In this document: positions 1 through 64,000 of the stretch, piece by piece
How the letters are laid out: every line of letters begins with the position of its first letter
How positions within the stretch are numbered: position 1 is the first letter of the stretch
Source: Bacteroidota bacterium
GTDB lineage: Bacteria; Bacteroidota; Ignavibacteria; Kapaibacteriales; Kapaibacteriaceae
Length of the DNA stretch: 64,000 bases
NCBI GenBank assembly: GCA_039795225.1
Contig: JBDKEN010000001.1
Span: 21,610-85,609 of the forward strand
Reading direction: 5' to 3'
The notes under the pieces: model-generated
Told to the model about the DNA's origin: nothing
The model's database searches: none
Seen by the model: only the letters and a program-made list of their open reading frames with translations
Program-made: the position numbers and the translations under genes

Positions 1-1
1 T

Positions 2-1201
2 GTCATTGTCCGCGATATGTGGTTGACCGGCTTTGACGCCCCCTGCCTGAGCACGATGTACATCGACAAGCCCATGCAGGGTCACGGCCTCATGCAGGCC
101 ATTGCGCGTGTGAACCGCGTGTTCCGCGACAAGCCCGGCGGACTGGTGGTGGATTATCTGGGTCTGGCCGACAGCCTGAAGCGCGCGCTTGCAACGTACA
201 CGCAGAGTGGCGGTAAGGGGCAACCCAACATCAATGTCGAGGAAGCCGTGGCGGTGCTGCTGGAGAAGATGGACATTGCCCACGCCATGCTGCACGGCTT
301 TGACTGGTCGGCGTGGACGGGCGACAACATTCAGGCACGTCTCGCCCTGCTGGCCCCCGGATGTGAGCACATCCTGGAGCAGGAGAACGGTCGATCCCGC
401 TGGATGCAGGTCATCACCGACGCTTCCCGTGCCTTTGCGCTCTGTGCGGCGAGCAACGAAGCCAAGGCCATCCGCGATGATCTTGCGTTCTTTCAGGCTC
501 TGAGAGGGGGCATGCTTAAGGAACGGGAGAACCGCTCCGACGATCCGGACCGTCTTGATGCTGCGATACGTCAACTTGTTGACAAAGCGATTGTCGCCGA
601 TGACGGTATTATTGATGTCTTCACGGCTGCCGGTCTGCAGAAGCCCGACATCAGCATTTTGTCGGACCAGTTCCTTGCCGAAGTGCGCGGTCTGAAGTAC
701 AAGAACGTCGCTGCCGAACTGCTTGAAAAGCTGCTGACCGACGAGATCCGCACAACCTACAAGAACAACATCGTCGAGTCGAAGCGTCTTTCCGAGCTCC
801 TGCAGCAAACCCTCAACCGCTACCACAATCGCGCCATCGAAACGCAGGAAGTGATCGAAGAGCTCATCCGTCTGGCCCGCGACATGCGCGAGGCGATCAG
901 TCGCGGTGAGTCTCTCGGCCTGAACGACGACGAGCTTGCCTTCTACGATGCCCTTGCCGACAACTCCAGTGCCCGCATTGTGATGGGCGACGACAAGCTC
1001 AAGCTCATCGCCACCGAGCTCGTCAAGAAGGTTCGCTCCAGTGTCACCATCGACTGGAACCTCCGCGAGCAGGCCCGCGCCAACATCCGCGTCATCATCA
1101 AGCGCATACTCCGCGAGCACGGCTACCCACCCGACCTGCAGTCCGAAGCCGCCCAGCTCGTGCTGCAACAAGCCGAGCTGCTGTGCGAGGGGTGGGTGTA
1201 G
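2..1201 (+). CDS. hsdR: Type I restriction enzyme R subunit (HsdR), C-terminal ~400 aa only; the 5' part lies left of the window
   Basis: Frame is open to the window edge. [35 protein letters not shown] matches the conserved helicase motif V-VI block of HsdR proteins and is followed by a long helical C-terminal domain. TAG stop at 1199-1201. Confidence 0.85.
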
Positions 1202-1213
1202 GAGAGAGGGCAC

Positions 1214-1248
1214 TGGGTACAGGGTACAAGGTACTGGGTACTGGGTAC
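1214..1248 (+). repeat. Heptamer array A1, 5 units (strand = strand on which units read NNNKKAC)
   Basis: TGGGTAC AGGGTAC AAGGTAC TGGGTAC TGGGTAC. GTAC recurs at 1217, 1224, 1231, 1238 and 1245. Starts 12 nt after the hsdR stop. Confidence 0.9.
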
Positions 1249-1303
1249 ACACATTACGACACCCACACAAGACGTTCGCATCCCATCCCCATACTTCAGC
1301 CCT

Positions 1304-1327
1304 GGGCGGGAAGGGGGCGGGGCAGGG
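1304..1327 (+). other. G-quadruplex-type motif GGGCGGGAAGGGGGCGGGGCAGGG
   Basis: Five G3+ runs separated by 1-2 nt loops in the hsdR/DUF2130 intergenic region. Confidence 0.4.
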
Positions 1328-1394
1328 ATGTTTGCCAGCAGGGGCAGGGAAGCCTCAAGCTGAGCAGTATGGGAGGACATTAACCGTTAGCATG

Positions 1395-1408
1395 GAGGAA
1401 GCTTCCTC
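1395..1408. promoter_or_regulatory. Perfect 14-bp palindrome GAGGAAGCTTCCTC upstream of the DUF2130 gene
   Basis: Read directly. Centred 78 nt upstream of the ATG at 1480. Confidence 0.3.
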
Positions 1409-1479
1409 AGACCAGCCCCTTGCGACAACGTTCATCAACCGGTACCCGTATCTTCGAATTCCTGAAGAAAGACACCGCT

Positions 1480-2820
1480 ATGCACGATATCATTTGTCCC
1501 CATTGTCATACAGCGTTTAAGATCGATGAGTCTGGTTACGCCGACATCCTCAAGCAGGTGCGTGATACCGACTTTGAAAAGCAGATTGCCGAGCGCTTGG
1601 CCATTGCCGAAAAGGAGAAAGAAAGTGCTGTCAATCTTACGAAGGCGCAATCCGAGATTGCCCTCAAGAGCAGTCTTGCTGAAAAGGAAGCGCAGATCTC
1701 GGCACTGAAGTCAAAGGTTGATAGCATCGAAATGGAGCGTCAACTTGCAGTGACCATGGCTACGCGAGATCTTGAATCTGAGCGTGACAAGCTGGCCAGT
1801 GAAATTGACCTGTTGAAGAAGCAGATGCAAAGTGCTGTTGATCTGGCACAGGCAACCTTCAAGAATGAGCTGCAGCAAACAGCGAGTGCCAAGGAGAGTC
1901 AGATCCAGTCGTTAAAGAATGATATTGAACGACTCACACTTGCGCAGGAGCTTGCCGAAACGTCGCTGCGCGAGCGCTATGAAGCTCAGCTCAAGGATCG
2001 TGATGCGGCAATCGAACGGCTGCGAGACATGAAGGCCAAGCTCTCCACCAAGATGGTCGGTGAAACCCTCGAACAACACTGCGAGATTGAATTTAATCGC
2101 ATTCGCGCCACTGCTTTCCCCCGGGCGTACTTCGAAAAGGACACCGATGCCCGCACAGGCAGTAAAGGCGATTACATCTTTCGCGATTACGATGAGTCCG
2201 GCACCGAAATCGTCTCCATCATGTTCGAGATGAAGAATGAGGCGGACCTCACGGCGACCAAGAAGAAGAACGAGGACTTCCTCAAAGAACTCGACAAGGA
2301 TCGAGCAGAGAAGAGTTGTGAGTACGCTGTGCTCGTGTCACTGCTCGAGCCAGAGAATGAACTCTACAACACCGGTATCGTCGACATGTTCTACCGCTAC
2401 CCGAAAATGTACGTTGTGCGTCCACAGTTCTTCATCCCGATCATTACGTTGCTTCGGAATGCCGCCATGAACTCGCTCAAATACAAGTCGGAACTTTCTC
2501 TTGTGAAGGCCCAGAACATCGACATCACCAACTTCGAAGAGGACCTCGAGAGCTTCAAGGACGCCTTCAAGCGGAACTACGACCTTGCCTCGAAGAAGTT
2601 CAAGGATGCGATCGACGAAATCGATAAGTCCATCAATCACTTGCAAAAGACCAAGGAAGCCCTGCTCGGTACCGATCGTAATCTCCGACTGGCAAATGAT
2701 AAGGCCCAGGATGTGACTATCAAAAAGCTCACGCGCGGCAACCCAACAATGGCCGCGAAGTTTGCCGAGGTCAAGAATGTCCCGAAGAATGATGCGTCAT
2801 CACCCGAGCCCCACGACTAA
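1480..2820 (+). CDS. DUF2130-like protein: N-terminal CxxC zinc ribbon, long coiled coil, C-terminal PD-(D/E)xK-like region
   Basis: ATG at 1480 ([26 protein letters not shown]) is preferred over the TTG at 1420. The middle is E/K/Q/L-rich coiled coil. GDYIFRD...SIMFEMKNE resembles a D...ExK core. Family assignment is from memory. Confidence 0.6.
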
Positions 2821-2846
2821 AACGCTCTCATCCATCCTCCTAATTT

Positions 2847-2937
2847 GTTCTTCGTAATTCGTACTTCGTAATTGGTACTTCGGAATTGGTCCTTCGTAAT
2901 TCGTACTTCGTAATTCGTACTTCGTAATTCGTCCCAG
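2847..2937 (-). repeat. Heptamer array A2, 13 units, 14-bp super-period
   Basis: The plus strand reads GTTCTTC GTAATTC GTACTTC GTAATTG GTACTTC GGAATTG GTCCTTC (GTAATTC GTACTTC)x2 GTAATTC GTCCCAG. Ends 8 nt from the stop of the minus-strand gene 2946..5216. Confidence 0.95.
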
Positions 2938-2945
2938 CGGCCTTC

Positions 2946-5216
2946 TCACTTGATATGATAGATCCTTATCGCTGAACTTGCGTCGTATGGTGAAACACCT
3001 TGTAGGTCCTCGTCGATTATGGCAGCGAGCTTCGAGCCATCGCCGCTAAAGCTAAATGCTTCCGGGTAACTCCTTGCTGTTCCGACTGGGAGGGGACGTA
3101 GAAGTCGCTGTGATCGAAGATCAATGAGAGCTGCGGGAACACCCTTGTTATGTGACCAAGTAACATACTGCGCATCATTGGCTGAGAACGCCATCACAGT
3201 ATCTCCTGTAGTGCGTGAGATCTCGGCACCGGTTGTCATATCCACTAACCATGTCGTGAAATACGATATGGAGACTAGCCCCTGAATCGCCACAATCTTA
3301 CCTGACTGTGACAGCATTTTAGCTCTGGGGTAATAGCGAGGGTCTGCCAATGTATCCGGACGCCAGGTGAAACTTCGAACTGTACCGCCAGTTGTGATGT
3401 CGATAGTATAGAGTGTCACGGGATTAAATGTCTCAAAAACAGCGAGCGTGTTACCCTGCATCCCCATAAAGCCAGCTATTTTACCGTCAAATTGATTTAA
3501 AGGTATTGTGCGGCGTAAGGTGCCAGATGCAACGTCATATTCATCCATGCGGTCCCGTTCCGTGACGTATACCGTTGAGCCGTCCGAGGTTGCGTGGTGC
3601 CTACCAGGAGCTGATATTGTCGAAACAACCTCGCCTGTGCCTGCATTATAGATCGTAGTCTTGGCACCTGTGGACACAGCAATTCGCGAATCGGCAGCTA
3701 CAAAGCGAATGGAAGAGAAGCGCTCCTGAGTCCATTGTCTGTCTGTTCTCCAGAGCTGCGTACCAGTTGACGCATCAAAGACAAAGACCTCTTGCCACCC
3801 CGTGAATAACGCGACGCGCGAGCCATCGGAGTTCAGCGCAATATTCTGGGCCCAACTACCCAAGGGTAGTTTGAACTCTGTAAATGCTGTTCCAATTCCG
3901 CCGCAGGCCTTGAGATTTCCTGCATTGTACAGAGTTCCGCCAGTGATCGGTGATACCGCGGTCGAGGTAATTGTCCGTCCGTTCGTACTATACCCTTCGA
4001 GGGTGAGTGCGACACCAGCGGGCACCGTAACGCGAATCTTCCCGGTGGTTGATGAGGCGACCTTCACACCCGTTGGCGTGACAACCTGCACGAAGCCACC
4101 GATCGGTGCATCATTGCAATCCACGATCTGTGCCTCCAGAAGCGTCGGACATGGCGAAACGACGATGTTCTTACGAAACGTCTGGTTTTCTGCAATCGGA
4201 CCAACAGTCACCGGTGATGAGGACATGCCCTCGTTACCGCGTGCGCGAACCTGCACATCGAACGCTACGTCTGCCGGTACAAGCCGGCGATACATTCCAT
4301 CTTGATCGGTAATGACACTCACTTGCCCGATATCAACCGTGATGCCTGCAAGAGGGATGTTCTGGCCACATGTTACACGACCTTCGATAAAGGCTCGGCG
4401 AGCTCTCGGAACATCAAGATTCCAGTCCGTAAAGTGCGTTACGGTTCCAACGTACTGTCCGCCCGAAAGCGTAGCCTTCCCTTCCTCAACCCAGATACCC
4501 TGCTTTTCATCGAAATGCCAGAGTGGTATCTCCGACATGGAGGCACCGGCAGCAGGATACGTAAGGTTAGCGACAGCCCCCTTCGCGAGGTTAAGGGGCT
4601 GCCCCTGCGACCCCGTCAGGAGAACACGAAGAACGCCGTACGAAACAAGTTCTGTCGATGAACCATCAGCGCGCAGTGCGGCCATATCTCCTGAAAAGCT
4701 GTCATAGAAGTTTGCCGACTGTGGATCCAGATATCGTGCGGCCACAGAGACCGTTCCGGAGTAGCTGTTACCCTGAGCATCGATGTAGCCGTTCGCCGGC
4801 AGGTCAATGCTAGCAGCTCCAAGTGTTACCAGACCACCACTGGAGGCATTGATCGTCTTGATCTGCTTCGCTTCCTGGAGCGTCAACAGCATAGTTGTGA
4901 CCTTACCAGCCGATGGATAGGCGGCCCTTGCCCCGGTGAAATACCCGCTCTTGCGAACGGTTATCACCGCACGTGTTGATGGAACCGTCACGTTCTGAAG
5001 AACGAACACTCCGTTCCCATTGGTCGTCGTTGAGGTGCCATGACCGCTGACAACTGCCCCTTGAACAGACTTCCCTTCCTCGTCAACAACGCGACCGGTG
5101 ATCGTCGTGCGAACGGTTTCCGCGTAATCACCTTGGGCCGGGTCAGAGACGGAGTTACATCCCGTAAGCGCGGCAAATACAATTACTGTAAGAACAACAC
5201 GGAGCATAAAAGCCAT
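2946..5216 (-). CDS. Large lipoprotein with carboxypeptidase-regulatory-like beta-sandwich domains and a C-terminal propeller-like region
   Basis: ATG at 5216 is preceded by GGAGG with a 5-nt spacer. MAFMLRVVLTVIVFAALTGC is a signal peptide plus lipobox. ITGRVVDEEGKSVQGAVV and IEGRVTCGQNIPLAGITV are CarboxypepD_reg-like segments. No T9SS CTD is present. Confidence 0.6.
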   Translation of the reverse strand: MAFMLRVVLTVIVFAALTGCNSVSDPAQGDYAETVRTTITGRVVDEEGKSVQGAVVSGHGTSTTTNGNGVFVLQNVTVPSTRAVITVRKSGYFTGARAAYPSAGKVTTMLLTLQEAKQIKTINASSGGLVTLGAASIDLPANGYIDAQGNSYSGTVSVAARYLDPQSANFYDSFSGDMAALRADGSSTELVSYGVLRVLLTGSQGQPLNLAKGAVANLTYPAAGASMSEIPLWHFDEKQGIWVEEGKATLSGGQYVGTVTHFTDWNLDVPRARRAFIEGRVTCGQNIPLAGITVDIGQVSVITDQDGMYRRLVPADVAFDVQVRARGNEGMSSSPVTVGPIAENQTFRKNIVVSPCPTLLEAQIVDCNDAPIGGFVQVVTPTGVKVASSTTGKIRVTVPAGVALTLEGYSTNGRTITSTAVSPITGGTLYNAGNLKACGGIGTAFTEFKLPLGSWAQNIALNSDGSRVALFTGWQEVFVFDASTGTQLWRTDRQWTQERFSSIRFVAADSRIAVSTGAKTTIYNAGTGEVVSTISAPGRHHATSDGSTVYVTERDRMDEYDVASGTLRRTIPLNQFDGKIAGFMGMQGNTLAVFETFNPVTLYTIDITTGGTVRSFTWRPDTLADPRYYPRAKMLSQSGKIVAIQGLVSISYFTTWLVDMTTGAEISRTTGDTVMAFSANDAQYVTWSHNKGVPAALIDLRSQRLLRPLPVGTARSYPEAFSFSGDGSKLAAIIDEDLQGVSPYDASSAIRIYHIK

Positions 5217-5221
5217 GGCAA

Positions 5222-5226
5222 CCTCC
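5222..5226 (-). promoter_or_regulatory. Shine-Dalgarno-like GGAGG, 5 nt upstream of the ATG at 5216
   Basis: The minus strand reads GGAGG TTGCC ATG. This contrasts with the box-abutted starts elsewhere in the window. Confidence 0.4.
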
Positions 5227-5530
5227 GATAACATTTGATATAGATAATGAGCTGCTTGTTGATTCTGGTCGCAGCACCAGCCAGACAACCGAGATGCTCC
5301 GAGTCAACCCCACGGTAGACGGAGTCGAGATTTCACAGACGTATGCTATAGCCAACAACGACGATTACATGGTCCACCTTGTCTTACTGACAAGTGTGCT
5401 TGGGCAACTTAGGACTCTTTTCCAAATGCCAAACGATTACTACCGAAAAGTATTACTCAAAATTCTTTCCGGGGTAGCGCCAGACGTCCGGCGTGTGCAG
5501 GATTCCGGATAATGCGGGGACAACCACCTC

Positions 5531-5579
5531 GTCATTCGTACTTCGTCATTCGTACTTCGTAATTGGTACTTCGTACCCT
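5531..5579 (-). repeat. Heptamer array A3, 7 units
   Basis: GTCATTC GTACTTC GTCATTC GTACTTC GTAATTG GTACTTC GTACCCT. Ends 28 nt before the kynA ATG. Confidence 0.95.
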
Positions 5580-5595
5580 ATACCGCTCCTCTCCG

Positions 5596-5603
5596 TAATT
5601 TCG
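5596..5603 (+). promoter_or_regulatory. -10/-7-like box TAATTTCG, 4 nt before the kynA ATG (leaderless-type geometry)
   Basis: Read directly: TAATTTCG GCGC ATG. Confidence 0.35.
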
Positions 5604-5607
5604 GCGC

Positions 5608-6681
5608 ATGCTCTATTACTCTGAATATCTCGCCCTTGATGCCGTTCTCAACGCTCAACATCTGGAGAGTGCCAAGCATGGTGCGCCTGCGCATGAAGAG
5701 ATGTTGTTTATCATCACGCACCAGACATTTGAACTGTGGTTTAAGCAGGTGCTCTTCGAGGTCGACTCGGTAATCCAGTTGTTAGACCGGGAGTATGTGC
5801 CGGAGGCGGATGTTGCGGTGTGCCTTTCGCGGATTCAACGCGTTAATCGAATCATGGAGCACCTGGCCTCGCAGTTTACGTTGATCGAAACCATGACGCC
5901 GGGCGAGTTCATGGAGTTCCGTGCATTCTTGAATCCTGCCAGCGGGTTTCAGTCAGTGCAATGGCGTGTACTGGAGCGCACCCTGGGATTGCCCGAGACA
6001 AAGCGCGTTCTGCGGCACTACACCGAGCCATTCACACCGGAGCAACTCAAGCAGCTCGATGATGCAAGCAATCGGACAACGCTCTTTGCAGCCGTGCAGC
6101 GGTGGCTTGAGCAGATGCCATTCATGGAGCATGGCACCTATGCATTCTGGGATGCCTACAAGCAATCGGTAACCGCGATGCTCGACAACGACCGACGCGA
6201 AGTACGACGTCTGTCTGAAGCTGAGCACACCGATCCAACGCGCGCGCTCGAACAGATTGACGCCAATGAAAAGGGCTTCCTTGGACTCTTTGATGCAGAT
6301 GCCTATGCCGAGCTGCAGACGCAGGGAATTCGTCGACTCTCGCAGCGGGCAACACTGGCGACACTGTTCATTTCGACATATCGGGATCGTCCCTTGCTGC
6401 AGATACCCTATCGATTTGTGGATGCAATCATCGAACTCGACCGTCTTGTTTCGCTCTGGCGCTACCGGCATACCATGATGGTGAGTCGAATGATCGGCAT
6501 GCGCGTCGGGACAGGGGGCTCAAGTGGTCACGACTATTTGATGCAGACAACGGTGCGCCAGCGAGTCTTCGATGATCTGACGTCGCTTTCGTCCTATCTC
6601 GTTTCGCCGCAGCACACACCTGTGCTCCCAGCGGAGATCGAGTCGCGTCTGCAGTTTGTTAACGAAGCGTCCAAGGGCTAG
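5608..6681 (+). CDS. kynA: Tryptophan 2,3-dioxygenase family protein
   Basis: YSEYLALDAVLNAQ, HEEMLFIITHQTFELWFKQ, SGFQSVQWR and WRYRHTMMVSRMIGMRVGTGGSSGHDYL match conserved TDO blocks. Confidence 0.75.
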   Translation: MLYYSEYLALDAVLNAQHLESAKHGAPAHEEMLFIITHQTFELWFKQVLFEVDSVIQLLDREYVPEADVAVCLSRIQRVNRIMEHLASQFTLIETMTPGEFMEFRAFLNPASGFQSVQWRVLERTLGLPETKRVLRHYTEPFTPEQLKQLDDASNRTTLFAAVQRWLEQMPFMEHGTYAFWDAYKQSVTAMLDNDRREVRRLSEAEHTDPTRALEQIDANEKGFLGLFDADAYAELQTQGIRRLSQRATLATLFISTYRDRPLLQIPYRFVDAIIELDRLVSLWRYRHTMMVSRMIGMRVGTGGSSGHDYLMQTTVRQRVFDDLTSLSSYLVSPQHTPVLPAEIESRLQFVNEASKG

Positions 6682-6691
6682 AGTCGCGCTC

Positions 6692-6715
6692 GTTCCATGA
6701 GCATGCTCATGGAAC
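6692..6715. promoter_or_regulatory. Perfect 24-bp palindrome GTTCCATGAGCATGCTCATGGAAC spanning the comF start codon
   Basis: Each half is the exact reverse complement of the other. Contains ATGs at 6697, 6703 and 6709, all in the comF frame. Confidence 0.4.
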
Positions 6716-7431
6716 CAATGAAGACGCTTCTCCGATCGGTCATTCGCGTCATTAATGACGTCGTCTTTCCACGCCACTGCCTGCTCTCAGGTGTCCACCT
6801 GCACGAGCCACCTGTGCTCGTGCCCGGGATTTCCGATACAGCGCTTGCGGCGGAAACCGTTGCCCCATACGGAGCGGCCCTCGAGGTTCTGATTCAACGT
6901 CACTTCGAGCCAGACGATTTCATGCTTTCGCGTGTTTCCTCCTGCTGGACATTGGACCGAAGCTCACGAATTGATGCGGCTATCTATGCGATCAAGTACG
7001 GCGGGCGCACATCCCTGGCAACGCACCTCGGCGCGCTCATGGCAGGTCATATTGATATGGCCGACCTCGATGCTTCGGCAATCATCGCGGCCGTGCCAAT
7101 CCATCGGGCACGACAGCGCGAACGAGGGTATAATCAAGCGTCGTTCCTTGCCGCTGGCCTAGCCGGTGCGCTCAATCGGGCGTTACTCGAGGAGGGTGTG
7201 ATCATTCGCCGGCGCTACACACCAACCCAAACGTCACTTGACCAGCAACACCGCTATCGCAATGTGCAGGATGCCTTCGTTGTGCGCGACCCTTCGATGG
7301 TCAAGGGGCGCACCATCGTCCTTGTCGACGATGTCCTAACCACGGGGGCGACCATCAACGCCTGCGCAACGGCGCTTGTCGAGGCCGGAGCACGACGCGT
7401 GGATGCCATCACTGTCTGTGTTGCCGTGTGA
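6697..7431 (+). CDS. comF: ComF-family phosphoribosyltransferase-domain protein
   Basis: RERGYNQASFLA plus the PRTase motif IVLVDDVLTTGATINA near the C-terminus, the typical ComF/GntX layout. Confidence 0.75.
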   Translation: MSMLMEPMKTLLRSVIRVINDVVFPRHCLLSGVHLHEPPVLVPGISDTALAAETVAPYGAALEVLIQRHFEPDDFMLSRVSSCWTLDRSSRIDAAIYAIKYGGRTSLATHLGALMAGHIDMADLDASAIIAAVPIHRARQRERGYNQASFLAAGLAGALNRALLEEGVIIRRRYTPTQTSLDQQHRYRNVQDAFVVRDPSMVKGRTIVLVDDVLTTGATINACATALVEAGARRVDAITVCVAV

Positions 7432-7460
7432 GAGCTTCATTCCAGAAGTCCGTCTCGCAG

Positions 7461-7468
7461 TAACTTCG
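7461..7468 (+). promoter_or_regulatory. -10/-7-like box TAACTTCG, 4 nt before the pepP ATG
   Basis: TAACTTCG CTTC ATG. Confidence 0.35.
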
Positions 7469-7472
7469 CTTC

Positions 7473-8879
7473 ATGATCTACTCCTTCGTTCGACACAGAT
7501 CCGCCGTTACAGCGCTGCTGGTGCTGTTCGCTTCTCTTGGTGCGATATCACAGACCTTTCCGTATGAAGTGTTCGATGACGACCTGCCCCCTGCCTCGGT
7601 TTACAAAGAGCGTCGCGAGCGACTCTTGCAGCAGATGGCTCCGCGGACGATGTGCGTTGTTCTATCGGCCGACGTCCGCAATCGTCAGAACGACGTTGAC
7701 TTCGAGTACCGTCAGAGCTCAGACATGCTCTACCTCTGTGGATCGCCTACACCAGCGTCCACCTTGGTGCTGATCAAGGACGGGGTCGTGATCAATGGAC
7801 GTCGACTTCGAGAAATCTTGTTCATTCCCGAGCGGAAGCCCGATCGCGAAGTATGGCAAGGTGTCGCCATGGGACCACTTGAGGCGATGCAGCATCTTGG
7901 CGTTGACACTGCGATTGCGACGAAGGACATGCGCGCACTCCTGGATAGCATGATCGTGCGTACCGACACGCTTCTCGTCTCAACCCTTCCAACACGCGCG
8001 CTCAACGTGCCCCTTGCCGGGAAGAATCTCTACAGTGAAGGAGAGATGAAGCGCTGGCTCAAGGAGCTCAACCCATCATGCATCTTGAAGACGCCAATCT
8101 CCTACCTCAGGGCCATGCGCGAGGTCAAGGACAGTGCCGAGCTTCGCTTGATGCGCATGGCAATCGACATCAGCATCGAAGGTCACTTGGCAACCATGAA
8201 GGGGGCTCGCCCCGGAATGAAGGAATACGAGCTTGAAGCACTCATGGAGTACGGCTTCAAGCGTCGTGGTGCACAAGATGTCGGCTATCCTTCGATCGTT
8301 GGCTCGAACTATAACGCCTGCATTCTCCACTACACGGCGAACCGTCGAACGACGAGTATCAACGACCTCGTGCTGGCAGATTGTGGTGCCGAGTATCATG
8401 GGTACACGGCGGACATCACGCGAACCTTTCCCCTGACCGGGTCGTTCACCAAGGAACAACGCCTGATCTACGACATCGTCCTTGAAGCGCAGGATTCAGG
8501 CATCGCCGCATCACGTCTCGGTAGCCCCTTTCGTGCACCGCACCAGGCCGCGCTCGACGTCATCCAGCGTCGCCTGATGGAACTGGGCATCACCGCGGCA
8601 CCGGAACAAGCATCGGACTACTTCATTCACGGGACCTCCCATTATTTAGGACTCGATGTCCACGATCCCGGCACCGGTGGACCACTCAAAGCCAACAGCA
8701 TCATCACCGTCGAGCCAGGCATCTACATCCCCGCCGGCTCACCCTGTGATAAACGGTGGTGGAATATCGGCATCCGCATCGAAGACGACATCCTCATCAC
8801 CCCCACCGGCCCCGTAAACCTCTCAGCAGCATTGCCCCGCAAGGCGGCTGATATTGAAGCGTTGATGAAACGAGAGTAG
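7473..8879 (+). CDS. pepP: Xaa-Pro aminopeptidase (M24B)
   Basis: N-terminal AMP_N-like region. Metal-ligand blocks LADCGAEYHGYTADITRT, HGTSHYLGLDVHD, VEPGIYIP and GIRIEDDILIT. Confidence 0.8.
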   Translation: MIYSFVRHRSAVTALLVLFASLGAISQTFPYEVFDDDLPPASVYKERRERLLQQMAPRTMCVVLSADVRNRQNDVDFEYRQSSDMLYLCGSPTPASTLVLIKDGVVINGRRLREILFIPERKPDREVWQGVAMGPLEAMQHLGVDTAIATKDMRALLDSMIVRTDTLLVSTLPTRALNVPLAGKNLYSEGEMKRWLKELNPSCILKTPISYLRAMREVKDSAELRLMRMAIDISIEGHLATMKGARPGMKEYELEALMEYGFKRRGAQDVGYPSIVGSNYNACILHYTANRRTTSINDLVLADCGAEYHGYTADITRTFPLTGSFTKEQRLIYDIVLEAQDSGIAASRLGSPFRAPHQAALDVIQRRLMELGITAAPEQASDYFIHGTSHYLGLDVHDPGTGGPLKANSIITVEPGIYIPAGSPCDKRWWNIGIRIEDDILITPTGPVNLSAALPRKAADIEALMKRE

Positions 8880-8884
8880 GGGCG

Positions 8885-8954
8885 CAATTACCAATTACCA
8901 ATTACCAATTACCAAGTACCAAGTACCAATTACGAATGACTAATGGCAAAGTAC
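8885..8954 (+). repeat. Heptamer array A4, 10 units
   Basis: CAATTAC x4, CAAGTAC x2, CAATTAC, GAATGAC, TAATGGC, AAAGTAC. Starts 5 nt after the pepP stop. Confidence 0.95.
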
Positions 8955-9022
8955 GTCAACAATGTACGCTGACTGCTTCGTCATAGGTTTGACGAGGTCC
9001 TTGATTGGGGACATTATTCACG

Positions 9023-9141
9023 GTCCTTGGTAATTCGTACTTGGTAATTAGTAATTCGTACTTGGTAATTGGTAATTCGTACTTGTTAACTGGTAATTCG
9101 TACTTAGTAATTGGTAATTGGCAATTCGTACTTGGTAACTT
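9023..9141 (-). repeat. Heptamer array A5, 17 units, 21-bp super-period
   Basis: GTCCTTG then four triplets (GTAATTC GTACTTG GTAATTN-like) over 9030-9113, then GTAATTG GCAATTC GTACTTG GTAACTT. Ends 5 nt before the glmM ATG. Reverse complement of A4 unit types. Confidence 0.95.
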
Positions 9142-9143
9142 GC
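9136..9143 (+). promoter_or_regulatory. -10/-7-like box TAACTTGC, 3 nt before the glmM ATG; it is also the last unit of array A5
   Basis: GTAACTTGC CCC ATG. Confidence 0.3.
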
Positions 9144-9146
9144 CCC

Positions 9147-10490
9147 ATGTTCATCCGATCAATTTCTGGGCTACGAGCCACGCTTGGTGATGACCTGACG
9201 CCGGCGGTTGTTGCGAGATATGCGGAAGCCTTTAGTGCAATCCTCCCCAATGGGCCGATCGTTGTTGGTCGAGACGGGCGTCCGAGTGGACTGTGGATAG
9301 AGCAGGTTCTCATTGGTGCACTCCGTGCATGTGGCCGTACGGTGCGTCATCTTGGTATGATGCCAACGCCAACGGTGCAGCTACTGACGGAGCATTCCGA
9401 TGCTGTGGGTGGTATTTCCATTACTGCATCGCATAACCCGGCACCGTGGAATGGCTTGAAGTTTGTTGACGCTGGCGGCGTTTTTCTTGATGCTGACGGT
9501 AATGCGCAACTCTGGGAGGCGGCCGATGCAGCATCGGCGAACCGTTCATCCGAGCAGCAAGCAGGTATTCTTGAGCAGATTGATGATGCCGCGGCGCGAC
9601 ACGTTGATGTTGTGCTTGCACTTGAGGCAGTGTCCACAGCACCGAGTGCGAACGGTGAGACAGTAGTTGTTGATGCGGTCAACTGCTCTGGGTCATTCAT
9701 CGTGCCGCTCTTGCTCGAGCGGATGGGGTATCGGGTTGTTCGCTTGTTTGCCGATGGATCGGGGATCTTCCCACATACGCCTGAGCCCCTTGCAGAAAAT
9801 TTAACGGAGCTCGGTCGCGCCGTTGTTGCGCACGGCGCCATCATGGGCGTTGCCGTTGATCCGGATGCGGACCGGCTTGTGCTCTTTGATCGGCACGGGA
9901 CGCCCATTGGCGAAGAACGGACGGTTGCATTGGCTGCACGAGCTGTGCTCTTGCACGGACACCTGGGCTCGGTCGTAGTCAACTTCTCGACATCTCGAAT
10001 GGTTGACGATGTGGCGGCGGAATTCGGTCAACAGGTTGAACGTGCACCGGTGGGTGAAATCAATGTTGTTCGTCGGATGCAGGAGCTCTCGGCCGTGATT
10101 GGCGGCGAAGGTAGCGGTGGTGTCATCTACCCGGCATGCCATGCCGGACGTGACAGTCTGGTTGGACTTGCTTTAATCAGTGCAATGCTGCGTCGAAGCG
10201 GCACAACTCTGGATGACGTCTGTGCTGCGATCCCCTCCTACACGATGATCAAGACGAAGTTTGATCTCGCCTCGCGGGAGCAGATGACCAGCATAACGCA
10301 GCGGATCGTTGCACTGCACGGAGAACATATCGCCTCGACGGCTGATGGCATCTATCTGCGCTGGCCGCAGAGCTGGCTGCATGTGCGTGCTTCGAACACC
10401 GAGCCGATCATGCGCGTGATTGCCGAGGCACCAACGCCCGAAGAGGCCACATCGCTTGTGGAATCGATCACGGCGCTGATCCATGGCTAG
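9147..10490 (+). CDS. glmM: Phosphoglucosamine mutase / phosphohexomutase
   Basis: ATG at 9147 (MFIRSISGLRATLG, a Bacteroidetes-type GlmM N-terminus). Phosphoserine loop ITASHNPAPWNGLKF, metal loop GVAVDPDADR, sugar loop GGEGSGG. The upstream part of the listed ORF is heptamer-array read-through. Confidence 0.7.
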   Translation: MFIRSISGLRATLGDDLTPAVVARYAEAFSAILPNGPIVVGRDGRPSGLWIEQVLIGALRACGRTVRHLGMMPTPTVQLLTEHSDAVGGISITASHNPAPWNGLKFVDAGGVFLDADGNAQLWEAADAASANRSSEQQAGILEQIDDAAARHVDVVLALEAVSTAPSANGETVVVDAVNCSGSFIVPLLLERMGYRVVRLFADGSGIFPHTPEPLAENLTELGRAVVAHGAIMGVAVDPDADRLVLFDRHGTPIGEERTVALAARAVLLHGHLGSVVVNFSTSRMVDDVAAEFGQQVERAPVGEINVVRRMQELSAVIGGEGSGGVIYPACHAGRDSLVGLALISAMLRRSGTTLDDVCAAIPSYTMIKTKFDLASREQMTSITQRIVALHGEHIASTADGIYLRWPQSWLHVRASNTEPIMRVIAEAPTPEEATSLVESITALIHG

Positions 10491-13400
10491 CCCCTTTACC
10501 ACAAACTCTCTTGGACATGCACGTCATGTCCTCTCGCTTTGTCTCCATGCCGCAACTGGGAAGGGGGCTTCGCGAACAACGATCGAGGAGTTTACGAGTG
10601 TTGAAGGAACATTCCGTGTCTTGAAGGACGCCGAGACGCAGCGGACGCTTGCCGTCGTGGACGCGATTCCACCATCAGAGAGCCCCTTCGATGATGTCCC
10701 CCGCGACAAGCTGCGCTCCATTGCCACGCGTGTCCAGGCCCCGTATGTTATTCTGACGAATCTCCGCCGCGTTGTTACCTACCGCACGGAAGGTGTTCTC
10801 AAGCGTCTACCCGACGAACAGCATACGGTGGGATGGCACAATGCGTCGGATGTGCGATCTGTTGAGGATGCTGACTCCTCGGGCATGCAGGTGGGGATTA
10901 TCGCAGCGCTGCGTCAAGCTATTCAATGGCTTGACATTGACGCATCACTGCGTCCAGAACAACGCGTCATTGATGCATCAGCATTCTTCTCGGAACGTGT
11001 ACTTTCGATGTTTGATGATCTGGTCTCATGCTGTGAGAGCGGTGTGCAGCAGCGTGACGCCACGCTGCGCCTCGGAACGAGTATCCTGGCCTATGTGCTC
11101 ATGCATGTGCGTGATCGAAGCAACCTCGATCGGTTGTCACTCCCCTACGGCCTTGGCAGTGCTCGACTGATGACGGATCTAGTTGGTGCGTACTTCCGTC
11201 AAGCACGTCGGCTCGGACACACGATGCTTCCGGAATCGGTCGAAGATGTGCAGATCCTGCCGCACCGCGAGGGTGTGTTCCGCATGACGCTATCGGATCT
11301 GATCAACTTCTTGCATCGGTTTGATCCTGAACGTCTGAGTGATAATGACCTGCATCGCGCCGTTGATGCTGTCCTGCAGCGATGCTCGCGCATCGCACGC
11401 GCATCGGTGCCGACCATCGATGCGTTGGACCTTGCCTTGCGGATGGTTGCGCGCACGCGCGAACTGCGTGATGTCGCCGATCACGATCGTCATCGACTAC
11501 TGGAGATCGGGCAGACGCAGGGCCTTGCCAGCGTCCGCCACCTGCTGATGTCGGGTGGTGTTCCCTGTGAGGCACGAGTCTATGCACGCACGGCCGAGGA
11601 CGAGCGCGCCATCGTGCTTCGGTCATCAGGCCGCATTGGCTTTGATGCCGACGTGCAGATTCTTCGCGAAACGCGCGCCGTTCGAAGTCCATGGGATATG
11701 GTCGTCGCAACAACTACAGATGTACGGGAACGCCACCGTCTGCGCCTGCTGCTTGAGCGTCTCCCGCTCGACCCTGATGGTGTTGTCGTGCTCTTCCTAC
11801 CGATCTCGGCGCTGCATGACGAGCGCTATGCACTGGTGCGACAAACACTCATGGCACGCTTTAGTATCGAGTGGCTCGTTGTCAGCGATGCCGAAGCTCT
11901 GGCAGAGCCAGACACGGGAGTGTGCTTCATTGTCGCACGGGTGGCATCAGAAGATGACGTTGATCATCCCGCCCGATGCGTCTACCTACGTCGTCCCATT
12001 GCCGCATTCTTCCCTTCATCACGTGCCTCGCGTGATCTTGAGCAGGATCGTCTGCGAGCGCTGGACACCTTCGTGAAGTATCTCGATGCCTCTCGCCATG
12101 GGAAGCTGAACGACGAAGCCGTTGTGCGGATGGTACCGCAGGACCATCTGCGTCGCGACCCTGTGTGGGAGGACTTTCTCGTGCCGCCCGATGTGCTGAG
12201 CTCGATCCTTACCAAAACCCTCCCCCACATTCGGCCGCTACGCTCCATCGCTGACGTGTCAGGGGGCATGCGCACGGGCGCCTTTGATGTATTTGCTCCG
12301 GATACACAGACGATTGCCTCGGACGATCTCGAAAACACCTTCTGGCAGCGGATTGCTGATGATGGAAGCGTCATCGACAACTACGTTCTCACGACGAGTG
12401 ATGACATCGACTCCATGAGTGGTCTGCCTCGCACGGATCGGCGACTATTGCTGATCCCCAAAGATCGTTCGCAGATCTCTGGTACGAATGTGCTCACACG
12501 CATTGAGAAGGCAGAACGTGAAGGCGTACACCTGCGCGCATCGATGCGGCATGCCACAGAGTGGTGGCACCTACAGCCCCCTCAGCCGCCGCATCTCGTT
12601 ATTCCGAAACAACAGGATCGACGCTGGGTTGTTGCCGTGAACAGCCTACGTGCATACGTCAGCGATGCATTCGTCTGCATCACGCTGCGCCAGCCGGCCG
12701 ATGCCGAGCGTATCGGGTTGTGGATGAATTCCACCATTGGCGTATTCCTCAGCGAGTTGCTCCGTCAGGATCTGCATGTGCAGAACATCACGGTGCGTGA
12801 TGCACAAGAATTCCCGATTGCCGATGATGCTCTGTTGTCAAAGCTTGATCCGGCGCATTTTACGGGGCTCGCACGACGTCGCGTGAGCACCCTCGATGAT
12901 GAGTTTGGTGCCGTCTCCTATGATAGCATCAGGCCAGAGACCATTCTGCGCGATCGTCGCAAACTTGATGCGGCGATCATGACCGATCTGCTGGGCCTAA
13001 CTGAAGAAGAACAGCGCTGGGTGTACCGATTCGCCTATGCGTGGTGGTCACGGACGTCGAACGTTCGGCACATCGCCAACGCCATTGTGTATGATCTGGA
13101 ACATCGGCAGAAGGTAAAGCCACTACGTGCCTGGTATTGGCCACGCATTAATCAGCTCCCACTTGGTGCCCGTCGCGAGATTATTCTCGATTCCCCTGCA
13201 GAGTCAACGGAGGTGACGCCAACAATGTTTGGATGGCAGGTGCGGATCTCGCACACCCATGATGACCTTGTGCTTGAGGCTAGCACTGGGGAAGAGGCGG
13301 AGATCATTGGCCTCTTTGTCCGCCTTGGTGCCGTATCGATGGAGATCCCAATCGACACTATTCTCATTGCGGGTCTGCTTCCGCAACTGCGAGACTTTGT

Positions 13401-13503
13401 CATGGCGGTTGAGGCGTTGCTCGAGCAGAGCCTGTCGGCATTCCCTGACGATATGCGTCGATCAATCCGACACGCCGTCGCATCCACCTTGTGCATGCGA
13501 TAA
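10483..13503 (+). CDS. 1,006-aa protein with type IIG restriction-modification-like architecture (nuclease-like N-terminus, gamma-class N6-MTase-like core, TaqI_C-like specificity domain) but degenerate catalytic motifs
   Basis: Uninterrupted ORF whose ATG overlaps the glmM stop by 8 nt (ATGGCTAG). Motif-position matches are listed in the findings. Where FD(V/I)V(I/V)GNPPY is expected the sequence reads PWDMVVATTTD, and where LDPxCGSGxF is expected it reads LLEIGQTQGLA. Confidence 0.55.
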   Translation: MASPFTTNSLGHARHVLSLCLHAATGKGASRTTIEEFTSVEGTFRVLKDAETQRTLAVVDAIPPSESPFDDVPRDKLRSIATRVQAPYVILTNLRRVVTYRTEGVLKRLPDEQHTVGWHNASDVRSVEDADSSGMQVGIIAALRQAIQWLDIDASLRPEQRVIDASAFFSERVLSMFDDLVSCCESGVQQRDATLRLGTSILAYVLMHVRDRSNLDRLSLPYGLGSARLMTDLVGAYFRQARRLGHTMLPESVEDVQILPHREGVFRMTLSDLINFLHRFDPERLSDNDLHRAVDAVLQRCSRIARASVPTIDALDLALRMVARTRELRDVADHDRHRLLEIGQTQGLASVRHLLMSGGVPCEARVYARTAEDERAIVLRSSGRIGFDADVQILRETRAVRSPWDMVVATTTDVRERHRLRLLLERLPLDPDGVVVLFLPISALHDERYALVRQTLMARFSIEWLVVSDAEALAEPDTGVCFIVARVASEDDVDHPARCVYLRRPIAAFFPSSRASRDLEQDRLRALDTFVKYLDASRHGKLNDEAVVRMVPQDHLRRDPVWEDFLVPPDVLSSILTKTLPHIRPLRSIADVSGGMRTGAFDVFAPDTQTIASDDLENTFWQRIADDGSVIDNYVLTTSDDIDSMSGLPRTDRRLLLIPKDRSQISGTNVLTRIEKAEREGVHLRASMRHATEWWHLQPPQPPHLVIPKQQDRRWVVAVNSLRAYVSDAFVCITLRQPADAERIGLWMNSTIGVFLSELLRQDLHVQNITVRDAQEFPIADDALLSKLDPAHFTGLARRRVSTLDDEFGAVSYDSIRPETILRDRRKLDAAIMTDLLGLTEEEQRWVYRFAYAWWSRTSNVRHIANAIVYDLEHRQKVKPLRAWYWPRINQLPLGARREIILDSPAESTEVTPTMFGWQVRISHTHDDLVLEASTGEEAEIIGLFVRLGAVSMEIPIDTILIAGLLPQLRDFVMAVEALLEQSLSAFPDDMRRSIRHAVASTLCMR

Positions 13504-13569
13504 TGTCACGATGATGATCGGTAACTGCTCGTAGGGGGCACGTAGTTCCACCCCCTGCCAGGCGTCACG

Positions 13570-14586
13570 ATGCTTTCGGTTCGCGATGTTATTGCCCTGC
13601 GATTTGTTCCACGTCTACCCAACGATGAGCTTCGGCGACTCGCCACGGAGTGCACGTCCTTAGATGATGCTCTGGTGCGTCTTGGGCATCATCAGCTGGA
13701 TCTGGTTGAGCTCGCAGAGCGACAGCTCCAACGTTGCCGCGAACTTGACGTTTCGATTCTTCCCTGGACGGATGAGCGCTATCCTCCACGCCTGCGTGAT
13801 GCCATATCGCCCCCTGCCGTAATCTTCGTTCGCGGAATTCTTCCTGCACCTTCTCTTCCCAGCATCGGCGTTGTCGGGACGCGATCTTGCACCATGCATT
13901 ATGGGAAACCTGTGACGGAATCGCTCGTGGAAACGTGGGTGGCACGAAGAGCTGTAATCATCAGCGGTCTTGCCCACGGCATTGATACGATTGCCCACCA
14001 GACAACTGTCCAACGCCATGGTAGTACCATCGCTGTGATTGCCAGTGGAATCGATCGAATAACACCAATCGTTGCACAGCAACTGGCCGACCGAATTGTT
14101 GCTGCTGGTGGCTGCATTCTCAGTGAGCACCCGTGTGGTGTTGCTGCCCTGCCGCCGGCATTTCCAGCACGCAATCGCATCATTGCCGGTCTGAGCGACG
14201 CCGTTGTGGTTGTCGAGAGCAAGCACCGAGGGGGCGCACTGATTACGGCCGAGTTTGCGCGCCAAAAGCAGCGACCAGTCTACGCCGTGCCCGGGCCGAT
14301 TACGTCGGTACGCAGTCAGGGGTGTCATGCGCTTATTGCTTCTCATTCTGCCAGAGTGCTTACCTGCGCCGATGATGTTGTGGAGGTGCCGAAGCTGGCT
14401 GCAGAATTGACGCTATCGCATGAAGCCGTGCTCGGGTTTGAAAGTGGAACGCCGCAGCACCTCGATGATCTAGCCATGGCGTGGTCATGCTCGGCCTCCG
14501 ATGCCCTTCGTCGCGTATTGGACCTCGAGCTGGAGGGTCGCATCACCCGTCTGCCAGGAAACCGATTTCTTGCACGCATCGCTTGA
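13570..14586 (+). CDS. dprA: DNA processing protein DprA (Smf)
   Basis: GLAHGIDTIAHQ, FPARNRIIAGLSDAVVVVES and GGALITAEFARQKQRPVYAVPG are typical DprA Rossmann-fold blocks. Confidence 0.85.
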   Translation: MLSVRDVIALRFVPRLPNDELRRLATECTSLDDALVRLGHHQLDLVELAERQLQRCRELDVSILPWTDERYPPRLRDAISPPAVIFVRGILPAPSLPSIGVVGTRSCTMHYGKPVTESLVETWVARRAVIISGLAHGIDTIAHQTTVQRHGSTIAVIASGIDRITPIVAQQLADRIVAAGGCILSEHPCGVAALPPAFPARNRIIAGLSDAVVVVESKHRGGALITAEFARQKQRPVYAVPGPITSVRSQGCHALIASHSARVLTCADDVVEVPKLAAELTLSHEAVLGFESGTPQHLDDLAMAWSCSASDALRRVLDLELEGRITRLPGNRFLARIA

Positions 14587-14589
14587 CCG

Positions 14590-14597
14590 TAACTTGA
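14590..14597 (+). promoter_or_regulatory. -10/-7-like box TAACTTGA, 4 nt before the fni ATG
   Basis: TAACTTGA CGGC ATG. Confidence 0.35.
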
Positions 14598-14601
14598 CGG
14601 C

Positions 14602-15627
14602 ATGTCGATTCCCTCCCGCAAAGAAGATCACGTCAATCTGGCCCTGTCAGGCACAGCAGGATTCCGCGCGAAGACCACGGGGCTGGATGCATTTACCTTC
14701 GAGTACAATGCGCTTCCCGAGATCAACTATGCCGATATCACCACGGCGACGGAGTTTCTGGGACATCAACTTCGCCTTCCACTTCTTGTGACAGGAATGA
14801 CAGGGGGCTATCCGGATGCAGAGCGGATCAATCGTGATCTGGCCGAGGCATGCTCCGTATTGGGAATTGCCATGGGTGTCGGATCCATGCGAGCAGCACT
14901 TGAGGACGCACGTCATGAGGCATCCTATAGCTGCGTACGCCCCTTTGCCTCTACTGTACCAATGATTGCCAACATCGGCGCTGTGCAAGCCACACGCTGG
15001 CGTCGTGACGGCACGCTCCTTACGATGGTTGATCGGGCCATTGCAATGATCGGTGCATCGGCTCTTGCCGTGCATCTGAATCCGCTGCAGGAGCTGACGC
15101 AACCTGAGGGCGAGCCTGAGTTTCGTGGCGTCCTTGAGAGTATTGAGCTGTTGGTCCGACGCAGCCCCGTGCCGATCATTGTCAAAGAAGTTGGAGCTGG
15201 CGTATCTCGAAATGTTGTCGAGCGCCTCCGCTCCGTTGGCGTCGAGATCATCGACGTGGCCGGTGCTGGTGGAACATCCTGGTCGGGCATCGAAATCATG
15301 CGTCATCCCAACCCGTCGCAGGTGGATCACCTTTGGGATGTCGGCATTCCGACTGCGGAGTGTCTGCTTGCCAATGCGGACCATGTCCCCGTCCTTATTG
15401 CCTCGGGAGGCATTGCAAATGGGACGCATGTTGCCGTGAGTATTGGACTTGGGGCAAAAATTGTCGGAGCTGCTCGACCACTATTACAGGCCCACCACGA
15501 TGGAGGTGTCGAAGGAATCTTGCATCTTGTCCGTGTTTGGGAAACTACTTTACGTCAATGGATGTTCTTGACCGGGAGCGTTAACCTTTCCGACCTACGA
15601 TCTGCACACATCTACCGCATTCATTAG
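14602..15627 (+). CDS. fni: Type 2 isopentenyl-diphosphate delta-isomerase
   Basis: N-terminal SRKEDHVNLAL, TIM-barrel blocks VKEVGAGVS and LIASGGIANGTHVAVSIGLGA. Confidence 0.85.
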   Translation: MSIPSRKEDHVNLALSGTAGFRAKTTGLDAFTFEYNALPEINYADITTATEFLGHQLRLPLLVTGMTGGYPDAERINRDLAEACSVLGIAMGVGSMRAALEDARHEASYSCVRPFASTVPMIANIGAVQATRWRRDGTLLTMVDRAIAMIGASALAVHLNPLQELTQPEGEPEFRGVLESIELLVRRSPVPIIVKEVGAGVSRNVVERLRSVGVEIIDVAGAGGTSWSGIEIMRHPNPSQVDHLWDVGIPTAECLLANADHVPVLIASGGIANGTHVAVSIGLGAKIVGAARPLLQAHHDGGVEGILHLVRVWETTLRQWMFLTGSVNLSDLRSAHIYRIH

Positions 15628-15639
15628 CAACGGGATCCC

Positions 15640-16653
15640 ATGATCAATGTTTCTGCACCCATTGACCGTATAGCTCCGTTCCGACACCACATCGAGGCTG
15701 CTCTGCAGGATGCTCTTCAGGAGTTCCGCGAGCCGGCATGTCTATACGACCCGGTGCACTACTTGTTCGAGGCAGGGGGCAAACGTGTCCGCCCTGTCCT
15801 GACGATGCTCGCCTGTGAAGCCGTCGGTGGTAATGCCGACCATGCCGTGCATGCTGCGATTGCCGTTGAGATGCTCCACAACTTCACATTGGTCCATGAT
15901 GACATCATGGACAGCTCGGCCAAACGTCGCGGTCGTGATACCGTGCACACCAAGTGGAATACCAACACCGCGATCCTTGCTGGTGACGTCATGATGGGCA
16001 TTGCCATGCGCCTGCTCTTGCGCAGTGCAGCACATGCCGACCGCCCACTTGATGTGGTGGATGCATTTTCGACGGGACTTATCGATGTGTGCGATGGTCA
16101 GGCACTCGATATGGAGTTCATGATGCGCGATGACGTGCGAGCCGACGAGTACTTCATGATGATCGAACGGAAAACAGCGCGGCTTCTGGAAATGTCGGTT
16201 GCCATCGGTGCAAGCATCGGCAATGCAACGGTCGATCAACGCGAAGCACTCCAGACATTTGCTCGTGAGATCGGCATTGCGTTTCAGATGCAGGATGACA
16301 TCCTTGATGCCTTCGGCTCTGAGTCGTTTGGCAAGGTTCGCGGCGGCGACATCATGGAAGGCAAGCGCACGTGGCTGATGATTGAGACATGTGCACGCGT
16401 CGAACAGCATGCGACGGCCTCGGAAGACCATCGACAGCTTATCGCGGCGTTTCGTCGTGGGGAGCCCCTTACCCAGGATCATGTGCCACAGGTAATTGCC
16501 ATCATGGAGCAGTATGGTGTGCATGAGGACGCGCGCAGCGTTGTCCAGCAACGGACGATGAGTGCCTATGCAGCATTGCATCGTCTTGCGCCATCAGATG
16601 CACGGGACTCGCTTGAGTCGATGGCGCAGTCACTGATGGGGCGTACCCAGTAA
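15640..16653 (+). CDS. Polyprenyl (farnesyl/geranylgeranyl) diphosphate synthase
   Basis: First and second aspartate-rich motifs LVHDDIMD and FQMQDDILD. Adjacent to fni. Confidence 0.85.
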   Translation: MINVSAPIDRIAPFRHHIEAALQDALQEFREPACLYDPVHYLFEAGGKRVRPVLTMLACEAVGGNADHAVHAAIAVEMLHNFTLVHDDIMDSSAKRRGRDTVHTKWNTNTAILAGDVMMGIAMRLLLRSAAHADRPLDVVDAFSTGLIDVCDGQALDMEFMMRDDVRADEYFMMIERKTARLLEMSVAIGASIGNATVDQREALQTFAREIGIAFQMQDDILDAFGSESFGKVRGGDIMEGKRTWLMIETCARVEQHATASEDHRQLIAAFRRGEPLTQDHVPQVIAIMEQYGVHEDARSVVQQRTMSAYAALHRLAPSDARDSLESMAQSLMGRTQ

Positions 16654-16668
16654 GCGTCTTCATTGGCG

Positions 16669-16676
16669 TATTTTCG
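16669..16676 (+). promoter_or_regulatory. -10/-7-like box TATTTTCG, 4 nt before the murD ATG
   Basis: TATTTTCG CCCC ATG. Confidence 0.35.
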
Positions 16677-16680
16677 CCCC

Positions 16681-18009
16681 ATGCGTATTTCTGTTATTGG
16701 CGCAGCCCTGAGCGGGGTTGCAGCCGCCGAGCTTGCTCAACGTCAGGGGCATTCAGTCCTCGTCAGTGAATCCCGTCCGGAATCTGCGATCGCCGAAAAC
16801 GCCGCACGACTGCGGGATTCGGGGATCACGCTAGAAGCTGGTGGACACACCGACGCGGTGTATGAGAGTGATTTGATCATTGTCTCTCCGGGCGTTCCAC
16901 CGAGTCATCCCATCCGACTCGAAGCACCACGCCGCGGCATTGAGCTCATTGGTGAGTTGGAATACGCGAGCCGGTTTCTCTCCAACCCCATCGTTGCGAT
17001 TACGGGAACCAATGGCAAGACAACGACAACGGCACTGACGGCGTACATTCTTCAGCAGAGCGGACGCTCAGCTGTGGCCGCAGGCAACATCGGAACGCCC
17101 CTGTCAGCATTGGTCGGCTCAGTCTCTTCCGATACCATCATTGTTGCCGAGTGCAGCTCCTATCAGCTCGATACGATCGTGACCTTTCGTCCGAAGGTGA
17201 GCATGATCCTCAACATTACGCCGGATCACCTCTCGTATCATGGGACGTTTTCCCAATACGTTGAATCAAAGTGGAAAATTGCTTCGAACCAACAGGAGGA
17301 TGACGTTGTAATTTTGAATGCCGATGATCCTGCAGTTGCACCTGCAGCGTCGGTAGTCCGAAGTTCAGTGCGCTACTTCAGCACCACACGTGAGGTTGAT
17401 GGAGCATTCATCCGGGGGGGTGAAATTGTACTTCGGGATCTGCAGCATACTGAGGAGATCCTTATGTCCTTGAGACGTCTTGGGCTTCCGGGAGTTCACA
17501 ACGCAGCGAACTCCATGGCAGCCACGATGGCGGCACGTGCCTTTGAGGTGCGTAATGAGAATATCCGCGACTCGCTGATGTCCTTCAGCGGTGTGGAGCA
17601 CCGGCTCGAACCTGTTCGTACGGTCAAAGGTGCTCGGTTCGTGAACGATTCGAAGGCGACAAACGTTAACGCCACATGGTATGCGCTGTCAAGCTATGAC
17701 AGACCGATCGTGTGGATCGCCGGAGGACGCGGAGACAGCAACAACTATGCTGAACTCGACGAACTCGTGGCAGCGAACGTGAAGTCGATCGTTTGCATCG
17801 GCGAAGAGGCGGATGCCATTTTCAACCATTGGTGCACGACCAAGCGTTGCGTCAAGGCCGATACACTGGAAGACGCTCTCCGTATCGCTCAAGACATGGC
17901 GCTTGCCGAAGAGGTCGTGCTCTTCTCGCCTGCTTGCAAATCGTTTGACATGTTCGCCAACTATGAAGAGCGCGGACGGGCATTCAAGCGGATCGTAGCA
18001 GCCCTCTAA
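16681..18009 (+). CDS. murD: UDP-N-acetylmuramoylalanine--D-glutamate ligase
   Basis: ATG at 16681 (MRISVIGAALSG) is preferred over the TTG at 16663. Mur ligase P-loop ITGTNGKTTTT. Overall MurD length and C-terminal domain. Confidence 0.9.
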   Translation: MRISVIGAALSGVAAAELAQRQGHSVLVSESRPESAIAENAARLRDSGITLEAGGHTDAVYESDLIIVSPGVPPSHPIRLEAPRRGIELIGELEYASRFLSNPIVAITGTNGKTTTTALTAYILQQSGRSAVAAGNIGTPLSALVGSVSSDTIIVAECSSYQLDTIVTFRPKVSMILNITPDHLSYHGTFSQYVESKWKIASNQQEDDVVILNADDPAVAPAASVVRSSVRYFSTTREVDGAFIRGGEIVLRDLQHTEEILMSLRRLGLPGVHNAANSMAATMAARAFEVRNENIRDSLMSFSGVEHRLEPVRTVKGARFVNDSKATNVNATWYALSSYDRPIVWIAGGRGDSNNYAELDELVAANVKSIVCIGEEADAIFNHWCTTKRCVKADTLEDALRIAQDMALAEEVVLFSPACKSFDMFANYEERGRAFKRIVAAL

Positions 18010-18014
18010 CTTCT
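18007..18014 (+). promoter_or_regulatory. -10/-7-like box TAACTTCT, 2 nt before the ABC ATPase ATG (weaker, off-register)
   Basis: TAACTTCT GC ATG. The TAA is also the murD stop codon. Confidence 0.2.
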
Positions 18015-18016
18015 GC

Positions 18017-18934
18017 ATGGCACAACCTGCAATTGAGATCCGCGACCTCTACAAGCGGTACGGGGCCTTTACCGCTGTCAACGGACTTCATCTGACCGTT
18101 GAGCAGGGCGATGTGTACGGTTTTCTCGGACCGAACGGTGCGGGAAAGAGTACGACCATCCGAATGATGATGTCGCTCATCGCCCCTTCCTCTGGATCTA
18201 TCCGCATCTTTGGATTAGATCTCAAGGCCGATCGGTCGTCAATCTTGCGTCGCATTGGCGCGATTGTTGAACGTCCTGATTTTTACAATTACCTCTCCGC
18301 CCGACGTAACCTCGAGCTTCTGGGTCGACTCAGCGGCACGGACGTTTCAAAGGCCGCAACCGACCGCGTGCTGGGAATGGTTGGCCTGGGTGCCCGTGCC
18401 GAAAGCAAGGTCAAGACCTTCTCCCATGGCATGAAGCAGCGTCTCGGTATCGCTCAGGCTCTGCTGCACTCGCCGGACCTGATCGTGCTTGATGAACCGA
18501 CCACGGGTCTTGACCCGCATGGAATGGTGGACATGCGCGATCTCATCCTTGAGCTAGCAGCCGATCACAAGAAGACGATCTTCCTCTCCTCGCACATCCT
18601 ACCCGAGGTTGAGCTCACGGCCAATCGCATGGTTATCATCAACCGCGGTCAGGCGATCATCGAAGGGGCTGTCCAGGATCTGCTCAATGCCGGACGTCTC
18701 AAGGTGACCATCGAGACACCCGATGCGCAGCGTGCCCTTGAACTGGTGCGTGCCACGCCCCTTGGTTCGCACGTTCACTCGTCCACGGAGACCACCCTCA
18801 TCCTTATGCTCGAGCGTGGTGAGATCTCTGATGTTGTCTCCATGCTGTCCAATGCCGGCATTGCCTTGCTGGCCGTTACTCCGGTGCGCTCGCTGGAAGA
18901 TTACTTCATCTCGCTCACCAGGGAGGGCGCATGA
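18017..18934 (+). CDS. ABC transporter ATP-binding protein (ABC-2 type)
   Basis: Walker A GPNGAGKST, signature-like FSHGMKQRL, Walker B LIVLDEPTTGLD. Confidence 0.85.
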   Translation: MAQPAIEIRDLYKRYGAFTAVNGLHLTVEQGDVYGFLGPNGAGKSTTIRMMMSLIAPSSGSIRIFGLDLKADRSSILRRIGAIVERPDFYNYLSARRNLELLGRLSGTDVSKAATDRVLGMVGLGARAESKVKTFSHGMKQRLGIAQALLHSPDLIVLDEPTTGLDPHGMVDMRDLILELAADHKKTIFLSSHILPEVELTANRMVIINRGQAIIEGAVQDLLNAGRLKVTIETPDAQRALELVRATPLGSHVHSSTETTLILMLERGEISDVVSMLSNAGIALLAVTPVRSLEDYFISLTREGA

Positions 18935-19770
18935 TCCTGACCGCCTATCGCGTCGAAATGTCCAAGGTCTTCTCAAAGTGGCGGACCTTTATTGGCTTTC
19001 TTGCCCTGGCCGTGCTAATCCCAATCGTTGTAGCCGGGATGAGCATGCAGGGAGAGCAGTTCTTCAAGTTTGCCACCTCCGGACTCAAAGACACGTTCGA
19101 GTTCACGGGACATCTACTCAACGGCTATGCCGTTGCCTACATCATCTTCTCCTCGCTCTACCTGCACGTGCCATTCCTGATCACCCTTGTGGCTGGGGAG
19201 GTGCTTGCCGGTGAGGCTACTGCCGGCACCTATCGTTTGGTTCTGACGCGCCCCCTTTCGAGGGCCACAATGGTCAACGCCAAGTACTTTGCCACGCTCA
19301 CCTACACCTTTCTGCTCGTCGTCTGCATGGCCGTGCTCTCACTCGGCCTTGGCATAGGATTCCTCGGCACCGGCGAGGTCTTCATCATCCGTCAGCAGAT
19401 CACCGTTCTGCAGGCCGACGACCTTCTGTGGCGCTTTGCCTACGCCTACGCGTGGGCGTTTCTGGCGATGGCCACTGTATCGAGCGTTGCCTTTTTGTGT
19501 TCGTCACTGGTTGAGAATGCTATCGGACCGATTATGACGACGATGTCGATCATCATCGTGATGACGATCATTTCGGCCATCGACGTGCCCCTGTTCGACT
19601 ATGTACGCCCACTGTTCTTTACCAATCACATGAACAGCTGGAAGTTCTTCTTTGATGACCCGGTACGTTGGGATCGCATTGGCCCATCGTTCTTGGCGCT
19701 GATGCTCCACATCATCGGCTGCTTTGTTGCAGCGCATATCATCATCCGTCGAAAGGACATCCTGACGTGA
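18931..19770 (+). CDS. ABC-2 family permease
   Basis: ATGA start/stop overlap with the upstream ATPase. Multiple long hydrophobic segments across 279 aa. Confidence 0.65.
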   Translation: MILTAYRVEMSKVFSKWRTFIGFLALAVLIPIVVAGMSMQGEQFFKFATSGLKDTFEFTGHLLNGYAVAYIIFSSLYLHVPFLITLVAGEVLAGEATAGTYRLVLTRPLSRATMVNAKYFATLTYTFLLVVCMAVLSLGLGIGFLGTGEVFIIRQQITVLQADDLLWRFAYAYAWAFLAMATVSSVAFLCSSLVENAIGPIMTTMSIIIVMTIISAIDVPLFDYVRPLFFTNHMNSWKFFFDDPVRWDRIGPSFLALMLHIIGCFVAAHIIIRRKDILT

Positions 19771-20438
19771 TCCGCCCCCTGATAGCTCTCGTTCTCGTCT
19801 TCACAGCCCTCCTCGAACCGGTCCTTGCTGCCACAGATGCCAAAGCCCTGCTGATGTCCATCCGCAAACGCATGGAGTCGAGTGGAAAGTATACAGCCGA
19901 GCTGCGTCTCAAGGTCGACATCCCGTTCATGAAGGCCCCCGAGGCAAAGGCGTCGCTAACATTCACGCCTCCAAACTCGACGAAGATCACCTCCAAGGGC
20001 TTTGCAATGATTCCAAAGCAAAGCACGGAACTCAGCGCTCTGTCTTTGCTTTCGGGCGAGTTCGCTGCCATCGATATGGGCACTGAATCATATAAGGGGC
20101 TCACCCTGCGCAAGATCAAGATCATCCCGGCCGATGAAACGGGTAACATCGTGGTCGCTACGCTGTTCGTTGACGAAGCAGCCCTGCTCACACGCAAGGT
20201 CACAGCAACGGCGAAGTCCGGCGGTACAGTGGCTGCCGAACTGGTCTATGATAACGCCAAAGCCGCTGCGTACTGCCTTCCGTCGTACATGAAGATCACC
20301 ATGGAAGTGCCCAACTTCGAGATCCCACGCACCATCACCGGCGATTTTAACGAGTCGGCCCAACCCAAAAAACCGGCAGATCCCAATGGCAAAACAAAGG
20401 CCAGTGTGGAGATCTGGTATGAGAAGTACCGGTTCTAG
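19767..20438 (+). CDS. Secreted LolA-like / lipoprotein-carrier-like hypothetical protein
   Basis: GTG at 19767 overlaps the permease stop (GTGA). VIRPLIALVLVFTALLEPVLAA is a signal peptide. The beta-rich body is only vaguely LolA-like. The listed start at 19668 would overlap the permease by about 100 nt. Confidence 0.45.
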   Translation: MIRPLIALVLVFTALLEPVLAATDAKALLMSIRKRMESSGKYTAELRLKVDIPFMKAPEAKASLTFTPPNSTKITSKGFAMIPKQSTELSALSLLSGEFAAIDMGTESYKGLTLRKIKIIPADETGNIVVATLFVDEAALLTRKVTATAKSGGTVAAELVYDNAKAAAYCLPSYMKITMEVPNFEIPRTITGDFNESAQPKKPADPNGKTKASVEIWYEKYRF

Positions 20439-20439
20439 G

Positions 20440-20495
20440 TTTGGGGTTTGGGGTTTGGGGTTTGGGGTTTGGGGTTTGGGGTGTGAGGTTTGGGG
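20440..20495 (+). repeat. Heptamer array A6: (TTTGGGG)6 TGTGAGG TTTGGGG, a G-quadruplex-type tract
   Basis: Read directly. Starts 1 nt after the TAG of 19767..20438 and ends 19 nt from the xth stop (convergent gene ends). The last sense codons upstream include GAAGTAC. Confidence 0.95.
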
Positions 20496-20514
20496 TGTAT
20501 AGCCAGCCGTACAA

Positions 20515-21282
20515 TTACACGAGCACGATTCCAACGGGGCAGTGATCAGAGCCCATGACGTCTGGCAAGATGAAGGCGTTCTTCAGCCGAGGGCGCAAAT
20601 CTTCGGTTATCCAGTGGTAATCGATGCGCCAGCCCACGTTGCGTTCGCGAGCCCTCGTGAAGTAGTCCCAGTACGAATAGTTGTCTGGTTCGTCGGGATG
20701 AAACTCGCGGAATGAATCCAGCCATCCGTCGGCAACCATACGGTCGAGGACTGCACGCTCTTCTGGAAGGAATCCAGTATTGGTCTCATTTTCCTTCGGG
20801 CGCGCCAAGTCAATCGGATGATGGGCGATGTTGTAATCACCACAGATCACAATGCCCCTTCCCTGCTTGCGCTGCTCAGCGCAGCGTGCAAGGAGTGCAT
20901 CGTAAAATCGCAACTTGAAGGGCACGCGCGAGTTGCCAACGGAACCGTTTGGGAAGTAGACGTTATACAGCAGGAATGATCCGAAGTCGGCCTCGATGAT
21001 GCGTCCTTCACCATCGAACTCATCGACACCAATTTTGGTCGTAACGGAAAGGGGCTCAGTACGACTCATGATGCCGACGCCGCTGTAGCCGCTCTTGATC
21101 GTGCAGGAGTGCCAGTAGGTGTGCCATCCGGGATGTTGCTTGACCTCGTTCGGAATCTTCTCGACATCAGCCTTGGTCTCTTGAAGACAGATAACGTCGG
21201 CCCTGACTTCGTCGACCCAATCCAGAAAGCCCTTCTTTTGGACGGCACGAATACCGTTGACGTTCCAGCTTATGATCTTCAT
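20515..21282 (-). CDS. xth: Exodeoxyribonuclease III
   Basis: MKIISWNVNGIRA start at 21282, internal QETK and C-terminal GSDHCPV motifs. Confidence 0.9.
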   Translation of the reverse strand: MKIISWNVNGIRAVQKKGFLDWVDEVRADVICLQETKADVEKIPNEVKQHPGWHTYWHSCTIKSGYSGVGIMSRTEPLSVTTKIGVDEFDGEGRIIEADFGSFLLYNVYFPNGSVGNSRVPFKLRFYDALLARCAEQRKQGRGIVICGDYNIAHHPIDLARPKENETNTGFLPEERAVLDRMVADGWLDSFREFHPDEPDNYSYWDYFTRARERNVGWRIDYHWITEDLRPRLKNAFILPDVMGSDHCPVGIVLV

Positions 21283-21803
21283 TGCGAGGCCTTCAGATCG
21301 GTCATCGTGCACAATGAATGCAGAGTAAAGCCAGCTTCTGCAAGCTTCTCACGTCCACCTTGCTCGCGATCAATCACACAGACGACTTCGTTCACATGCG
21401 CACCGAGCGCACGGAGGTCGTTTCCTGATGTGATCACTTGACCGCCGCTGGTGATGACGTCTTCGACGATCAGCAGGCGACGTCCCGACACATCGGGTCC
21501 TTCGGCAAGCTTGCACGTGCCATAGTCCTTTGCCTTCTTGCGCACGAAGACCGCAGGTATGCCGGATGCCAAGGAAAGGACTGTTGCAATGGCGAGTCCT
21601 CCCATTTCCAATCCAGCCAGCATTTCTGTGCCGGGAGGAATCATCGGCAGCATCTGCTGGGCGATTGCCGAAAGAAGCTTCGGATCGCTCTCAAATTGGT
21701 ACTTATCGAAGTACTCGTTGCTAATGATCCCACTGCGAAGCTTGAATTCCCCGGTGATGTGGGCTACGGAATAGATCGATGCGATAAGTTCTTGTCGTGT
21801 CAT
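21279..21803 (-). CDS. pyrE: Orotate phosphoribosyltransferase
   Basis: ATG at 21803 (MTRQELIASIY). FKLRSGIISNEYFD and PRPP loop LLIVEDVITSGGQ. 4-nt overlap with the xth start. Confidence 0.85.
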   Translation of the reverse strand: MTRQELIASIYSVAHITGEFKLRSGIISNEYFDKYQFESDPKLLSAIAQQMLPMIPPGTEMLAGLEMGGLAIATVLSLASGIPAVFVRKKAKDYGTCKLAEGPDVSGRRLLIVEDVITSGGQVITSGNDLRALGAHVNEVVCVIDREQGGREKLAEAGFTLHSLCTMTDLKASQ

Positions 21804-21807
21804 TCCG

Positions 21808-21815
21808 CAAATTTG
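21808..21815 (-). promoter_or_regulatory. -7-like box CAAATTTG, 4 nt before the pyrE ATG
   Basis: The minus strand reads CAAATTTG CGGA ATG. Confidence 0.3.
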
Positions 21816-21829
21816 GGATTCTTCTCGCA

Positions 21830-21837
21830 TACATTTG
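21830..21837 (+). promoter_or_regulatory. Bacteroidetes-type -7 box TACATTTG, 26 nt before the ATG at 21864 (conventional short leader)
   Basis: Exact match to TAnnTTTG in the divergent pyrE/lipoprotein region. Confidence 0.3.
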
Positions 21838-21863
21838 CGTTTTCTCACCGAACACACGAAAAC

Positions 21864-22334
21864 ATGAAACGCCTGCTCATCCTCGGACTGTCAACAATTC
21901 TCCTTCTCGGCGGCTGCTCGTCAGTTGATGAGTGCCTCAAGGGAATCAGTGTTCAAAACACGAGTGTGACCCTAGAAAAGGGGCTCTGCTTTGGTACATG
22001 TCCGGTCTACTCGGGCACCATCCTTGGCGATGGACAGATCATGTATGATGGACGACGCTTTACCGATCGTGAGGGAGTATGGGTGGGCTCGATCAGCCGT
22101 GATAAACTTTGTGAGCTTATCACCATTCTTCGTCAGACCGATCTTTCGTCGGTTCCTTCAGAATCGCTCGACAATGTTCCTGATGCTCCTGTGTCTGAGC
22201 TTCGGATCGTCTTCATGGGCAAGGAGCGGACGTTCAAGTGGAACATGGGCACGCCGGAAGCGTTGCGTCCACTCGACAAATTCATTGCCGAGAACACGCA
22301 CGGAAACACGTCGCTCCGACCTATGGGCAAGTAA
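21864..22334 (+). CDS. Small lipoprotein of unknown function with a CFGTCPVY motif
   Basis: ATG at 21864 gives MKRLLILGLSTILLLGGCSS (signal plus lipobox). The upstream part of the listed ORF 21438.. is antisense to pyrE. Confidence 0.55.
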   Translation: MKRLLILGLSTILLLGGCSSVDECLKGISVQNTSVTLEKGLCFGTCPVYSGTILGDGQIMYDGRRFTDREGVWVGSISRDKLCELITILRQTDLSSVPSESLDNVPDAPVSELRIVFMGKERTFKWNMGTPEALRPLDKFIAENTHGNTSLRPMGK

Positions 22335-22361
22335 CGGGGCACATGCCCACGTGCGAGATGG

Positions 22362-23051
22362 TTATCGGACGATGCCGGTGTAGAGAAACGCAATGCCGCC
22401 AGTGAGTTCACGGTACGAACACTCGTCCATGCGGCCCGTTGAGCGCATGAGGTTCAAGAACTCCTCCCGACATGGGAAGGCCGCTGCAGTCGTTGGCAAG
22501 TATTCGTAGGCCTTGCGATTGCCCGTCAGCATGCCACCAATCAGCGGGATGATGTGCTGCGAGTACCAACGATAGGTCAAACCGATGATTCCGCGCGGCT
22601 GGCCAAATTCGAGAACAACAACGCGGCCGCCTGGACGCACAACACGCGCCATCTCCGAAAGTGCCGTGCGCGGATCATCAACGTTGCGAATGCCGAACGA
22701 GATGCTGGCAACATCGAAGCTAGCATCGTCATATGGCAAGTGCATCGCATCAGCAACTTCAAACTCCACGTCGAGCCCCTTGCCGCGGGCCTTTGCCGGA
22801 GCGAATGAGAGCATATCGGCGTTGAAGTCTGTTCCAAGGACACGTCCATGTGATCCGACCGTCCGCTTAAACGCGAGTGCAAGATCACCAGTGCCCGTGG
22901 CACAGTCGAGAATGTGACTTCCTTCACGCGCACCACTGGCCTTGACCGTTGCAGATCGCCACAGATGGTGGATGCCCATCGAAAGGATCGAATTGGTGAT
23001 ATCATATCGAGGGGCAATGTCGGAGAACATTGCGTGGACGGCTTCACTCAT
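22362..23051 (-). CDS. ubiE: Demethylmenaquinone/ubiquinone C-methyltransferase
   Basis: MFSDIAPRYDITNSILSMGIHHLWR, SAM motif ILDCATGTGDLA, VVLEFGQP. Confidence 0.85.
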   Translation of the reverse strand: MSEAVHAMFSDIAPRYDITNSILSMGIHHLWRSATVKASGAREGSHILDCATGTGDLALAFKRTVGSHGRVLGTDFNADMLSFAPAKARGKGLDVEFEVADAMHLPYDDASFDVASISFGIRNVDDPRTALSEMARVVRPGGRVVVLEFGQPRGIIGLTYRWYSQHIIPLIGGMLTGNRKAYEYLPTTAAAFPCREEFLNLMRSTGRMDECSYRELTGGIAFLYTGIVR

Positions 23052-24529
23052 GCGTCAAAGATACGGGCAACGGTGTTCCAGGCTCCCAGCATGACAGCTG
23101 GCATTCCCTGTCCAGGGAACACACTGTCACCGATCATGTAGAGCCCAGCAAAAGGTGTTTGATTTGGTGGCAGAGTCACAAGTGGCCGCGCGATATCGTG
23201 TGGAATTCCTCCCACGAACCCGTCATGACGCTGTGTATAGTTCTTCCAGGTGATGGGTGTGCCGACATCACATCGCTCAATTTCCATGCCGTCGAACTCG
23301 TGCATGCCGTTGCGGATCGCCTCGAGCATTTGCACCCGGACCATCTCGCGGCGGCGTTCATACTCGTCAAGAGAAATGCCCTTCCAGTCCTCCGCCCGTG
23401 CATGTGTACTCACCGTCACCGTCGTGAGTCCTTCTGGCGCTTTCTGCCGATCATCAGGATGCGAGACCGTGAGGAATAGCGACTTCGAATGCACAAACGG
23501 AATGTCCTGCTGAAGGTGTAACTGAACATACTGACTCGGCAGACGTGGCACTCCACGAAGCGTCAGATACAAGGTTACGGCACACCATGACGCATCAAAA
23601 CGCCGTGCAAGCTTGGAGAAATAGGATCGCACGGCCTCATCGGTCAGCGTCGCCATGTTCCAAATGGGAATTGATGATATGACACGTTGTGCTCGATAGC
23701 TCTCTCCATTGTCGCATCGTACCTCCCACGCCCCATCCTGACGAATGATCGACGTGACACGACGACGAAACCGAACCTGTGCGCCGTGCGTGGTGGCATA
23801 GCGCATGAGATCCAGTGCTGGTCGCACCATCCCTCCAACTGGATAATACGTTTCACTTGGATAGGTGAGCCCCATGGCAGCGGTCAGATACGGGGCTCGC
23901 TCGGCGGTATTCTGGGTTGAGATCAGCAGCTGCTCGTCAATGAACCGACGAAAGGCGGCGTTGCGATGGACGCCGGCTGCTTCCATGAGTACGCGCGTGG
24001 GACGAATCAATCCGACGGCAAGAGGGGCCTGTGCCAGAAGGGACGGCTTTGCCAACCGTACAACATCAGAGAGCGTAGCCGGAGGGAAATGCGTTAAGCT
24101 CTGCACCATGGACCACACACGGCGTTCAAGATCGTAGAGGTGCTTCCAAAAACGCGGCTGGTCACCACCTGGGAATACGCGCTGGGCCTCGTTGATCCAT
24201 GCGTCCACATCGGCGTGACGGACAACATCAACCTCGGGCATGCGGATGAGCATTCCCGGATCTTGCTTGATAAACCTTGGTTCAATACCAAGGTGCCGAA
24301 ACACCCGCCCAGCAGGCTGTGATGAAACCACTCCGCTCACCGTCGTGGCGCCTACATCGAACGTGCAGGACCCTATCCGGTAAAACGATGCGCATCCGCC
24401 AAGCGTATCATGGGATTCCAGGAGCGTGACGTCTTCTCCTTCGTGGGCCAGAAGCGCGGCGCTGGTAAGTCCAGCATATCCCGCGCCGAGGACGAGCGTC
24501 GAAACGGTATGTCGTGGTGCAGAACTCAT
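23048..24529 (-). CDS. Phytoene-desaturase-family FAD-dependent oxidoreductase (CrtI/CrtD-like)
   Basis: ATG at 24529 (MSSAPRH). VLGAGYAGLTSAALLAHEG dinucleotide fold, LGGCASFY, C-terminal GLYMIGDSVFPGQGMP. 4-nt overlap with ubiE. Confidence 0.75.
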   Translation of the reverse strand: MSSAPRHTVSTLVLGAGYAGLTSAALLAHEGEDVTLLESHDTLGGCASFYRIGSCTFDVGATTVSGVVSSQPAGRVFRHLGIEPRFIKQDPGMLIRMPEVDVVRHADVDAWINEAQRVFPGGDQPRFWKHLYDLERRVWSMVQSLTHFPPATLSDVVRLAKPSLLAQAPLAVGLIRPTRVLMEAAGVHRNAAFRRFIDEQLLISTQNTAERAPYLTAAMGLTYPSETYYPVGGMVRPALDLMRYATTHGAQVRFRRRVTSIIRQDGAWEVRCDNGESYRAQRVISSIPIWNMATLTDEAVRSYFSKLARRFDASWCAVTLYLTLRGVPRLPSQYVQLHLQQDIPFVHSKSLFLTVSHPDDRQKAPEGLTTVTVSTHARAEDWKGISLDEYERRREMVRVQMLEAIRNGMHEFDGMEIERCDVGTPITWKNYTQRHDGFVGGIPHDIARPLVTLPPNQTPFAGLYMIGDSVFPGQGMPAVMLGAWNTVARIFDA

Positions 24530-24532
24530 GGG

Positions 24533-24540
24533 CAACGATA
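24533..24540 (-). promoter_or_regulatory. -7-like box TATCGTTG, 3 nt before the ATG at 24529
   Basis: The minus strand reads TATCGTTG CCC ATG. Confidence 0.25.
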
Positions 24541-24625
24541 ACACCGGGTGTGGCTTGCACGTTCCGTTGAAGGAGTCGATCGAATCATGGACTCTTCTTC
24601 CGGCGTGTTACGTAGCATTCCAATG

Positions 24626-24633
24626 TAGATTTG
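24626..24633 (+). promoter_or_regulatory. -7 box TAGATTTG, 3 nt before the ATG at 24637
   Basis: Exact TAnnTTTG: TAGATTTG TGC ATG. Confidence 0.4.
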
Positions 24634-24636
24634 TGC

Positions 24637-27600
24637 ATGAGAAATCTCCTGCTTTCCCTGCTATGGCTGGCCTCCGCGTCGGTCGTTTCAGTAGTCGCAT
24701 CGACAGACCCTCAACATCGTGCTGAACTTGAAGGAGCTTCGAAGATTCGTGCTCGCTTTGAGGACGTTCATCGACGTCGATTTGGAACCTCGAAGCCACC
24801 TGCAGAGAACCTGCGTGTCAAGGCTATCGACCAGCTGCAGCGACGTCGCTCGAAGCTTGATGTTGAAGCACAAGCCGAATCACCGCGCTGGATCCAGAAG
24901 GGTCCATACGCCACGGGTGGACGTATTAAGTCGATCGTCTTCGACCCTGTGACACCCGGTGTGGTGTACATCGGCGCTGCCGCCGGGGGCGTGTGGAAGA
25001 CCACGAACGCTGGGCAGGAATGGACGCCGATGATGGATCAGGCCAATGCCATCGCCATGGGCGCGCTGTGTATTGACCCCGACGATCGAAATGTGATCTA
25101 TGCCGGAACCGGCGAGCAGGTCATCAACGCCAACACCTACTTTGGATGCGGATTGATGCGCTCAACCGATGCGGGCCAAACCTGGAAGGTCTTTGCGCTG
25201 GCAAACGTTGGAGCGTTCTCTCGCGTATTCGTGCACCCCAAAGACACCAAGCTGATGATGTGCGGTGCGATGGGATCGGATGCCGGTGTGTGGAAGAGCA
25301 CTGATAAGGGGCTCAGCTGGACACGTATACGCCGAGGTCAGATTTATGATATGTCGATGCACCCCGAGGATCCCAACACCTGGGTAGCAGCCGTACCCGA
25401 CAGTGGCATCATCATGACTACCGACGGTGGCGCAACGTGGACGCAGCGCATGAATGGCCTCGTCGGATCCGTGGGCCGCATCAGTGTGCAGTTTGCCCCC
25501 TCCTCACCATCGACATTGTATACGTTGGCCGAACTCAATCGCCTCGCAGTGGTTGCCAAGTCAACCAATGGAGGTGCATCATGGACCGTGCAGTATCGCG
25601 ACGACCGCGGCTGCTTTTTTGCCGGTGCATGTTCGCCAGATGCAAGCCAAGGTTTTTACGACAACCTCGTATCTGTCAACCCAAAGAATCCCAATCAGGC
25701 GATTGTTGGCGGTATCGACCTGTGGATGACAACCAATGGAGGATCGAACTGGATTAACGTTACCAATGGCTATGCCGATGGTGACGGGGCAAATGTGCCA
25801 CACGTGGATCAGCATGTTGTCGCCTATGACCCGCATGATTCCAAGCATATCCTCGCTGGAAACGATGGCGGAATGATGCGCAGCCCTGATGGTGGGAACT
25901 CCTGGTACCCGTTGAATACCAATCTTGCTGTGACACAGTTCTACTCGTTTGATGTGGACCGGACGTCGCGCGAGCGGATGTACGGCGGTACGCAGGACAA
26001 CGGGACGCTTGGCACCGAAGGTATCGTCGATTGGGAACGCGTAGCAGGGGGCGACGGAATGACCACGCTCGTGCATCCGACGATACCGGCCATTGTGTAT
26101 GGAACGAATCCGAACGGTGCCCTCTTCCGAATCGACTTCCAATCGGGTCGTGCCGCGCGGATTACGACGGGCCTAAACATGAGCGAAGATTGCGAGTGGG
26201 TGGCACCGATGGCGATTGATCCCTTCAATCCAGATGCGATGCTCACCGGACGCCAACGCGTGTACTTCAGCGACAACCGTGGCGACCTCTGGCAAGCATC
26301 CTCACCGCGGTTTGAGGGTAATGTCTCTGCCGTTGCGTTTTCGCAGGCAGACCAGGAGGTCCTGTGGGCTGGCGGTAATATGGGTGATGTCTATGTGAGC
26401 ACAGACTACGGAACGAAGTGGACGCCTGTGCAGGAAAACGGTCTAAGCATGGGCTACGTCAGCGATTTCGTCTGTCCGGAAACGGATCGCAATACCGCTT
26501 GGATTACCTATTCGTCCTACGGTTTGCCTCACGTGTGGCGAACAACAGACCTTGGGAAATCGTGGCAACCACGTTGGACCGGTATGCCGGACATTCCCGT
26601 CAACACGATAGACATCCATCCCGATGATCCGAACATTCTCTTTGTTGGCACCGACATCGGCGTCTTCGTGACCTTTGACGCAGGTGATTCGTGGATGCCG
26701 TATGGAACGGAGTTGCCGCGCACGCCAATCTTAGACCTCAAGGTCGATGTTGCCAATAGCTACATCCGCGCTGGAACCCACGGCAGGTCGATTTGGGAAG
26801 CTCCGTTGCTGTCCGTTGCACCAACAGATCCAGTGATCGCAACGCCGATTGGTGGCGAGCGCTTTGTGGGGCTTACCTCTACGCGTGTTACCTGGAGGGG
26901 CATACCAGCCCCTTGCCGTCTCGAATACTCTGTCAACAATGGCGCATCATGGGTGCCCATCGCCCAGGGTCAGTCAGGGTCATCCTACACATGGCAGGTG
27001 CCGAACGCTCCAACAAATGATGCGCTTGTGCGAGTCACATCCGAGGCCGATCCTGCCATCAGCGCCGTCAGCCGGAACTTCTCGATTCAGCGTCTCCTAC
27101 GCGGTATGGTTGTCAAGCAGTCAACTGTGGGATGGATCCCCTATGGCTTGTCGTGGGATGGAAAGACGTCACTCTGGACGACAAACTTCCGCACGAATAC
27201 ACTTCATAAGCTTGATTACAATACCCTCGAGCCAATCAAGACCATCACCATGAAGGGGGCTGGCGACAGCTTGTATACGGACATTTCCTACGACCGCGAG
27301 AAGCATGAAATCTATGTGCATCGGTTGGAGAGTACAGAGGGACTTCAGACGACGGTAGTGGTTGTAGATACGAATGGTACGCTGTTACGCACGTTCCCAA
27401 GTGCTGCCCGCCGATACGGCATTGGTCTGGAATACGTCAATGGCGTTCTGTATGGGGCTGAGCGCGACGGTGAGCGACGCATCATTGGTATGAATCCACA
27501 GAATGGTGCTGTGCTCTCATCGGTGCCTAATCCCTACCAGCAGTTCTACGGTCCACGTGGCCTGACAGCTGATTCTCGCGGCAACTTCTTGCAAGTCTGC

Positions 27601-28125
27601 ACGCAGTTCTCGGAGAGTGGTGGCGGACTTCTAGCAGCTTCAATTGCCGAGATCCCACAGAGCGCACCGTCGACGATTGCACAGTCGCTCCAGCTTGAAA
27701 CGCCAAATGGACTCATTAATGGCCGTGGCATTGAGATTGACGCGCGCGACGAGACGATGTGGGTGAGCGAGTACGGCGGCACGATCTTCAAGATCACCGG
27801 TCTGCGCTTCGAGCCCCCTCCGATCACAAGCTCCGTCGACGAAGATGCGCAGCAACTCCCGGGCGTCGTATCCATCGCACCGCATCCTGTTTCCTCGACA
27901 GCCTTTGTGTCGGTGAGTTCCGTTGGTAGTCCACGCACAATAACGCCGGTTGTGTGCGACATCACGGGTCAGGTTGTTTGGAACGGCGTTCCCCACCTGC
28001 AAGAGGCGAATGAGCCACTGGTGGTTCGCCTTCCTGATGACATCCTCACAACGGGGACGTACATCCTGTCACTCACATCGCAGGATGGCGCTAGCGTGCG
28101 TCGTCCGTTCATTGTCAACAAGTAA
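24637..28125 (+). CDS. Large secreted BNR/Asp-box (sortilin/Vps10-like) repeat protein with T9SS C-terminal domain
   Basis: ATG at 24637 gives the signal peptide MRNLLLSLLWLASASVV. About 10 S/TxDxGxxW boxes (TTNAGQEW, STDAGQTW, STDKGLSW, TTDGGATW, STNGGASW and others). C-terminal VSIAPHPVSSTAFVSV...GTYILSLTSQDGASVRRPFIVNK is CTD-like. Confidence 0.75.
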   Translation: MRNLLLSLLWLASASVVSVVASTDPQHRAELEGASKIRARFEDVHRRRFGTSKPPAENLRVKAIDQLQRRRSKLDVEAQAESPRWIQKGPYATGGRIKSIVFDPVTPGVVYIGAAAGGVWKTTNAGQEWTPMMDQANAIAMGALCIDPDDRNVIYAGTGEQVINANTYFGCGLMRSTDAGQTWKVFALANVGAFSRVFVHPKDTKLMMCGAMGSDAGVWKSTDKGLSWTRIRRGQIYDMSMHPEDPNTWVAAVPDSGIIMTTDGGATWTQRMNGLVGSVGRISVQFAPSSPSTLYTLAELNRLAVVAKSTNGGASWTVQYRDDRGCFFAGACSPDASQGFYDNLVSVNPKNPNQAIVGGIDLWMTTNGGSNWINVTNGYADGDGANVPHVDQHVVAYDPHDSKHILAGNDGGMMRSPDGGNSWYPLNTNLAVTQFYSFDVDRTSRERMYGGTQDNGTLGTEGIVDWERVAGGDGMTTLVHPTIPAIVYGTNPNGALFRIDFQSGRAARITTGLNMSEDCEWVAPMAIDPFNPDAMLTGRQRVYFSDNRGDLWQASSPRFEGNVSAVAFSQADQEVLWAGGNMGDVYVSTDYGTKWTPVQENGLSMGYVSDFVCPETDRNTAWITYSSYGLPHVWRTTDLGKSWQPRWTGMPDIPVNTIDIHPDDPNILFVGTDIGVFVTFDAGDSWMPYGTELPRTPILDLKVDVANSYIRAGTHGRSIWEAPLLSVAPTDPVIATPIGGERFVGLTSTRVTWRGIPAPCRLEYSVNNGASWVPIAQGQSGSSYTWQVPNAPTNDALVRVTSEADPAISAVSRNFSIQRLLRGMVVKQSTVGWIPYGLSWDGKTSLWTTNFRTNTLHKLDYNTLEPIKTITMKGAGDSLYTDISYDREKHEIYVHRLESTEGLQTTVVVVDTNGTLLRTFPSAARRYGIGLEYVNGVLYGAERDGERRIIGMNPQNGAVLSSVPNPYQQFYGPRGLTADSRGNFLQVCTQFSESGGGLLAASIAEIPQSAPSTIAQSLQLETPNGLINGRGIEIDARDETMWVSEYGGTIFKITGLRFEPPPITSSVDEDAQQLPGVVSIAPHPVSSTAFVSVSSVGSPRTITPVVCDITGQVVWNGVPHLQEANEPLVVRLPDDILTTGTYILSLTSQDGASVRRPFIVNK

Positions 28126-28136
28126 CGATCGTCATC

Positions 28137-28346
28137 ATGCAACACATCATTTTGTCGATCATCACCATGAGTGTGGTCTGGTATGCGTGGATCACCTTCA
28201 AGAAGATTGGGCGTCTTCGTGCGGTCGACATTGACCTGAGCGAACAGGAGCGGCAACAACGTCAGGTCTCATACGTCATGCGCATTGTTATGTGCCTGAT
28301 ACTATTGGCCATTCTTCCCTTTCTATTCACGTTTATTACCAAGTAA
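28137..28346 (+). CDS. Small two-TM membrane protein (hypothetical)
   Basis: 69-aa ORF with two hydrophobic segments flanking a charged loop. TAATG stop/start overlap with the next gene. No recognisable family. Confidence 0.4.
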   Translation: MQHIILSIITMSVVWYAWITFKKIGRLRAVDIDLSEQERQQRQVSYVMRIVMCLILLAILPFLFTFITK

Positions 28347-29083
28347 TGGCAGAGAATGACATGAAACCCGCGGGATCTGAAAAGAAAAGATCCGAGCGTG
28401 AGTTTCTCGCTGGCCCCCACTCTCGAATTCGTGAGTTTCTGTTCGTTGTGCGAGTGATGACGGAGTTCATCCGTGGATTCCGCATCCTGCACTTTGTCGG
28501 TCCATGCATCACTGTGTTTGGCTCGGCCCGCTTTAAGGAAGATCATCCCCACTATCAGCTCGCACGAGCCGTCGGAGCTCGCCTTGCGGAAATGGGCTTC
28601 ACCGTGATGACAGGAGGTGGTCCAGGCATCATGGAGGCAGCAAACCGCGGTGCCAAGGAAGCTGGTGGGACGAGCATCGGACTGAATATCGAACTCCCCT
28701 TTGAGCAGCATGCGAATCCATGGCTTGATGTCATGGTGATGTTCGAGCACTTTTTCGTCCGCAAAGTCATGCTGGTGAAGTATTCCCTCGGCTTCGTGGT
28801 GATGCCCGGTGGCTTTGGAACAATGGATGAACTCTTTGAAGCTATCACGCTCATCCAGACGAAGAAGATCACCAACTTCCCGATCGTCCTTATGGGCAAG
28901 GAATACTATGCCGAAGTTGTGGAGGCGATCAACAATCGCATGGTAAAGGAAGGAACGATCTCGAAGGAAGACCTCGACCTGTTTCTTGTGACGGACAGTA
29001 TCGACGAAATGGAAGACTTTCTCCGTGCTCGCGTCGTGAAGCGATTTGGCTTGAAGCAGCAACTCTTCATCCCACGCTCATGA
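28346..29083 (+). CDS. LOG-family (TIGR00730-type) nucleotide 5'-monophosphate nucleosidase, long type II form
   Basis: ATG at 28346 (MAENDMKP). VFGSARF, MTGGGPGIMEAANRGA, PGGFGTMDELFEAITLIQTKK. Confidence 0.8.
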   Translation: MAENDMKPAGSEKKRSEREFLAGPHSRIREFLFVVRVMTEFIRGFRILHFVGPCITVFGSARFKEDHPHYQLARAVGARLAEMGFTVMTGGGPGIMEAANRGAKEAGGTSIGLNIELPFEQHANPWLDVMVMFEHFFVRKVMLVKYSLGFVVMPGGFGTMDELFEAITLIQTKKITNFPIVLMGKEYYAEVVEAINNRMVKEGTISKEDLDLFLVTDSIDEMEDFLRARVVKRFGLKQQLFIPRS

Positions 29084-29652
29084 ACATCTGTGTCTACTGC
29101 GGATCCCGAGTTGGAGATCGTCCCGAATATTATGACGCGGCCGTCGCCGTTGGTCACGAGATCCTGCGTCGCGGCTGGGGCTTGGTCTACGGTGGTGGTG
29201 GCATCGGCCTGATGGGCGTCATTGCGCGGACCGTCTTTGAAGCTGGTGGACATGTCACAGGCATCATTCCAACGTTCCTTGCTACAAAAGAAATCGCCTT
29301 CTGGGAGTGCACTGAACTGCTCGAGGTACCTTCGATGCACATCCGAAAGCAGCTCATGATCGACCGATCAGACATGCTCCTTGCGATTCCCGGCGGACTT
29401 GGAACAATGGATGAACTCTTCGAGGCCCTCACATGGCGTCAGCTGGGCCTGCATGACCGACCGATTGGACTGCTAAACGCGCATGGCTTTTTCGACCCAC
29501 TGCTTGCAATGAATGCGCATATGGTTGCACGGGGCTTTGCAGATCAGAAGCATACTGATGCACTTGTGCACCATCACGACGTCAGTCCACTTTTTGACAT
29601 GCTTGCGTCATTAGCAAGCCATGGCCGATCACGACTTGATGGTCTCACATAG
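29080..29652 (+). CDS. LOG-family (TIGR00730-type) cytokinin-riboside-5'-monophosphate phosphoribohydrolase-like protein, short type I form
   Basis: MNICVYCGS, VYGGGGIGLMG, PGGLGTMDELFEALTWRQLGLHDRPIGLLN. ATGA overlap with the upstream LOG gene. Confidence 0.85.
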   Translation: MNICVYCGSRVGDRPEYYDAAVAVGHEILRRGWGLVYGGGGIGLMGVIARTVFEAGGHVTGIIPTFLATKEIAFWECTELLEVPSMHIRKQLMIDRSDMLLAIPGGLGTMDELFEALTWRQLGLHDRPIGLLNAHGFFDPLLAMNAHMVARGFADQKHTDALVHHHDVSPLFDMLASLASHGRSRLDGLT

Positions 29653-29661
29653 GACCTGATA

Positions 29662-32600
29662 GTGCTTCGCGATCTTTTCTTTCAAAGCGCTACGCCAATC
29701 ATCCGGCTCGGCCGTACACGTCCACTCACGTCGGACGATGCTCCGCCCCTTCCCCCGGGGTTACGACCTGAGGAGGCATCAGCATCGTTTTCGACGCTTT
29801 CGACGCAGAGTTTCCGGCACTTTGTTCTGTCGGTTTTCTGGGCCACGGGCGGTCCTGCTCGTCGGGTCCTAACGATCATCACCATTCGCAACATTGTGAT
29901 GCTCGCAACCCCGGTGTTACTGCATAGCGTTCTATCGCAGCTTCCGAGCGTTTCCTCGTCTGTAGAATTTCCACGTGCCGCACTTGTCACGGCCATCGCA
30001 CTTGGCACCGTTGGTATCGTTGGTGCGCTGCTGAACCAGCATATGTTTTTCAATATGCTGCGTGGGTTTGCAACAATTGTCAACGGACTAAACGATCGCA
30101 TCGTTCACCATGCACTTCGACTGCGACGCTCCTCGCGATCACAGATGCAGACTGGAGATCTGGTCAATCACCTCTCCAGTGATACCGATGCTATGGCTGA
30201 GGCGATGTTCTTCATCCCGGAGTTCTACAACACGGCACTCGAGACGATTGTCGTCATGGCCATGCTTTGGTGGTATCTCGGACCGGCGTCGCTCGCATCA
30301 TTTGCGATGCTTGCGCTGATTGCCCCGCTTTCGATTGTTGTTGCTCGACGGTATCGTCGACTTGACCACGACCTGATGGAACTCCGAGATGAGCGTGTAA
30401 CGCTGATGTCGCAGATCCTCCAGGGAATTCGTGTCGTCAAGTTTCATGCGTGGGAACAGAGTGTTCGCGCCGAAGTTGTCGACGTGCGCCGACGTGAAGT
30501 TGGAACCAAGGTTCGCATCGTCCGCACCGATGCACTCAGCACGATGATCTTTGTGAGTACATCAACGCTCGTGGGATTCTCCGGTTTTGGTGCCTATGTG
30601 GCAATGGGAGGTGAGCTTACTACGCCGTTGATCTTTGCATGCTTAGCATTGTTTACAATGCTGGAAGAACCGTTTGGAGTGGTCAGCCATCTCCTTTCCA
30701 ACATGCAGCATGCTCGAGTGGCCACGGGTCGTCTTCATCGGTTCTTTACGGCATCTGTGCGTGATCATGATGAGCGGCCACCATCAGCCCCATCCCATCC
30801 CGTTGAACTCGTTGCCGAGAATTTATCGCTGACATATCCTGATGCAGAGGAGCCGAGTCTACACAGTCTGAACATGAGCATTGCTGCAGGTTCAAGCGTT
30901 GCCATCATCGGCTCTGTTGGGTCTGGAAAGAGCACACTCTTGCGCACGCTCACGGGGCTCCATGTTCCGTCGACCGGCACCGTACGCTATGCCAACATCC
31001 GTTCAGCAGAGCGTGCACGCATCGGCTATGTTCCGCAGGAGGCCTTCATCATGAATGCCTCGATACGAGAGAACATCACGTTTGGAGAGGACCTTGATCC
31101 GAACCATTTGCTCAAAGCGATCAGAATCTCAGCATTGGAGACGGATCTCACACTGATGTCAGCAGGGCTCGATACCGAGATCGGCGAGCGCGGGGTAAAC
31201 CTTTCCGGTGGCCAAAAGCAGCGAGTCTCCTTGGCTCGTGCAGCCTACTATCGTCCGGGTATCGTGATGCTCGACGACCCTCTGTCAGCTGTTGATGTTC
31301 ATACAGAGCGTGCTCTGGTCGACGATCTCCTCTTCGGCGAGTGGAGCACGATCACACGGATCGTTGTGACGCATCGGCTTGCACATTTGCATCGTTTTGA
31401 CACAATCGTGCTCATGGAACGTGGTGCCATCGTTGCCATGGGCTCATACGACGAGATACAGCATCATCCGGCGATGCGTGATCTTCTTCAGCATGAGCAC
31501 GCGGCCCTTCCCGAGCAGTCATCGCACGAGCTAGCATCCTCTCCGCAACAGACACAGCGCGAACTCTCCGCGGAGTCCTCGACAGCTTCGAATCGTCTGA
31601 CGGTAGATGAAGATCGCGTCACAGGAGCCGTAGGTGCTGACGTATACATCACCTATCTCCGAGCGATGATCGGCCGGGCGTGGACGGCCCCATTCCTCCT
31701 GCTTGCCTTGCTGGGATCGGTGATCCTGATCACGCTATTGCCGATGCTCCAAACCTCATGGCTCGGGTATTGGTCGGATGTCACCAATGGTCGCGATGGC
31801 ACTGGTCTGTGGTCATGGCTTGGACCTATCGTCGAGCATGGAGATCTTTCAGCACCAACAGCTATCACCATCTATGGTGTCCTTGGCATGGTCGTTCTCT
31901 CAGCATGGGCTGGCGAGCGACTCACCTGGCTTTCTCGCACGGCATCTGCAGCGCGAACAATACATGATGACGCACTCAGGGGAGTGCTCGCAGCACCATT
32001 GCGGTTCTTTGACAGCACACCGATGGGACGGATCTTGAATCGGTTTGCTCGTGATATGGAGGGCGTCGATGATCACCTCTCGTGGAACATCGAGCAGTCG
32101 TTCAAGTCCCTAACGCAGACGCTTGGTTCAATGCTCCTCATCATGAGCGTGCTGCCATTGATTATCGTCGTGATCATTCCTGTTTTCATCCTGTATTATC
32201 GTCTACAGCGAGATTATCGTCGCAGTGCGCGTGAAGCAAAGAGGCTCGAGTCAATTAGTCGTTCTTCTCGATACGCGCACTTCAAGGAGCTTGTTACGGG
32301 GCTCGACGTGATTCACGGATTTGCTCGCGAAGGGCATTTCATTGCAACACACCGGGCCATTCTTGGTCGATATCAGCGGGCGTATTGGTGCAGCATCATG
32401 CTGAATCGCTGGTTTTCAACTCGCGTGCCTCTCACGGGTGGACTCGTAGCCGTTGCTACCAGCATCTTGATCATCCTTGCGGCATGGAATGGAACAATCT
32501 CGCCTGGAGTTGCTGGACTTGTGATGACCTACGCAATCAGCTTCTGGGCCACACTTAACTGGACGATTCGAGCCTTCAGCGAAGTTGAATCACGGATGAC

Positions 32601-33363
32601 GTCGGTTGAACGACTCGAGACATTCGCCAAACTTCCAAGCGAGCCGCGCATCACCTCAGAGCCCCTTCTTGACGATCAATCATCGTGGCCTACAAAGGGG
32701 GCTCTGCAGATTGAGGACCTTCACGTTCGTTACGCCGAGCACTTACCGATGGTATTACATGGCGTTAGCTTCTCGGTCGAACCAGGTCAAAGTGTCGGTA
32801 TCGTCGGCAGAACCGGCTCAGGAAAGTCCACGCTATTTCAGTCACTCTTCCGCTTCGTCGAGCCTGCACACGGACGGATCTGCATTGACGGTGTTGATAT
32901 AACGTCGATCCCACTTGACCGATTACGGCGCAACATTGCGATCATCCCACAAGATCCAACACTGTTCATCGGAACAGTGCGGCGTAATCTTGATCGTTTC
33001 CAGGAATGTTCGGACGAGGCGATATGGGAGGCACTTCGCCGTGTTCAATTGTCGGATGTTATTCGCGACACTCCGGGTGGATTACATGCACCCGTTATTG
33101 AAGGTGGTGCCAATTTCTCCCAAGGTCAGCGGCAACTCCTTTGTCTGGCACGAGCAATTCTCATCCGTGCGCGAGTGATCGTCCTCGACGAGGCAACCGC
33201 AAGCGTCGATGTCCGGACGGACAATCTGATTCAGCGGACGATTCGCGAAGAGTTTCGAGATGTTACAGTGCTGACGATTGCGCATCGACTCGATACCGTG
33301 GCTGATGCAGACATGATCGTTGAACTCTCAGCTGGTCGTGTGGCGAAGATTACCAGACGTTAA
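29662..33363 (+). CDS. Full-length (TMD-NBD)x2 ABC exporter, ABCC/MRP-like
   Basis: GTG start. NBD1 has GSVGSGKST / LSGGQKQRVSLARA / VMLDDPLSAVD. NBD2 has GRTGSGKST / FSQGQRQLLCLARA / IVLDEATASVD. Each NBD is preceded by a six-helix-type TMD. Confidence 0.85.
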   Translation: MLRDLFFQSATPIIRLGRTRPLTSDDAPPLPPGLRPEEASASFSTLSTQSFRHFVLSVFWATGGPARRVLTIITIRNIVMLATPVLLHSVLSQLPSVSSSVEFPRAALVTAIALGTVGIVGALLNQHMFFNMLRGFATIVNGLNDRIVHHALRLRRSSRSQMQTGDLVNHLSSDTDAMAEAMFFIPEFYNTALETIVVMAMLWWYLGPASLASFAMLALIAPLSIVVARRYRRLDHDLMELRDERVTLMSQILQGIRVVKFHAWEQSVRAEVVDVRRREVGTKVRIVRTDALSTMIFVSTSTLVGFSGFGAYVAMGGELTTPLIFACLALFTMLEEPFGVVSHLLSNMQHARVATGRLHRFFTASVRDHDERPPSAPSHPVELVAENLSLTYPDAEEPSLHSLNMSIAAGSSVAIIGSVGSGKSTLLRTLTGLHVPSTGTVRYANIRSAERARIGYVPQEAFIMNASIRENITFGEDLDPNHLLKAIRISALETDLTLMSAGLDTEIGERGVNLSGGQKQRVSLARAAYYRPGIVMLDDPLSAVDVHTERALVDDLLFGEWSTITRIVVTHRLAHLHRFDTIVLMERGAIVAMGSYDEIQHHPAMRDLLQHEHAALPEQSSHELASSPQQTQRELSAESSTASNRLTVDEDRVTGAVGADVYITYLRAMIGRAWTAPFLLLALLGSVILITLLPMLQTSWLGYWSDVTNGRDGTGLWSWLGPIVEHGDLSAPTAITIYGVLGMVVLSAWAGERLTWLSRTASAARTIHDDALRGVLAAPLRFFDSTPMGRILNRFARDMEGVDDHLSWNIEQSFKSLTQTLGSMLLIMSVLPLIIVVIIPVFILYYRLQRDYRRSAREAKRLESISRSSRYAHFKELVTGLDVIHGFAREGHFIATHRAILGRYQRAYWCSIMLNRWFSTRVPLTGGLVAVATSILIILAAWNGTISPGVAGLVMTYAISFWATLNWTIRAFSEVESRMTSVERLETFAKLPSEPRITSEPLLDDQSSWPTKGALQIEDLHVRYAEHLPMVLHGVSFSVEPGQSVGIVGRTGSGKSTLFQSLFRFVEPAHGRICIDGVDITSIPLDRLRRNIAIIPQDPTLFIGTVRRNLDRFQECSDEAIWEALRRVQLSDVIRDTPGGLHAPVIEGGANFSQGQRQLLCLARAILIRARVIVLDEATASVDVRTDNLIQRTIREEFRDVTVLTIAHRLDTVADADMIVELSAGRVAKITRR

Positions 33364-34369
33364 CTTCACGCTCCAGCTGGATATCAAAACGTTCGGCGAC
33401 GCTTTGCTGAATGCGTTGCGATAGAGCGATGATTTCCTCTCCGCGCGCAGCACCATGGTTCACCAGCACAAGTGCCTGACGATCATGAACGCCGGCATCA
33501 CCTTGGCGAGCCCCCTTCCAACCACATTGATCGATAAGCCAGGCAGCAGCAAGCTTGACGCGGCCATCTGTCTGAGGGTACATCGGTACATCAGCATGTG
33601 CACTCTGCAAACGGGCAGCAACCTCGGTTGTAACAACAGGATTCTTGAAGAACGAACCCGTATTGCCGATTTGCGCCGGATCAGGAAGCTTGCGTCGTCG
33701 CACAGCGACGACTGCATGCATGATATCAACGATGGACGGCGTAGTCACGGACATCGCTGCGAGCTCATCACGAACATCGCGATAGTCGGCTGCGATACGA
33801 GGCTCGAGGCTGAGTCGATATGTCACAGACGTGATAATCATGCGATCACGATACGCATGCTTGAAGATGCTTTCTCGATATCCAAAGGCGCAATTCTCGG
33901 GCATGCATCGCACAAGTTCCCCCGTCTCGCGATCGAGTGCTTCACATTCTTCAAAGATGGATGCCTGCTCAACGCCATACGCACCGATATTCTGCATCGG
34001 AGCTGCACCAACCGTCCCTGGAATCAGCGCCATGTTTTCCATCCCGCCCCATCCCTGCGATACGGTCCACTCGACGACGTCATGCCAGATTTCGCCGGCA
34101 CCAAGACGCACGTGTACAACAGCATCATCGATACAGACGGCACGCTCACGAATCCGCATCGCAATGACCAGACCGTCAATGCGATCGGATGTAGGCACGA
34201 TGTTACTTCCTCCACCGAGGATATGGACCTTCCAGGCATTAACCGAAGCAAGATGCAGTGCTGCGCGAAGCGCTTCAACTGAGGATACCTCGATGAAATG
34301 CTCTGCCGTGGTGTGGCAGTGCATGGTCATCATTGACGAAAGATCGATATCGTGCTGTACGTCAAGCAT
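33350..34369 (-). CDS. murB: UDP-N-acetylenolpyruvoylglucosamine reductase
   Basis: FAD-binding HILGGGSNIV, MurB C-terminal blocks GSFFKNP and AAWLIDQCGWKG. Confidence 0.9.
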   Translation of the reverse strand: MLDVQHDIDLSSMMTMHCHTTAEHFIEVSSVEALRAALHLASVNAWKVHILGGGSNIVPTSDRIDGLVIAMRIRERAVCIDDAVVHVRLGAGEIWHDVVEWTVSQGWGGMENMALIPGTVGAAPMQNIGAYGVEQASIFEECEALDRETGELVRCMPENCAFGYRESIFKHAYRDRMIITSVTYRLSLEPRIAADYRDVRDELAAMSVTTPSIVDIMHAVVAVRRRKLPDPAQIGNTGSFFKNPVVTTEVAARLQSAHADVPMYPQTDGRVKLAAAWLIDQCGWKGARQGDAGVHDRQALVLVNHGAARGEEIIALSQRIQQSVAERFDIQLEREVNVW

Positions 34370-34375
34370 CTCTTC

Positions 34376-37300
34376 CTAGCGTACAATGATAACGGGACAA
34401 TGCTGCACGTGATGCTCGCTTCGGAGCACAAGTTGATAGAGACCTGATGGAAGATCCGATACATCAACACGCACATCTGTTCCTGTCGCCTCAATATTCC
34501 GCATCGTTTGCCCCTGCATACTCAGAAGCTGGACCAACGTGCCAGGGCGAATAGTATCGAGATGCAGTGCCTCATGCACGAGCTGTGGCATCGCCGAGAC
34601 ATTGCCATCGGTAGAACTCACGGATGTTGTACCGAGCTCCCACCAAAACGTTGTACCCTTCTCAAACTGACGTGACGGGGTTACCCTGAGCCGGACCGTG
34701 CCAAGATTATCGAATGCGGCCCGCGCCTCGAGAATGCTGCCATTTGTTGCTGATCGCACAACCTGATTATCGAGAACGTCATGGCCACGTAGACCGACAA
34801 CAACATCGACCGGCTCCGGAATCGGTATTTCGGTGTCATAGCTCATGGAGATGTCGCCACGCTCATACAATCGTACCTGCATTGAGAGTCGACCCAGGTT
34901 CACGACACCGCCTTGATAGTAGTCGTACGAAAGAAGTGTCATGCCCCTCCACTCAACTACGATACTGCGATCGGGAGCCGTCCCCTCGACGGTCCAGCAG
35001 ATCCGTGCACCATTGGGGGCATTCGTATCCAGCGTCATATCGAACGCAAACGGAGCGATGATCACGTCTGCATCATTCCACATTGAGAGTGGAGCCCGCG
35101 CCCACGCTGGCAAGGGGCGAGCACCAAAGCTCACGAAACCATTCGTATGGATGAACATCGTGTCAAGTGTCCGATCGAGGATGCCGACAGTAAATGGCAG
35201 TGCAACCGGCGTTACGATGCGACCAAACTGCGACAGGTCCCGCACAATTGTTGGATTGTCAAGTGGACGATACGTTCCTTGCTCGCTTCGAAAACGATAC
35301 TGACGCGCAAGGAGGGGACGCCGACGTTCCTGAACGGTAACAACCGTAGCTGTTTCGTCATACATCGGCAGAAGATACCCCGGTGCTGATGCCGGCGCAT
35401 AGATTTGTGTATCAATCTGCGGCACGACATCGAATGAGCTTGATGCGCGAACATCCTCAATCACGGCAATGCCATCAGCATCTGTTTCACCCTTGAACAC
35501 CGTCGAGGATCCATACTCTGATACTTCATACCGAATATTGGGACTACGTCGCTGTTGGGGCATCGATGACCGTGCATAGGTAGTGGTTGCGAACGCAATT
35601 GTCGATGTCAACTTTGGAAGTACGGAAACCGAGTTCAACGATGCCGACTGTTGAGCGCCGTCGCCGGAAAGATCGAGGCGCACGGTGGTTGGTTCGAAGC
35701 GACGTCCGACTGCACTGGGCACGATGATGGTTCTGCCGAGTGGAAGGACTCGACGAACACGGACAGAGGTTTGCCCCTGTTCGGGGAATGGCATCGGCAC
35801 AACGGCGAGAACGCCCGGCAATCGGTCGCTAAAGATGTTGAGTATCGTTGCCGTCGTATCACCGCCATTATGAACGATGACATCGACGATCTGTCCTTTT
35901 GTTACCCAGATGTCTTTTCGTTCCAGTGTATCAGCTACTGCAACTCCGAGAGAGAAAGCATCTTCACCGACCTGCGCAGGATAGATAGTATAGGGGCCAT
36001 CGATATCAATGCTATACAAGCCTCGTCCCAATCCCGTAAATGTCCACGCTCCGTCGGCCGCAGTGGACACAATCGTATCTCCTGCAGGTTGTGGTGTGCC
36101 ACGGTATATCTCGTCATTAACGGCGCGGATCTTCAAGGTCACACCAGAAAGGGGCTGTTGTGTCTCGGCATCTCGAATCGTCCCGGTAATGGCGCTCGCA
36201 CGCGTCGCACTCTGCCCTCCAACACACGGACGATTTTGCAGGTACTCGCGCAGCACCAATCGGTGCATCGGATGAAACTCCAGGACGTCGTTTGAAGCGG
36301 GATCTCCTGTTGCCGCACAGTATGACATGATCGTGCCGCGGCTCGGCTTCACGTCATCACCCGAGAAGCATGTTCCCGATTCCGCCGTCACACAACTATC
36401 GAGCGCACCACCGGGCCAGTAGCAGCTATGCGTATGGATACCACCGCAGAGGTGACCCAGCTCGTGCGAAATGACAGAGACGTTCCACGACCATTGCGGA
36501 AAGGCCGTTGCTTCGGTATCGATATCGACAGCACAGTACGATCCGTCCTCGTCACAGAGACCACCAATGGTGGCGGCAATTCCACCAGCTGTTTCACGCG
36601 ATGTGATGAACAGTGCCGCATCTCGCTCTACAGTCTTCATGGTCGTTTGATAAACGTCGACAAAGGTGTCGAGAAGCGAGAAGACATCTTGCTGGGTTGG
36701 ATATGGGTCATTGGGAACATCCCATAACCGAAGGTTGGTGATGAGCACCTTGGTACGGAGCTCAGTTTCGTAGACCATGGCTACAGCCGCGAGATTAACC
36801 GCAATCCAGAGCCGTGCATCATCAACACCGCCAGCTGCGCGGACTGCATCATTGTCGACTTCAACCGCTAGCTGCAGCGTTAGCGTATCATTTGCAGCTG
36901 TTGCTTCTATCGTCTTGCTACCTGCCTGACGCAACGCCTGATGCGCAGCATCACTGATCTTCTCTGGATCGGTCTTGCATCCACGACTCGCGCTCGATGT
37001 CGGTGCGAATCGCAATTGTAGGGAGTTCGACGTATCACGGACAATCGTGGCACGATGTCCACTCTGCTGCGTTAGCCCCATTACGGCTCCGCGCCGATCG
37101 AGAGCAATGATCGTCCAGTCACTCCCAGCAGGCCCAGGCAACGTGCGGTAGAGCACGACATCCTGGGCAAGGGGCGACACATGTTCTGCCCCATCCGTCA
37201 CCACAACATTCTTTGCCCATGGGGATGTCCACGCAACACGCTCTAGCTTCGTGTGAATACGCCGACCGTTCGGATGCTGCACCGCAAGCGCTAATAATCT

Positions 37301-37438
37301 TGGGTGTTCACCGAAAACTCGCTGAACAGCTTGCGGCGTTGCATTATCGACGAGTTGCGGCAGTCCTTGAGCCGAGACCGCAACTGACGTTATCACGGCA
37401 GCAACAGCACAAACCTTGAGCACATGGTAAAGGGTCAT
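34376..37438 (-). CDS. Secreted metzincin zinc metalloprotease with T9SS C-terminal domain
   Basis: ATG at 37438 (MTLYHVLKVCAVAAVITSVAVSAQG signal). The listed longer ORF overlaps fumC. HELGHLCGGIHTH zinc motif, CarboxypepD_reg-like ITGTIRDAETQQPLSGVTL, and CTD-like end ...LPSGLYQLVLRSEHHVQHCPVIIVR. Confidence 0.75.
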   Translation of the reverse strand: MTLYHVLKVCAVAAVITSVAVSAQGLPQLVDNATPQAVQRVFGEHPRLLALAVQHPNGRRIHTKLERVAWTSPWAKNVVVTDGAEHVSPLAQDVVLYRTLPGPAGSDWTIIALDRRGAVMGLTQQSGHRATIVRDTSNSLQLRFAPTSSASRGCKTDPEKISDAAHQALRQAGSKTIEATAANDTLTLQLAVEVDNDAVRAAGGVDDARLWIAVNLAAVAMVYETELRTKVLITNLRLWDVPNDPYPTQQDVFSLLDTFVDVYQTTMKTVERDAALFITSRETAGGIAATIGGLCDEDGSYCAVDIDTEATAFPQWSWNVSVISHELGHLCGGIHTHSCYWPGGALDSCVTAESGTCFSGDDVKPSRGTIMSYCAATGDPASNDVLEFHPMHRLVLREYLQNRPCVGGQSATRASAITGTIRDAETQQPLSGVTLKIRAVNDEIYRGTPQPAGDTIVSTAADGAWTFTGLGRGLYSIDIDGPYTIYPAQVGEDAFSLGVAVADTLERKDIWVTKGQIVDVIVHNGGDTTATILNIFSDRLPGVLAVVPMPFPEQGQTSVRVRRVLPLGRTIIVPSAVGRRFEPTTVRLDLSGDGAQQSASLNSVSVLPKLTSTIAFATTTYARSSMPQQRRSPNIRYEVSEYGSSTVFKGETDADGIAVIEDVRASSSFDVVPQIDTQIYAPASAPGYLLPMYDETATVVTVQERRRPLLARQYRFRSEQGTYRPLDNPTIVRDLSQFGRIVTPVALPFTVGILDRTLDTMFIHTNGFVSFGARPLPAWARAPLSMWNDADVIIAPFAFDMTLDTNAPNGARICWTVEGTAPDRSIVVEWRGMTLLSYDYYQGGVVNLGRLSMQVRLYERGDISMSYDTEIPIPEPVDVVVGLRGHDVLDNQVVRSATNGSILEARAAFDNLGTVRLRVTPSRQFEKGTTFWWELGTTSVSSTDGNVSAMPQLVHEALHLDTIRPGTLVQLLSMQGQTMRNIEATGTDVRVDVSDLPSGLYQLVLRSEHHVQHCPVIIVR

Positions 37439-37475
37439 TGTCGTCCTCGGTGAATGCGACCGGAGGCTAGCCCCC

Positions 37476-38867
37476 TTACAAACTCGGCCCGAGCATATCC
37501 TCTGGTCGCACCCACGCATCGAACTGCTCTTCGGTGAGCAAGCCGAGGGCCAGTGCTTCCTGCTTGAGTGTCGTCCCATTCTTGTGCGCAGTCTTCGCAA
37601 TCTTGGCAGCGTTATCATAGCCAATGTGTGGATTGAGCGCCGTCACAAGCATGAGGGTATTGCGATTGTAGTAATCCAAGCGCTCAACATTTGGCGTAAT
37701 ACCAACAGCACAATGCTCGTTGAACATCGTACAGGTATCTGTAAGGAGCCGCGTGCTCTGCAATACGTTATAGATGATCACGGGCTTGAATACATTCAGT
37801 TCGAAGTTCCCGGAAGCACCACCAATGTTCACGGCAACGTCGTTACCCATTACCTGAGCAGCGACCATTGTCATGGCTTCACTCTGCGTTGGGTTCACCT
37901 TACCGGGCATGATTGATGAGCCTGGTTCGTTTTCAGGGATTGATATTTCGCCGAGGCCGCAGCGTGGACCCGATGACATCCAACGAATGTCGTTGGCAAT
38001 CTTCATAAGCGATGCTGCGAGCGTCTTGAGCGCGCCGTGAAGGAAGACTAATGCATCGTGTGCTGCGAGCGACTCGAACTTGTTTGGTGCCGACACAAAG
38101 GGCAGTCCGGTAAGCTCAGCAATCTTCGCTGCCGAGCGAACGGCAAACTCTGGATGCGTATTGAGTCCAGTACCAACGGCGGTGCCACCAAGGGCAAGCT
38201 CGTATACGCCGCTCATGGCAGCATGCATGCGTGCAAGGTCGTTCGTCAATGCTTGCGCATAGCCCGAGAACTCCTGACCGAGCGTGATTGGCGTAGCATC
38301 CATCAGGTGCGTACGACCGCTCTTGATCAGATCCTTAAACTCTTCAGACTTTGCTGCGAGCGTGTCACGCAGCTCGGTCACGGCAGGCACAAGACGCGAC
38401 GTCACACTGATTGCCGCTGCGATGTGCATCGCTGTTGGGAAGGTGTCGTTGGAGCTTTGCGACTTGTTAACATCGTCATTCGGATGAACGGGCTTCTTCG
38501 AGCCAAGCTCGCCCCCAGCCATCTCAATGGCACGGTTGGCAATCACCTCGTTCACGTTCATGTTGGTCTGTGTGCCCGAACCGGTCTGCCAGACACTCAG
38601 CGGAAAATGCTCAAACAGCTTGCCGTCGATCACCTCGTCACATGCCTTGACGATGAGATCCTTGGTCTCAGCCTTCAGCACACCGAGGTCAGCGTTCACC
38701 ATAGCGGCGGCCTTCTTGAGAATGGCCATCCCCTGGATGACTTCACGAGGCATGCGTTCTTCACCGATTGCGAAGTGGATTAACGACCTTGCGGTTTGTG
38801 CCCCGTAGTATGCTGTGGATGGAACGGCGATCTCGCCCATCGTGTCGCGTTCAATGCGTGTGCTCAT
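37476..38867 (-). CDS. fumC: Class II fumarate hydratase
   Basis: Signature [16 protein letters not shown] and full-length similarity to the remembered FumC pattern. Confidence 0.95.
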
Positions 38868-38958
38868 GACGTGTAATCGTGATGAAGTGATGTGATAGAC
38901 AATGATGTAATGATGCGGTTATCAAGGGACCGGACAGTGCAAAACTACGTCAAGGGGC

Positions 38959-40275
38959 TCACCAGACCAGTCGACCGCTCAATCGCAGCGCCTCGATGGC
39001 TGCAGCATAGGTTTCGAACTCCGATTGGGCCAGACGCGTGACGATTTCGACAAGAGATTGCTGCGACTGTCGCACGTCGAAATCATCGACAAGGCCCTGG
39101 CGATAGCCAACGAGCGTAATCTCCGCATTGCGCTCTGCTGCAAGCAACGTCTGGCGTTCGGTTTCGAGAATACGTCGACCGCTACGAACGCGCTCGAGAA
39201 TGCCTGCCAGCTGTGAGCGCATCTGAAGACGCAGATCCTCGATCTCGGCACGCCGGCGAAGGGTCTCGACCCGTGCGAGCTCTGATGCCTGCGCGTCGGC
39301 AGTTCCTCGAAAGATGTTGTAGCGAAATTGAAGTCCAGCACTCCAACCCGTAGTGCGGTTCTCAAGGATAAAGCCTGCCTCGGTCGAGTTATCTGTCAGC
39401 TGTAGGCCCCCTACCGCGTCGATCCGAGGCCAGAACGACGCGGCGATTTGCCGTTCTGCAGCAACAGCGGCTTGGATTTGTCGCTCGGCGGCAAGGATAT
39501 CGGGATTCCGCATCAACATGGCATCTTCGAGTTCAGAGGCCGATGCAAGCTCAGGCATCATCATGAGCGTATCGACCTGAAACGAGTCACGTGGATTCCG
39601 CGCAAGGAGGACGTTGAGTCCTGCGCGCGCGAGCACCAAAGCGGTGCTCAGTCGATCGAGCTGAACACGGATCGCGTTACGGTCAATCTCGGCCTGCGCA
39701 ACTGCTGTTGCCGAGGCCTGACCAATTTGCTGACGCTGACGTGCAAGCTCAAGTCGGCGTTCTGCAAGTGAGAGGGCCGCACGAGCACCATCAACCGCAC
39801 GACGTGCGGAAACAACACTCGCATAGCGCGTCATCACGTCAGCGATTACTCGCGCATAGGATCCACGCGCCCGCTCACGTTCGGCTTCGGCCAGCTGCGA
39901 CATTTGGTCGTCAACGGCCATCATCCGAAAGCCATCAAACAGCGTCCATTGCATTGTCGCATTCGCGTTAATGTTCGTAAAGCCTGCATCGTTGCGATCA
40001 ATAACAACTCCACTTGCCGTGCGCTGCGAGATATCATTCGAGCCACGTGTGCCGTTGGCAGCAACATCAAGTGTTGGCAAGTACACAGCCGTACCAAGTC
40101 GCTCCTGGGCAGAAGCAGATGCTGAATCGAATCGAGCGATCTGCAGTCGAAAGTTCTTTTGAAGCGCTTCCTGCACGGCATCAGCGAGAGATACGGTTTG
40201 CGCACGTAGCGCCATGCCCTGCGCTAAAATGACAACGAGAACACCGATGCGCCAGTATGTCGTCATGTTATCCAT
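38959..40275 (-). CDS. TolC-family outer membrane efflux protein
   Basis: Signal peptide, two-fold repeated helical/beta pattern. Last gene of the RND operon, overlapping the RND stop by 8 nt (alternative ATG at 40266). Confidence 0.8.
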   Translation of the reverse strand: MDNMTTYWRIGVLVVILAQGMALRAQTVSLADAVQEALQKNFRLQIARFDSASASAQERLGTAVYLPTLDVAANGTRGSNDISQRTASGVVIDRNDAGFTNINANATMQWTLFDGFRMMAVDDQMSQLAEAERERARGSYARVIADVMTRYASVVSARRAVDGARAALSLAERRLELARQRQQIGQASATAVAQAEIDRNAIRVQLDRLSTALVLARAGLNVLLARNPRDSFQVDTLMMMPELASASELEDAMLMRNPDILAAERQIQAAVAAERQIAASFWPRIDAVGGLQLTDNSTEAGFILENRTTGWSAGLQFRYNIFRGTADAQASELARVETLRRRAEIEDLRLQMRSQLAGILERVRSGRRILETERQTLLAAERNAEITLVGYRQGLVDDFDVRQSQQSLVEIVTRLAQSEFETYAAAIEALRLSGRLVW

Positions 40276-43200
40276 GCTGCACCGCCGTTGGAGATTTCAA
40301 TCGTGACAATACGACGTAGAGTGACGGTATGATATAGAGCGTAAGCAGTGTGGAGATAGCCATTCCGCCAACGACAACCACCCCCATCCCAACTCGACTC
40401 TCGGAGGCTGCGCCAAGTGACAAAGCGATTGGCAATGAACCGAGAATGGTCGCCAGCGATGTCATAAGAATAGGACGGAACCGCAGCGAGGCAGCATCAA
40501 GCGCTGCCTGAATACGATCTGCCCCTTGCTCGAATCGCTGATTCGCAAACTCGACGATCAGAATCCCATTCTTTGTCACCAATCCAATGAGAACGATACA
40601 TCCGATTTGTGAAAAGATGTTCAGCGTGTCACCCGAGATCCAGAGAGAAATCACCGCCCCTGAAAGTGCTAGCGGCACTGTGAGCATGATTGTCAGTGGA
40701 TCGATCCAACTTTCGAACTGTGCTGCGAGAATCAAGTAGACGAGGGCAAGCGCGAGTACAAATGCAAACAGCAGCGACGACGAACTCTCGGCAAAGTCAC
40801 GCGATGCCCCGGTGAGCGCGGTCGAAAAGCGATCGTCCAAGGTCTTTGAGGCTACTTCCTCCATCGCCTTGATACCGTCGGCAATGGTTGCTCCAGGAGC
40901 AAGTCCAGCACTAATGGTCGCGCTGACCGAGCGATTGTACCGATAGAGCTGCGGTGGAACGCTCCGCTCTTGCAGTGTCACAAGATCAACAAGCGGCACC
41001 ATGGCACCCGAGGCTGTCCGCACCGAAATGTCCAACACATCTTCTGGTGTTGCACGTGCAGAGCGCTCCAGTTCTCCGATCACCTGATACTGCTTACCGT
41101 CGCGGACGATATAGCCGTAGCGCTGGCCCGAGAAGCCTGATTGAATGACGGAAGCAATATCAGCCAGATTCACACCCAAGGCACGAGCCTTTGCACGATC
41201 AACCTCGATATCCACCTCAGGCTTGGTGAACTTCAGGTTGACATCCACCACACTAAAGACTGGGTTCTGTTGAGCCTGCTCGAGCACGTTTGGCAACGCC
41301 TCTCGGAGTGACTCGATGTTTGGCGCCATGATCACCACCTGAACGGGCAAGCCCGCACGCTGGCCGGTAGAAATCGTCTGCTCCTGGATGACCAGGGTAC
41401 GAACCTCGGTTGCATCGCGCAGAATCTTTGTCAGCATGGCAGCGATGGCCATTTGTGACCGCCTACGCTCCTCCGGATCTACCAGAATAAGCCTCGCAAA
41501 GCCAGCGTTACTGCCTCCAGAGAGGAAGAATGGTGACGTAACCGTAATGAGGAGTTTCTTCTCCGGAACAGCCGCCTGCACGCGCTGCTGAAGAGAGTCG
41601 ATGATGACATTCATTCGATCGTAGGTGGTGCCTTCGGGAGCCGTCAGATTCATCGTGATCACACTGCGGTCTTCAAGCGGCGCGAGTTCACTTTTGAGCA
41701 TTCCGCCAATACCGAGGAGGGCAACTATCGAGACAAGCATGGCGATGCCTGCTCGAAGGGGGCGACGCACTACAGCATCAACGGAACGGGAATAGGCTGT
41801 TGTCAGCCACACAAAGAATGGCTCGGTGACGCGCACGAGCCAGCCTTCGATGGAAGATCGACGTAGGATTGCCGTGCTCATCATCGGCGTCAGCGTCAGC
41901 GACACAACGGCAGATACAATCACCGAGGAGGCAACAACGAGTCCGAATTCACGGAACAACCGTCCAGTGATTCCCTGCAAGAAGATCACCGGAAGGAATA
42001 CCATCGCCAGCGTGACCGTTGTCGAAATGATCGCAAACGTGATCTCACTCGATCCGTTCTCACCGGCCGAACTCGGATCTTCACCCTCTTCGATACGCTT
42101 GTAGATGTTCTCCATCATCACAATGGCATCATCAACGACAAGCCCCGTGGCAAGAACGATTCCAAGCAACGTCAACAAGTTGATGGAAAATCCAGCCATC
42201 CAGAGGAAGAAGAAGGATGCTACGAGCGAGACCGGGATTGCCACGACAGGAATGATCGTAGCCCTCCATGTGCGGAGAAAGAGGAAGATGATCAGCACCA
42301 CCAGCAGAAAGGCGATCACGAGTGTTTCTTCAACCTCACGGATGGCACCACGGATGAATCGTGTATTATCAAAGGCCACCTTGAGCTCGATACCCTTTGG
42401 CGTCGATGCGAGCAATTGTTGATACCGACGATAGAACTCGTCGGCAATCTCGATCTGGTTTGCACCCGGCTGCGGCGATATCGCCAGAGCAACCATTGGC
42501 ACGCCATCACGCTTAAGAACCGTTCGCTCATTCTCCGCACCAAGATACACGCGGGCCACATCGCTCAACCGAATAACAGCCCCCTGCTCATCACGGAGGA
42601 TCAGATTGAGGAACTCCTCTGCGGTTGCCAGACGTCCGAGTGTTCGCAGTGAGAGTTCCATGGTCGACCCTTCAAGACGACCCGATGGGAGTTCGACATT
42701 CTCACGGGCGAGTACCGCACGCACATCCGTTGGCGTCAGCCCATAGGATACCAGCTTCTTGGGATCCATGATGATGCGCATGGCATACTTGCGCTCACCC
42801 CAGATCGTGATCGATCCTACTCCCGTGATCGTCTGGAGTCGCTCCTTGAGCACATTGGCCGCATAGGCACTGAGTTCCCCCAGAGAACGATCACGTCCCT
42901 GCACGGTCATGACGACCACATTACTGCTGTTGGATTCTGACTTAGCAACGACCGGTGGATCAACGTCGGCAGGGAGCTGTCGTTTTGCACGCTCAACCCG
43001 ATCACGAACGTCATTGGCGGCCTGCTCGAGGTCGCGCTCCAATTCGAACTCAACGGTGATCGTTGATCGACCATCGGCACTGGTTGAGGTCAGCGACCGA
43101 ATTCCGTCGATACCATTGATCGACTCTTCAAGGGGCTCTGTGATTTGTGATTCAACCACATCGGCATTGGCACCGGTGTAGGTGGTCGTGACCGAAATAT

Positions 43201-43330
43201 TCGGTGGATCGACATTGGGAAACTGGCGGATACCAAGAAATGAAGCTCCCACAAGCCCCATCACGACGAGTAGGATGCTAATGACGACTGCGGTAACAGG
43301 ACGCCGGATTGAAAACACGCTGATGTTCAT
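40268..43330 (-). CDS. RND efflux transporter permease (AcrB/HAE1-like)
   Basis: 1,020 aa. N-terminus FSIRRPVTAVVISILLVVMG, 12-TM AcrB layout, two large periplasmic loops. Confidence 0.9.
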   Translation of the reverse strand: MNISVFSIRRPVTAVVISILLVVMGLVGASFLGIRQFPNVDPPNISVTTTYTGANADVVESQITEPLEESINGIDGIRSLTSTSADGRSTITVEFELERDLEQAANDVRDRVERAKRQLPADVDPPVVAKSESNSSNVVVMTVQGRDRSLGELSAYAANVLKERLQTITGVGSITIWGERKYAMRIIMDPKKLVSYGLTPTDVRAVLARENVELPSGRLEGSTMELSLRTLGRLATAEEFLNLILRDEQGAVIRLSDVARVYLGAENERTVLKRDGVPMVALAISPQPGANQIEIADEFYRRYQQLLASTPKGIELKVAFDNTRFIRGAIREVEETLVIAFLLVVLIIFLFLRTWRATIIPVVAIPVSLVASFFFLWMAGFSINLLTLLGIVLATGLVVDDAIVMMENIYKRIEEGEDPSSAGENGSSEITFAIISTTVTLAMVFLPVIFLQGITGRLFREFGLVVASSVIVSAVVSLTLTPMMSTAILRRSSIEGWLVRVTEPFFVWLTTAYSRSVDAVVRRPLRAGIAMLVSIVALLGIGGMLKSELAPLEDRSVITMNLTAPEGTTYDRMNVIIDSLQQRVQAAVPEKKLLITVTSPFFLSGGSNAGFARLILVDPEERRRSQMAIAAMLTKILRDATEVRTLVIQEQTISTGQRAGLPVQVVIMAPNIESLREALPNVLEQAQQNPVFSVVDVNLKFTKPEVDIEVDRAKARALGVNLADIASVIQSGFSGQRYGYIVRDGKQYQVIGELERSARATPEDVLDISVRTASGAMVPLVDLVTLQERSVPPQLYRYNRSVSATISAGLAPGATIADGIKAMEEVASKTLDDRFSTALTGASRDFAESSSSLLFAFVLALALVYLILAAQFESWIDPLTIMLTVPLALSGAVISLWISGDTLNIFSQIGCIVLIGLVTKNGILIVEFANQRFEQGADRIQAALDAASLRFRPILMTSLATILGSLPIALSLGAASESRVGMGVVVVGGMAISTLLTLYIIPSLYVVLSRLKSPTAVQHG

Positions 43331-44406
43331 CGTAGGGTCGCCTTGACAGGTTTGCCAGCCTTGACGAACAGAATTCCCGAGGTGATGATGGTATCACCCG
43401 GCGCAACACCCGACAACACCTGCACGTGCGTCATCGTTCGGGCACCGGTCGACACGAGAACTGCTTCAGCACGGCCACCACGAACACGGTAGACGGTGGC
43501 ACCATTCATGTCCTGGACGATGGATTCAGCTGGCAGGAGAAGAGCATCGGTGATTGTTGATCGACGCAGCAAAACATCGGCAAACATCCCGGAGGAGAGA
43601 CCAGCTGCATTCGAGATCCGTGCACGCACTCGTTGCGTGCGAGTGCGCTCATCAAGCACCGGTTCAACAGCCGAGACCGTTGCGACGCGAGAGCTCGTAT
43701 CGGCACTGCGCAGACGCAGACGAAGTGGACTGCCAACACCAACTGTACCGATGTAGCGCTCGGGTACAGCCACATCAATGTTCAGTGCGCCGGCCGATGT
43801 GAGTGTCGTGATCGGTGTGGACGGGCTAACGATGGCGCCGACGCTGATTTGTCGCAATCCGATGATGCCACTGAAAGGGGCTCGCACTTCGGTCTTCGCA
43901 ATCTGAGCATCCAACTCAGCGATTTCGGCCGTCCGCATCGCCACCTGCGCAACTGCGGCCTCAAGTTCTTCCTGCGATACACCATCAACGGCCTTCATTG
44001 CGCGAAGACGCTCGGCACGTTTGGCATCGAGCTGACGCTGCTGCTCGAGTTTCGACCGACGCGCAACGAGATCATCATCAACGAGTTTGACCAGTAGCTG
44101 GCCTGCTCGAACTTGGACCCCTTCGCGGAAGCTGATCGACTTGACACGCCCGGTTATCTCCGTGCGGACATCGATCGATTCATCGGCGACAACTTGACCG
44201 GTCAGGGAAACCTCATCGGTAAACTCCTGCGGCGTGACCACCATCGCCTCAACAGCTGGGGGAAGTTTTCCACCGGGTGGACCTCCGGCCGGCGATGCGC
44301 CCGGGCCCCCGGAGGACGTCAAATCAGCTCCAGAGCGCCATCGAAGCACGCCTGCGACAGCAAGAACGACCAGTCCGACGACAAGGGCAATTTTGCGAGT
44401 ATTCAT
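43327..44406 (-). CDS. RND efflux periplasmic adaptor (membrane fusion protein)
   Basis: ATG at 44406 (MNTRKIALVVGLVVLAVAG). Lipoyl/coiled-coil/beta-barrel order. 4-nt overlap with the RND gene. Confidence 0.85.
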   Translation of the reverse strand: MNTRKIALVVGLVVLAVAGVLRWRSGADLTSSGGPGASPAGGPPGGKLPPAVEAMVVTPQEFTDEVSLTGQVVADESIDVRTEITGRVKSISFREGVQVRAGQLLVKLVDDDLVARRSKLEQQRQLDAKRAERLRAMKAVDGVSQEELEAAVAQVAMRTAEIAELDAQIAKTEVRAPFSGIIGLRQISVGAIVSPSTPITTLTSAGALNIDVAVPERYIGTVGVGSPLRLRLRSADTSSRVATVSAVEPVLDERTRTQRVRARISNAAGLSSGMFADVLLRRSTITDALLLPAESIVQDMNGATVYRVRGGRAEAVLVSTGARTMTHVQVLSGVAPGDTIITSGILFVKAGKPVKATLR

Positions 44407-44410
44407 TCTG

Positions 44411-44418
44411 CAAACTTC
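44411..44418 (-). promoter_or_regulatory. -7-like box GAAGTTTG, 4 nt before the ATG of the RND adaptor gene
   Basis: The minus strand reads GAAGTTTG CAGA ATG. Confidence 0.25.
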
Positions 44419-44507
44419 GGCAAATTTTCCCATGCTATTTTTGCGCCTGCTTCGTCTTGGTCTGCGCCCAAGGTTGATTCTTTCACCACGCTTCGAGGAT
44501 TAGCACG

Positions 44508-44843
44508 ATGCGAACATGTCTCCTGGTTATTGCCACCCTGCTCCTGCCACTTACGTTGCTTGCAGCGGAACAAAAAGTCACCCTGAAAGTTGCCGGCAAC
44601 TGCGGCTCCTGCAAAAAGCGAATCGTCAAGGCCGCTGAGTCGATCGACGGTGTGAGCGACGCTGCATGGGATAAGAAGACGAAGACCTTCACCGCTGTCT
44701 ATGACGACGCAAAAGCTACACCTGAAGCAATCAAGAAGGCTATCGCTGCCGCTGGATACGACGCAGAAGACGTCAAGGGCAACGATGAGGCCTACAGCAA
44801 GCTTCCAGACTGCTGCCGATATCGTGACGGATCACACGATTGA
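44508..44843 (+). CDS. Secreted heavy-metal-associated (HMA) domain protein
   Basis: Signal peptide, then VTLKVAGNCGSCKKRIVKAAESIDGV (CxxC ferredoxin-like HMA fold) and a C-terminal LPDCCRY cysteine pair. Divergent from the RND operon. Confidence 0.65.
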   Translation: MRTCLLVIATLLLPLTLLAAEQKVTLKVAGNCGSCKKRIVKAAESIDGVSDAAWDKKTKTFTAVYDDAKATPEAIKKAIAAAGYDAEDVKGNDEAYSKLPDCCRYRDGSHD

Positions 44844-44855
44844 AGACTGGGTATC

Positions 44856-44946
44856 CAACGACCAATTACAAATGACCAATGACAAAGTACAATTGGCCAA
44901 TGACGAATGACCAATGACGAATGACCAGTGACGAATGACCAATGAC
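44856..44946 (+). repeat. Heptamer array A7, 13 units
   Basis: CAACGAC CAATTAC AAATGAC CAATGAC AAAGTAC AATTGGC CAATGAC GAATGAC CAATGAC GAATGAC CAGTGAC GAATGAC CAATGAC. Starts 12 nt after the HMA gene stop. Confidence 0.95.
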
Positions 44947-44977
44947 GAGTGGAGTCTCGCATCGGCGGGAACGAAGA

Positions 44978-45012
44978 ACACCTCACACCTCACACCCCAA
45001 ACCTGAAACCTG
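44978..45012 (-). repeat. Heptamer array A7b, 5 units, C-rich on the plus strand (complement resembles A6)
   Basis: ACACCTC ACACCTC ACACCCC AAACCTG AAACCTG. The complement reads CAGGTTT CAGGTTT GGGGTGT GAGGTGT GAGGTGT. Ends 4 nt before the gcvP ATG. Confidence 0.85.
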
Positions 45013-45016
45013 TTCC

Positions 45017-47875
45017 ATGCATCGCGACATTTTTGAACATCGCCACCACGGACTTTCACAATCTGACATTCAGGCCATGCTGGCTGCTGTTGATGCATCG
45101 AGCATCGACCAGCTTGTTGAGCAGACCGTACCGTCGCAGATCCGGCTTGAGAAGCCCCTTGACCTGCCGTTGCCGCTGACGGAGATCGAGATGCTTGCCG
45201 AATTGAAGTCGATCGCAGCCACCAACTCGGTTGCTCGGTCCTACATCGGCATGGGGTATTATGACACGGTCACACCGCCTGTGATTCTCCGAAACCTCAT
45301 CGAGAATCCAGGATGGTACACGCAGTACACGCCCTACCAGGCAGAGATTGCGCAGGGCCGTTTGGAAAGCCTGTTGAACTTCCAGACGCTGGTGACAGAC
45401 CTGACCAAGATGGATATTGCCGGGGCTTCGCTACTCGACGAAGGCACGGCTGCAGCTGAAGCCATGCATATGACATTCGCTGCGCGCGGCGCGGCGGTGA
45501 AGTCGGCAAACACAATGTTCGTCGACGCAAATGTCTTCCCGCAAACCCTGGAGGTGATTCGCACTCGTGCAACACCATTGGGAATCAACGTTGTTGTCGG
45601 CGATTGGAAGAGCGTCGAGTTTGATGGTACAATTTTCGGTGCCTATGTCCAGTACCCAGCTGGCGACGGTTCTGTTGAAGACTACACGGCGTTCTGTGAG
45701 CGAGCTCATGCAGGGGGCGCGTTGGTAACAGTCGGTACGGACCTCATGGCCCTGACGCATCTCACACCACCGGGTGAGTTTGGTGCAGACGTCGCTGTCG
45801 GCACAGCGCAACGATTGGGCGTGCCATTGGGATATGGTGGACCGCATGCAGCCTTCTTGGCAACGCGTGAGGCATACAAGCGTATCATTCCGGGTCGCAT
45901 TATTGGCGTCAGCGTCGATGCTCAAGGGAATCTGGCTCTGCGCATGGCCCTGCAAACGCGTGAGCAACACATCCGTCGTGACAAGGCGACGTCGAACATT
46001 TGTACGGCGCAGGCGTTGCTGGCAAATGTCTCGGCGATGTATGCCGTGTATCACGGTCCTGATGGACTGCGTGGCATCGCCCATCGTATTCACACGCTCA
46101 CCTCAGCGCTGGCCTCGGGGCTCACATCCCTCGGGTATAGCACCTGTAACATTTCATGGTTTGACACGCTGTGCGTCTGTGCTGATCCAGCTGCTGTGCG
46201 CGCAGTCTTTGAGCCACGGCTTATCAATCTGCGCTACCGCACAGATTGTGCGTGCGTTGGTGTTTCGCTTGACGAGACGACAACGGTTCCCGATGTACAA
46301 GACATCCTTGATGCCTTTGCAGCCGTCAAGGGAGCTTCGGCACCTCATGTTGCCGATCTTCTGCACACGGCGACGAGCGGCCTCCCGGCCTCACTCGTGC
46401 GGACCTCGAGCTATCTCACACATCCGGTATTTAACAGTTATCACACCGAACACGAGATGCTACGCTACATGAAGCGTCTCGAGAACAAAGACCTGTCTCT
46501 CACGCATTCGATGATCTCCCTGGGCTCGTGCACCATGAAGCTCAACGCAACGGCGGAGATGATCCCAATCACCTGGCCTGAGTTCAATCGTATTCATCCA
46601 TTTGCGCCCCTCTCACAGACGCAGGGGTATCAGCGCATTTTCTCTGAGCTGAGCACATGGCTGAATGAAATCACAGGATTTGATGCATGCTCCCTGCAGC
46701 CGAATGCAGGTGCACAGGGCGAGTATGCTGGACTATTGGCAATCCGCGGATTCCATCATGCACGGGGCGAGCAGCACCGCAATGTGGTGCTTATCCCCTC
46801 GTCTGCCCATGGCACCAATCCAGCGTCGGCCGTCATGGCCGGCATGAAGGTTGTTGTCGTCAAGAGCGATGCTCATGGTCATGTCGACGTCGATGATCTG
46901 CGCGCACAGGCAGAAGCAAACTCGGCGAATCTTGCAGCGCTGATGGTAACATACCCGTCAACGCACGGCGTATTTGAGGAGGCCATCAAGGACATCTGCG
47001 CCATTGTGCATCAGCACGGTGGACGTGTTTACATGGACGGAGCAAACATGAATGCCCAGGTGGGCTTGACGTCACCACGCGCCATCGGCGCTGATGTATG
47101 CCACCTCAACCTCCACAAGACGTTCTGTATTCCACACGGAGGGGGCGGTCCAGGAATGGGTCCGATCTGCTGCACGGCAGAGCTCGCCCCGTACCTGCCA
47201 TCACATCCCGTCATCAACCCGATCGATGTCGAGCATGTCGGGCCGGTATCCGCTGCTCCTTGGGGCTCGGCATCCATTCTGCTCATCTCATGGGCATACA
47301 TCCGGATGATGGGCGGTGAAGGTCTGACGAATGCAACCAAGCGTGCTATTCTGAATGCGAACTACATCAAGAGTCGCATCGAACAGCATTATCCGATCCT
47401 CTATACCGGCACAAACGGACGCTGCGCCCACGAGATGATCGTGGACCTGCGCGAGTTCAAGCAGCGCGGTGGCATCGAAGCAGAAGATGTTGCAAAGCGC
47501 ATGATGGACTACGGATACCACGCGCCGACACTCAGCTTCCCTGTCCCAGGCACGATCATGATCGAGCCCACAGAGAGCGAGAGCAAGGCCGAACTGGACC
47601 GGTTCATCGAAATGCTCCTTTCCATTCGTACCGAAATTGAGAGTGTGTGCAGTGGCGCAATTGATGCCAAGGACAACCCGCTCAAGAATGCCCCGCACAC
47701 CATGTTCGTTGTCACTGCCGATACGTGGGAACACACGTACTCACGTCAGACTGCCGCATTCCCACTTCCATGGGTGCGTGATCGGAAGTTCTGGCCATCC
47801 ATCGGCCGGGTCGACAACGCTCATGGCGATCGCGTGCTCATTTGCACGTGTCCGTCGATCGAAGAATACGCGTGA
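45017..47875 (+). CDS. gcvP: Glycine dehydrogenase (decarboxylating), single-chain P protein
   Basis: ATG at 45017 ([12 protein letters not shown]) gives 952 aa. PLP-lysine block [18 protein letters not shown]. The upstream part of the listed ORF is repeat-array read-through. Confidence 0.95.
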
Positions 47876-47878
47876 GTT

Positions 47879-47955
47879 TGGGTACTGGGTACGAAGTACA
47901 AATGACGAAGTACGAAGTACCAATGACGAAGTACGAAGTACCAATGACGAAGTAC
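47879..47955 (+). repeat. Heptamer array A8, 11 units, 21-bp super-period
   Basis: TGGGTAC TGGGTAC GAAGTAC AAATGAC (GAAGTAC GAAGTAC CAATGAC)x2 GAAGTAC. Starts 3 nt after the gcvP stop. Confidence 0.95.
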
Positions 47956-48068
47956 TTTGCTTGGGTTTGGTGTCCTGCCTTCGCGGGCATGGTTATGGCG
48001 TTCCAGGTTCAACCGTAATAGCGTAGTTCCCGAACTCTGTGGATCGCTACATACTTGCTCATGCAAGC

Positions 48069-48159
48069 GTACCTGGTCATAAGTAATTCGTCCTTGGTAA
48101 TTCGTCCTTGGTAATTCGTCCTTGGTAACTCGTCCTTGGTGATCCGTCATCGGTAATTC
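48069..48159 (-). repeat. Heptamer array A9, 13 units, 14-bp super-period
   Basis: GTACCTG GTCATAA (GTAATTC GTCCTTG)x3 GTAACTC GTCCTTG GTGATCC GTCATCG GTAATTC. Ends 16 nt before the hrpB ATG. Confidence 0.95.
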
Positions 48160-48175
48160 CATAACTCTGCAATCC

Positions 48176-50617
48176 ATGAGCGAATTGCCGATCAACTCCG
48201 TTCTGCCCGACATCTGCGACGTGCTTGCGCGGAATGTGCCGTGCATCCTTGAGGCGCCCCCTGGGGCGGGCAAAACGACGATGGTGCCGCTGGCGCTGAT
48301 CAACCAGGCGTGGCTGCAGGGCAAGAAGATCGTAATGCTCGAGCCACGGCGTCTGGCAGCGAAGGCTGCGGCGCGGCGGATGGCATCGCTGCTGGGAGAG
48401 CAGGTTGGACAGACCGTTGGCTACAGGATGCGCATGGAGTCGGCGATCAGTGAGGCCACGCGCATCGAAGTGGTGACCGAAGGCGTGCTTACACGACAGT
48501 TGGCGCGTGATCCAGAGCTACGTGGTGTTGGACTCGTGATCTTTGATGAGTTTCACGAGCGGTCGTTGAATGCTGATACGGGGCTTGCGCTCACGCTCAC
48601 AACACGTGCACTGCTCAGAAGCGACCTACACGTATTGGTGATGTCGGCAACAATTGGGTCGCTAAACTTTACGACGATCATGCCGGACGCCGAGCGCGTT
48701 ACGAGTCTCGGTCGGACATTCCCGGTCGAGACAACCTATCTGCGTAGTGCGTCTGACAAGCCCCTTCATGAACTCATGGCTGCCGCCGTGCGTGATGCTA
48801 TCCGCGATGACGCCGGCGATATTCTCTGTTTCTTACCGGGTCAGGCCGAAATCCGCCGCACGCAGGAGGTCCTTCTTGGTAGGCCCGAAGCGCTTGACGG
48901 TGCGGAGGTGATGATCCTGCATGGTGAGCTTGCGGCCGATGCGCAGGACGCTGTGCTGCGGCCCGCGTCGCGGATTCGGCGCGTGATCCTGTCGACGGCC
49001 ATTGCCGAAACATCGCTCACGATCGACGGCGTGCGGACAGTTATCGACGCTGGACGCTCGAGGGAGCCCCGTTTCGATCCACGATCGGGAATGACCCATC
49101 TGACAACGGTGAGTGTGTCAAGGGATGCTGCCGAACAACGTGCTGGGCGTGCAGGACGCACCGCAGCCGGACGCTGCATTCGGCTGTGGACGGAAAGGGA
49201 GCACGACCAGCTGCCGGAGCGCCGAACAAGTGAGATCCTTGTAGCCGACTGTTCGAGTCTGATTCTCGAGGTAGCCAGTTTTGGCGTGGAGATCTCGGAT
49301 CTGCCGTGGCTTGAGCAGCCCCCTGCCGGAAATGTAGCACAGGGACGTGAGCTCCTGCGTCAGCTGGGAGCACTCGATACGTCAAACAGCATCACTCCGC
49401 ACGGACGCGATTTGCTGCGCTATGGCACGCACCCGCGCATCGCCCATATGTTGGTGCGCTCGAGAGCGGTTGGTATCGAATGGGTCCGCGCATCAGGCAT
49501 TGCCGCTATCATCGGTGAGCGCGATCTCCTCAAAGGCGAGCGGTTGAGTGATGTACGCCGACGTCTTGATGTGTTGCAAGGGGCGAACGATCCGCACGCC
49601 GACCGTGCAGCCATTATGCACGCCCGCAAACGTCAGCAGGCGCTACGCAAGCCGCATGACGCATCGATTGAACGGCTGAGAGTTCCAGAGGATGACATCG
49701 AGGGAGTCCTCATTGCCCTTGCTTACCCCGAGCGCCTTGCACGCAGCAAAGGAGACGGACGATTCCTTCTTCGAAATGGTCGCAGTGTTACCATTATGCA
49801 GGCCGATCCACTGGCACGCTCCGAGTGGCTGGCCGTGGCGGACCTGGATGGAACAGCTGCCGAGCCGCGCATCTCCATAGCGGCCCCGCTCAGTCTCGAA
49901 AGCGTGCGAATAGTTTTTGCCGATGATTTCACGACACACGTTGAAACAGGTTGGAACGACCGTGATGGTCGTATTGTGGCGCGCACGGCAAGCATGCTCG
50001 GCGCAATCGTTGTTGAAACCAAAGCAAATGCCAATGCCGATCCACAGGATCTTGCAGCGGCATTTGCACGAGAGCTCGCACGACGCGGCATCGAGAGGAT
50101 GCCATGGGACGAACGGGCTCAGCGACTTCGTGATCGCATAACATTCACACGTCAGCATACGGGGGCCGAACTCCCCGAGATGTCTGACGAGATGCTGTCG
50201 CAATCCGTTGAGCAGTGGCTCGCACCGCATCTTATTGGGATGCGCTCACTTGCCGACCTGCAGAAGCTCGACCTGGTGCGCCTTCTTCAGGACATGCTCA
50301 CGCGCGAGCAGAGAACCCTTGTTGATCGATGTGCCCCCGAATTGTACAAGCCTCCCAAAGGCCGCGAGGTGGCCATTGATTACTCCAATCCTGATCAGCC
50401 CCTTGCCGCCGTCCGACTCCAGTTCATGCTCGGCGTTAAGCGCACTCCGACGGTGGCCAACGGTAACGTTCCACTCACTCTCGAGCTTCTTTCACCCGCC
50501 GACAGGCCCATCCAGAAGACTCGCGACCTCGCTGGCTTTTGGAGTGGGTCATATCAGTCGGTACGAAAGGAGATGAAGGGGCGGTATCCAAAGCACGACT
50601 GGCCCGAGACTCCGTAA
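48176..50617 (+). CDS. hrpB: ATP-dependent RNA helicase HrpB (DEAH-box)
   Basis: APPGAGKTT, VIFDEFHERSL, SATI, QRAGRAGR, and the HrpB-type C-terminal domain. Confidence 0.9.
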   Translation: MSELPINSVLPDICDVLARNVPCILEAPPGAGKTTMVPLALINQAWLQGKKIVMLEPRRLAAKAAARRMASLLGEQVGQTVGYRMRMESAISEATRIEVVTEGVLTRQLARDPELRGVGLVIFDEFHERSLNADTGLALTLTTRALLRSDLHVLVMSATIGSLNFTTIMPDAERVTSLGRTFPVETTYLRSASDKPLHELMAAAVRDAIRDDAGDILCFLPGQAEIRRTQEVLLGRPEALDGAEVMILHGELAADAQDAVLRPASRIRRVILSTAIAETSLTIDGVRTVIDAGRSREPRFDPRSGMTHLTTVSVSRDAAEQRAGRAGRTAAGRCIRLWTEREHDQLPERRTSEILVADCSSLILEVASFGVEISDLPWLEQPPAGNVAQGRELLRQLGALDTSNSITPHGRDLLRYGTHPRIAHMLVRSRAVGIEWVRASGIAAIIGERDLLKGERLSDVRRRLDVLQGANDPHADRAAIMHARKRQQALRKPHDASIERLRVPEDDIEGVLIALAYPERLARSKGDGRFLLRNGRSVTIMQADPLARSEWLAVADLDGTAAEPRISIAAPLSLESVRIVFADDFTTHVETGWNDRDGRIVARTASMLGAIVVETKANANADPQDLAAAFARELARRGIERMPWDERAQRLRDRITFTRQHTGAELPEMSDEMLSQSVEQWLAPHLIGMRSLADLQKLDLVRLLQDMLTREQRTLVDRCAPELYKPPKGREVAIDYSNPDQPLAAVRLQFMLGVKRTPTVANGNVPLTLELLSPADRPIQKTRDLAGFWSGSYQSVRKEMKGRYPKHDWPETP

Positions 50618-50670
50618 TGTTGCGGTGCGTAGATTGCGCCATTGATTCTCCGCACCAGAGGTCACGAAGT

Positions 50671-51885
50671 ATGTTTCGACACCTTCTCGTTCTTGTTCTC
50701 GGATTGGCTCTTGGTCAGTCCTTCGCTCTCGGGCAGGCCCGCCCATGGATCTATCGCAGCAACGTATTGCCAGGATCATCACCCGTGGTATGTAACGCGG
50801 CCGGTGGCATTGTTGTGTTTGACAAGATCGCAATGCGAACCATTGATCATGGATTCACGCTTGACACTGTGCGTGATCTTGATCAGGACATCTGCGCATT
50901 TGTTGACTTCCCGGGTGCAATCAGCTTTGCTGTGACCTACAGTAGTGCATCACGCACGGTCTGGTCGTATTTCTCGCAAGGTGGCAACTCATGGTCAAAG
51001 ATCGACTCTATGATGAACGTCGATCGACCAACGAGCATCGCAACATCGCAGACTGAATGGTTTATGGCAACGGAGAATGGTTCGACCATCTACCGCGTGG
51101 GAGAAACCTCCACGACCATCAAGGGTCCATCGTCCGAGCCTATCCGCCAACTCGTCCTCGTTGGCTCAATGCTCGTTGCCAATGTCAACGGTCAATCGAT
51201 CGCAACCTCAACAGACTTTGGTATGACCTGGAAGACGCTACCAGCAGAGGGCATCGGTCCAATGCATGTCCTCGACGGGAATGCGTACGTCGCCTCCACG
51301 CAAGGAGTCAAGAAGCTCGATGTTGATGCTGGTACATTGGTTCCTGTGGGTGTGTGGGCTGTTGCCTCACCCGGTGCCCCACTGACTCTTGACATCGATT
51401 CGTATCTCGGCCGGTTGTACTGCCTCGCGCTCGATGGGGCGTATCAGCTCTTTCAGCTCGATCCTGGAACAACATCATGGGTGCCAGTTGGTCAGCCCCT
51501 TCCCTGTCGCGCCGCTGCTGCAAGCCCTTCGATCATGACGATTGAATCTGGTTGGGCCGTTGCCGCCATCAATATCACTGAGGGCCAGAAGGACACGTCA
51601 GGGGTCTACGCATACGATTTGAATGATTTTTCATCGGTGCACGAGGGAGCAACGCGTGATACGTATCCATCGCGGATCATTGATCGGTCGACCACAGCAA
51701 TCGAGCTTGGCGTTGAAAATCCAACAGCACTCTTGATCGACCAGTCGGGCCGTACGGTCATGCAGTGCCCCCATCTTGGGGACGGGAGATATCAGCTTTC
51801 GGCAAGCACGCTTGCCGCTGGCGTCTATACCATCGTGACGCAGGACGCGCTGTCGCGAACCGTTCAACGTCTACTCGTGCCATAA
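50671..51885 (+). CDS. Secreted propeller-like protein with T9SS C-terminal domain (hypothetical)
   Basis: ATG at 50671 gives the signal MFRHLLVLVLGLALGQSFALGQ. One Asp-box-like STDFGMTW. C-terminal ...DGRYQLSASTLAAGVYTIVTQDALSRTVQRLLVP is CTD-like. Confidence 0.55.
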   Translation: MFRHLLVLVLGLALGQSFALGQARPWIYRSNVLPGSSPVVCNAAGGIVVFDKIAMRTIDHGFTLDTVRDLDQDICAFVDFPGAISFAVTYSSASRTVWSYFSQGGNSWSKIDSMMNVDRPTSIATSQTEWFMATENGSTIYRVGETSTTIKGPSSEPIRQLVLVGSMLVANVNGQSIATSTDFGMTWKTLPAEGIGPMHVLDGNAYVASTQGVKKLDVDAGTLVPVGVWAVASPGAPLTLDIDSYLGRLYCLALDGAYQLFQLDPGTTSWVPVGQPLPCRAAAASPSIMTIESGWAVAAINITEGQKDTSGVYAYDLNDFSSVHEGATRDTYPSRIIDRSTTAIELGVENPTALLIDQSGRTVMQCPHLGDGRYQLSASTLAAGVYTIVTQDALSRTVQRLLVP

Positions 51886-51903
51886 GCCAGGCTACGACGC
51901 ACC

Positions 51904-52230
51904 ATGGCGAAAGCTGCACTGAACGCTGCACAGCAGCGCATAATGACTCGCAAGCGACTCATTACGATTGTTGGTCTGACCCTTGCTGTGCTGGCCTTCA
52001 TTCTGTTTTCCAATTACGGTGTCGTTACACGACTATCGTTAATGAGTGAAACCTCCGATCTCGAGGGCCATGTCAATGAACTCCGCAGCACATCCGATAG
52101 TCTGCGACGTCAGATCAGAATCCTCGAGTCCGACAGTACCGAGATTGAACGTCTTGCCCGGGAACGATATGGATATGTGCGTCCAAACGAAGAAGTCTTC
52201 ATCATCAGCCGCGACACCGCAACACCATAA
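51904..52230 (+). CDS. ftsB: Septum formation initiator (FtsB/DivIC family)
   Basis: One TM segment, a coiled coil, and the family-typical ERLARERYGYVRPNEEVF. Confidence 0.7.
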   Translation: MAKAALNAAQQRIMTRKRLITIVGLTLAVLAFILFSNYGVVTRLSLMSETSDLEGHVNELRSTSDSLRRQIRILESDSTEIERLARERYGYVRPNEEVFIISRDTATP

Positions 52231-52694
52231 TGCGCGTCCGTAATTTCGCCATCATCATCCTGCTCTGTAGCAGTCTCTTTCTCAGTACTTCCTGTTCAAT
52301 CATGAGTTCACATTCCATCCGCCCCTTTACTGCTGCCAACGCTGCTGCTCCAATCGGTCCATACTCGCATGGCGTTGCCTGCTCCGGGAATCTTCTCTTC
52401 CTCAGTGGACAGATTCCACTCCGTGCTGATGGGACACTCGTAAGCGGTACAATCGCCGAAGAAACCCGTCAGGTGTTTGAGAACATCCGTACCATTCTCA
52501 CTTCGCAGGGTGCCGATCTGACATCGATTGTCAAGACCACCGTGTTCTTGAAGAACATGGATGACTTTGCCGAAATGAATGGTGTCTACGCGGAGCAGAT
52601 GGGTGATCACCGACCAGCACGCTCGGCCGTTGAAGTTGCTCGTCTGCCGAAAGATGTGCGCGTCGAGATCGAGGTCATCGCATGCGTGCCCTAA
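52230..52694 (+). CDS. ridA: RidA/YjgF-family reactive-intermediate deaminase (start ambiguous: 52230 with a signal-like extension, or 52302)
   Basis: APIGPYSHGV, LFLSGQIP, TTVFLKNMDDFAEMN, ARSAVEVARLPKDVRVEIE. The ATG at 52230 overlaps the ftsB stop (TAATG). Confidence 0.8.
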   Translation: MRVRNFAIIILLCSSLFLSTSCSIMSSHSIRPFTAANAAAPIGPYSHGVACSGNLLFLSGQIPLRADGTLVSGTIAEETRQVFENIRTILTSQGADLTSIVKTTVFLKNMDDFAEMNGVYAEQMGDHRPARSAVEVARLPKDVRVEIEVIACVP

Positions 52695-53203
52695 GGCACC
52701 TCGTCATGGTGCTCATGCTGCTCATGACGTCGGTCAGGGGGCTTGCACAATCTGCCGATACGACGTCGGCATTCACGCCGCTTGCTGGACCGACGAAATC
52801 TTCGACGACGGCCATTCTCTATTCCTTGGCCTTCCCAGGCTTGGGCCAGATCTACACCGAAAACTATTGGAAGGTCCCACTGTTTACGGGCGCGGCTGTG
52901 GCCACTGCCGTGCTGTTTGTTCGAAACAATGCTGATTTCGCAACAGCTGCGACCGCGTACGACGATGCCGTTGCGAATGGACTTGATGCAGCGACCACCA
53001 ACATCCTGCTTCGGCGTCGGGAGGCATTTCGTGACAATCGAGATCTGGCAGGGGTGTTCTTTCTGATAACCTATGCCCTAGCTGCTGTCGACTCCTACGT
53101 TGGAGCCGAGCTCTATCAGTTTGATACGGGAGAGAATCTCAGCCTATCGGCGGGTCCATCAGCCCGGAACCTCGTCGCCGTCAATCTCCGCCTGACGTGG
53201 TAA
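52682..53203 (+). CDS. DUF5683-domain protein
   Basis: Signal peptide, then ILYSLAFPGLGQIYTENYWKVPLF, the hallmark block of this FCB-group family (from memory). Confidence 0.7.
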   Translation: MRALRHLVMVLMLLMTSVRGLAQSADTTSAFTPLAGPTKSSTTAILYSLAFPGLGQIYTENYWKVPLFTGAAVATAVLFVRNNADFATAATAYDDAVANGLDAATTNILLRRREAFRDNRDLAGVFFLITYALAAVDSYVGAELYQFDTGENLSLSAGPSARNLVAVNLRLTW

Positions 53204-53205
53204 AG

Positions 53206-55146
53206 ATGCGCCCCCTATCTTTGCCAATGCTTTTTCGTATCGCCCTGCATCTCTCGGTAATCGGCACGCTGTGCGTGTCTGTGGCTGCCCAATCCTCGCT
53301 ATCGGAAACTCTGGGCCTGCGTCTCGGAGCTGGGTTGGCGTTTAGCCAGCATTCGGGACCATTTACACAGACAGCCGGGATGCTCGACTGTGAGCCGCTG
53401 TCATTTGGGGACGGATATGGACCAACGGGCCTCTTGGGTATTGAATTCCCCGTCTCTTCCTGGGGTATGCTGGGAATTGAGCTGGCCCTGACAAATCGAT
53501 CAGGGTCATTTTCACGAACCAATACCTACCCACTTCGCGACAGCATCACGGGCCAGGACGTGACGATGTCGACATTGTATACGCTCAACGCCACGCTGTC
53601 AAACGTCGATGTTGCGATGATGCTCCACATTCCCGTTATCGGAACTGCGCAACAACGACATCTTGGCTTGAGCGTTGGACCTCGGTTGGCCCTTCCGATG
53701 ACGGCAACATTTGAACAGCGTGAATCGGTAGTAAGTCCGGAGACCGCGGTGTTCTTTGTACAAGGTTCGCCCGTGCAGGAACGCCTGATACGCTCAGGTG
53801 CATTGCAGTCTCGCACTCCGTTGATGATTGCGTTATCGACAGGCTTGGAGTCATTGATAGCTCTTTCTGATCGACTCAGCCTCGTGCCCCGGTTGAGTGT
53901 TGACTACTTCGTGACTAATGTTGTTGGTGACGCCTCGTGGAAACAGATGTCGATTCGAGCAGATGCCTCGCTTCGCTTCTCGTTCAAGAAGACACCGCTG
54001 ATGCCACCTCCTCCGCCGCCGCCGGTCATCGTTGAGGCTCCACAAGCACCTGTGTATGCCCCACCGATCCTTGATCTATCCCCGCGTTCCTTTGTCGGTG
54101 AGATCGTCACCGGTAACGTCCTCAGGGCATCGATTCCCATCGTCAATGCCGTGTTCTTCGACAGTGCACGAGCCGACGTGCCACCATCGTACAAGGTGGC
54201 TGCTGATGGTTCGCAAATGAGCACTGATCCTGTTGATGCGCATGCCTGGATTCTACCGCGGATCGCCGCGATTATCGCCTCCAATCCACAGGCACGAATC
54301 ACACTTGAGGGTGCCACGAGTGGACCCGTGACGGAGCCTGAAGGCCTTGCGCTTGCCAAACGGCGAGCAGAATCGGTTCGCACCGCATTAGTTGGACTTG
54401 GCGTACCGTCATCATCGATCACCGTCAACTCCTCGCTTTCACCACGGATTACATCCAACGTCGACCTCCAAGGTGGACGTGAAGAGAACCGACGCGTCGA
54501 CATCATCGTCCAAAATGCACCGCTTCAACGGTTCGTACTGACGGAGGAATTTGCAGAGCTGCGCGGTACGGCTACGGTTGCCTCACGGTTCCAAGGTGGC
54601 CCTCCAGAGGCAACGCCGACAAGCCAGGTGATCACTGTAAACAGGCGCGATACAGTGGTTACAACGATGAATGCGACCGTCTCGATGCCGGTGGTTGTCC
54701 GACTTGACAATTCTGGTGAGCCCCCTGCCACCATTGCTGCGTCGTCATCAGCGGGCGGTCAGTATTCGGAGACGCAGCTACCAGTCCCAGCTGATAAGCT
54801 CACGAGGCGCAGAATTGCGCTGAGCACCGATGGCTTTGAAGCGATCCTTCGGTTCGACTACAACAGCGCAGAGCTCCTTGAAGACGTCAAGACACTGTTG
54901 CGTCAGCTCGCCGATCAGCTACCTGAAGGCTCAACGATCATGATCGAGGGAAGCACGGACATTCTCGGCTCACTGGAGCGGAACAAGCTTCTTTCCAACA
55001 ATCGTGCGGCGAACACCGAATCGTATATTCGGTCAATCACGACAAAGAAGTTTACGTTCTCGACCACGTCACAAGCATCGCCATTCAGTGACGCTACGCC
55101 ACAGGGACGATTCCTGAACCGCAACATCCGGATTCGCGTCCGGTAA
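53206..55146 (+). CDS. Outer-membrane protein: N-terminal beta-barrel-like domain, poly-Pro linker, two OmpA-like peptidoglycan-binding domains
   Basis: ATG at 53206 with a signal peptide. PPPPPPPV linker. OmpA-like blocks LALAKRRAESVRTALVGLGV...NRRVDI and LERNKLLSNNRAANTESYI...NRNIRIRV. Confidence 0.7.
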   Translation: MRPLSLPMLFRIALHLSVIGTLCVSVAAQSSLSETLGLRLGAGLAFSQHSGPFTQTAGMLDCEPLSFGDGYGPTGLLGIEFPVSSWGMLGIELALTNRSGSFSRTNTYPLRDSITGQDVTMSTLYTLNATLSNVDVAMMLHIPVIGTAQQRHLGLSVGPRLALPMTATFEQRESVVSPETAVFFVQGSPVQERLIRSGALQSRTPLMIALSTGLESLIALSDRLSLVPRLSVDYFVTNVVGDASWKQMSIRADASLRFSFKKTPLMPPPPPPPVIVEAPQAPVYAPPILDLSPRSFVGEIVTGNVLRASIPIVNAVFFDSARADVPPSYKVAADGSQMSTDPVDAHAWILPRIAAIIASNPQARITLEGATSGPVTEPEGLALAKRRAESVRTALVGLGVPSSSITVNSSLSPRITSNVDLQGGREENRRVDIIVQNAPLQRFVLTEEFAELRGTATVASRFQGGPPEATPTSQVITVNRRDTVVTTMNATVSMPVVVRLDNSGEPPATIAASSSAGGQYSETQLPVPADKLTRRRIALSTDGFEAILRFDYNSAELLEDVKTLLRQLADQLPEGSTIMIEGSTDILGSLERNKLLSNNRAANTESYIRSITTKKFTFSTTSQASPFSDATPQGRFLNRNIRIRVR

Positions 55147-55830
55147 TTAGCTCTCCTTTGGAGGCTCGAGAAGTCCCATCTGGCGCTTGAGTTCAAGCAG
55201 ATCCTGATCCACCTTACCCGAAGATGAGAGCTTTCTGAACTCTTCATCGAGCTGGGTGTTTTCGCCTGCTAGCTGCTCGAATGCCGAGGCCTCAGCCTCG
55301 AGCTTTTCAATCTTTGCTTCGTACTTGTCAAACTTGCTGAAGGCATCCGTGCCAATGCCCGCAGCAGACTTTGCGATTTGGGCTTGTGCCTTGGCTGCTT
55401 GTGAGCGAGCGATCAGCGTACTCTGACGTGAGCGCGCCTCATCAAGCTTGCGCTTGATACCGTCGAGCTGCTCACGAATCTTTGCCGTTGTCACGCGTGC
55501 CTGTTCATGCGTCGGCATAAGCTCGGCGACATTCTTGTCGGCAATTGCCTTCTTTTCCAGGGCAGCACGCGCGAGATCTTCACGACCAGCATTGATTGCC
55601 TGCATTGCCTTCTCCTGCCAGCTAGCGCTTTCGGCCTTCTGTGCGGCAATCCGCTTCTCGAGGCTTCGCTCATTGGCGATGGCATTTGCAACGGCCAGCG
55701 TCGTCTGGTTGACCGATTCCTCCATGTCGAGAACGGCCTGCTTGAGCATTTTCTCCGGGTCCTCCGCGCGGTCAAGCGCGTCGTTGGCTCCGGCGCGGAA
55801 CAGATCGGCGATGCGAGAAAAGATACCCAT
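55147..55830 (-). CDS. pspA: PspA/IM30-family membrane-stress protein
   Basis: ATG at 55830 (MGIFSRIADLFRAGANDALDRAEDPEKMLKQAVLDMEE), all-helical coiled coil of 227 aa. Confidence 0.85.
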   Translation of the reverse strand: MGIFSRIADLFRAGANDALDRAEDPEKMLKQAVLDMEESVNQTTLAVANAIANERSLEKRIAAQKAESASWQEKAMQAINAGREDLARAALEKKAIADKNVAELMPTHEQARVTTAKIREQLDGIKRKLDEARSRQSTLIARSQAAKAQAQIAKSAAGIGTDAFSKFDKYEAKIEKLEAEASAFEQLAGENTQLDEEFRKLSSSGKVDQDLLELKRQMGLLEPPKES

Positions 55831-55931
55831 GAAAAGCCCCTTCCAAGATTCAGCAAACAACTGCAGACCGTGAACGAAGTACGGACCGTTTTGTTTGACG
55901 AAAATACAGCAGTCAGGGGGCTCGTCGGTGG

Positions 55932-55939
55932 TATTTTTG
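55932..55939 (+). promoter_or_regulatory. -7 box TATTTTTG, 4 nt before the recR ATG
   Basis: Exact TAnnTTTG: TATTTTTG CGTC ATG. Confidence 0.4.
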
Positions 55940-55943
55940 CGTC

Positions 55944-56537
55944 ATGCTCCCCTCAGAATCCATTGAACGCGTTGTTGAGCTCTTTGCCTCACTGCCAACC
56001 ATCGGAAAGAAAACAGCGCGTCGATTAGCGTTTCACCTCCTTCGCCAAAGCCCACACGAGGTAGAGCAGTTTGCCTCTGCATTGATCGACATGCGCTCGC
56101 GCGTGAGAGAATGCTCCGTCTGTCACACCTTTACCGATGCTGAGACGTGTGGCATCTGCCTGTCTCCGAAACGAGGCACAACGGTAATCTGCGTTGTTGA
56201 GCAGCCTTCAGATGTGATGGCAATTGAGCGAACCGGCGACTTCCGCGGACGGTATCATGTTCTCCACGGGGCGTTAAGTCCGCTCGACGGTATTGGTCCA
56301 GAAGATATACGTCTTAAGGAACTCGTCGCCCGCATGACGTCAGAGGTGGAAGAGGTAATTCTTGCCCTGAACCCCAACGTCGAGGGTGAAGTCACCACAC
56401 AATACATCGCAAAGCTTGCCACACCGCTTGGTGTAAAGGTCACACGCATCGCTCGTGGAGTGCCGATGGGGTCCGATCTGGAGTTTGCAGACGATGCAAC
56501 ACTTGCACGCGCGTTTGAGGGTCGTACACCGGTATGA
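55944..56537 (+). CDS. recR: Recombination protein RecR
   Basis: LPTIGKKTARRLAFHLL helix-hairpin-helix, C4 zinc finger CSVCHTFTDAETCGIC, Toprim domain. Confidence 0.9.
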   Translation: MLPSESIERVVELFASLPTIGKKTARRLAFHLLRQSPHEVEQFASALIDMRSRVRECSVCHTFTDAETCGICLSPKRGTTVICVVEQPSDVMAIERTGDFRGRYHVLHGALSPLDGIGPEDIRLKELVARMTSEVEEVILALNPNVEGEVTTQYIAKLATPLGVKVTRIARGVPMGSDLEFADDATLARAFEGRTPV

Positions 56538-57292
56538 CATCGCCCCAATTGGAGTCGACAACCCCATGGTATGCCTCGTGGTTCGAGTCACCATGGTACA
56601 TGCAATTGTACCGACATCGGGGTGAAGCCGAGGCGCGTCAGGTTGTGCAGCTCATTGATCACACCATGCACATCCCGCATGATGCCGAGATTCTCGACCT
56701 CTGTTGTGGCTTTGGTCGACATACCATCGCCCTTGCCGAGCGTGGCTACCGCGTAACCGGACTTGATTACTCACAGCACCTGATCAACTATGCTCGTGAA
56801 TACAACGCCCATCCGAATGCGACGTACGTTGTTGGAGACATTCGGGGACCGTACCCATCGAGATCATACGCCCTAATCGCCAATTTGTTTACGAGTTTCG
56901 GGTACTTTGATTCGCATGACGACCATCAACAAGTGTTTCATACGATGCGTGATCATTTGGCTCCTGGAGGTCGGCTGGTGATGGATTTCCTGAACAGCAC
57001 CGTTCTGCGCTCGACGCTGGTTCCGGAATCATTGTCAATGATCGGTGAAACGACGGTTATCCAAGAGCGCTGGATTGACGAGCCATTTGTGCGCAAGACG
57101 ATTACGATCAATGTGCCATGCCAGGCCGAGCACACCTTCGAAGAGCGTGTCTGGCTCTACTCGCCCGAGGATCTTCGTTCGATGATGGAGACGGCCGGAC
57201 TGCACGTGGTTCGTGCGTTCGGCGCATACGACGGTAGTCCGTTTGTTGCAGATCAATCGCAACGGATCATCCTGATAGCTGAGGCCGAATGA
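56534..57292 (+). CDS. Class I SAM-dependent methyltransferase
   Basis: ILDLCCGFGRH motif I and LAPGGRLVMDF. ATGA overlap with recR. Confidence 0.75.
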   Translation: MTSPQLESTTPWYASWFESPWYMQLYRHRGEAEARQVVQLIDHTMHIPHDAEILDLCCGFGRHTIALAERGYRVTGLDYSQHLINYAREYNAHPNATYVVGDIRGPYPSRSYALIANLFTSFGYFDSHDDHQQVFHTMRDHLAPGGRLVMDFLNSTVLRSTLVPESLSMIGETTVIQERWIDEPFVRKTITINVPCQAEHTFEERVWLYSPEDLRSMMETAGLHVVRAFGAYDGSPFVADQSQRIILIAEAE

Positions 57293-57882
57293 TTCGCCCC
57301 CTCCTCAAGATCCTTCTGCTTGGTTGGACTCTCCTTGTAGGGGGCTGTGCAACGCGCACACCAGAAGAGCCATCTGGAGACCGTGGAACCTACGAGCCAC
57401 CGACGAGTCCGCTCATCGTGATCGATAATCTTCGCAACGCCGTCATCGAAAAGAACACGCAGAACTTTATGCTCTGCTTGGCTGATCCGACGCGGAGCTC
57501 CGTGCCCTACGGCTTTGAACCATCTGCTGAAGTCGGTGCGCGCTATCAAGCCGTTTTTAGCTCGTGGTCCATCGACAAGGAGCGACAGGCTTTTCTGAGC
57601 ATGACCAGTAGACTCGCCCTCGACCAGCGACCAAGCTTGATTTTCTCGAATACGCAGGTCGCGTTCTCCTCTCCCGATTCCCTGGTCTGGGTAAGTGATT
57701 ATGAGCTTCGTGCTCAGCTTAACATCTCCACCCTCCCATCACTCTTGACCGGTACATTGGCACTGACCATTACCCCAGAACGAAGCGGGTTATGGAGTAT
57801 TTCTCGCTGGCGTGACGCGAAGCGACCAGGCGACACCGTCGAATCGACCTGGTCGCTCCTGAAAGGTCAGCTCTCAAACTAA
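57289..57882 (+). CDS. Lipoprotein of unknown function
   Basis: MIRPLLKILLLGWTLLVGGCATR signal plus lipobox. ATGA overlap with the upstream gene. Confidence 0.55.
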   Translation: MIRPLLKILLLGWTLLVGGCATRTPEEPSGDRGTYEPPTSPLIVIDNLRNAVIEKNTQNFMLCLADPTRSSVPYGFEPSAEVGARYQAVFSSWSIDKERQAFLSMTSRLALDQRPSLIFSNTQVAFSSPDSLVWVSDYELRAQLNISTLPSLLTGTLALTITPERSGLWSISRWRDAKRPGDTVESTWSLLKGQLSN

Positions 57883-57895
57883 CCCTCCGTCACGC

Positions 57896-57915
57896 CGACC
57901 AACTATGGTTGGTCG
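57896..57915. terminator. Hairpin between convergent gene ends (8-bp stem CGACCAAC/GTTGGTCG, loop TATG)
   Basis: Lies between the stop at 57882 (+) and the stop at 57917 (-). No clear U-tract on either strand. Confidence 0.3.
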
Positions 57916-57916
57916 A

Positions 57917-58729
57917 TCAATTTCCGTAGCGGTCGCGGTATGTTGGTGGGAGATCAATCGCATACTTCACCGCAAGTCCCAGCCTGAGAACATTCGTCTT
58001 CCAATCACGATTGTACAGGATGTTCGTGATGCCATACGTGTACTGCAGCTCCGGTGCAATAGTCAGGTCCGGCACGTTGGGAATCTGGATGTCATAGCTC
58101 AAACCGGCATTCACCCCGAACTGCAGATTGCGCACGTCGGACAGGAAGCCGGAACGCACATTGCGCTCCCGCGATCCATCGACGTAGGTAATGGTACTTG
58201 GTGATACAATCGACTCGCTCTGTGTGAATGATGTTCCGGTAATGTATCCGCATTGGATACCAAGACCTATGTCGAAGCCCTGTACATCAAAACTTACTCC
58301 TGGTTCAATAAACACTGCGTGAACGGTTGCTGCGATGTCATGACGAATCGTCAACCGTCGTGATGCAAGCTCACCGTTATATGCCCAAAGCTCTTCGTTG
58401 GAGCTGAAGTCGCCCCCTAACTGCGTATACATCAATCGCAGATATGGAGTCAGCCCCATACTCAGAGGAACCTCGGCGATTCCGTCAATCGAAAAGCCTG
58501 TCTTCTGCGCATTGCCGAAGCCCAGACAGCAATTGTCGATCTGCGGCAATGAGGCAAAGTCAGCTTGAAGGAATCGTTGATCAAAGGATGCGGCGATGCC
58601 CAGACGGATCTTCTCATACATGAGCGTTGGACGTGTCTGTGCATGTGCAACGGTCAGAAGAACTGCCGCTCCGACAAGAGGTCCAAGGCACCGCCGCAGG
58701 AAGTTTGTGATCAAGGTGTAGTGTGGCAT
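57917..58729 (-). CDS. Outer-membrane beta-barrel protein (porin-family-like), last gene of the giant-fibre cluster
   Basis: Signal peptide ...AAVLLTVAHAQ, alternating beta-strand pattern. Paralogous to the N-terminal domain of 53206..55146. GGAG lies 5 nt upstream of the ATG. Confidence 0.55.
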   Translation of the reverse strand: MPHYTLITNFLRRCLGPLVGAAVLLTVAHAQTRPTLMYEKIRLGIAASFDQRFLQADFASLPQIDNCCLGFGNAQKTGFSIDGIAEVPLSMGLTPYLRLMYTQLGGDFSSNEELWAYNGELASRRLTIRHDIAATVHAVFIEPGVSFDVQGFDIGLGIQCGYITGTSFTQSESIVSPSTITYVDGSRERNVRSGFLSDVRNLQFGVNAGLSYDIQIPNVPDLTIAPELQYTYGITNILYNRDWKTNVLRLGLAVKYAIDLPPTYRDRYGN

Positions 58730-58738
58730 GGGGCTCTC

Positions 58739-59662
58739 CTATCGTACGATGATGAATTGCGTGGCCACGGACTGGAACTGTGTACGAACCGACATGACGT
58801 ATGGCCCAGCTGCCATGTCAAGTGGCGAAAATGGGAGTCTGAACTCCCCTGCGGAGACCGGACCCGAGAAGAGCTCGCGTACGGGAGTACCATCACCATC
58901 ATAGATCGTAACAGTGATTACTTCTGCCTGTGCGAAGTCACAAATCACCTCTGCCCTATCACTCACAGGCTGGGGCAGTACGCGAAGCGTCGGATGACCG
59001 GCAACTGCCGTCAGACGTGGACCACCCGCTTTGCAGATGCTGAGATCAGTGAATGAACCGTTCTCCATGTAGACCCGCATACGCGAGGGTTCTTCCCACT
59101 GAAACGATTCGAACTCGAGCGCCGTCGCTGTGTCATTGCCGAGTCGAACGAACGCATTGATCGATGCAAGCTGCTGGATTGTATCGGTTGCAACACCCTT
59201 GAGCGTTATGAGATACGCGTGATCCACCTCCTCAACGCTATCGATGCCACGGGGCTCCAGCATCGACTTGTTGAATCGAATCTTTGCGGTCCAGTGCTTC
59301 ACACCACCGACGAACATCTTTTGCGTTGATACCATCGATATAGGGATGGTAATCGTTTCACCGTTGCGTCCTGTAAGGTGTGGCATGGTCACCGTGGTAT
59401 GCCACCCATTGGCATCGTGGATACGATTCGCCACATACCAGAAGCCCTGTTCCATATGCTTTGGATGTCGCTGGGTGATACCAATCACTGGTTGACCCGC
59501 GGAGCCATGAATCGTGTGGACTGTGGAGGACATCACATCACCTCCATTACTGATAAGGTACTTTCCAACGGAGAGCTGTGCGTTCATCCTCGGTGCCATC
59601 GACAGAGTCAGGATGATGCCGGCGGCCGTTAATGAGCTTGCTACTGCATGTTTCGCATTCAT
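58739..59662 (-). CDS. Secreted protein with a GFW N-terminal module, cohesin-like middle and T9SS C-terminal domain
   Basis: Signal peptide, SAGQPVIGIT...MEQGFWYV. C-terminal LRVLPQPVSDRAEVICDF...ITVTIYDGDGTPVRELF...GPYVMSVRT...QFIIVR is CTD-like. Confidence 0.6.
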   Translation of the reverse strand: MNAKHAVASSLTAAGIILTLSMAPRMNAQLSVGKYLISNGGDVMSSTVHTIHGSAGQPVIGITQRHPKHMEQGFWYVANRIHDANGWHTTVTMPHLTGRNGETITIPISMVSTQKMFVGGVKHWTAKIRFNKSMLEPRGIDSVEEVDHAYLITLKGVATDTIQQLASINAFVRLGNDTATALEFESFQWEEPSRMRVYMENGSFTDLSICKAGGPRLTAVAGHPTLRVLPQPVSDRAEVICDFAQAEVITVTIYDGDGTPVRELFSGPVSAGEFRLPFSPLDMAAGPYVMSVRTQFQSVATQFIIVR

Positions 59663-59679
59663 AAGGCATCCCTCGATGG

Positions 59680-62600
59680 TTAGTTGTTGTGAGTGATCTC
59701 AACCCACTTCTGCAGCGATGAGATGTAGACGAACATGATCAGACCGTTTGTATTGAGCGTCCGACTTGCGATGAACAGCTCAAGCTGATTATCAGTAGCT
59801 GAACGGCCATCATTGCTGTAGAACTTGAGCTGCTTACCAGAGCCGTTGAACACAATGAGTAAGCGTCCGTCCGATCCTCCATCAAAGCCCGTCACGTCCG
59901 TCTGCGCCGTTGCATTGATGAATCGAATCAGACCTGCCTCAGGAATGATGAGGTCATTCAGCTCATTCAACACGTTTTGAACTAAGGCGACATCGATAAC
60001 GGTGCCTTCCCGCAGGTACACGCCGGTAGGCAGTTCACCCTTTTTCGTATTTGTCCACTTCTGCGTTGTGTCGTTCCAGGTCAATACGTCCTGATTCGCC
60101 AGCGTCATTGTCGAATCAATAGGCTTTGTCTGAATCTTCTGAACGACAGGGTTCGGATATGTTCCTTTAAGGTCTCCTCCGGCGGAACCGGTTGGAGAAC
60201 TTGATGACGGGGCTACCGGCTCCCATGAGCTGGTTGTGCTACTCCAGGTCAGCACATTACCCGAAGCAGGCGCAGCTGTCGACACTGTGCGTCCTTGGAT
60301 CTTATTGACAGTCGGATTTGGATACGTGCCCGAAAGATCACCTCCAGCCGATCCACCTGGGGTCGTCCCCGATATCGTAACGTTCGATACATTCGTCAGA
60401 CGTCCATCAGAATCCACCGTGAGCTGAGGAACTTGTGTCGTTGTTCCATACGTACCACCGACGACCGATGTTGAAGCAAGCTCTGATGACCCCACGGCGT
60501 CGGCTGTGATCTGCAGGTTCATCGTATTGATGTTGCCACTGACTGTTACGTCTGTTCCGGCAGCAGTTGCCGGCACGATGGTGAGGTTTGTAGCCGAGCT
60601 CAACCGTCCCTTCGCATCGACGGAAAACTGCGGTACTGCGCTCGTGGTACCATACGTGCCGGAACTGACACCGGTTGTTGTGAGGCTCGGATTCGGATAG
60701 GTTCCCGTAAGATCGCCACCGGCTGGGCCTGATGGAGCAGCACCAGAGATCGTGACGTTGCTTGCACTGGTGATACGTCCATCGGCGTCTACAGTAAACT
60801 GTGCAACCTGCGTGGACGTACCGTAGCTACCAGCCGAGACCGACGTTGATTGCAGTTCGGTCGAGCCAACCACATCCGATCCCAGTTGAAGATTCATCGT
60901 GTTGATGTTACCACTGACGGTTACATCGGTTCCCGCTGCTGTAGCTGGAACAATGGTGACATTTGTTGCACTCGTGAGTCGCCCCTTGGCGTCAACAGAA
61001 ACCTGTGCAACCTGGTGATCACTTCCATACGTAGCAGCCGTCACTCCCGTCAACGTGAGAGTTGGATTTGGATACGTACCGGTAAGATCACCACCGGCAG
61101 CGCCCCCAGGGATCGTGCCAGAGATCGTCACGTTACTGACATTCGTGAGGCGACCATCCGCATCGACTGTGAGCTGCGGGACTTGCGTGGTGGAACCGTA
61201 CATGCCACTCACGACTGCTGTTGATGCCAATTCTGCCGAGCCGACGACATCGGTGCCCAACTGCAAGTTCATACTGTTGATGTTCCCGCTTACGGAGACA
61301 TCGGTTCCAGCGGCAGTAACCGGCACGATGGTGACATTCGTCGCTGAGCTTACCCGTCCCTTCGCATCGACGGATATCTGCGGCACAACGCTCGTTGTTC
61401 CATACGTGCCGGCACTGACGCCGGTCGTGGTCAGACTCGGGTTGGGATAGGTTCCCGTGAGATCTCCCCCTGCGGGACCGGAGGGGGCAATACCAGAAAT
61501 GCTGACGTTGCTCGCATTGGTGATACGACCATCGGTATCAACCGTAAACTGTGCTACCTGTGTAGCCGTACCGTAGGTGCCAGCAGATACTGTCGTCGAG
61601 GCAAGCTCAGGTGCACCGACAACGCTGCTGCCTAATTGCAGATTCATTGTGTTGACATTCCCTGTGACGGTAACATCGGTTCCCGCTGCCGTCGAGGGAA
61701 CGATCGTGACGTTGGTTGCATTTGTTAAACGGCCCTTCGCATCAACAGTGATCTGCGCAACCTGGTGATCGCTACCGTACGTTGCCGCTGCAACGCCTGT
61801 TGTCGTCAACGTCGGATTTGGATATGTGCCGGTGAGATCACCACCCGCTGCGCCGCCCGGTGTTGTGCCAGAGATCGTCACGTTCGTGACGTTAGTCAAC
61901 CGACCATCAGCATCGACGCTCAGCTGTGCGACCTGCGTTGTGGTACCATAGGTACCGCTGGTAACAGCCGTAGGTGCCAGCTCTGTTGGACCGACAACAT
62001 CGGCACCAAGCTGCAGGTTCATCGTATTGATATTACCGGATACCGTAACATCTGTGCCAGCAGCCGTCGTGGGCACAATTGTCAAATTGCTCGCTGCGGT
62101 AAGACGCCCCTTAGCGTCGACGGTAAACTGCGGTACTGCGCTTGTTGAACCGTACGATCCGGCACTCACTCCTGTTGTAATCAATGTTGGATTTGGATAC
62201 GTGCCGGTGAGATCACCGCCTGCTGCGCCACCCGGAGTCGTACCGGTGATCGTCACATTCGTAACGTTCGTGAGTCGACCATCAGCATCGACCGTAAGCT
62301 GGGGAATTTGGGTGGCTGATCCATACGTGCCGAGGGTAACGCCGGATGATGATAGTTCGGATGCACCGACCGTGTTCGCACCAATCTGTAGATTCATGGT
62401 GTTGATGTTCCCGGTCACACTAACATCCGAAGAGCCACTCGTTGCCGGTACAATTGTCAGATTTGATGCCGCAAGAACGCGTCCCTTAGCATCAACGGTA
62501 AACTGCGGTACTGCCGAGGTTGTACCGTATTGATCTGCGACAACCCCTGTTGCAATGAGTGATGGACTTGGGTAGGTGCCCGTAAGATCACCACCGGCAG

Positions 62601-64000
62601 CTCCTCCCGGAGTTGTACCCGATATCGTCACATTCTGTGCTGAAGTTAGACGTCCATCAGCATCGACGGTGAACTGCCCTACCTGCGTGGCTGTACCATA
62701 GGTTCCCGAGCTTACCGCAGTCGGCGCGAGCTCTGTAGGACCGACCACTGCTGTGGCGAGCTGAATGTTCATTGTATTGATGTTTCCCGTCACGGTAGCG
62801 TCTGAGCCTGCAGCTGTGACAGGCACGATTGTCACATTGGTGGCATTGGAGAGTCGACCCTTTGCATCAACAGTAAACTGTCCAACCTGACTATTGCTGC
62901 CATATGTGCCCGATGCAATGCCCGTTGTCGTGAGCGTCGGATTTGGATACGTTCCAGTGAGGTCACCCCCGGCCGACCCTCCCGGCGTGGTGCCGGCTAT
63001 GGTAATGTTCTGTGCTGTGGTGATGCGTCCGTCCTGATCAATCGTGATCTGCGGGACCTGCGTCGTCGTGCCGTAGGTGGCTGCTGATACACCGGTCGAG
63101 GCAAGCTCCTGCGAGCCCACGACATTGGGTCCGATCTGCAGATTCATCGTATTGATCGTGCCGGAAATCGTCACATCAGATGTTAACGAGCTTACGGGTT
63201 GGATCATGACATCGGCTGCCGACAACACCCGCCCCTTCGCATCAATCGTCACCTGTGCAACATGACTCGATGAACCATAGGTGCCGGACATCACGCCGGT
63301 GGTGGTGAGCGACGGATTCGGATAGGTACCAGTAAGATCTCCACCAGCTGCACCTCCGGGAGTAGTTCCTGTAATAGTTGTTGATGTAAGTGCGGTAACT
63401 CGACCATCGTTGTCGATAGTCACGATCGGTACAATCGAGGATGATCCAACGGGGCCAATCGAAGTGGCATGAAGATCAGCCAACTCTGTCGAGCCGACGC
63501 GGCCAGTCTTGATCTGTAGATCCATTGAGTCGAGGTGGCCGGTTACAGTTACGTCAGAAGCGGTAACTGTGCCCGGATGCTCCAGCTTGGACGCATCGAT
63601 TACCTGCATGGATGATGAATTATTGATCGCATTGATAATCGAGGGTCCTGCTGCTGCGATGTTGATCGTCGGATTTGGATATGTTCCAGTCAGATCTCCA
63701 CCGGCTGGCCCTCCGGGAGTCGTTCCAGAGATTGTCACATTCGCCGCCGCGGTAAGTCGTCCATCGGCATCAACAGTAATCTGCGGTACCTGTGTGGTTG
63801 TTCCGTAGGAACCTGCAGCAACCGACGTTGAGGCGAGCTCGTTGGCACTCACCACTGCGGTTCCGAGCTGGAGATTCATGGTGTTGATGTTTCCGGTAAC
63901 GTTGACGTCCGTGCCGGTGGTCACTCCGGGAACAATTGTCACATTGGTCGCAGATGTGAGACGTCCCTTTGCGTCAACGGTGAACTGGCCGACCTGACTC
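59680..64000 (-). CDS. Giant tandem-repeat fibre/adhesin-like protein, C-terminal ~1,440 aa; N-terminus lies right of the window
   Basis: The listed GTG at 63942 is an internal Val. The frame stays open to 64000 and reads SQVGQFTVDAKGRLTSATN, continuing the repeat. Ten 125-aa repeats plus a 209-aa non-repeat C-terminus. TAA stop at 59680-59682. Confidence 0.85.
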   Translation of the reverse strand, partial: SQVGQFTVDAKGRLTSATNVTIVPGVTTGTDVNVTGNINTMNLQLGTAVVSANELASTSVAAGSYGTTTQVPQITVDADGRLTAAANVTISGTTPGGPAGGDLTGTYPNPTINIAAAGPSIINAINNSSSMQVIDASKLEHPGTVTASDVTVTGHLDSMDLQIKTGRVGSTELADLHATSIGPVGSSSIVPIVTIDNDGRVTALTSTTITGTTPGGAAGGDLTGTYPNPSLTTTGVMSGTYGSSSHVAQVTIDAKGRVLSAADVMIQPVSSLTSDVTISGTINTMNLQIGPNVVGSQELASTGVSAATYGTTTQVPQITIDQDGRITTAQNITIAGTTPGGSAGGDLTGTYPNPTLTTTGIASGTYGSNSQVGQFTVDAKGRLSNATNVTIVPVTAAGSDATVTGNINTMNIQLATAVVGPTELAPTAVSSGTYGTATQVGQFTVDADGRLTSAQNVTISGTTPGGAAGGDLTGTYPSPSLIATGVVADQYGTTSAVPQFTVDAKGRVLAASNLTIVPATSGSSDVSVTGNINTMNLQIGANTVGASELSSSGVTLGTYGSATQIPQLTVDADGRLTNVTNVTITGTTPGGAAGGDLTGTYPNPTLITTGVSAGSYGSTSAVPQFTVDAKGRLTAASNLTIVPTTAAGTDVTVSGNINTMNLQLGADVVGPTELAPTAVTSGTYGTTTQVAQLSVDADGRLTNVTNVTISGTTPGGAAGGDLTGTYPNPTLTTTGVAAATYGSDHQVAQITVDAKGRLTNATNVTIVPSTAAGTDVTVTGNVNTMNLQLGSSVVGAPELASTTVSAGTYGTATQVAQFTVDTDGRITNASNVSISGIAPSGPAGGDLTGTYPNPSLTTTGVSAGTYGTTSVVPQISVDAKGRVSSATNVTIVPVTAAGTDVSVSGNINSMNLQLGTDVVGSAELASTAVVSGMYGSTTQVPQLTVDADGRLTNVSNVTISGTIPGGAAGGDLTGTYPNPTLTLTGVTAATYGSDHQVAQVSVDAKGRLTSATNVTIVPATAAGTDVTVSGNINTMNLQLGSDVVGSTELQSTSVSAGSYGTSTQVAQFTVDADGRITSASNVTISGAAPSGPAGGDLTGTYPNPSLTTTGVSSGTYGTTSAVPQFSVDAKGRLSSATNLTIVPATAAGTDVTVSGNINTMNLQITADAVGSSELASTSVVGGTYGTTTQVPQLTVDSDGRLTNVSNVTISGTTPGGSAGGDLSGTYPNPTVNKIQGRTVSTAAPASGNVLTWSSTTSSWEPVAPSSSSPTGSAGGDLKGTYPNPVVQKIQTKPIDSTMTLANQDVLTWNDTTQKWTNTKKGELPTGVYLREGTVIDVALVQNVLNELNDLIIPEAGLIRFINATAQTDVTGFDGGSDGRLLIVFNGSGKQLKFYSNDGRSATDNQLELFIASRTLNTNGLIMFVYISSLQKWVEITHNN
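60310..64000 (-). repeat. 375-bp (125-aa) in-frame tandem repeats inside the giant gene, about 10 copies in the window, with a 750-bp higher-order repeat
   Basis: TTCATCGT of the NTMNLQ block recurs at 60518 and 60893 (375 bp apart). CCTGGTGATC recurs at 61011 and 61761 (750 bp apart). The protein shows 10 G(N/T)(I/V)N(T/S)MNLQ-type blocks. Confidence 0.9.

Follow-up and report, generated by a model that had tools for sequence, protein, structure and literature searches.

Among the long simple-sequence repeats of prokaryotes, heptanucleotides are the most frequent class according to Mrazek et al. 2007, who proposed polymerase slippage as the source of long simple-sequence repeats (both as summarised in PMC4679880). 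At the cyanobacterial hupS-hupL locus, intergenic 7-bp STRR arrays are arranged to form a hairpin, for which transcript stabilisation or translation coupling has been proposed (PMC2670836). MacGregor 2015 (PMC4679880) reported heptamer arrays between the genes of five Bacteroidetes, among them arrays of mixed units with up to 43 copies, and Rehm et al. 2015 described the G-quadruplex-forming heptamers GGGNATC and GGGGAYT in Xanthomonas and Nostoc (PMC4692102).

Here, we analysed a 64,000-nt stretch of DNA (the window) from a Kapabacteria-like Bacteroidota metagenome-assembled genome, a host that agrees with the FCB-group origin proposed in the first-pass annotation. The window carries ten arrays of the STRR/LSSR kind, made of heptanucleotide simple-sequence repeats. 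The features are as follows.

Array 1, 1214 to 1248, minus strand: (TGGGTAC)x5 as read on the plus strand; starts 12 nt past the stop of a type I restriction R-subunit gene (17 to 1201, plus strand).
Array 2, 2847 to 2937, plus strand: 13 units of GTAATTC, GTACTTC and GTAATTG with a 14-nt superperiod; flanked by convergent genes, with the DUF2130 stop (2820) 26 nt before it and the stop of a 780-aa minus-strand gene (2946) 8 nt away.
Array 3, 5531 to 5579, plus strand: 7 units of GTCATTC, GTACTTC and GTAATTG; ends 28 nt upstream of the tryptophan 2,3-dioxygenase start (5608).
Array 4, 8885 to 8954, minus strand: left arm of inverted pair 1, ten units of CAATTAC and CAAGTAC on the plus strand; starts 5 nt past the Xaa-Pro aminopeptidase stop (8879).
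Pair 1 centre, 8955 to 9022, no strand: 68 nt, single-copy, loop of the predicted hairpin.
Array 5, 9023 to 9141, plus strand: right arm of pair 1, 17 units of GTAATTC, GTACTTG and GTAATTG with a 21-nt superperiod; ends 5 nt upstream of the phosphoglucomutase ATG (9147).
Array 6, 20440 to 20495, plus strand: (TTTGGGG)x8, a G-quadruplex-type motif on the sense strand; starts 1 nt past the stop of an open reading frame (19668 to 20438), with convergent genes on either side.
Array 7, 44856 to 44946, minus strand: 13 units of CAATGAC and GAATGAC on the plus strand; starts 12 nt past the stop of an HMA-domain gene (44843).
Array 8, 44978 to 45012, plus strand: three ACACCTC units, then two AAACCTG units, an A/C-rich, nearly G-free leader; ends 4 nt upstream of the gcvP ATG (45017).
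Array 9, 47879 to 47955, minus strand: left arm of pair 2, two TGGGTAC units, then GAAGTAC and CAATGAC in 21-nt blocks; starts 3 nt past the gcvP stop (47875).
Array 10, 48069 to 48159, plus strand: right arm of pair 2, (GTAATTC GTCCTTG) in 14-nt blocks; ends 16 nt upstream of the hrpB ATG (48176).

The first-pass annotation had counted ten arrays with about 102 units and about 714 bp at these positions, and this count was reproduced by Tandem Repeats Finder, run on the window, together with a reading of the 7-base register (5+13+7+10+17+8+13+5+11+13 units from array 1 to array 10, 102 units or 714 bp). All ten arrays were recovered with period 7 and 0% indels, some as superperiods of 14 or 21 nt, and the register is thus kept without slippage despite the variation in unit sequence, as had been claimed. 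Higher-order periodicity of 14 and 21 nt inside the arrays reached 86 to 97% identity. When self-matches at periods 4 to 15 were scanned over the window, period 7 gave 15 segments (665 bp) and period 14 gave 16, while each other period gave 0 or 1; the enriched periods were 7 and its multiples 14 and 21, and no others. Eight of the arrays are built from a single unit family, GTMMTTS read on one strand or the other, for which the window holds 42 two-unit matches against 0.01 expected from shuffles and 22 four-unit matches against none in shuffles, with all multi-unit matches lying within arrays. Most arrays are A+T-rich (34 to 45% G+C). They recur in independent JGI, ENA, NCBI and Logan assemblies, which excludes an artefact of one assembler, and array interiors are frequent break points of short-read contigs, two of which terminate within array 2 (L216 and L217).

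After gene starts had been revised to agree with Pfam matches and with the gene calls of strains (phosphoglucomutase to 9147, gcvP to 45017), every array proved to be intergenic, in agreement with the earlier reading, and the 61.5 kb of coding DNA in the window contained none. Intergenic DNA amounts to 2,448 bp (3.8% of the window), of which the arrays occupy 29%; with the arrays removed, the spacers measure only 20 to 132 bp. The distances first given, 1 to 12 nt after stops and 4 to 28 nt before starts, held on recheck, and the lack of arrays in the last 16 kb is simply explained by the scarcity of intergenic DNA there (only 83 and 34 bp). Within the window, arrays were found at junctions of functionally unrelated genes (their neighbours include gcvP, phosphoglucomutase, tryptophan dioxygenase and hrpB, unrelated housekeeping functions) and were missing from tightly packed operons. 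All inspected array-adjacent starts lack a Shine-Dalgarno sequence, and in the three GTMMTTS arrays that precede starts the mRNA strand reads GUMMUUS (3/3).

The suggestion that STRR is the nearest comparison was right. Both are dispersed intergenic 7-nt tandem arrays that vary between strains, and both include inverted arrays that form hairpins between co-directional genes, as at hupS-hupL (PMC2670836). The STRR, however, belong to filamentous or heterocystous cyanobacteria, whereas the arrays described here lie in a Kapabacteria-like Bacteroidota and combine different units into higher-order blocks of 14 and 21 nt; no pure tandem dimer of a canonical STRR1, STRR2 or STRR3 unit occurs in the window. 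The STRR2 and STRR1 units of Mazel et al. 1990 are reportedly TTGGTCA and CCCCAGT. Rotating the former gives GTCATTG, which reverse-complements to CAATGAC (arrays 7 and 9); the latter differs by a single base from ACCCAGT, which rotates to GTACCCA, the reverse complement of TGGGTAC. GTMMTTS arrays were found elsewhere in at least 120 loci and at least 8 phyla; among the matches listed were Cyanobacteria (including Calothrix, Nostoc, Fischerella and Anabaena), Bacteroidota, Planctomycetota, Verrucomicrobiota, Acidobacteriota and Chloroflexota. As a control, 79 unselected metagenome gcvP loci were examined, and period 7 was the commonest among periods 5 to 11.

The long simple-sequence repeats of Mrazek (5- to 11-nt units), as summarised, likewise run far above chance, favour heptamers, are biased to non-coding DNA and are spread sporadically over the phylogeny, but they are a statistical class and not a sequence family, and that summary describes no polarity, inverted pairing or GTMMTTS unit family. 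The first-pass annotation had known of no equivalent in FCB-group bacteria, and this claim fails because MacGregor 2015 had already described heptamer arrays in Bacteroidetes. The TAACTGA repeats of that study (Beggiatoaceae, Cyanobacteria, Bacteroidetes) share with the present arrays an intergenic position directly upstream of starts without Shine-Dalgarno sequences, FCB-group hosts, long mixed-unit arrays, 7-nt strain indels and contig breaks at arrays. By comparison, more arrays here follow stops than precede starts, inverted pairs are prominent here and rare there (one indirect repeat reported), and no TAACTGA dimer occurs in the window. With the heptamers of Rehm et al., the arrays share an enrichment between co-directional genes, variation of length and sequence among close relatives and, in array 6, a G-quadruplex motif (TTTGGGG); on the other hand, most arrays here cannot form a G-quadruplex and show no four-unit preference, and the GGGNATC unit is absent from the window. 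REP/BIME elements and intrinsic terminators of Proteobacteria are also intergenic, located at gene 3′ ends and hairpin-capable, and a transcript-end or boundary role is plausible for each, but REPs are 20- to 40-nt imperfect palindromes of conserved sequence and not 7-nt tandem arrays. Classical terminators, as had been stated, are excluded because no short G+C-rich stem with a T run is present at the arrays, and CRISPR is excluded because there is no repeat-spacer arrangement. Rfam gave no match for the arrays.

All ten arrays of the window show a fixed polarity, with the ..KKAC or G-rich reading running 5′ to 3′ away from the nearest gene; downstream of stops this puts it in the sense strand, and upstream of starts in the antisense strand. 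The identical rule has been published for GGGNATC repeats, whose G-rich strand is the coding one within 50 bp after stops and the non-coding one before starts (PMC4692102). Using crude longest-ORF calls as the genes of foreign loci, we found the 5′ end of the G-rich strand toward the nearer gene in 91 of 113 skewed heptamer arrays from cyanobacteria and in 28 of 41 from other loci. For the GTMMTTS family alone, the rule was not seen in cyanobacteria (12:18 among the matches listed).

At junctions with arrays on both sides the arms are reverse complements, and read-through RNA or extruded DNA would therefore fold as a long imperfect hairpin. Predicted hairpin energies were −98.5, −102.6 and −99.7 kcal/mol, with z values of −8.2, −4.2 and −13.0, respectively. 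A left arm found its best pairing in its own right arm at three of four junctions; in pair 2, whose arms match poorly (z = −4.2), a better match than the own partner exists. Half of the ten arrays have no paired arm. No T run follows the stem of the hairpins, and a terminator scan did not find them. The pair 1 centre contains one weak sigma-70-like match (8989 to 9017). Inverted pairing, the polarity rule and the 14- and 21-nt higher-order structure had escaped the first-pass annotation.

Orthologous spacers were compared between strains, as had been proposed there, and unit number was found to vary in exact steps of 7, 14 and 21 nt, although some length differences between assemblies could reflect short-read repeat collapse and not real polymorphism. 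The HMA-gcvP spacer measures 152, 166, 173 or 187 nt (−21, −7, 0 and +14), and array 7 itself differs in length by −21, −7 and +14 nt. Relative to the window, JGI contigs (L127 and L129) have 0 substitutions in 5 kb, yet array 9 is longer by two 21-nt blocks and array 10 by two 14-nt blocks. Units change as well. One strain (L126) keeps array 3 with one substitution and has at least 8 pure CAATTAC units at the position of array 4; another (L134) has the first half of array 7 replaced by (TGGGTAC)x7, at the position of a flanking ‘ctgggtatc’; and the orthologous site of array 8 in L136 carries (AAAACCY)x6. In strain L125, between flanks 98.4 to 99.1% identical, the entire junction is swapped to another unit: (TGGGTAC)x5 stands at the position of array 4, both arms are now TGGGTAC/GTACCCA and still complementary, the inverted architecture is retained, and the 48-nt centre is unrelated to that of pair 1. 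In a relative whose GcvP is 94% identical, both orthologous junctions are again occupied by arrays, but these differ in unit and length; one of them is an 8-mer array, GAATTACG x11. Strict adherence to period 7, as first described, thus holds within the window but not in the lineage.

We favour, with a probability of about 45%, the reading that these are slippage-driven heptanucleotide arrays confined to transcription-unit boundaries, where they may act as hairpins or untranslated leaders. On this reading an array arises from a 7-nt seed adjoining a gene end and then gains, loses and changes units, in blocks of 7, 14 or 21 nt, through slipped-strand mispairing or unequal exchange. This origin is directly supported: strain lengths step by 7, 14 or 21 nt as slippage predicts, and the (TGGGTAC)x7 run of L134, at the position of the flanking ‘ctgggtatc’, speaks for seeding. 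Absence from coding DNA is likely explained by 7 not being a multiple of 3. The arrays would be boundary elements that the cell tolerates and probably exploits: after stops, the hairpin or array would halt or cap transcripts that read through and would shield 3′ ends, and before starts the array would supply an A+T-rich leader without a Shine-Dalgarno sequence. Such a role would be in line with the proposals for cyanobacterial STRR hairpins. Two observations are beyond simple slippage, namely the recurrence of one unit family at eight loci here and across phyla and the wholesale replacement of a single-copy centre in L125.

The same slippage-prone origin could also have left the arrays with no function, as neutral or mildly selfish filler where selection is weak, the hairpins and polarity being side effects of mutation or of purifying selection that removes harmful orientations. 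This is possible but somewhat doubtful: the extreme turnover between close relatives, which extends from unit number and unit sequence to the period itself, the very short array-free spacers, the unrelated housekeeping neighbours and the unsuccessful search of Rehm et al. for regulation by their heptamers (PMC4692102) all suit it, but the arrays persist at the same junctions down to 94% protein identity, both arms switched unit together in L125, polarity is strong in the window and in cyanobacterial loci, and the GTMMTTS family recurs across phyla. A conserved binding protein would account for that recurrence, the arrays then being tandem sites for a protein that binds single-stranded nucleic acid over a footprint of 7 nt, a cold-shock-domain protein being the best candidate and ribosomal protein S1 another; coating of GUMMUUS leaders and melting or locking of hairpins would control read-through and Shine-Dalgarno-independent translation. 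CspB of Bacillus subtilis binds one heptanucleotide per protein with the consensus 5′-GTCTTTG/T-3′ (PMC1904285), which matches GTMMTTS at G1, T2, T5 and T6 and partly at C3 and G7, MacGregor proposed Csp or S1 for the TAACTGA arrays, and the mRNA-strand GUMMUUS and missing Shine-Dalgarno sequences fit. We nevertheless consider it unlikely, as position 4, which is A or C in the units here, is one at which CspB has a strong preference for T (PMC1904285), unit families vary within one genome (TTTGGGG, ACACCTC, TGGGTAC), the relative has an 8-mer array, and GTMMTTS orientation to genes is not fixed in cyanobacteria; the chance of so close a resemblance was estimated at a few percent, allowing for 14 registers and strands.

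That unit number differs among co-existing strains in exact 7-nt steps would also be expected of phase-variation (contingency) switches, in which it alters promoter spacing or leader structure and toggles neighbouring genes, and intergenic simple-sequence repeats can act so in Haemophilus, according to PMC12721329. The neighbours here, though, are not surface or restriction-modification contingency genes, most arrays come after stop codons, and both Rehm (PMC4692102) and MacGregor (PMC4679880) concluded against phase variation for their repeats, making this reading improbable. Hardly probable at all are remnants or termini of mobile elements (MITE, REP-like or small dispersed repeats) or repeats added by an enzyme to broken DNA ends. 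The outward G-rich polarity and telomere-like TTTGGGG unit, a strand orientation expected of repeat addition at the 3′ ends left by a break, the inverted arms, the cassette swapped whole between strains 98 to 99% identical and the presence of one repeat unit at two places in a single gene of a distant genome would fit. Against this, the non-array centres are single-copy and mutually unrelated, for which reason an origin from one mobile element, doubted from the start, is rejected; no target-site duplications were found, no transposase or reverse transcriptase adjoins any array in the window, and the stepwise length variation is what slippage predicts.

The slippage-driven boundary arrays favoured here are a known puzzle and no new kind of element. 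What this locus adds to that puzzle is the exact 7-, 14- and 21-nt steps between strains, the swap of a whole junction to another unit, the hairpins predicted from paired arrays, and a fixed polarity whose rule had been published for G-rich heptamers.

The ten period-7 tandem arrays reported in the first-pass annotation were recovered in full, with 102 units and 714 bp held in a 7-base register:

1214-1248, array 1, 5 units
2847-2937, array 2, 13 units
5531-5579, array 3, 7 units
8885-8954, array 4, 10 units
9023-9141, array 5, 17 units
20440-20495, array 6, 8 units
44856-44946, array 7, 13 units
44978-45012, array 8, 5 units
47879-47955, array 9, 11 units
48069-48159, array 10, 13 units

The claim that this register is free of slippage was borne out by Tandem Repeats Finder, which gave 0% indels and a period of 7, or of the higher-order 14 or 21, for all ten arrays. 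A self-match scan of the window over periods 4-15 yielded 15-16 segments each at periods 7 and 14 and 0-1 at any other period. The unit was GTMMTTS or its reverse complement SAAKKAC in eight of the ten arrays, at six junctions, all intergenic, and the variants present were GTAATTC, GTACTTC, GTAATTG, GTACTTG, GTCATTC, GTCATTG, and GTCCTTG. Two-unit GTMMTTS matches numbered 42 (0.01 expected from shuffles) and four-unit matches 22 (0 in 100 shuffles), all of them inside arrays; by these counts the runs exceed composition expectation and have the length of the long SSR class of Mrazek et al. These arrays are A+T-rich, at 34-45% G+C versus 56% for the window. The units outside the pattern were TGGGTAC, TTTGGGG, and ACACCTC/AAACCTG, and because TGGGTAC stands in register with GAAGTAC in array 9, we regard it as a GTAC-NNN relative of the GTMMTTS family. 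Higher-order repeats of 14 nt were found by Tandem Repeats Finder in arrays 2 and 10, e.g., (GTAATTC GTCCTTG)n, and of 21 nt in arrays 5 and 9 (86-97% identity), which fits growth by several units per step. Array 6, (TTTGGGG)x8, has at least four G-tracts of at least three G at 7-nt spacing and gave a G-quadruplex regex match at 20443-20467, and none of the other nine arrays in the window had such tracts. A second G-quadruplex-type motif, GGGCGGGAAGGGGGCGGGGCAGGG, which is not a tandem heptamer, lies on the plus strand at 1304-1327, within the long spacer that follows array 1. An exact look-up of the protein at the TTTGGGG junction gave no strain record.

Arrays are excluded from coding DNA in the window. 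Intergenic DNA comes to only 2,448 bp (3.8%), and arrays occupy 29% of it. Two long ORFs seem to overlap arrays; their true starts lie downstream, and after this correction the annotation's statement that every array is intergenic holds. The comparison of array density with coding and shuffled DNA gave no array in 61.5 kb of coding sequence and almost no GTMMTTS matches in shuffles. The last 16 kb are array-free, as had been noted, because the intergenic space there is only 83 plus 34 bp. The corrected starts and the regions with misled gene calls or ORFs are as follows:

9147, phosphoglucomutase start, from Pfam alignment and 447-aa strain gene calls
45017, gcvP start, from 952-aa gene calls
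44785-44910, misled call, a 41-aa ORF across array 7
9111-9146, misled gene call or ORF
44942-45016, misled gene call or ORF
L001:822-1040 (a compared locus), misled gene call or ORF

Phosphoglucomutase was also called 70 codons short in one assembly. The SAAKKAC sense strand carries no stop codon in any frame, and mechanically called ORFs run through it; GTAATTS arrays, in contrast, have a TAA in each of the three frames.

The arrays separate functionally unrelated genes (restriction subunit/DUF2130, peptidase/phosphoglucomutase, and HMA/gcvP/hrpB), and tightly packed gene runs in the window have none; thus, judged by position and neighboring genes, they probably mark transcription-unit boundaries. 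Defense-type genes adjoin arrays as well, namely the C-terminal part of a type I restriction R subunit with, after it, a DUF2130 protein (17-2820), and a 1006-aa Eco57I-like type IIG enzyme (10483-13503). Since the genes downstream of DUF2130 differ between the window and assembly GCA_041447075.1, array 2 may lie at the edge of a variable island. Within a 1420-aa minus-strand ORF (59680-63942), a tandem repeat of 375 bp at 61791-62635 (2.3 copies, 74% matches) suggests a large protein with repeated domains. The leader directly upstream of gcvP (44978-45016) is an almost G-free, A/C-rich array of ACACCTC/AAACCTG, and that of the related locus L136 (L136:2448-2500) is almost G-free and A/C-rich too, but its unit is AAAACCY. 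In sequence, ACACCTC is similar to the 16S rRNA 3' end (the anti-Shine-Dalgarno strand) and not to a Shine-Dalgarno site, which would fit Shine-Dalgarno-independent translation initiation.

Several other identities were considered, and CRISPR, tRNA, and known RNA families were rejected. The units are 7 nt and abut directly without spacers, as against the 23-50 nt of CRISPR repeats, in agreement with the first-pass annotation. Rfam 15 gave no match at gathering score over the whole window, and ARAGORN found no tRNA or tmRNA there. An origin from a MITE/REP-type element or from fragments of one mobile element, which the annotation had singled out for checking, was rejected, as the non-array parts of the junctions matched their own orthologous positions only (window plus 216 loci) and the array-free centers were single copy in the available DNA. 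The annotation's view that these are not classical terminators also stood: a scan of 1-10000 placed no terminator-like site at an array, total hits were at shuffle level, and what comes after the right arms is GCCCCATG or CCATAAC, so that the lack of a T run and of a terminator-scan hit argues against such a role. Sigma-70 promoter hits were likewise at shuffle level with none at an array, in a scan that leaves out Bacteroidota-type promoters; the nearest was one weak -35/-10 match in the center between arrays 4 and 5. As for contingency SSRs, array length varies, and the neighbors are housekeeping genes, not surface, restriction-modification, or virulence genes.

Array polarity is fixed. In 10 of 10 window arrays, the ..KKAC or G-rich reading goes 5' to 3' away from the nearest gene: after stops the sense strand reads CAATTAC, GAAGTAC, CAATGAC, TGGGTAC, or TTTGGGG, and before starts it reads the complement, GTAATTC and relatives, or ACACCTC. 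The window thus follows the G-rich-strand rule of Rehm et al. 2015, with TTTGGGG and TGGGTAC sense after stops and ACACCTC before a start, where the G-rich complement is antisense. To look beyond the window, other bacteria were scanned for four GTMMTTS units, one genome per species, which gave at least 120 loci as an arbitrary sample, not a census. A first rule, that GTMMTTS points to the nearer gene, failed overall when applied to these loci (20:45 among the matches listed); by taxon, again among the matches listed, it held after stops in noncyanobacteria (20:7) and not in cyanobacteria (12:18). Arrays near starts are a biased class: in the reverse orientation they are stop-free, and ORFs over-extend. 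For G/C-skewed heptamer arrays among the matches listed, the 5' end of the G-rich strand lay towards the nearer gene in 91/113 cyanobacterial cases (p = 4e-11) and in 28/41 from other phyla (p = 0.03). ORF calls in the foreign loci were crude, and the stop-adjacent arrays, which are free of that bias, obeyed the rule 40:14 in cyanobacteria and 15:6 in other phyla among the matches listed. These data indicated that the published G-rich-strand rule holds broadly beyond the window.

Inverted pairs occur at two co-directional junctions, 8880-9146 (arrays 4 and 5) and 47876-48175 (arrays 9 and 10, between gcvP and hrpB), with a left SAAKKAC array opposite a right GTMMTTS array around a single-copy center of 68 nt and 113 nt, respectively. 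The predicted RNA folds of these junctions reach -98.5 kcal/mol (z = -8.2) for the first and -102.6 kcal/mol (z = -4.2) for the second. Within a pair, one arm complements the other, and the two tend to change in step. In the strain contig L125, the genes flanking the peptidase-phosphoglucomutase junction are 98.4-99.1% identical to those of the window, yet the whole junction differs: it reads stop-(TGGGTAC)x5, an unrelated 48-nt center, and (GTACCCA)x8-start, over 157 bp versus 267 bp. Both arms changed together, with architecture and polarity as in the window, and an almost perfect 43-bp stem is predicted (-99.7 kcal/mol, z = -13). In a cross-pairing test, the best partner of the left arm was its own right arm at 3 of 4 junctions (chance probability about 0.05). 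Inverted GTMMTTS pairs in foreign loci stood 11 in the window's arrangement versus 5 in the opposite one, among the matches listed.

The comparison of orthologous spacers between strains that the first-pass annotation had proposed revealed whole-unit length differences, in the HMA-gcvP spacer and in arrays 9 and 10; the steps are whole units or blocks of 14/21 nt. An identical HMA protein occurs in nine contigs, and the seven that span the HMA-gcvP junction have spacers of 152, 166, 173, and 187 nt (-21, -7, 0, and +14 compared with the window). Three array units are missing from one strain and two are added in another, while the ACACCTC array is constant in all of them. Between the window and JGI contig Ga0451703_0000019, there were 0 substitutions over 5 kb and a 70-nt difference located entirely in arrays 9 and 10; relative to 47879-48159, the JGI version (L127:7872-8230 and L129) carries two additional 21-nt blocks in array 9 and two additional 14-nt blocks in array 10, which reflects either real variation within the population or collapsed repeats in one of the assemblies. 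Collapse could account for some of the other length differences between assemblies, too. Arrays can also be seeded from flanking sequence: in contig L134, (TGGGTAC)x7 takes the place of the first half of the array, where the flanking 'ctgggtatc' sits. At the peptidase-phosphoglucomutase junction, another contig (L126) has at least 8 pure CAATTAC units versus the mixed array of the window. Identical arrays were present in independent JGI, ENA, NCBI, and Logan assemblies, and many short-read contigs end within an array; the arrays are not assembler artifacts.

At larger distance, given junctions keep an array even as its sequence changes. L136, whose GcvP shares 94% protein and about 81% DNA identity with that of the window, has arrays at both orthologous gcvP junctions, made of other units:

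L136, about 33 units of CGATGAC/GAATGAC
L136, six AAAACCY units before the start codon
L136:5360-5455, octamer (GAATTACG)x11 with superperiods of 16/32 nt, immediately past the gcvP stop, a site with heptamers in the window

The octamer equals the heptamer GAATTAC plus one G; therefore, period 7 is not obligatory in this lineage. At these junctions, an array is retained although its sequence, its length, and even its period change.

Heptanucleotide arrays have been known in cyanobacteria since 1990, and the STRR units are said to be, after Mazel 1990, CCCCAGT (STRR1), TTGGTCA (STRR2), and CAACAGT (STRR3). Pure dimers of these units were absent from the window; CAATGAC, presumably a rotation of STRR2, is frequent in arrays 7 and 9, interleaved with GAATGAC/GAAGTAC, and its canonical form, AATGACC, is common to window arrays and 18 cyanobacterial arrays among the matches listed. 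A literal sequence search found no mention of the array units in the literature. The annotation's likening of the arrays to STRR was well founded, as they are an instance of the STRR/heptanucleotide long SSR class. Both consist of head-to-tail heptanucleotide repeats, and both have many dispersed noncoding copies of one unit family (eight GTMMTTS arrays in 64 kb here); the STRR host is a (heterocystous) cyanobacterium, whereas the window belongs to a Bacteroidota/Candidatus Kapabacteria-like organism. That FCB-group assignment agrees with the deposition of the window proteins as a Bacteroidota bacterium MAG (locus tags RL594_) and with a tryptophan dioxygenase homologue, more than 90% identical, named Candidatus Kapabacteria bacterium.

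The annotation's belief that no equivalent exists in the FCB group is contradicted by MacGregor 2015 (PMC4679880), who described intergenic TAACTGA arrays just upstream of starts without Shine-Dalgarno sequences in Beggiatoaceae, 15 Cyanobacteria, and five Bacteroidetes. Some of those arrays mix units, strains differ by 7-nt indels, and contigs break at the arrays; TAACTGA dimers themselves occur on neither strand of the window. According to Mrazek et al. 2007, as cited in PMC4679880, the long simple repeats that abound most in the majority of prokaryotic genomes have heptanucleotide units, and polymerase slippage was proposed as the cause. Whole-unit copy-number change between related genomes, a feature of that class, was seen among the window strains (152/166/173/187 nt; two 21-nt and two 14-nt blocks), although some of these differences could be collapse. 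The GGGNATC heptamers of Xanthomonas and Nostoc (Rehm et al. 2015; PMC4692102) share the polarity rule of the window and are enriched between co-directional genes, transcribed, and variable in close relatives, with no function identified. Cyanobacterial STRR 7-bp repeats form hairpins between hupS and hupL, with transcript stabilization or translation coupling proposed (PMC2670836); Nostoc heptamers beside recF and recO alter reporter expression, a binding partner being postulated only; and in Geobacter metallireducens, families of four to five tandem heptanucleotides are annotated as putative regulatory elements.

Among the matches listed, Cyanobacteria (Nostoc, Calothrix, Fischerella, Anabaena, Microcoleus, and Coleofasciculus) made up about half of the GTMMTTS loci, Bacteroidota were represented by Saprospiraceae, Lewinellaceae, Mucilaginibacter, Hymenobacteraceae, and Ignavibacteriales, and further phyla were Planctomycetota, Verrucomicrobiota, Acidobacteriota, Chloroflexota, and a few Proteobacteria. 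The listed loci held 415 period-7 arrays in 871 kb, so the source genomes are array-rich, and their commonest canonical units were those of the window (AATTACC, AATTACG, AATGACC, and AATGACG). In an unselected control of 79 metagenomic gcvP loci (about 530 kb), period 7 was the commonest of periods 5-11, and the GTMMTTN family accounted for 2 of 32 arrays. Heptamer arrays of an AAAATCG family were also seen inside the single gcvP ORF of distant bacteria with a GcvP that shares about 60% identity with that of the window:

L174:3805-3845 and 4635-4683 (also L175, L185, and L205), intra-gcvP arrays at two variable surface loops, one near aa 462 and one near aa 739

In L174, (CGAAAAT)x4 is present in each loop and encodes the same peptide, RKSKIEN, so that one unit recurs at separate sites of one gene; as three units equal seven codons, coding loops can be colonized by heptamer arrays.

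In mechanistic terms, slipped-strand mispairing or unequal exchange would make and resize the arrays, disruption of the reading frame (7 is not a multiple of 3) would confine them to noncoding DNA, and template switching between arms, or selection for pairing, would maintain arm complementarity. The arrays may then act as boundary elements, with outgoing transcripts receiving a hairpin or cap and the next gene a leader, rich in A+T or A/C, that lacks a Shine-Dalgarno sequence. Slippage alone fails to explain why one unit family recurs at many loci and across many phyla, how the single-copy center came to be replaced in L125, or the polarity. As the unit family is common to the window and Cyanobacteria, Planctomycetota, Verrucomicrobiota, Acidobacteria, and Chloroflexota, it points to a shared cause, not a lineage-specific history, for which a polymerase property or a conserved binding protein would be candidates. 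A bolder reading, to which we give roughly one chance in ten, is that GTMMTTS arrays and other families of the same polarity form a cross-phylum cis code read by a conserved single-stranded nucleic acid-binding OB-fold protein, with a cold-shock-domain protein as candidate. Bacillus CspB binds one heptanucleotide, with consensus GTCTTTG/T (PMC1904285), which matches GTMMTTS at positions 1, 2, 5, and 6, matches it in part at 3 and 7, and departs from it at position 4, and MacGregor (PMC4679880) independently suggested Csp or S1. Such a protein would sit one per 7-nt unit along RNAs entering or leaving genes, and, at transcription-unit boundaries, paired arrays would be hairpin switches under its control, in bacteria with little use of Shine-Dalgarno sequences; fixed polarity and concerted arm change between strains would then be signatures of that function.

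Taken as a whole, the arrays are not a new kind of element but a new host lineage for, and a well-organized instance of, the known STRR/heptanucleotide long SSR class. In practice, they break short-read assemblies and mislead gene callers into extended ORFs and small ORFs across arrays. The window offers a compact, unusually clean example in a phylum far from cyanobacteria, combining a large share of the intergenic DNA (29%), one polarity, inverted pairs with predicted long hairpins, and array-limited differences between co-existing strains. Its points of interest are the cross-phylum unit family, the general polarity rule, and the joint switch of both hairpin arms in strains with 98-99% identity.

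Follow-up and report, generated by a model that had tools for sequence, protein, structure and literature searches.

Do the short tandem repeats that lie hard against gene ends at this locus follow a strand rule, and does such a rule point to signals that act during transcription? The DNA analysed (hereafter, the window) is a stretch of 64,000 nt from an uncultured Kapabacteria genome; the closest homologues of its gcvP gene carry the names Candidatus Kapabacteria or Ignavibacteria, and the host is not a cyanobacterium. Using Tandem Repeats Finder together with direct reading, ten period-7 sites were located in the window, each with 6-16 copies of a 7-nt unit, while chance chains of four units are calculated to occur about 0.1 times per Mb. 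The arrays are long simple sequence repeats, a class in which a 5-11 nt unit recurs head to tail beyond chance length. Pfam matches and gene calls identified the flanking genes as the hsdR C-terminus, DUF2130, tryptophan 2,3-dioxygenase, an M24 aminopeptidase (pepP), a phosphoglucosamine mutase-like gene, HMA, gcvP and hrpB, confirming the array positions and neighbours given by an initial annotation of this DNA. The arrays stand outside ORFs, beside housekeeping genes such as gcvP, pepP, the phosphoglucosamine-mutase-like gene and hrpB; A1 follows hsdR, but beyond its stop codon. Phase-variation (contingency) repeats are those inside an ORF, or between promoter elements of surface or restriction-modification genes, where a change in unit number switches expression.

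Table 1. Period-7 arrays in the window, with the strand that carries the motif (or the G-rich unit) and the position relative to flanking genes.
Array	Unit	Coordinates	Strand	Setting
A1	(NGGGTAC)x6	1207..1249	undefined for the motif	5 nt past hsdR stop codon; + strand G-rich
A2	(GTAATTC/GTACTTC)n on +, which is SAAKKAC on -	2841..2932	-	almost fills convergent spacer between DUF2130 (+) and the gene at 2946..5288 (-)
A3	(GTCATTC/GTACTTC)n on +	5529..5576	-	divergent spacer, 31 nt 5' of tryptophan 2,3-dioxygenase (kynA) start codon
A4	(CAATTAC/CAAGTAC)n	8885..8944	+	5 nt past pepP stop codon; left arm of convergent pair
A5	(GTAATTC/GTACTTG/GTAATTG)n on +	9027..9138	-	ends ~9 nt 5' of phosphoglucosamine-mutase-like (glmM) start codon; right arm
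A6	(GGGGTTT)x8	20438..20496	+	overlaps stop codon of ORF 19767..20438, convergent spacer; G-rich family
A7	(CAATGAC/GAATGAC)n	44855..44948	+	12 nt past HMA gene stop codon
C-rich array	(ACACCTC/AAACCTG)n	44978..45004	-	12 nt 5' of gcvP start codon; - strand G-rich; absent from the initial annotation
A8	(TGGGTAC)2 then (GAAGTAC GAAGTAC CAATGAC)n	47879..47955	+	begins 3 nt past gcvP stop codon; left arm of pair
A9	(GTAATTC GTCCTTG)n on +	48083..48159	-	ends 16 nt 5' of hrpB start codon; right arm

The initial annotation had proposed that arrays after stop codons read NNNKKAC in the direction of the gene (5 of 5) and that arrays before start codons read its complement, GTMMNNN (3 of 3). When orientation was scored by the full unit, [C/G]AA[G/T][G/T]AC, relative to the nearest gene, all seven orientable arrays, A2 included, were found to be directed away from that gene (two-sided binomial p = 0.016, from only five spacers). 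A count of eight of eight does not hold, because the GTAC core is palindromic: A1 fits both forms, and its polarity is undefined. A2 is ambiguous, as had been recognised: its spacer measures 125 nt, with gaps of ~20-26 nt to one gene and 13-15 nt to the other, leaving the two genes almost equidistant. The G-rich strand of A6 is likewise directed away from the nearest gene.

The further claim, that the strand rule is tied to the direction of transcription, is not borne out. Sense orientation after stop codons and antisense orientation before start codons amount to one geometric statement: the NNNKKAC strand, G-richer in most cases, runs 5' to 3' from the gene edge toward mid-spacer, irrespective of the strand that encodes the gene. 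Since the two rules are algebraically identical and unchanged by flipping the gene strand, they imply no link to transcription direction. The orientation statistics fit two readings equally: one at the RNA level, with GUMMNNN in the 5' leader and NNNKKAC in the 3' trailer, and one at the DNA level, centred on the spacer (-> <-).

The polarity extends well beyond the window. Using database gene calls, all 14 further KKAC-type arrays in Kapabacteria relatives follow the rule (4/4 in L337, 2/2 in L123, 4/4 in L126 and 4/4 in L248), and the rule holds in the clade for 21/21 arrays despite differing units and periods (7 or 8). Elsewhere, it is followed by 72 of 97 arrays on metagenome contigs (p = 2e-6; 46/67 for single arrays alone, p = 0.003) and by 84 of 126 on contigs from viral collections (p = 2e-4). 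Outside the Kapabacteria loci, genes were called with an in-house caller, which adds noise; it agreed with the database for 19/19 genes on L001 and missed hrpB in L123. The array pattern also retrieves dozens of Nostocales and Oscillatoriales genomes. Cyanobacterial arrays of this motif are reversed in polarity: SAAKKAC is directed toward the nearest gene in 66/83 arrays and away from it in 17/83, and 35/37 start-proximal arrays are in sense. This reversal speaks against any fixed 3'-end signal specific to the motif. In convergent spacers, polarity was seen in 12/12 cyanobacterial and 12/15 metagenome cases. In co-directional spacers there are about two stop-proximal arrays for every start-proximal one, and arrays are under-represented in divergent spacers, which account for 2/83 of array-bearing spacers versus 38/302 in the background; the window itself has one divergent-spacer array, A3, and L248 has one. 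Heptamer array polarity is highly non-random.

A related rule, in which the G-richer strand is directed away from the gene, holds for 297 of 445 period-7 arrays (p = 1e-12) and for 135 of 217 bystander arrays outside ascertainment (p = 4e-4). This skew rule suits most sets, yet only 4/7 window arrays follow it; A4 and A5 keep motif polarity but break G/C-skew polarity. In every set, the sense strand of repeat-bearing flanks has C>G 5' of start codons and G>C 3' of stop codons. Kapabacteria flanks without repeats are also C>G in leaders (23:7), but their 3' flanks are C>G as well, in contrast to the G>C of repeat-bearing 3' flanks. Predicted RNA structure shows an asymmetry: for start-proximal arrays the sense RNA is less structured than its complement (99:50), while for stop-proximal arrays it is more structured (127:82). 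No such asymmetry was seen among the window's own arrays.

Comparison of strains and species shows how the arrays change. In the gcvP-hrpB spacer, the window and strain L001 differ only by 42 nt in A8 (six units) and 28 nt in A9 (four units), both longer in L001, and between L248 and both L335 and L336 the difference is 1-4 octamer units; such gain and loss of whole units or super-units indicates slipped-strand mispairing. Across species, the unit at orthologous spacers after HMA is CAATGAC, CGATGAC, TGATGAC or GAGTGAC, and the period after gcvP is 7, 8 or 13. The KKAC core is kept within the clade though unit and period shift, and polarity is maintained at orthologous spacers even where the period differs. 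Arrays of the (ACCCAAA)n type in relatives are orthologous to the C-rich array of the window. In relatives, the spacer between gcvP and hrpB is a hot spot for insertions, and L127 and L249 carry no arrays at the corresponding spacers.

Gene-edge polarity makes two arrays that share a spacer convergent and thus able to pair as a long imperfect hairpin. Indeed, pairs are arranged as '><' in 23 metagenome cases versus 0 as '<>', and in 2 versus 0 in the window (A4/A5 and A8/A9); in cyanobacteria, 9 pairs are '<>' versus 0 '><', and there too the G-richer arm comes first. A4 and A5 are predicted to fold as one long imperfect hairpin (spacer 8876-9150, -98.5 kcal/mol, z = -6.8), in which the convergent arms span the whole spacer and non-array bases by the gene ends also pair (GGGGCG ... 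UUGCCCC), and the gcvP-hrpB spacer (47873-48178) has a predicted fold of -102.6 kcal/mol (z = -4.2). Paired arms share units more often than random pairs (0.236 vs 0.167, p = 0.001). There are also exceptions in relatives: non-complementary pairs, such as (GAAATTAC)n with (GTCACTC)n in L126, and a period-13 inverted pair in L248 with its C-rich arm first, contrary to the rule. Because most arrays are single, a hairpin cannot explain everything. Moreover, A5 and A9 stop 9-16 nt short of start codons, and a hairpin in read-through RNA would mask the start region if no promoter is located within or next to the right arm.

We propose, with a probability of roughly 0.45, that the polarity of these arrays, which are hypermutable heptanucleotide (sometimes octanucleotide) microsatellites hard against gene ends, is under selection on single-stranded nucleic acid. 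Such selection would maintain the polarity as follows. A transcript entering a gene, whether upstream sense or downstream antisense, would carry the pyrimidine-rich, G-poor and weakly structured version of an array, and a transcript leaving a gene the G-richer version. A read-through transcript would contain the G-rich arm followed by its complement and could form an intergenic stem-loop like those of REP/BIME elements, which would delimit neighbouring transcription units; single arrays are most readily seen as half-elements, or as survivors in the only tolerated orientation. Neither a dedicated terminator signal nor a known RNA family would take part. We infer both the mechanism behind the polarity, be it hairpin or selection filter, and all RNA-level steps of this model.

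Selection might instead act purely as a filter, with slippage building functionless arrays in dispensable spacers and only harmless orientations, for example G-poor unstructured leaders, surviving, so that polarity is a by-product. That strains differ by copy number alone, that arrays are missing at equivalent spacers in two relatives, that repeat-free leaders share the C>G bias and that start-proximal arrays are less structured in sense all agree with this. However, stop codons and convergent spacers, the latter with no leaders, show polarity of equal strength, 3' flanks change from C>G to G>C where repeats are present, and tolerance alone seems too little to explain the strict order of convergent pairs and the lasting presence of arrays at orthologous spacers; we regard a pure filter as possible but doubtful. 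The initial annotation was right that slippage without regard to orientation does not account for the arrays: their polarity is non-random and persists at orthologous spacers, and pairs are almost always convergent. Its own model, in which the arrays are directional RNA or polymerase signals tied to transcription of the adjacent gene, with NNNKKAC marking 3' ends or terminating transcripts and its complement acting as an insulator in leaders, seems unlikely. It gains from the replicated polarity, from the depletion of arrays in divergent spacers, which have no 3' ends, from the excess of stop-proximal arrays and from the finding that Xanthomonas repeats are mostly transcribed (Rehm et al., PMC4692102). 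Yet invariance to gene strand gives transcription coupling no specific support, cyanobacterial polarity is opposite, and the variation of unit and period at one spacer among species is a poor fit to a sequence-specific signal, though the KKAC core is retained in the clade. A search for intrinsic terminators (GC-rich stem-loop plus U-tract) found no terminator-like site at 8700-9300 and, at 44700-48300, one weak minus-strand site inside A7, fewer than shuffles predict; Rfam 15 covariance models at gathering score gave 0 matches across the whole window.

Readings based on DNA rather than RNA fare less well. Where a spacer is broken or gapped, its 3' ends may receive added repeats, which would give a telomere-like polarity with the G-richer strand directed to the break, or the arrays may be polar barriers (Chi-like or roadblocks) that shield the adjacent gene from processes arriving from the spacer. 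The geometric polarity, indifferent to gene strand, the G-richer strand running 5' to 3' from each side toward mid-spacer, the concentration of insertions at the gcvP-hrpB spacer in relatives and the telomere-like G-rich repeats of A6 and its orthologues would all suit such a role. We nevertheless consider it very unlikely, as it comes without a candidate enzyme, strains differ by simple unit gains and losses within arrays, the predicted strand is not the G-richer one in A4 and A5, and the case is wholly inferential. Convergent inverted pairs that cover an entire spacer, with pairing extending to non-array bases by the gene ends, suggest that the arrays might be the terminal inverted repeats, or arms, of a MITE-like or REP/RAYT-like mobile element inserting in spacers. 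This reading is largely refuted: the cores between arms are unique in the window and in ~3 Mb of compared loci, arm copy numbers vary independently, most arrays are single, units differ by spacer and species, and neither a target-site duplication nor a transposase is apparent in the window and compared loci.

The G-richer-strand-into-spacer rule and convergent pairs occur in Kapabacteria, cyanobacteria, soil metagenome taxa and viral-collection contigs (and, from the literature, in Xanthomonas), with unrelated units and periods of 7 and 8. A bolder reading, in which polarity reflects a general single-strand mechanism at gene borders that spans phyla and the arrays are purpose-built polar gene guards and not filtered slippage debris, strikes us as rather improbable; candidate guards would be a strand-specific protein platform, a barrier to incoming transcription, a Chi-like exonuclease attenuator or a product of templated repeat addition at spacer breaks.

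Among known systems, the cyanobacterial STRR sequences (STRR1, STRR2 and STRR3) are tandem intergenic heptamers that are highly repeated, and STRR2 reportedly has the unit TTGGTCA. Reverse-complementing and rotating this reported sequence gives the A7 unit, CAATGAC; the other arrays have related but different units. Cyanobacterial SAAKKAC is directed toward the gene, with '<>' pairs, whereas in Kapabacteria, a different host, it is directed away. The window arrays join the class called STRR in cyanobacteria and long simple sequence repeats elsewhere. The REP/BIME elements of enterobacteria are intergenic, mostly between co-directional or convergent genes, and their inverted copies form stem-loops in read-through RNA; stabilisation of upstream mRNA and binding of DNA-level factors have been attributed to them. 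REP units are, however, imperfect palindromes of 20-40 nt spread by RAYT transposases, whereas here each arm consists of 7-8 nt units in direct, slippage-prone repetition, and a link to RAYT was not seen in the window and compared loci.

TAACTGA intergenic direct repeats, patchy across phyla in Beggiatoaceae, cyanobacteria and Bacteroidetes, have a preferred orientation directly upstream of start codons and show indels in 7-nt steps between strains, and single-strand RNA-binding proteins (S1, Csp, CsrA) have been proposed as their ligands (MacGregor, 2015; PMC4679880). Those repeats have another unit, mostly 2-6 copies, mostly lie upstream of starts and form almost no inverted sets, while the window arrays are long, at both gene ends and often paired.

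The polarity is real but has already been described for bacterial heptamer repeats, a known class to which the window arrays add a member. The G-rich heptamers GGGAATC in Xanthomonas and GGGGA(C/T)T in Nostoc, dispersed in spacers, lie nearer the ORF on their own 5' side whatever the ORF orientation, which places them on the non-coding strand in the 50 bp that precede a start codon and on the coding strand in the 50 bp that follow a stop codon (Rehm et al., 2015; PMC4692102). They form 70-75 convergent inverted pairs per genome, are under-represented between divergent ORFs, and differ in array length among close relatives while keeping their position; they were described with no function assigned (PMC4692102). 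Dispersal in spacers, proximity to the ORF on the 5' side, convergent pairs, scarcity between divergent ORFs and length change at kept positions are shared with the window arrays. The Rehm repeats carry G-tracts for G-quadruplexes, with four units preferred, whereas most window units, [C/G]AA[G/T][G/T]AC, for example CAATTAC, GAAGTAC and CAATGAC, have none and cannot form such structures; only A6 and the array at 44978 resemble the G-rich class, and A6 alone, as (GGGGTTT)x8, has the G-tracts of a G-quadruplex. The arrays described here further differ in their lineage, Kapabacteria, in the period of 8 that is possible in relatives, and in A4 and A5, whose motif polarity holds while their G/C polarity does not.

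Ten period-7 arrays were identified in the window by Tandem Repeats Finder and direct reading, all of them within its first 48 kb, while none was found by the same means in the last 16 kb. Seven share the unit [C/G]AA[G/T][G/T]AC, which fits the NNNKKAC form given in the initial annotation, and the flanking gene identities named there agree with Pfam and database gene calls. The gcvP homologues closest to that of the window carry the names Kapabacteria or Ignavibacteria, which places the uncultured source organism in this group. Assemblies made independently by JGI, NCBI and Logan contain the region, which rules out an assembly artefact as the source of the arrays. Arrays with other units and further features of the window and related loci are listed in the table. 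The A6 unit is telomere-repeat-like, with a composition from which G-quadruplex formation is conceivable; a similar (GGGTTTT)n array lies downstream of gcvP in one relative (L126). The giant ORF holding the 375-nt tandem repeat probably encodes a repetitive surface protein.

Repeat features and insertion sites in the window and in loci of relatives (L-numbers)
Feature	Position	Unit or content	Setting
A1		(NGGGTAC)n	Between type I restriction enzyme R subunit (C-terminal part) and DUF2130 gene, window 1-2820
A6	window 20438-20496	(GGGGTTT)x8	Convergent spacer; overlaps stop codon of ORF 19767..20438
Array missing from the initial annotation	window 44978-45004	(ACACCTC/AAACCTG)n	C-rich complement of A6-like unit
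Tandem repeat, 375 nt	window 61791-62635	2.3 copies, 74% identity	Inside giant minus-strand ORF 59680..63942
gcvP-hrpB spacer	window 47876-48175		Insertion hot spot; orthologues in four relatives
Hot-spot insert region	L123 12860-14006
Hot-spot insert region	L126 12860-15717
Hot-spot insert region	L127 12860-13775
Hot-spot insert region	L337 7145-8295
GC-rich palindrome, two inverted copies	L126 12915-13015	GGGGCGAGAC...GTCTCGCC	Between (GGGTTTT)n and (ACCTGTA)n arrays
Inverted period-13 pair	L248 20028-20192 (also L335, L336)	(TTCTTCAAGCGCC)n and (CTTGCAGAAGGCG)n	Convergent spacer

Orientation was assigned by the full consensus SAAKKAC. Because GTAC is palindromic, an array with only NNNGTAC units, such as A1, matches both NNNKKAC and its reverse complement GTMMNNN; A1 had been counted as obeying the polarity rule, and the criterion used cannot assign it a polarity. 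SAAKKAC lies on the plus strand in A4, A7 and A8 and on the minus strand in A2, A3, A5 and A9, and all seven orientable arrays keep the rule as originally worded, namely that arrays after a stop codon read NNNKKAC in the sense of the gene and arrays before a start codon read the reverse complement (two-sided binomial p = 0.016). A2 fits by its orientation and is a marginal case, as the array nearly fills its own spacer. The two halves of the rule amount to one, with SAAKKAC reading away from the nearest gene, and swapping the strand of the gene leaves this polarity unchanged. Two descriptions of it are equivalent, one from the transcription unit, as an mRNA with 5' (GUMMUUS)n and 3' (SAAKKAC)n, the other from the spacer, as arrays arranged -> <-. 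Orientation counts cannot separate these descriptions, and the proposed tie to transcription direction therefore does not follow.

The same polarity holds among relatives, for which gcvP-syntenic loci at 94%, 93%, 90%, 85%, 83% and 75% GcvP identity were compared using database gene calls. Every KKAC-type array reads away from its nearest gene in L337 (4/4), L123 (2/2), L126 (4/4) and L248 (4/4), giving 21 of 21 in about 15 spacers when the window is included; the loci of two relatives, L127 and L249, lack arrays. The unit after the HMA gene is CAATGAC, CGATGAC, TGATGAC or GAGTGAC depending on the relative, and that after gcvP is GAAGTAC (period 7), GGAATTAC or GGAGTTAC (period 8), GGGTTTT (period 7) or a 13-mer. 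In orthologous spacers the unit and even the period drift, while position, KKAC core and polarity are conserved. Between the window and strain L001, the gcvP-hrpB spacer differs solely by 42 additional nucleotides (6 units) in A8 and 28 (4 units) in A9, which is classic slippage. With drifting units, constant position, core and polarity, and strain differences in copy number only, the window and its relatives form a clean natural experiment.

The gcvP-hrpB spacer is also an insertion hot spot, whose small genes vary by relative: zeta-toxin/AAA_33, a HigB toxin, DUF1569 with DUF3800, or an NYN nuclease. Repeat arrays flank every one of these inserts. The palindrome copies in L126 look REP-like. 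In the period-13 pair of L248 the C-rich arm comes first, an exception to the G-first order of periods 7 and 8.

When the pattern (SAAKKAC)x4 was run against a species-representative genome collection, the [C/G]AA[G/T][G/T]AC family was found in Cyanobacteria, Verrucomicrobia, Planctomycetes, Bacteroidota, Acidobacteria, Chloroflexi and Myxococcota (loci L003-L122), and it is also present in 84 contigs of a viral collection, giant-virus bins included (L251-L334). Genes outside the clade loci were called with our own codon-score caller, which recovered 19 of 19 database calls on L001 and missed hrpB in L123, adding noise to these counts. The pooled genome-collection test, with 62 of 155 arrays reading away from the gene, looks negative until it is split by lineage. 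In cyanobacteria the polarity is reversed relative to the window clade: only 17 of 83 arrays read away (80% towards), start-proximal arrays are in sense in 35 of 37 cases, and in convergent spacers all 12 read towards the nearest gene. Arrays read away from the gene in 45 of 72 cases among non-cyanobacteria of the collection, in 84 of 126 in the completely scanned viral contigs, and in 72 of 97 when metagenomes were scanned for a pattern containing GAAGTAC (p = 2e-6; 46 of 67 for single arrays alone). Spacers with two arrays nearly always carry them inverted and in fixed order, the ratio of '><' to '<>' being 2:0 in the window, 23:0 in metagenomes, 8:2 in other genomes and 11:3 in viral contigs; cyanobacterial pairs are '<>' (9:0). 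Divergent spacers are avoided (2/83 array-bearing versus 38/302 background).

As lone descriptors of polarity, purine, A/T and keto skews were rejected, their signs being inconsistent across data sets. The sign of G/C skew is consistent: the G>C strand runs 5'->3' outwards from the nearest gene in 55/74 cyanobacterial arrays, 70/93 from metagenomes and 40/67 from other genomes, in 297 of 445 period-7 arrays taken without regard to motif (p = 1e-12), and in 135 of 217 bystander arrays on which the choice of loci did not depend. On the mRNA strand, all sets show C>G in the repeat-bearing flanks that precede start codons and G>C in those that follow stop codons. Repeat-free flanks show little skew except for C>G in Kapabacteria leaders. 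The G/C-skew rule fits most lineages, and it is the motif-level sign that flips in cyanobacteria; A4 and A5 (CAATTAC type) keep motif polarity and not G/C polarity.

The two paired spacers have strong hairpin potential against shuffles (z = -6.8 for A4/A5 and z = -4.2 for A8/A9). In the A4/A5 spacer pairing extends to non-array bases beside both genes, and unit sharing between the arms of a pair is higher than for random pairs. Degenerate partner arms were also sought beside single arrays, a search in which GTAC-containing units score in both orientations. Across the loci, the sense strand is less self-structured than the antisense in start-proximal arrays (99:50) and more so in stop-proximal ones (127:82), a modest effect that is not seen in the window; this asymmetry is consistent with that of G·U wobble pairing and lends weak general support to an RNA-level reading.

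The observed slippage dynamics, geometric polarity, convergent pairing and hairpin potential are brought together, with moderate confidence, in an account of slippage-driven arrays whose orientation is kept by selection. Slippage would drive array growth and loss, selection on properties of the single-stranded transcript would keep orientation, and paired arrays may act as REP/BIME-like intergenic stem-loops separating transcription units. The chief competing reading is a tolerance filter alone, with no function for the arrays. The directional 3'-end signal favored by the initial annotation is possible, as are DNA-level models; array spacers yielded no terminators, Rfam families or notable promoters. 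Independence from gene strand, a G/C-skew form across phyla and the cyanobacterial motif flip together narrow the mechanisms, making a fixed sequence signal unlikely and a property of strand composition or pairing more likely.

Several specific explanations were rejected. Backup stop codons would be expected in the opposite arrangement, since on inspection the -> units (CAATTAC, GAAGTAC) lack stop codons and the <- units (GTAATTC) contain them. Rho loading on C-rich RNA reading into genes is attractive in Rho-containing phyla, yet it is in cyanobacteria, which are not known to have Rho, that the rule holds most strongly. Replication direction does not fit array orientations that alternate within a few kb, nor does a MITE model fit inter-arm sequences that are unique, with no second copy in the window or in about 3 Mb of collected loci. 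If arrays do delimit transcription units, they could aid operon-boundary annotation in uncultured lineages.

Bacterial heptamer arrays have been on record since 1990, and in many genomes no long microsatellite is commoner. By rotation and reverse complement the A7 unit matches the cyanobacterial STRR2 of Mazel et al. (1990). The same syndrome was described for G-rich heptamers of Xanthomonas and Nostoc (Rehm et al., 2015; PMC4692102). Those repeats lie nearer the ORF on their own 5' side, 'irrespective of the ORFs orientation', and thus occupy the non-coding strand ahead of start codons and the coding strand past stop codons; they form 70-75 convergent pairs per genome, are scarce between divergent ORFs, differ in length among close relatives and are mostly transcribed (PMC4692102). 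Oriented TAACTGA heptamers occur upstream of start codons in Beggiatoaceae, cyanobacteria and Bacteroidetes (MacGregor, 2015; PMC4679880), and among long simple sequence repeats heptanucleotides rank as the commonest in Mrazek's result as summarised there. With the syndrome and oriented heptamers already described, the present arrays extend a known, unexplained phenomenon to a lineage and a unit family that are new to it, sharing with the repeats of Rehm et al. their polarity, convergent pairs, avoidance of divergent spacers and length variation between relatives.

Follow-up and report, generated by a model that had tools for sequence, protein, structure and literature searches.

A type IIG restriction-modification-like protein with eroded catalytic motifs is encoded between glmM and dprA in a family of Kapabacteria

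The window analysed here is a 64,000-nucleotide stretch of a Bacteroidota bacterium genome (GCA_039795225.1, JBDKEN010000001.1:21610-85609), and all positions are counted from its first letter. Between glmM and dprA it carries an open reading frame, hereafter X, which the first-pass annotation had described as an intact gene for a degenerate type IIG-like protein (Table 1). The frame was indeed open over its 1,006 codons. The proposed flanking genes were verified by scores above the NCBIfam cut-offs, namely 440.4 bits for the glmM product (GlmM equivalog Arch_GlmM, cut-off 439) and 215 bits for DprA (dprA, cut-off 191). The ATG of X at 10483 overlaps the TAG of glmM (10488-10490), reading ATGGCTAG, as had been noted before, and X is followed by dprA after a gap of 66 bp. 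The neighbours at the X locus are comF-like, pepP, glmM, dprA, fni, a prenyl synthase gene and murD. Across the loci compared, glmM and X overlapped by 8 or 1 bp or lay 1 bp apart; the overlap of start and stop suggests that X and GlmM are probably translated together from a shared transcript. The anticipated glmM-X-dprA synteny held in full on the upstream side, with glmM directly preceding X at 14 of 14 loci, and in part on the downstream side, where dprA followed directly at 11 of 14. At one of the other three (L007) dprA lay beyond an insert of approximately 1.1 kb, and at two it was not found. The constant coupling of X to glmM could hint at a role apart from DNA.

Table 1. Positions of X, its domains and motif equivalents, and the adjoining genes in the window
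Feature	Coordinates	Strand	Basis
glmM (phosphoglucosamine mutase)	9111..10490	+	Pfam PGM_PMM I-IV; NCBIfam Arch_GlmM; adjoins X orthologue on upstream side, 14/14 loci
X (type IIG-like protein, putatively dead; P0001), whole ORF	10483..13503	+	Intact ORF, 1,006 aa; 34 homologues; dN/dS
N-terminal PD-(D/E)xK-like (HSDR_N-like) domain without catalytic residues, residues 1-125	10483..10857	+	hhalign onto HSDR_N_2-bearing N-terminus of active type IIG enzymes
VVDAI, residues 58-62, in place of I-E-x-K strand; Lys to Ile	10654..10668	+	hhalign and MAFFT alignments
SPFDDVPRDKLR, invariant family-specific helix past the ExK-equivalent strand	10681..10716	+	S67, F69, D70, R74, D75 and R78 invariant in 19 sequences
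Helical connector, residues 126-330, ending in motif X equivalent VPTIDALDLAL (11407-11439)	10858..11472	+	Aligned to helical domain of active enzymes
Methyltransferase-like Rossmann domain, residues 331-520, catalytic and cofactor motifs eroded	11473..12042	+	Model strands; Foldseek to gamma-class N6A methyltransferases
Motif I equivalent LLEIGQTQGLASV, residues 339-351, in place of VLDPxCGAGTFLV	11497..11535	+	hhalign and MAFFT alignments
Motif IV equivalent PWDMVVATTTD, residues 403-413, in place of FDAIVGNPPY	11689..11721	+	hhalign and MAFFT alignments
Linker and TaqI_C / M_Eco57I_C-type target-recognition domain, residues 521-860	12043..13062	+	PADLOC MTase_II; profile alignment; invariant positions
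GGMRTGAFDVF, residues 594-604, G-x-(K/R)-T-G-A-N hallmark opening the recognition domain	12262..12294	+	Aligns with VRxGxKTGANEFF of active enzymes
C-terminal beta-sheet/helix domain, residues 861-1006 and stop codon, common to active relatives	13063..13503	+	hhalign to residue 1007 versus template position 1126
dprA	13570..14586	+	Pfam DNA_processg_A and DprA_WH; NCBIfam dprA

X is homologous over its full length to single-chain type IIG restriction-modification enzymes. The X family was aligned by hhalign with 17 active-looking type IIG enzymes bearing canonical motifs, with a probability of 100% (E 3.6e-60, 951 aligned columns). The AlphaFold2 model of X (pLDDT 82.3, pTM 0.74) retrieved BpuSI (3s1s) as the top Foldseek match, at E 1.5e-18 over 959 columns, in agreement with the methyltransferase/type IIG fold that had been postulated; CamA, M.BseCI, PacII, DrdV and BrxX/PglX came after it. 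The inter-domain arrangement of the model departs from that of BpuSI (TM 0.39-0.44, rmsd 15 Å). According to both Foldseek and hhalign, nuclease, gamma-class N6A methyltransferase and recognition folds follow one another within a single polypeptide. The whole-length order, from a PD-(D/E)xK-like N-terminus through a helical connector, a gamma-class methyltransferase fold and a TaqI_C/M_Eco57I_C recognition domain to a C-terminal domain, is that of the type IIG (IIC) enzymes BpuSI, Eco57I/MmeI-type and DrdV. No Pfam or NCBIfam family, including HSDR_N, Eco57I and N6_Mtase, matched X at E<=10; its nearest non-orthologues carry HSDR_N_2, Eco57I and N6_Mtase together with either M_Eco57I_C or TaqI_C. 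Unlike the type IIG enzymes, X has lost the catalytic motifs of both the nuclease and the methyltransferase, together with approximately 30-80 residues of methyltransferase inserts.

The motif blocks quoted in the first-pass annotation were all found in place, and their correspondences were upheld by hhalign against the 17 enzymes and by an independent MAFFT alignment. In the N-terminal domain, the PD aspartate of the type IIG nuclease falls in a gap of the X alignment, and V-D-A-I stands at the I-E-x-K strand, with the predicted replacement of lysine by isoleucine. The lysine was missing in 18 of 18 family members, and the aspartate varied in the divergent ones. The motif X equivalent (residues 309-319) aligned with GQYFTxxDVVDLI of active enzymes, and V309, P310, T311, D313, A314, D316, L317 and A318 were invariant in an alignment of 19 sequences. 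Seven strands, from E337-342 to E480-487, are predicted in the Rossmann domain of the model. Its motif I equivalent sets E-I-G-Q-T-Q-G against DPxCGAG of active enzymes; E341, G343, T345 and G347 were invariant in the same 19 sequences, while the first glycine of the canonical GxG pair is threonine, or serine in divergent members. The motif III (DFF) segment of active enzymes had no counterpart in X by hhalign or MAFFT, so that neither the SAM motif I (D/E)PxCGxG nor the acidic residue of motif III was found, and the motif II acid was not conserved in the family. At motif IV the tetrapeptide is T-T-T-D in this copy and differs among orthologues (TTTD, STDV, FTHT, LTHD and others), never reading [NDS]PP[YFWH], and the canonical (N/D/S)PP(Y/F/W) was seen in none of the 18 members. 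Two short forms of X (P0042 and P0043, from genomes G012 and G087), which belong to one sublineage, have no counterpart of strands 2 to 4. As the earlier interpretation implied, the ExK lysine, a motif I with GxG and the NPPY of motif IV are absent from all 18 orthologues inspected. In the alignments, the nuclease motif ExK, motifs I and IV of the methyltransferase and the segment with motif III are lost in every family member inspected (n=18).

In the recognition domain, PADLOC MTase_II matched residues 537-759 at E 5.6e-8, and the region aligned by profile to enzymes matching PF22837 or TaqI_C. PF22837.2 (M_Eco57I_C) is precomputed on all 34 X homologues, and hmmscan with PF22837.1 matched only two of 19 family members, at E 0.043 or weaker. 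In the hallmark that opens the domain, G595, R597, T598, G599 and A600 were invariant in the 19-sequence alignment; WWHL (residues 694-697) and LWMNSTIGVFL (residues 746-756) lie further on. Of the 78 positions of X that are invariant across the family, 46 fall in this domain, amounting to 13.5% of its columns versus 3-7% elsewhere, and in the most divergent genera no other domain is as well conserved. The recognition domain is conserved in X but variable in type IIG enzymes, in whose active members the most conserved domain is the methyltransferase (1.32 times the whole-protein mean versus 1.04 in X). The C-terminal domain, with strands at 897-956 and helices at 959-1004 in the model, is the least conserved.

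X is a single-copy, vertically inherited core gene of one Kapabacteria family, always located after glmM, whereas type IIG enzymes are sporadic and mobile. The 34 full-length homologues (39-81% identity) all come from Kapabacteria-type MAGs and are all labelled hypothetical. X was present in 18 of 18 family genomes in the order sample and in 9 of 9 in the phylum sample. Outside the family, a search of another 82 genomes of the order gave no full-length match, and at E<=1e-20 nothing matched in 291 genomes from the phylum sample. The rooted family tree of X follows the genera, and the protein has diverged approximately as fast as DprA. Purifying selection is strong on each of the five domains: dN/dS is 0.05-0.22 by domain and 0.07-0.09 for the whole protein. 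In 39 of 41 genomes of the family, representing eight genera, X was present with its frame of approximately 1,000 codons free of stops, and every genus sampled has kept it.

We favour, with moderate confidence, the view that X is a catalytically dead descendant of a type IIG enzyme, kept for DNA binding by its recognition domain. A non-cutting DNA-recognition protein is the most likely interpretation because X has been kept intact after glmM and its DNA-reading domain is the most conserved; the DNA-sequence-reading role proposed before is suggested by the share of invariant positions in that domain. The ancestor would have combined nuclease, helical connector, gamma-class N6-adenine methyltransferase, recognition domain and C-terminal domain in one chain, and X would still fold like it. 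The recognition domain would bind a fixed duplex-DNA sequence with no cutting or methylation, and the dead methyltransferase and nuclease lobes would act as a clamp or scaffold. Nucleoid or chromosome handling, regulation and DNA discrimination during recombination are candidate downstream roles. Parts of restriction systems have been domesticated for housekeeping elsewhere, as in MutH, a Sau3AI relative, and the orphan methylases Dam and CcrM. Like X, these are restriction-modification components fixed in a lineage, with reuse for chromosome functions through sequence recognition, but they are still catalytic, whereas X would have neither activity by motif loss. PglX of BREX is catalytically active and works with other Brx proteins. 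Like X, it is one large polypeptide in which a gamma-class methyltransferase is joined to a recognition domain (BrxX/PglX, 8q56 and 9ewz; Foldseek E 5e-9 to 3e-8), but X has a nuclease-like N-terminus and no flanking brx genes: none of brxA, brxB, brxC, brxL and pglZ was found among its neighbours, nor NPPY in its sequence. The DndH protein of DndFGH contains an inactive Dam-like domain and recognition domains (PMC10853773). In both DndH and X a gamma-group adenine-methyltransferase fold, with eroded SAM loop and [SDN]PP[FYW], has been retained next to recognition domains, together forming what is presumed to be a recognition module. However, DndH acts in defence: encoded in a mobile defence locus, this multi-domain protein includes an active nuclease and a HerA/FtsK ATPase, whereas X stands alone, its nuclease appears dead as well, and it is a core gene in a housekeeping context.

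A candidate for the DNA sequence read by X was offered by ARGGGGCT, which occurs approximately once per 2 kb in this genome. The heptamer ARGGGGC is present in 1,961 copies (1 per 930 bp), outnumbers its single-substitution neighbours 8- to 10-fold and is the sole outstanding 7- or 8-mer. It occurs in all frames and both orientations, with a proportional intergenic share and no replichore polarity, and its copies are spaced a little more evenly than by chance (gap CV 0.78-0.94). X might read this clade-specific, hyper-abundant octamer as a genomic 'self' signature, for instance alongside DprA, when DNA is recombined or the chromosome is handled. We regard this as unlikely, even though strong enrichment against the reversed control (7-31 fold) was confined to the crown of the X-bearing family (genome G398 at 3.6 fold), and nothing comparable was found outside the family in approximately 370 genomes. 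The octamer is also asymmetric with one R degeneracy, as in type IIG sites, and the genus with shortened X retains it and best retains the recognition domain. However, X predates the expansion of the octamer: in the basal genera enrichment is only 1-4 fold, and the basal lineages g3, g173 and g175 have an intact X at 0.4-3.8 fold. No alignment column of X is fixed differently in the octamer-rich crown clade, and some other crown-specific factor could drive ARGGGGCT. The co-occurrence concerns one clade and therefore represents one evolutionary event. As a hyper-abundant, evenly spread, non-polar short motif ARGGGGC resembles uptake sequences of the DUS/USS type. Those are enriched 100-fold or more, and the approximately 10-fold enrichment of ARGGGGC is far below this. 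With regard to DNA uptake by a type IV pilus and secretin with an extracellular receptor, no secretin (PF00263) was found in the five complete relatives; ComEC was found in all five. Inspection of the sequence of X by eye gave no evident N-terminal signal peptide.

The fold could also have been reused without any DNA role, making X a scaffold or regulator tied to GlmM and the synthesis of cell-envelope precursors. Such a tie would fit the regulators that glmM operons contain elsewhere in bacteria, the start of X, which at every locus examined either adjoins the glmM stop or overlaps it, and the murD and isoprenoid genes downstream. Nevertheless, this seems doubtful: constraint is strongest in the DNA-recognition domain of X and not in a new surface, little about function can be read from gene order in compact genomes, and dprA is nearly as constant a neighbour. 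Even less probable is a defence sensor or decoy, which would bind phage anti-restriction DNA mimics (Ocr-like) or mark foreign DNA for an effector. Among the proteins closest to X in structure are BrxX/PglX and a type I methylase solved together with Ocr (8q56, 7eew), and DndH uses inactive Dam-like domains for recognition (PMC10853773). However, no defence genes lie beside X, PADLOC gave only its weak MTase_II match to the recognition domain, and a single-copy, vertical gene in a housekeeping operon is unlike defence genes. That X remains an enzyme, be it methyltransferase, nuclease or other, through non-canonical residues appears just as remote. The invariant residues E341, G343, T345 and G347, the invariant motif X equivalent and the seven-stranded Rossmann fold predicted intact in this copy would fit such an enzyme, but the variable motif IV residues and motif II acid, the deleted motif III segment, the sublineage without strands 2-4 and the family-wide absence of the ExK lysine argue against it. 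A pseudogene in decay, which the disappearance of every catalytic signature might suggest, is refuted by the dN/dS values and the frame open across eight genera, and we consider it next to inconceivable; none of the checks named in the first-pass annotation on fold match, orthologue motifs and decay spoke against its reading, which is supported. For the favoured DNA-recognition protein, it is relevant that VPTIDAxDLAL and LExGxTxG are invariant in the 19-sequence alignment and still recognisable in the short forms. Since these motif X and motif I equivalents persist, a ligand pocket may survive in X, and its function could include more than DNA binding.

The reading frame of X, the protein encoded between glmM and dprA, was unbroken over 1,006 codons and its ATG overlapped the glmM stop (the junction reads ATGGCTAG), as the first-pass annotation had described; every sequence block which that annotation quoted from the protein was recovered at its position in the translated ORF. 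Base composition was flat across the gene. The upstream gene encodes phosphoglucosamine mutase, with Pfam PGM_PMM I-IV domains and an NCBIfam Arch_GlmM score of 440.4 bits (cut-off 439), and dprA (215 bits, cut-off 191) starts 66 bp downstream of X. The whole row, comprising a comF-like phosphoribosyltransferase gene, pepP, glmM, X, dprA, the genes for type 2 IPP isomerase and prenyl diphosphate synthase, and murD, lies on the + strand. The anticipated glmM-X-dprA synteny held throughout on the glmM side only: glmM directly preceded X in 14 of the 14 loci compared (overlap of 8 or 1 bp, or a 1-bp gap), and dprA directly followed it in 11, lay behind an insert of approximately 1.1 kb in one more and was not found downstream in two. 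The coordinates of the features discussed are collected in the table.

Coordinates of the features discussed; positions refer to the window unless a genome and contig are named (genome:contig:positions, G000 being the genome of the window)
Feature	Location	Remark
X reading frame	10483..13503 (+)	
ARGGGGC site at the glmM/X junction	10490-10496 (- strand)	
Further ARGGGGC sites (examples)	10562-10568, 12261-12267, 12576-12582	
(TTSGTMM)n arrays	2841-2932, 5529-5576, 8885-8954, 9027-9138, 44855-44948, 47889-47955, 48083-48159	intergenic, 7-bp period, both orientations
(TTSGTMM)n array at a contig end (example)	G000:C2:4-94	
(GGTTTGG)n / TTTGGGG tract	20438-20496	8.4 copies
Tandem repeat	61791-62635	375 bp, 2.3 copies, 74% match
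hsdR (presumed type I system)	1-1300	
N6_Mtase match, presumably hsdM of the same system	G000:C5:12458-13393	E 7e-111, approximately 8 kb upstream of the window start
Short X, locus L081	G012:C1:2353000-2360500	open frame 922 aa
Short X, locus L083	G087:C100:29000-36000	open frame 931 aa
Basal X of genus g3, locus L078	G049:C6:620500-628500	stop-to-stop frame 1,189 aa
Basal X of genus g3, locus L082	G065:C32:20000-27500	stop-to-stop frame 1,189 aa
Vsr homologue beside C5 DNA methyltransferase	G099:C9:149376-152609	in-frame TAA in the Vsr homologue

Direct family searches with X were blank: nothing in Pfam or NCBIfam matched at E<=10, PDB sequences, searched by sequence and by profile, yielded chance matches or none and nothing significant, and PADLOC gave a single match (MTase_II, E 5.6e-8, residues 537-759). 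Homology therefore had to be established by structure and profile-profile methods. A large protein collection contained 34 homologues (39-81% identity, nearly all of approximately 1,000 aa); their sources are all MAGs of Kapabacteria or Ignavibacteria type, none has a name other than 'hypothetical protein', and each carries a precomputed match to PF22837 (M_Eco57I_C). The AlphaFold2 model of X, built on 19 of these sequences, was confident (pLDDT 82.3, pTM 0.74), and its best PDB match was the type IIG enzyme BpuSI (3s1s; E 1.5e-18, 959 columns), followed by gamma-class adenine methyltransferases with recognition domains (CamA, M.BseCI, PacII) and then by DrdV and BrxX/PglX. An exhaustive profile search collected 878 relatives. 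Below approximately a dozen clusters of X orthologues came a tier of proteins of approximately 1,140 aa, matching residues 445-998 only, which bear HSDR_N_2, Eco57I and N6_Mtase domains plus either M_Eco57I_C or TaqI_C and in which E...D...ExK, LDPxCGAGTFL and NPPY are invariant. Profile-profile alignment of the X family with 17 active relatives, type IIG enzymes with canonical nuclease and methyltransferase motifs, paired residues 21-1007 with 16-1126 over 951 columns (probability 100%, E 3.6e-60), which makes X homologous from end to end to a single-chain type IIG enzyme.

The same alignment, together with an independent MAFFT alignment, was used to locate the catalytic motifs. The I-E-x-K strand of the active nucleases reads V-D-A-I in X, and a gap stands opposite the PD aspartate. 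Motif X of the methyltransferases (GQYFTxxDVVDLI) corresponds to SVPTIDALDLAL, motif I (VLDPxCGAGTFL) to LLEIGQTQGLAS and motif IV (FDAIVGNPPY) to PWDMVVATTTD, while the DFF segment of motif III has no counterpart. Inspection of 18 family members, the most divergent clusters included, found no nuclease lysine, no GxG motif I and no [NDS]PP[YFWH] at motif IV; the motif IV tetrapeptide drifts freely among them. The short forms of X (clusters P0042 and P0043, approximately 915 aa, matching genomes G012 and G087) have also lost the Rossmann-fold stretch that runs from strand 2 to strand 4, along with some of the helical domain; their recognition domain is the best preserved part. These losses and this deletion make it very unlikely, as judged from the sequences, that X has a working methyltransferase or nuclease activity. 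Across the 19 aligned sequences the counterparts of motifs X and I do not vary, and they can still be recognised in the short forms; a leftover ligand pocket may persist. X shares descent and likeness with type IIG enzymes but fails their defining catalytic features, and is not a functional member of the class.

The gene is nevertheless under purifying selection. Codon alignments gave pairwise dN/dS values of 0.07-0.09 for the whole gene and of 0.05-0.22 for the five domains taken singly, which argues against a decaying pseudogene. X was present, full length and in a single copy, in 18/18 genomes of its own family (Kapaibacteriaceae) in the order sample and in 0/82 genomes of the other families, where just partial matches to unrelated type IIG proteins of approximately 1,141 aa were obtained. 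The phylum sample gave 9/9 genomes within the family and 0/291 outside it at E<=1e-20. A denser sample of the family recovered X, free of internal stops, in 39 of 41 genomes and all eight genera, the two genomes without a match being fragmented or incomplete assemblies. In the maximum-likelihood tree the X clade was monophyletic (100/100) and separated from the active enzymes by a long stem; within it the genera formed clades, indicating vertical descent, and X diverged at approximately the rate of DprA. The stop-to-stop frames of the basal g3 orthologues leave room for an N-terminal extension, which may exist. A single Pfam N6_Mtase match was detected in the whole genome of the window, and in this assembly (70% complete) X is therefore without an active paralogue.

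The conserved positions are concentrated in one part of the protein. Among 32 orthologues from the eight genera, 78 positions were invariant or nearly so, 46 of them in the linker and recognition domain (13.5% of its columns versus 3.4-6.8% in the other domains), and the recognition domain was the best-conserved domain in the most divergent genera. Invariant residues of this domain include R597, R653/R654, K709, R714/W715 and W747-S750. In the active relatives it is the methyltransferase domain that is prominent, with 1.32 times the mean identity versus 1.04 in X. From this concentration we infer that X is a recognition-only derivative of a type IIG enzyme and a predicted DNA reader; the target read by the recognition domain would be a fixed one, most probably a sequence in duplex DNA, and the dead nuclease and methyltransferase lobes would serve as a scaffold. 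The proposal of a degenerate type IIG-like derivative is supported by the profile-profile and fold matches, the motif losses and the purifying selection.

Restriction-modification genes are usually mobile defence genes with fast turnover. MutH, Dam and CcrM are known domestications in which the chemistry was kept. X is a domesticated restriction-modification component, a kind of domestication already known, but here without any of its chemistry: a whole single-chain enzyme has lost both activities, yet it was retained through the history of the family under selection as strict as that acting on housekeeping enzymes, and the tightest constraint falls on its DNA-reading domain. In X, nature would offer a clear-cut case of a restriction enzyme stripped down to a module for recognition only. 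The literature search found no paper on the X family. The nearest described precedent is DndH, in which a Dam-like domain, itself dead, is retained beside recognition domains as a recognition module; unlike X, DndH serves in defence and its nuclease is active (PMC10853773).

A possible target of X was sought by k-mer statistics on the genome of the window (1.83 Mb, 70% complete). The sole outstanding 7- or 8-mer was 5'-ARGGGGC-3', with 1,961 copies (one per 930 bp, 81 of them in the window), outnumbering its single-substitution neighbours 8-10 fold; ARGGGGCT reached 12-14 times its median neighbour. The sites occupy unique contexts, with a spacing slightly more regular than chance would give. 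A codon or peptide artefact was rejected, since the sites fall in all three frames on either strand and are proportionately represented in intergenic DNA. Terminator hairpins were rejected because an inverted partner lies nearby at just 74 of the 1,961 sites, and a Chi- or KOPS-like role because replichore polarity is absent (701 versus 631 on a 1.26-Mb contig). The motif resembles cyanobacterial HIP1 or uptake sequences in density and distribution, but it is non-palindromic and its genomes lack secretin. No paper on ARGGGGC(T) was found in the literature search.

Scored against the reversed pattern, a control which itself lies approximately 4-fold below composition expectation in the window's genome, ARGGGGC(T) was enriched 7-31 fold in genera g1, g2, g4, g172 and g174 (genome G398 alone at 3.6) and 1-4 fold in g173 and g175, with no enrichment in g3; the neighbour statistic and the between-genome contrast are independent of this control. 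In approximately 370 genomes from outside the family nothing comparable was seen: most values lay close to 1 or under it, and a few, at lower counts, reached approximately 4 fold. In the motif-rich genera ARGGGGCT occurs approximately once per 1.2-4.5 kb. The octamer is a concrete candidate binding site for X: like the sites of type IIG enzymes it lacks symmetry and contains one R, and the two genomes with short X are still 13-fold enriched, genus g2 keeping both the recognition domain and the motif. X might then act as a cytoplasmic reader of this crown-amplified 'self' signature, possibly with the neighbouring DprA on recombining DNA, and if so a restriction enzyme that once destroyed foreign DNA would have come to recognise self. 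We consider such a role, and the reading of ARGGGGCT by X as such, improbable. When the X tree is rooted, the motif-rich genomes group into one crown clade with the motif-poor genera basal to it, so that X is older than the motif expansion and the co-occurrence counts as a single event. Moreover, among the 32 orthologues no residue of X has become fixed in the crown alone, and the link has no support beyond clade co-occurrence.

A drive by Vsr/C5-methylase repair was rejected, as both genes are absent from G001, the genome with 31-fold enrichment, and sporadic elsewhere; it is excluded for genus g1. Classical uptake of the DUS/USS type is unlikely: ComEC is present, but secretin is absent from 5/5 complete relatives, which speaks against pilus-mediated uptake. 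In three of four g3 genomes (G049, G065 and G391) ARGGCGGC was enriched approximately 3-fold in place of ARGGGGCT, an excess too weak to be interpreted. Separately, the Vsr homologue with an in-frame stop and its C5 DNA methyltransferase neighbour in genome G099 look like a decaying very-short-patch repair system, confined to one genus.

The window and its genome also contain several repeat families. The (TTSGTMM)n arrays, with 133 four-unit matches in the genome, occur at contig ends as well and thus probably break assemblies. Within the genus only 5 of 12 genomes have them, and two other families show them sporadically. A link of X to the arrays beside glmM was rejected, since they occur in only 5 of the 19 X-bearing genomes of the order sample and, sporadically, in families without X. 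A second heptamer family, (GGTACTG)n, was represented by the 12-mer GGTACTGGGTAC, found 134 times in the genome, and the window holds one (GGTTTGG)n / TTTGGGG tract. The 375-bp tandem repeat is probably a repeated domain within a coding sequence.
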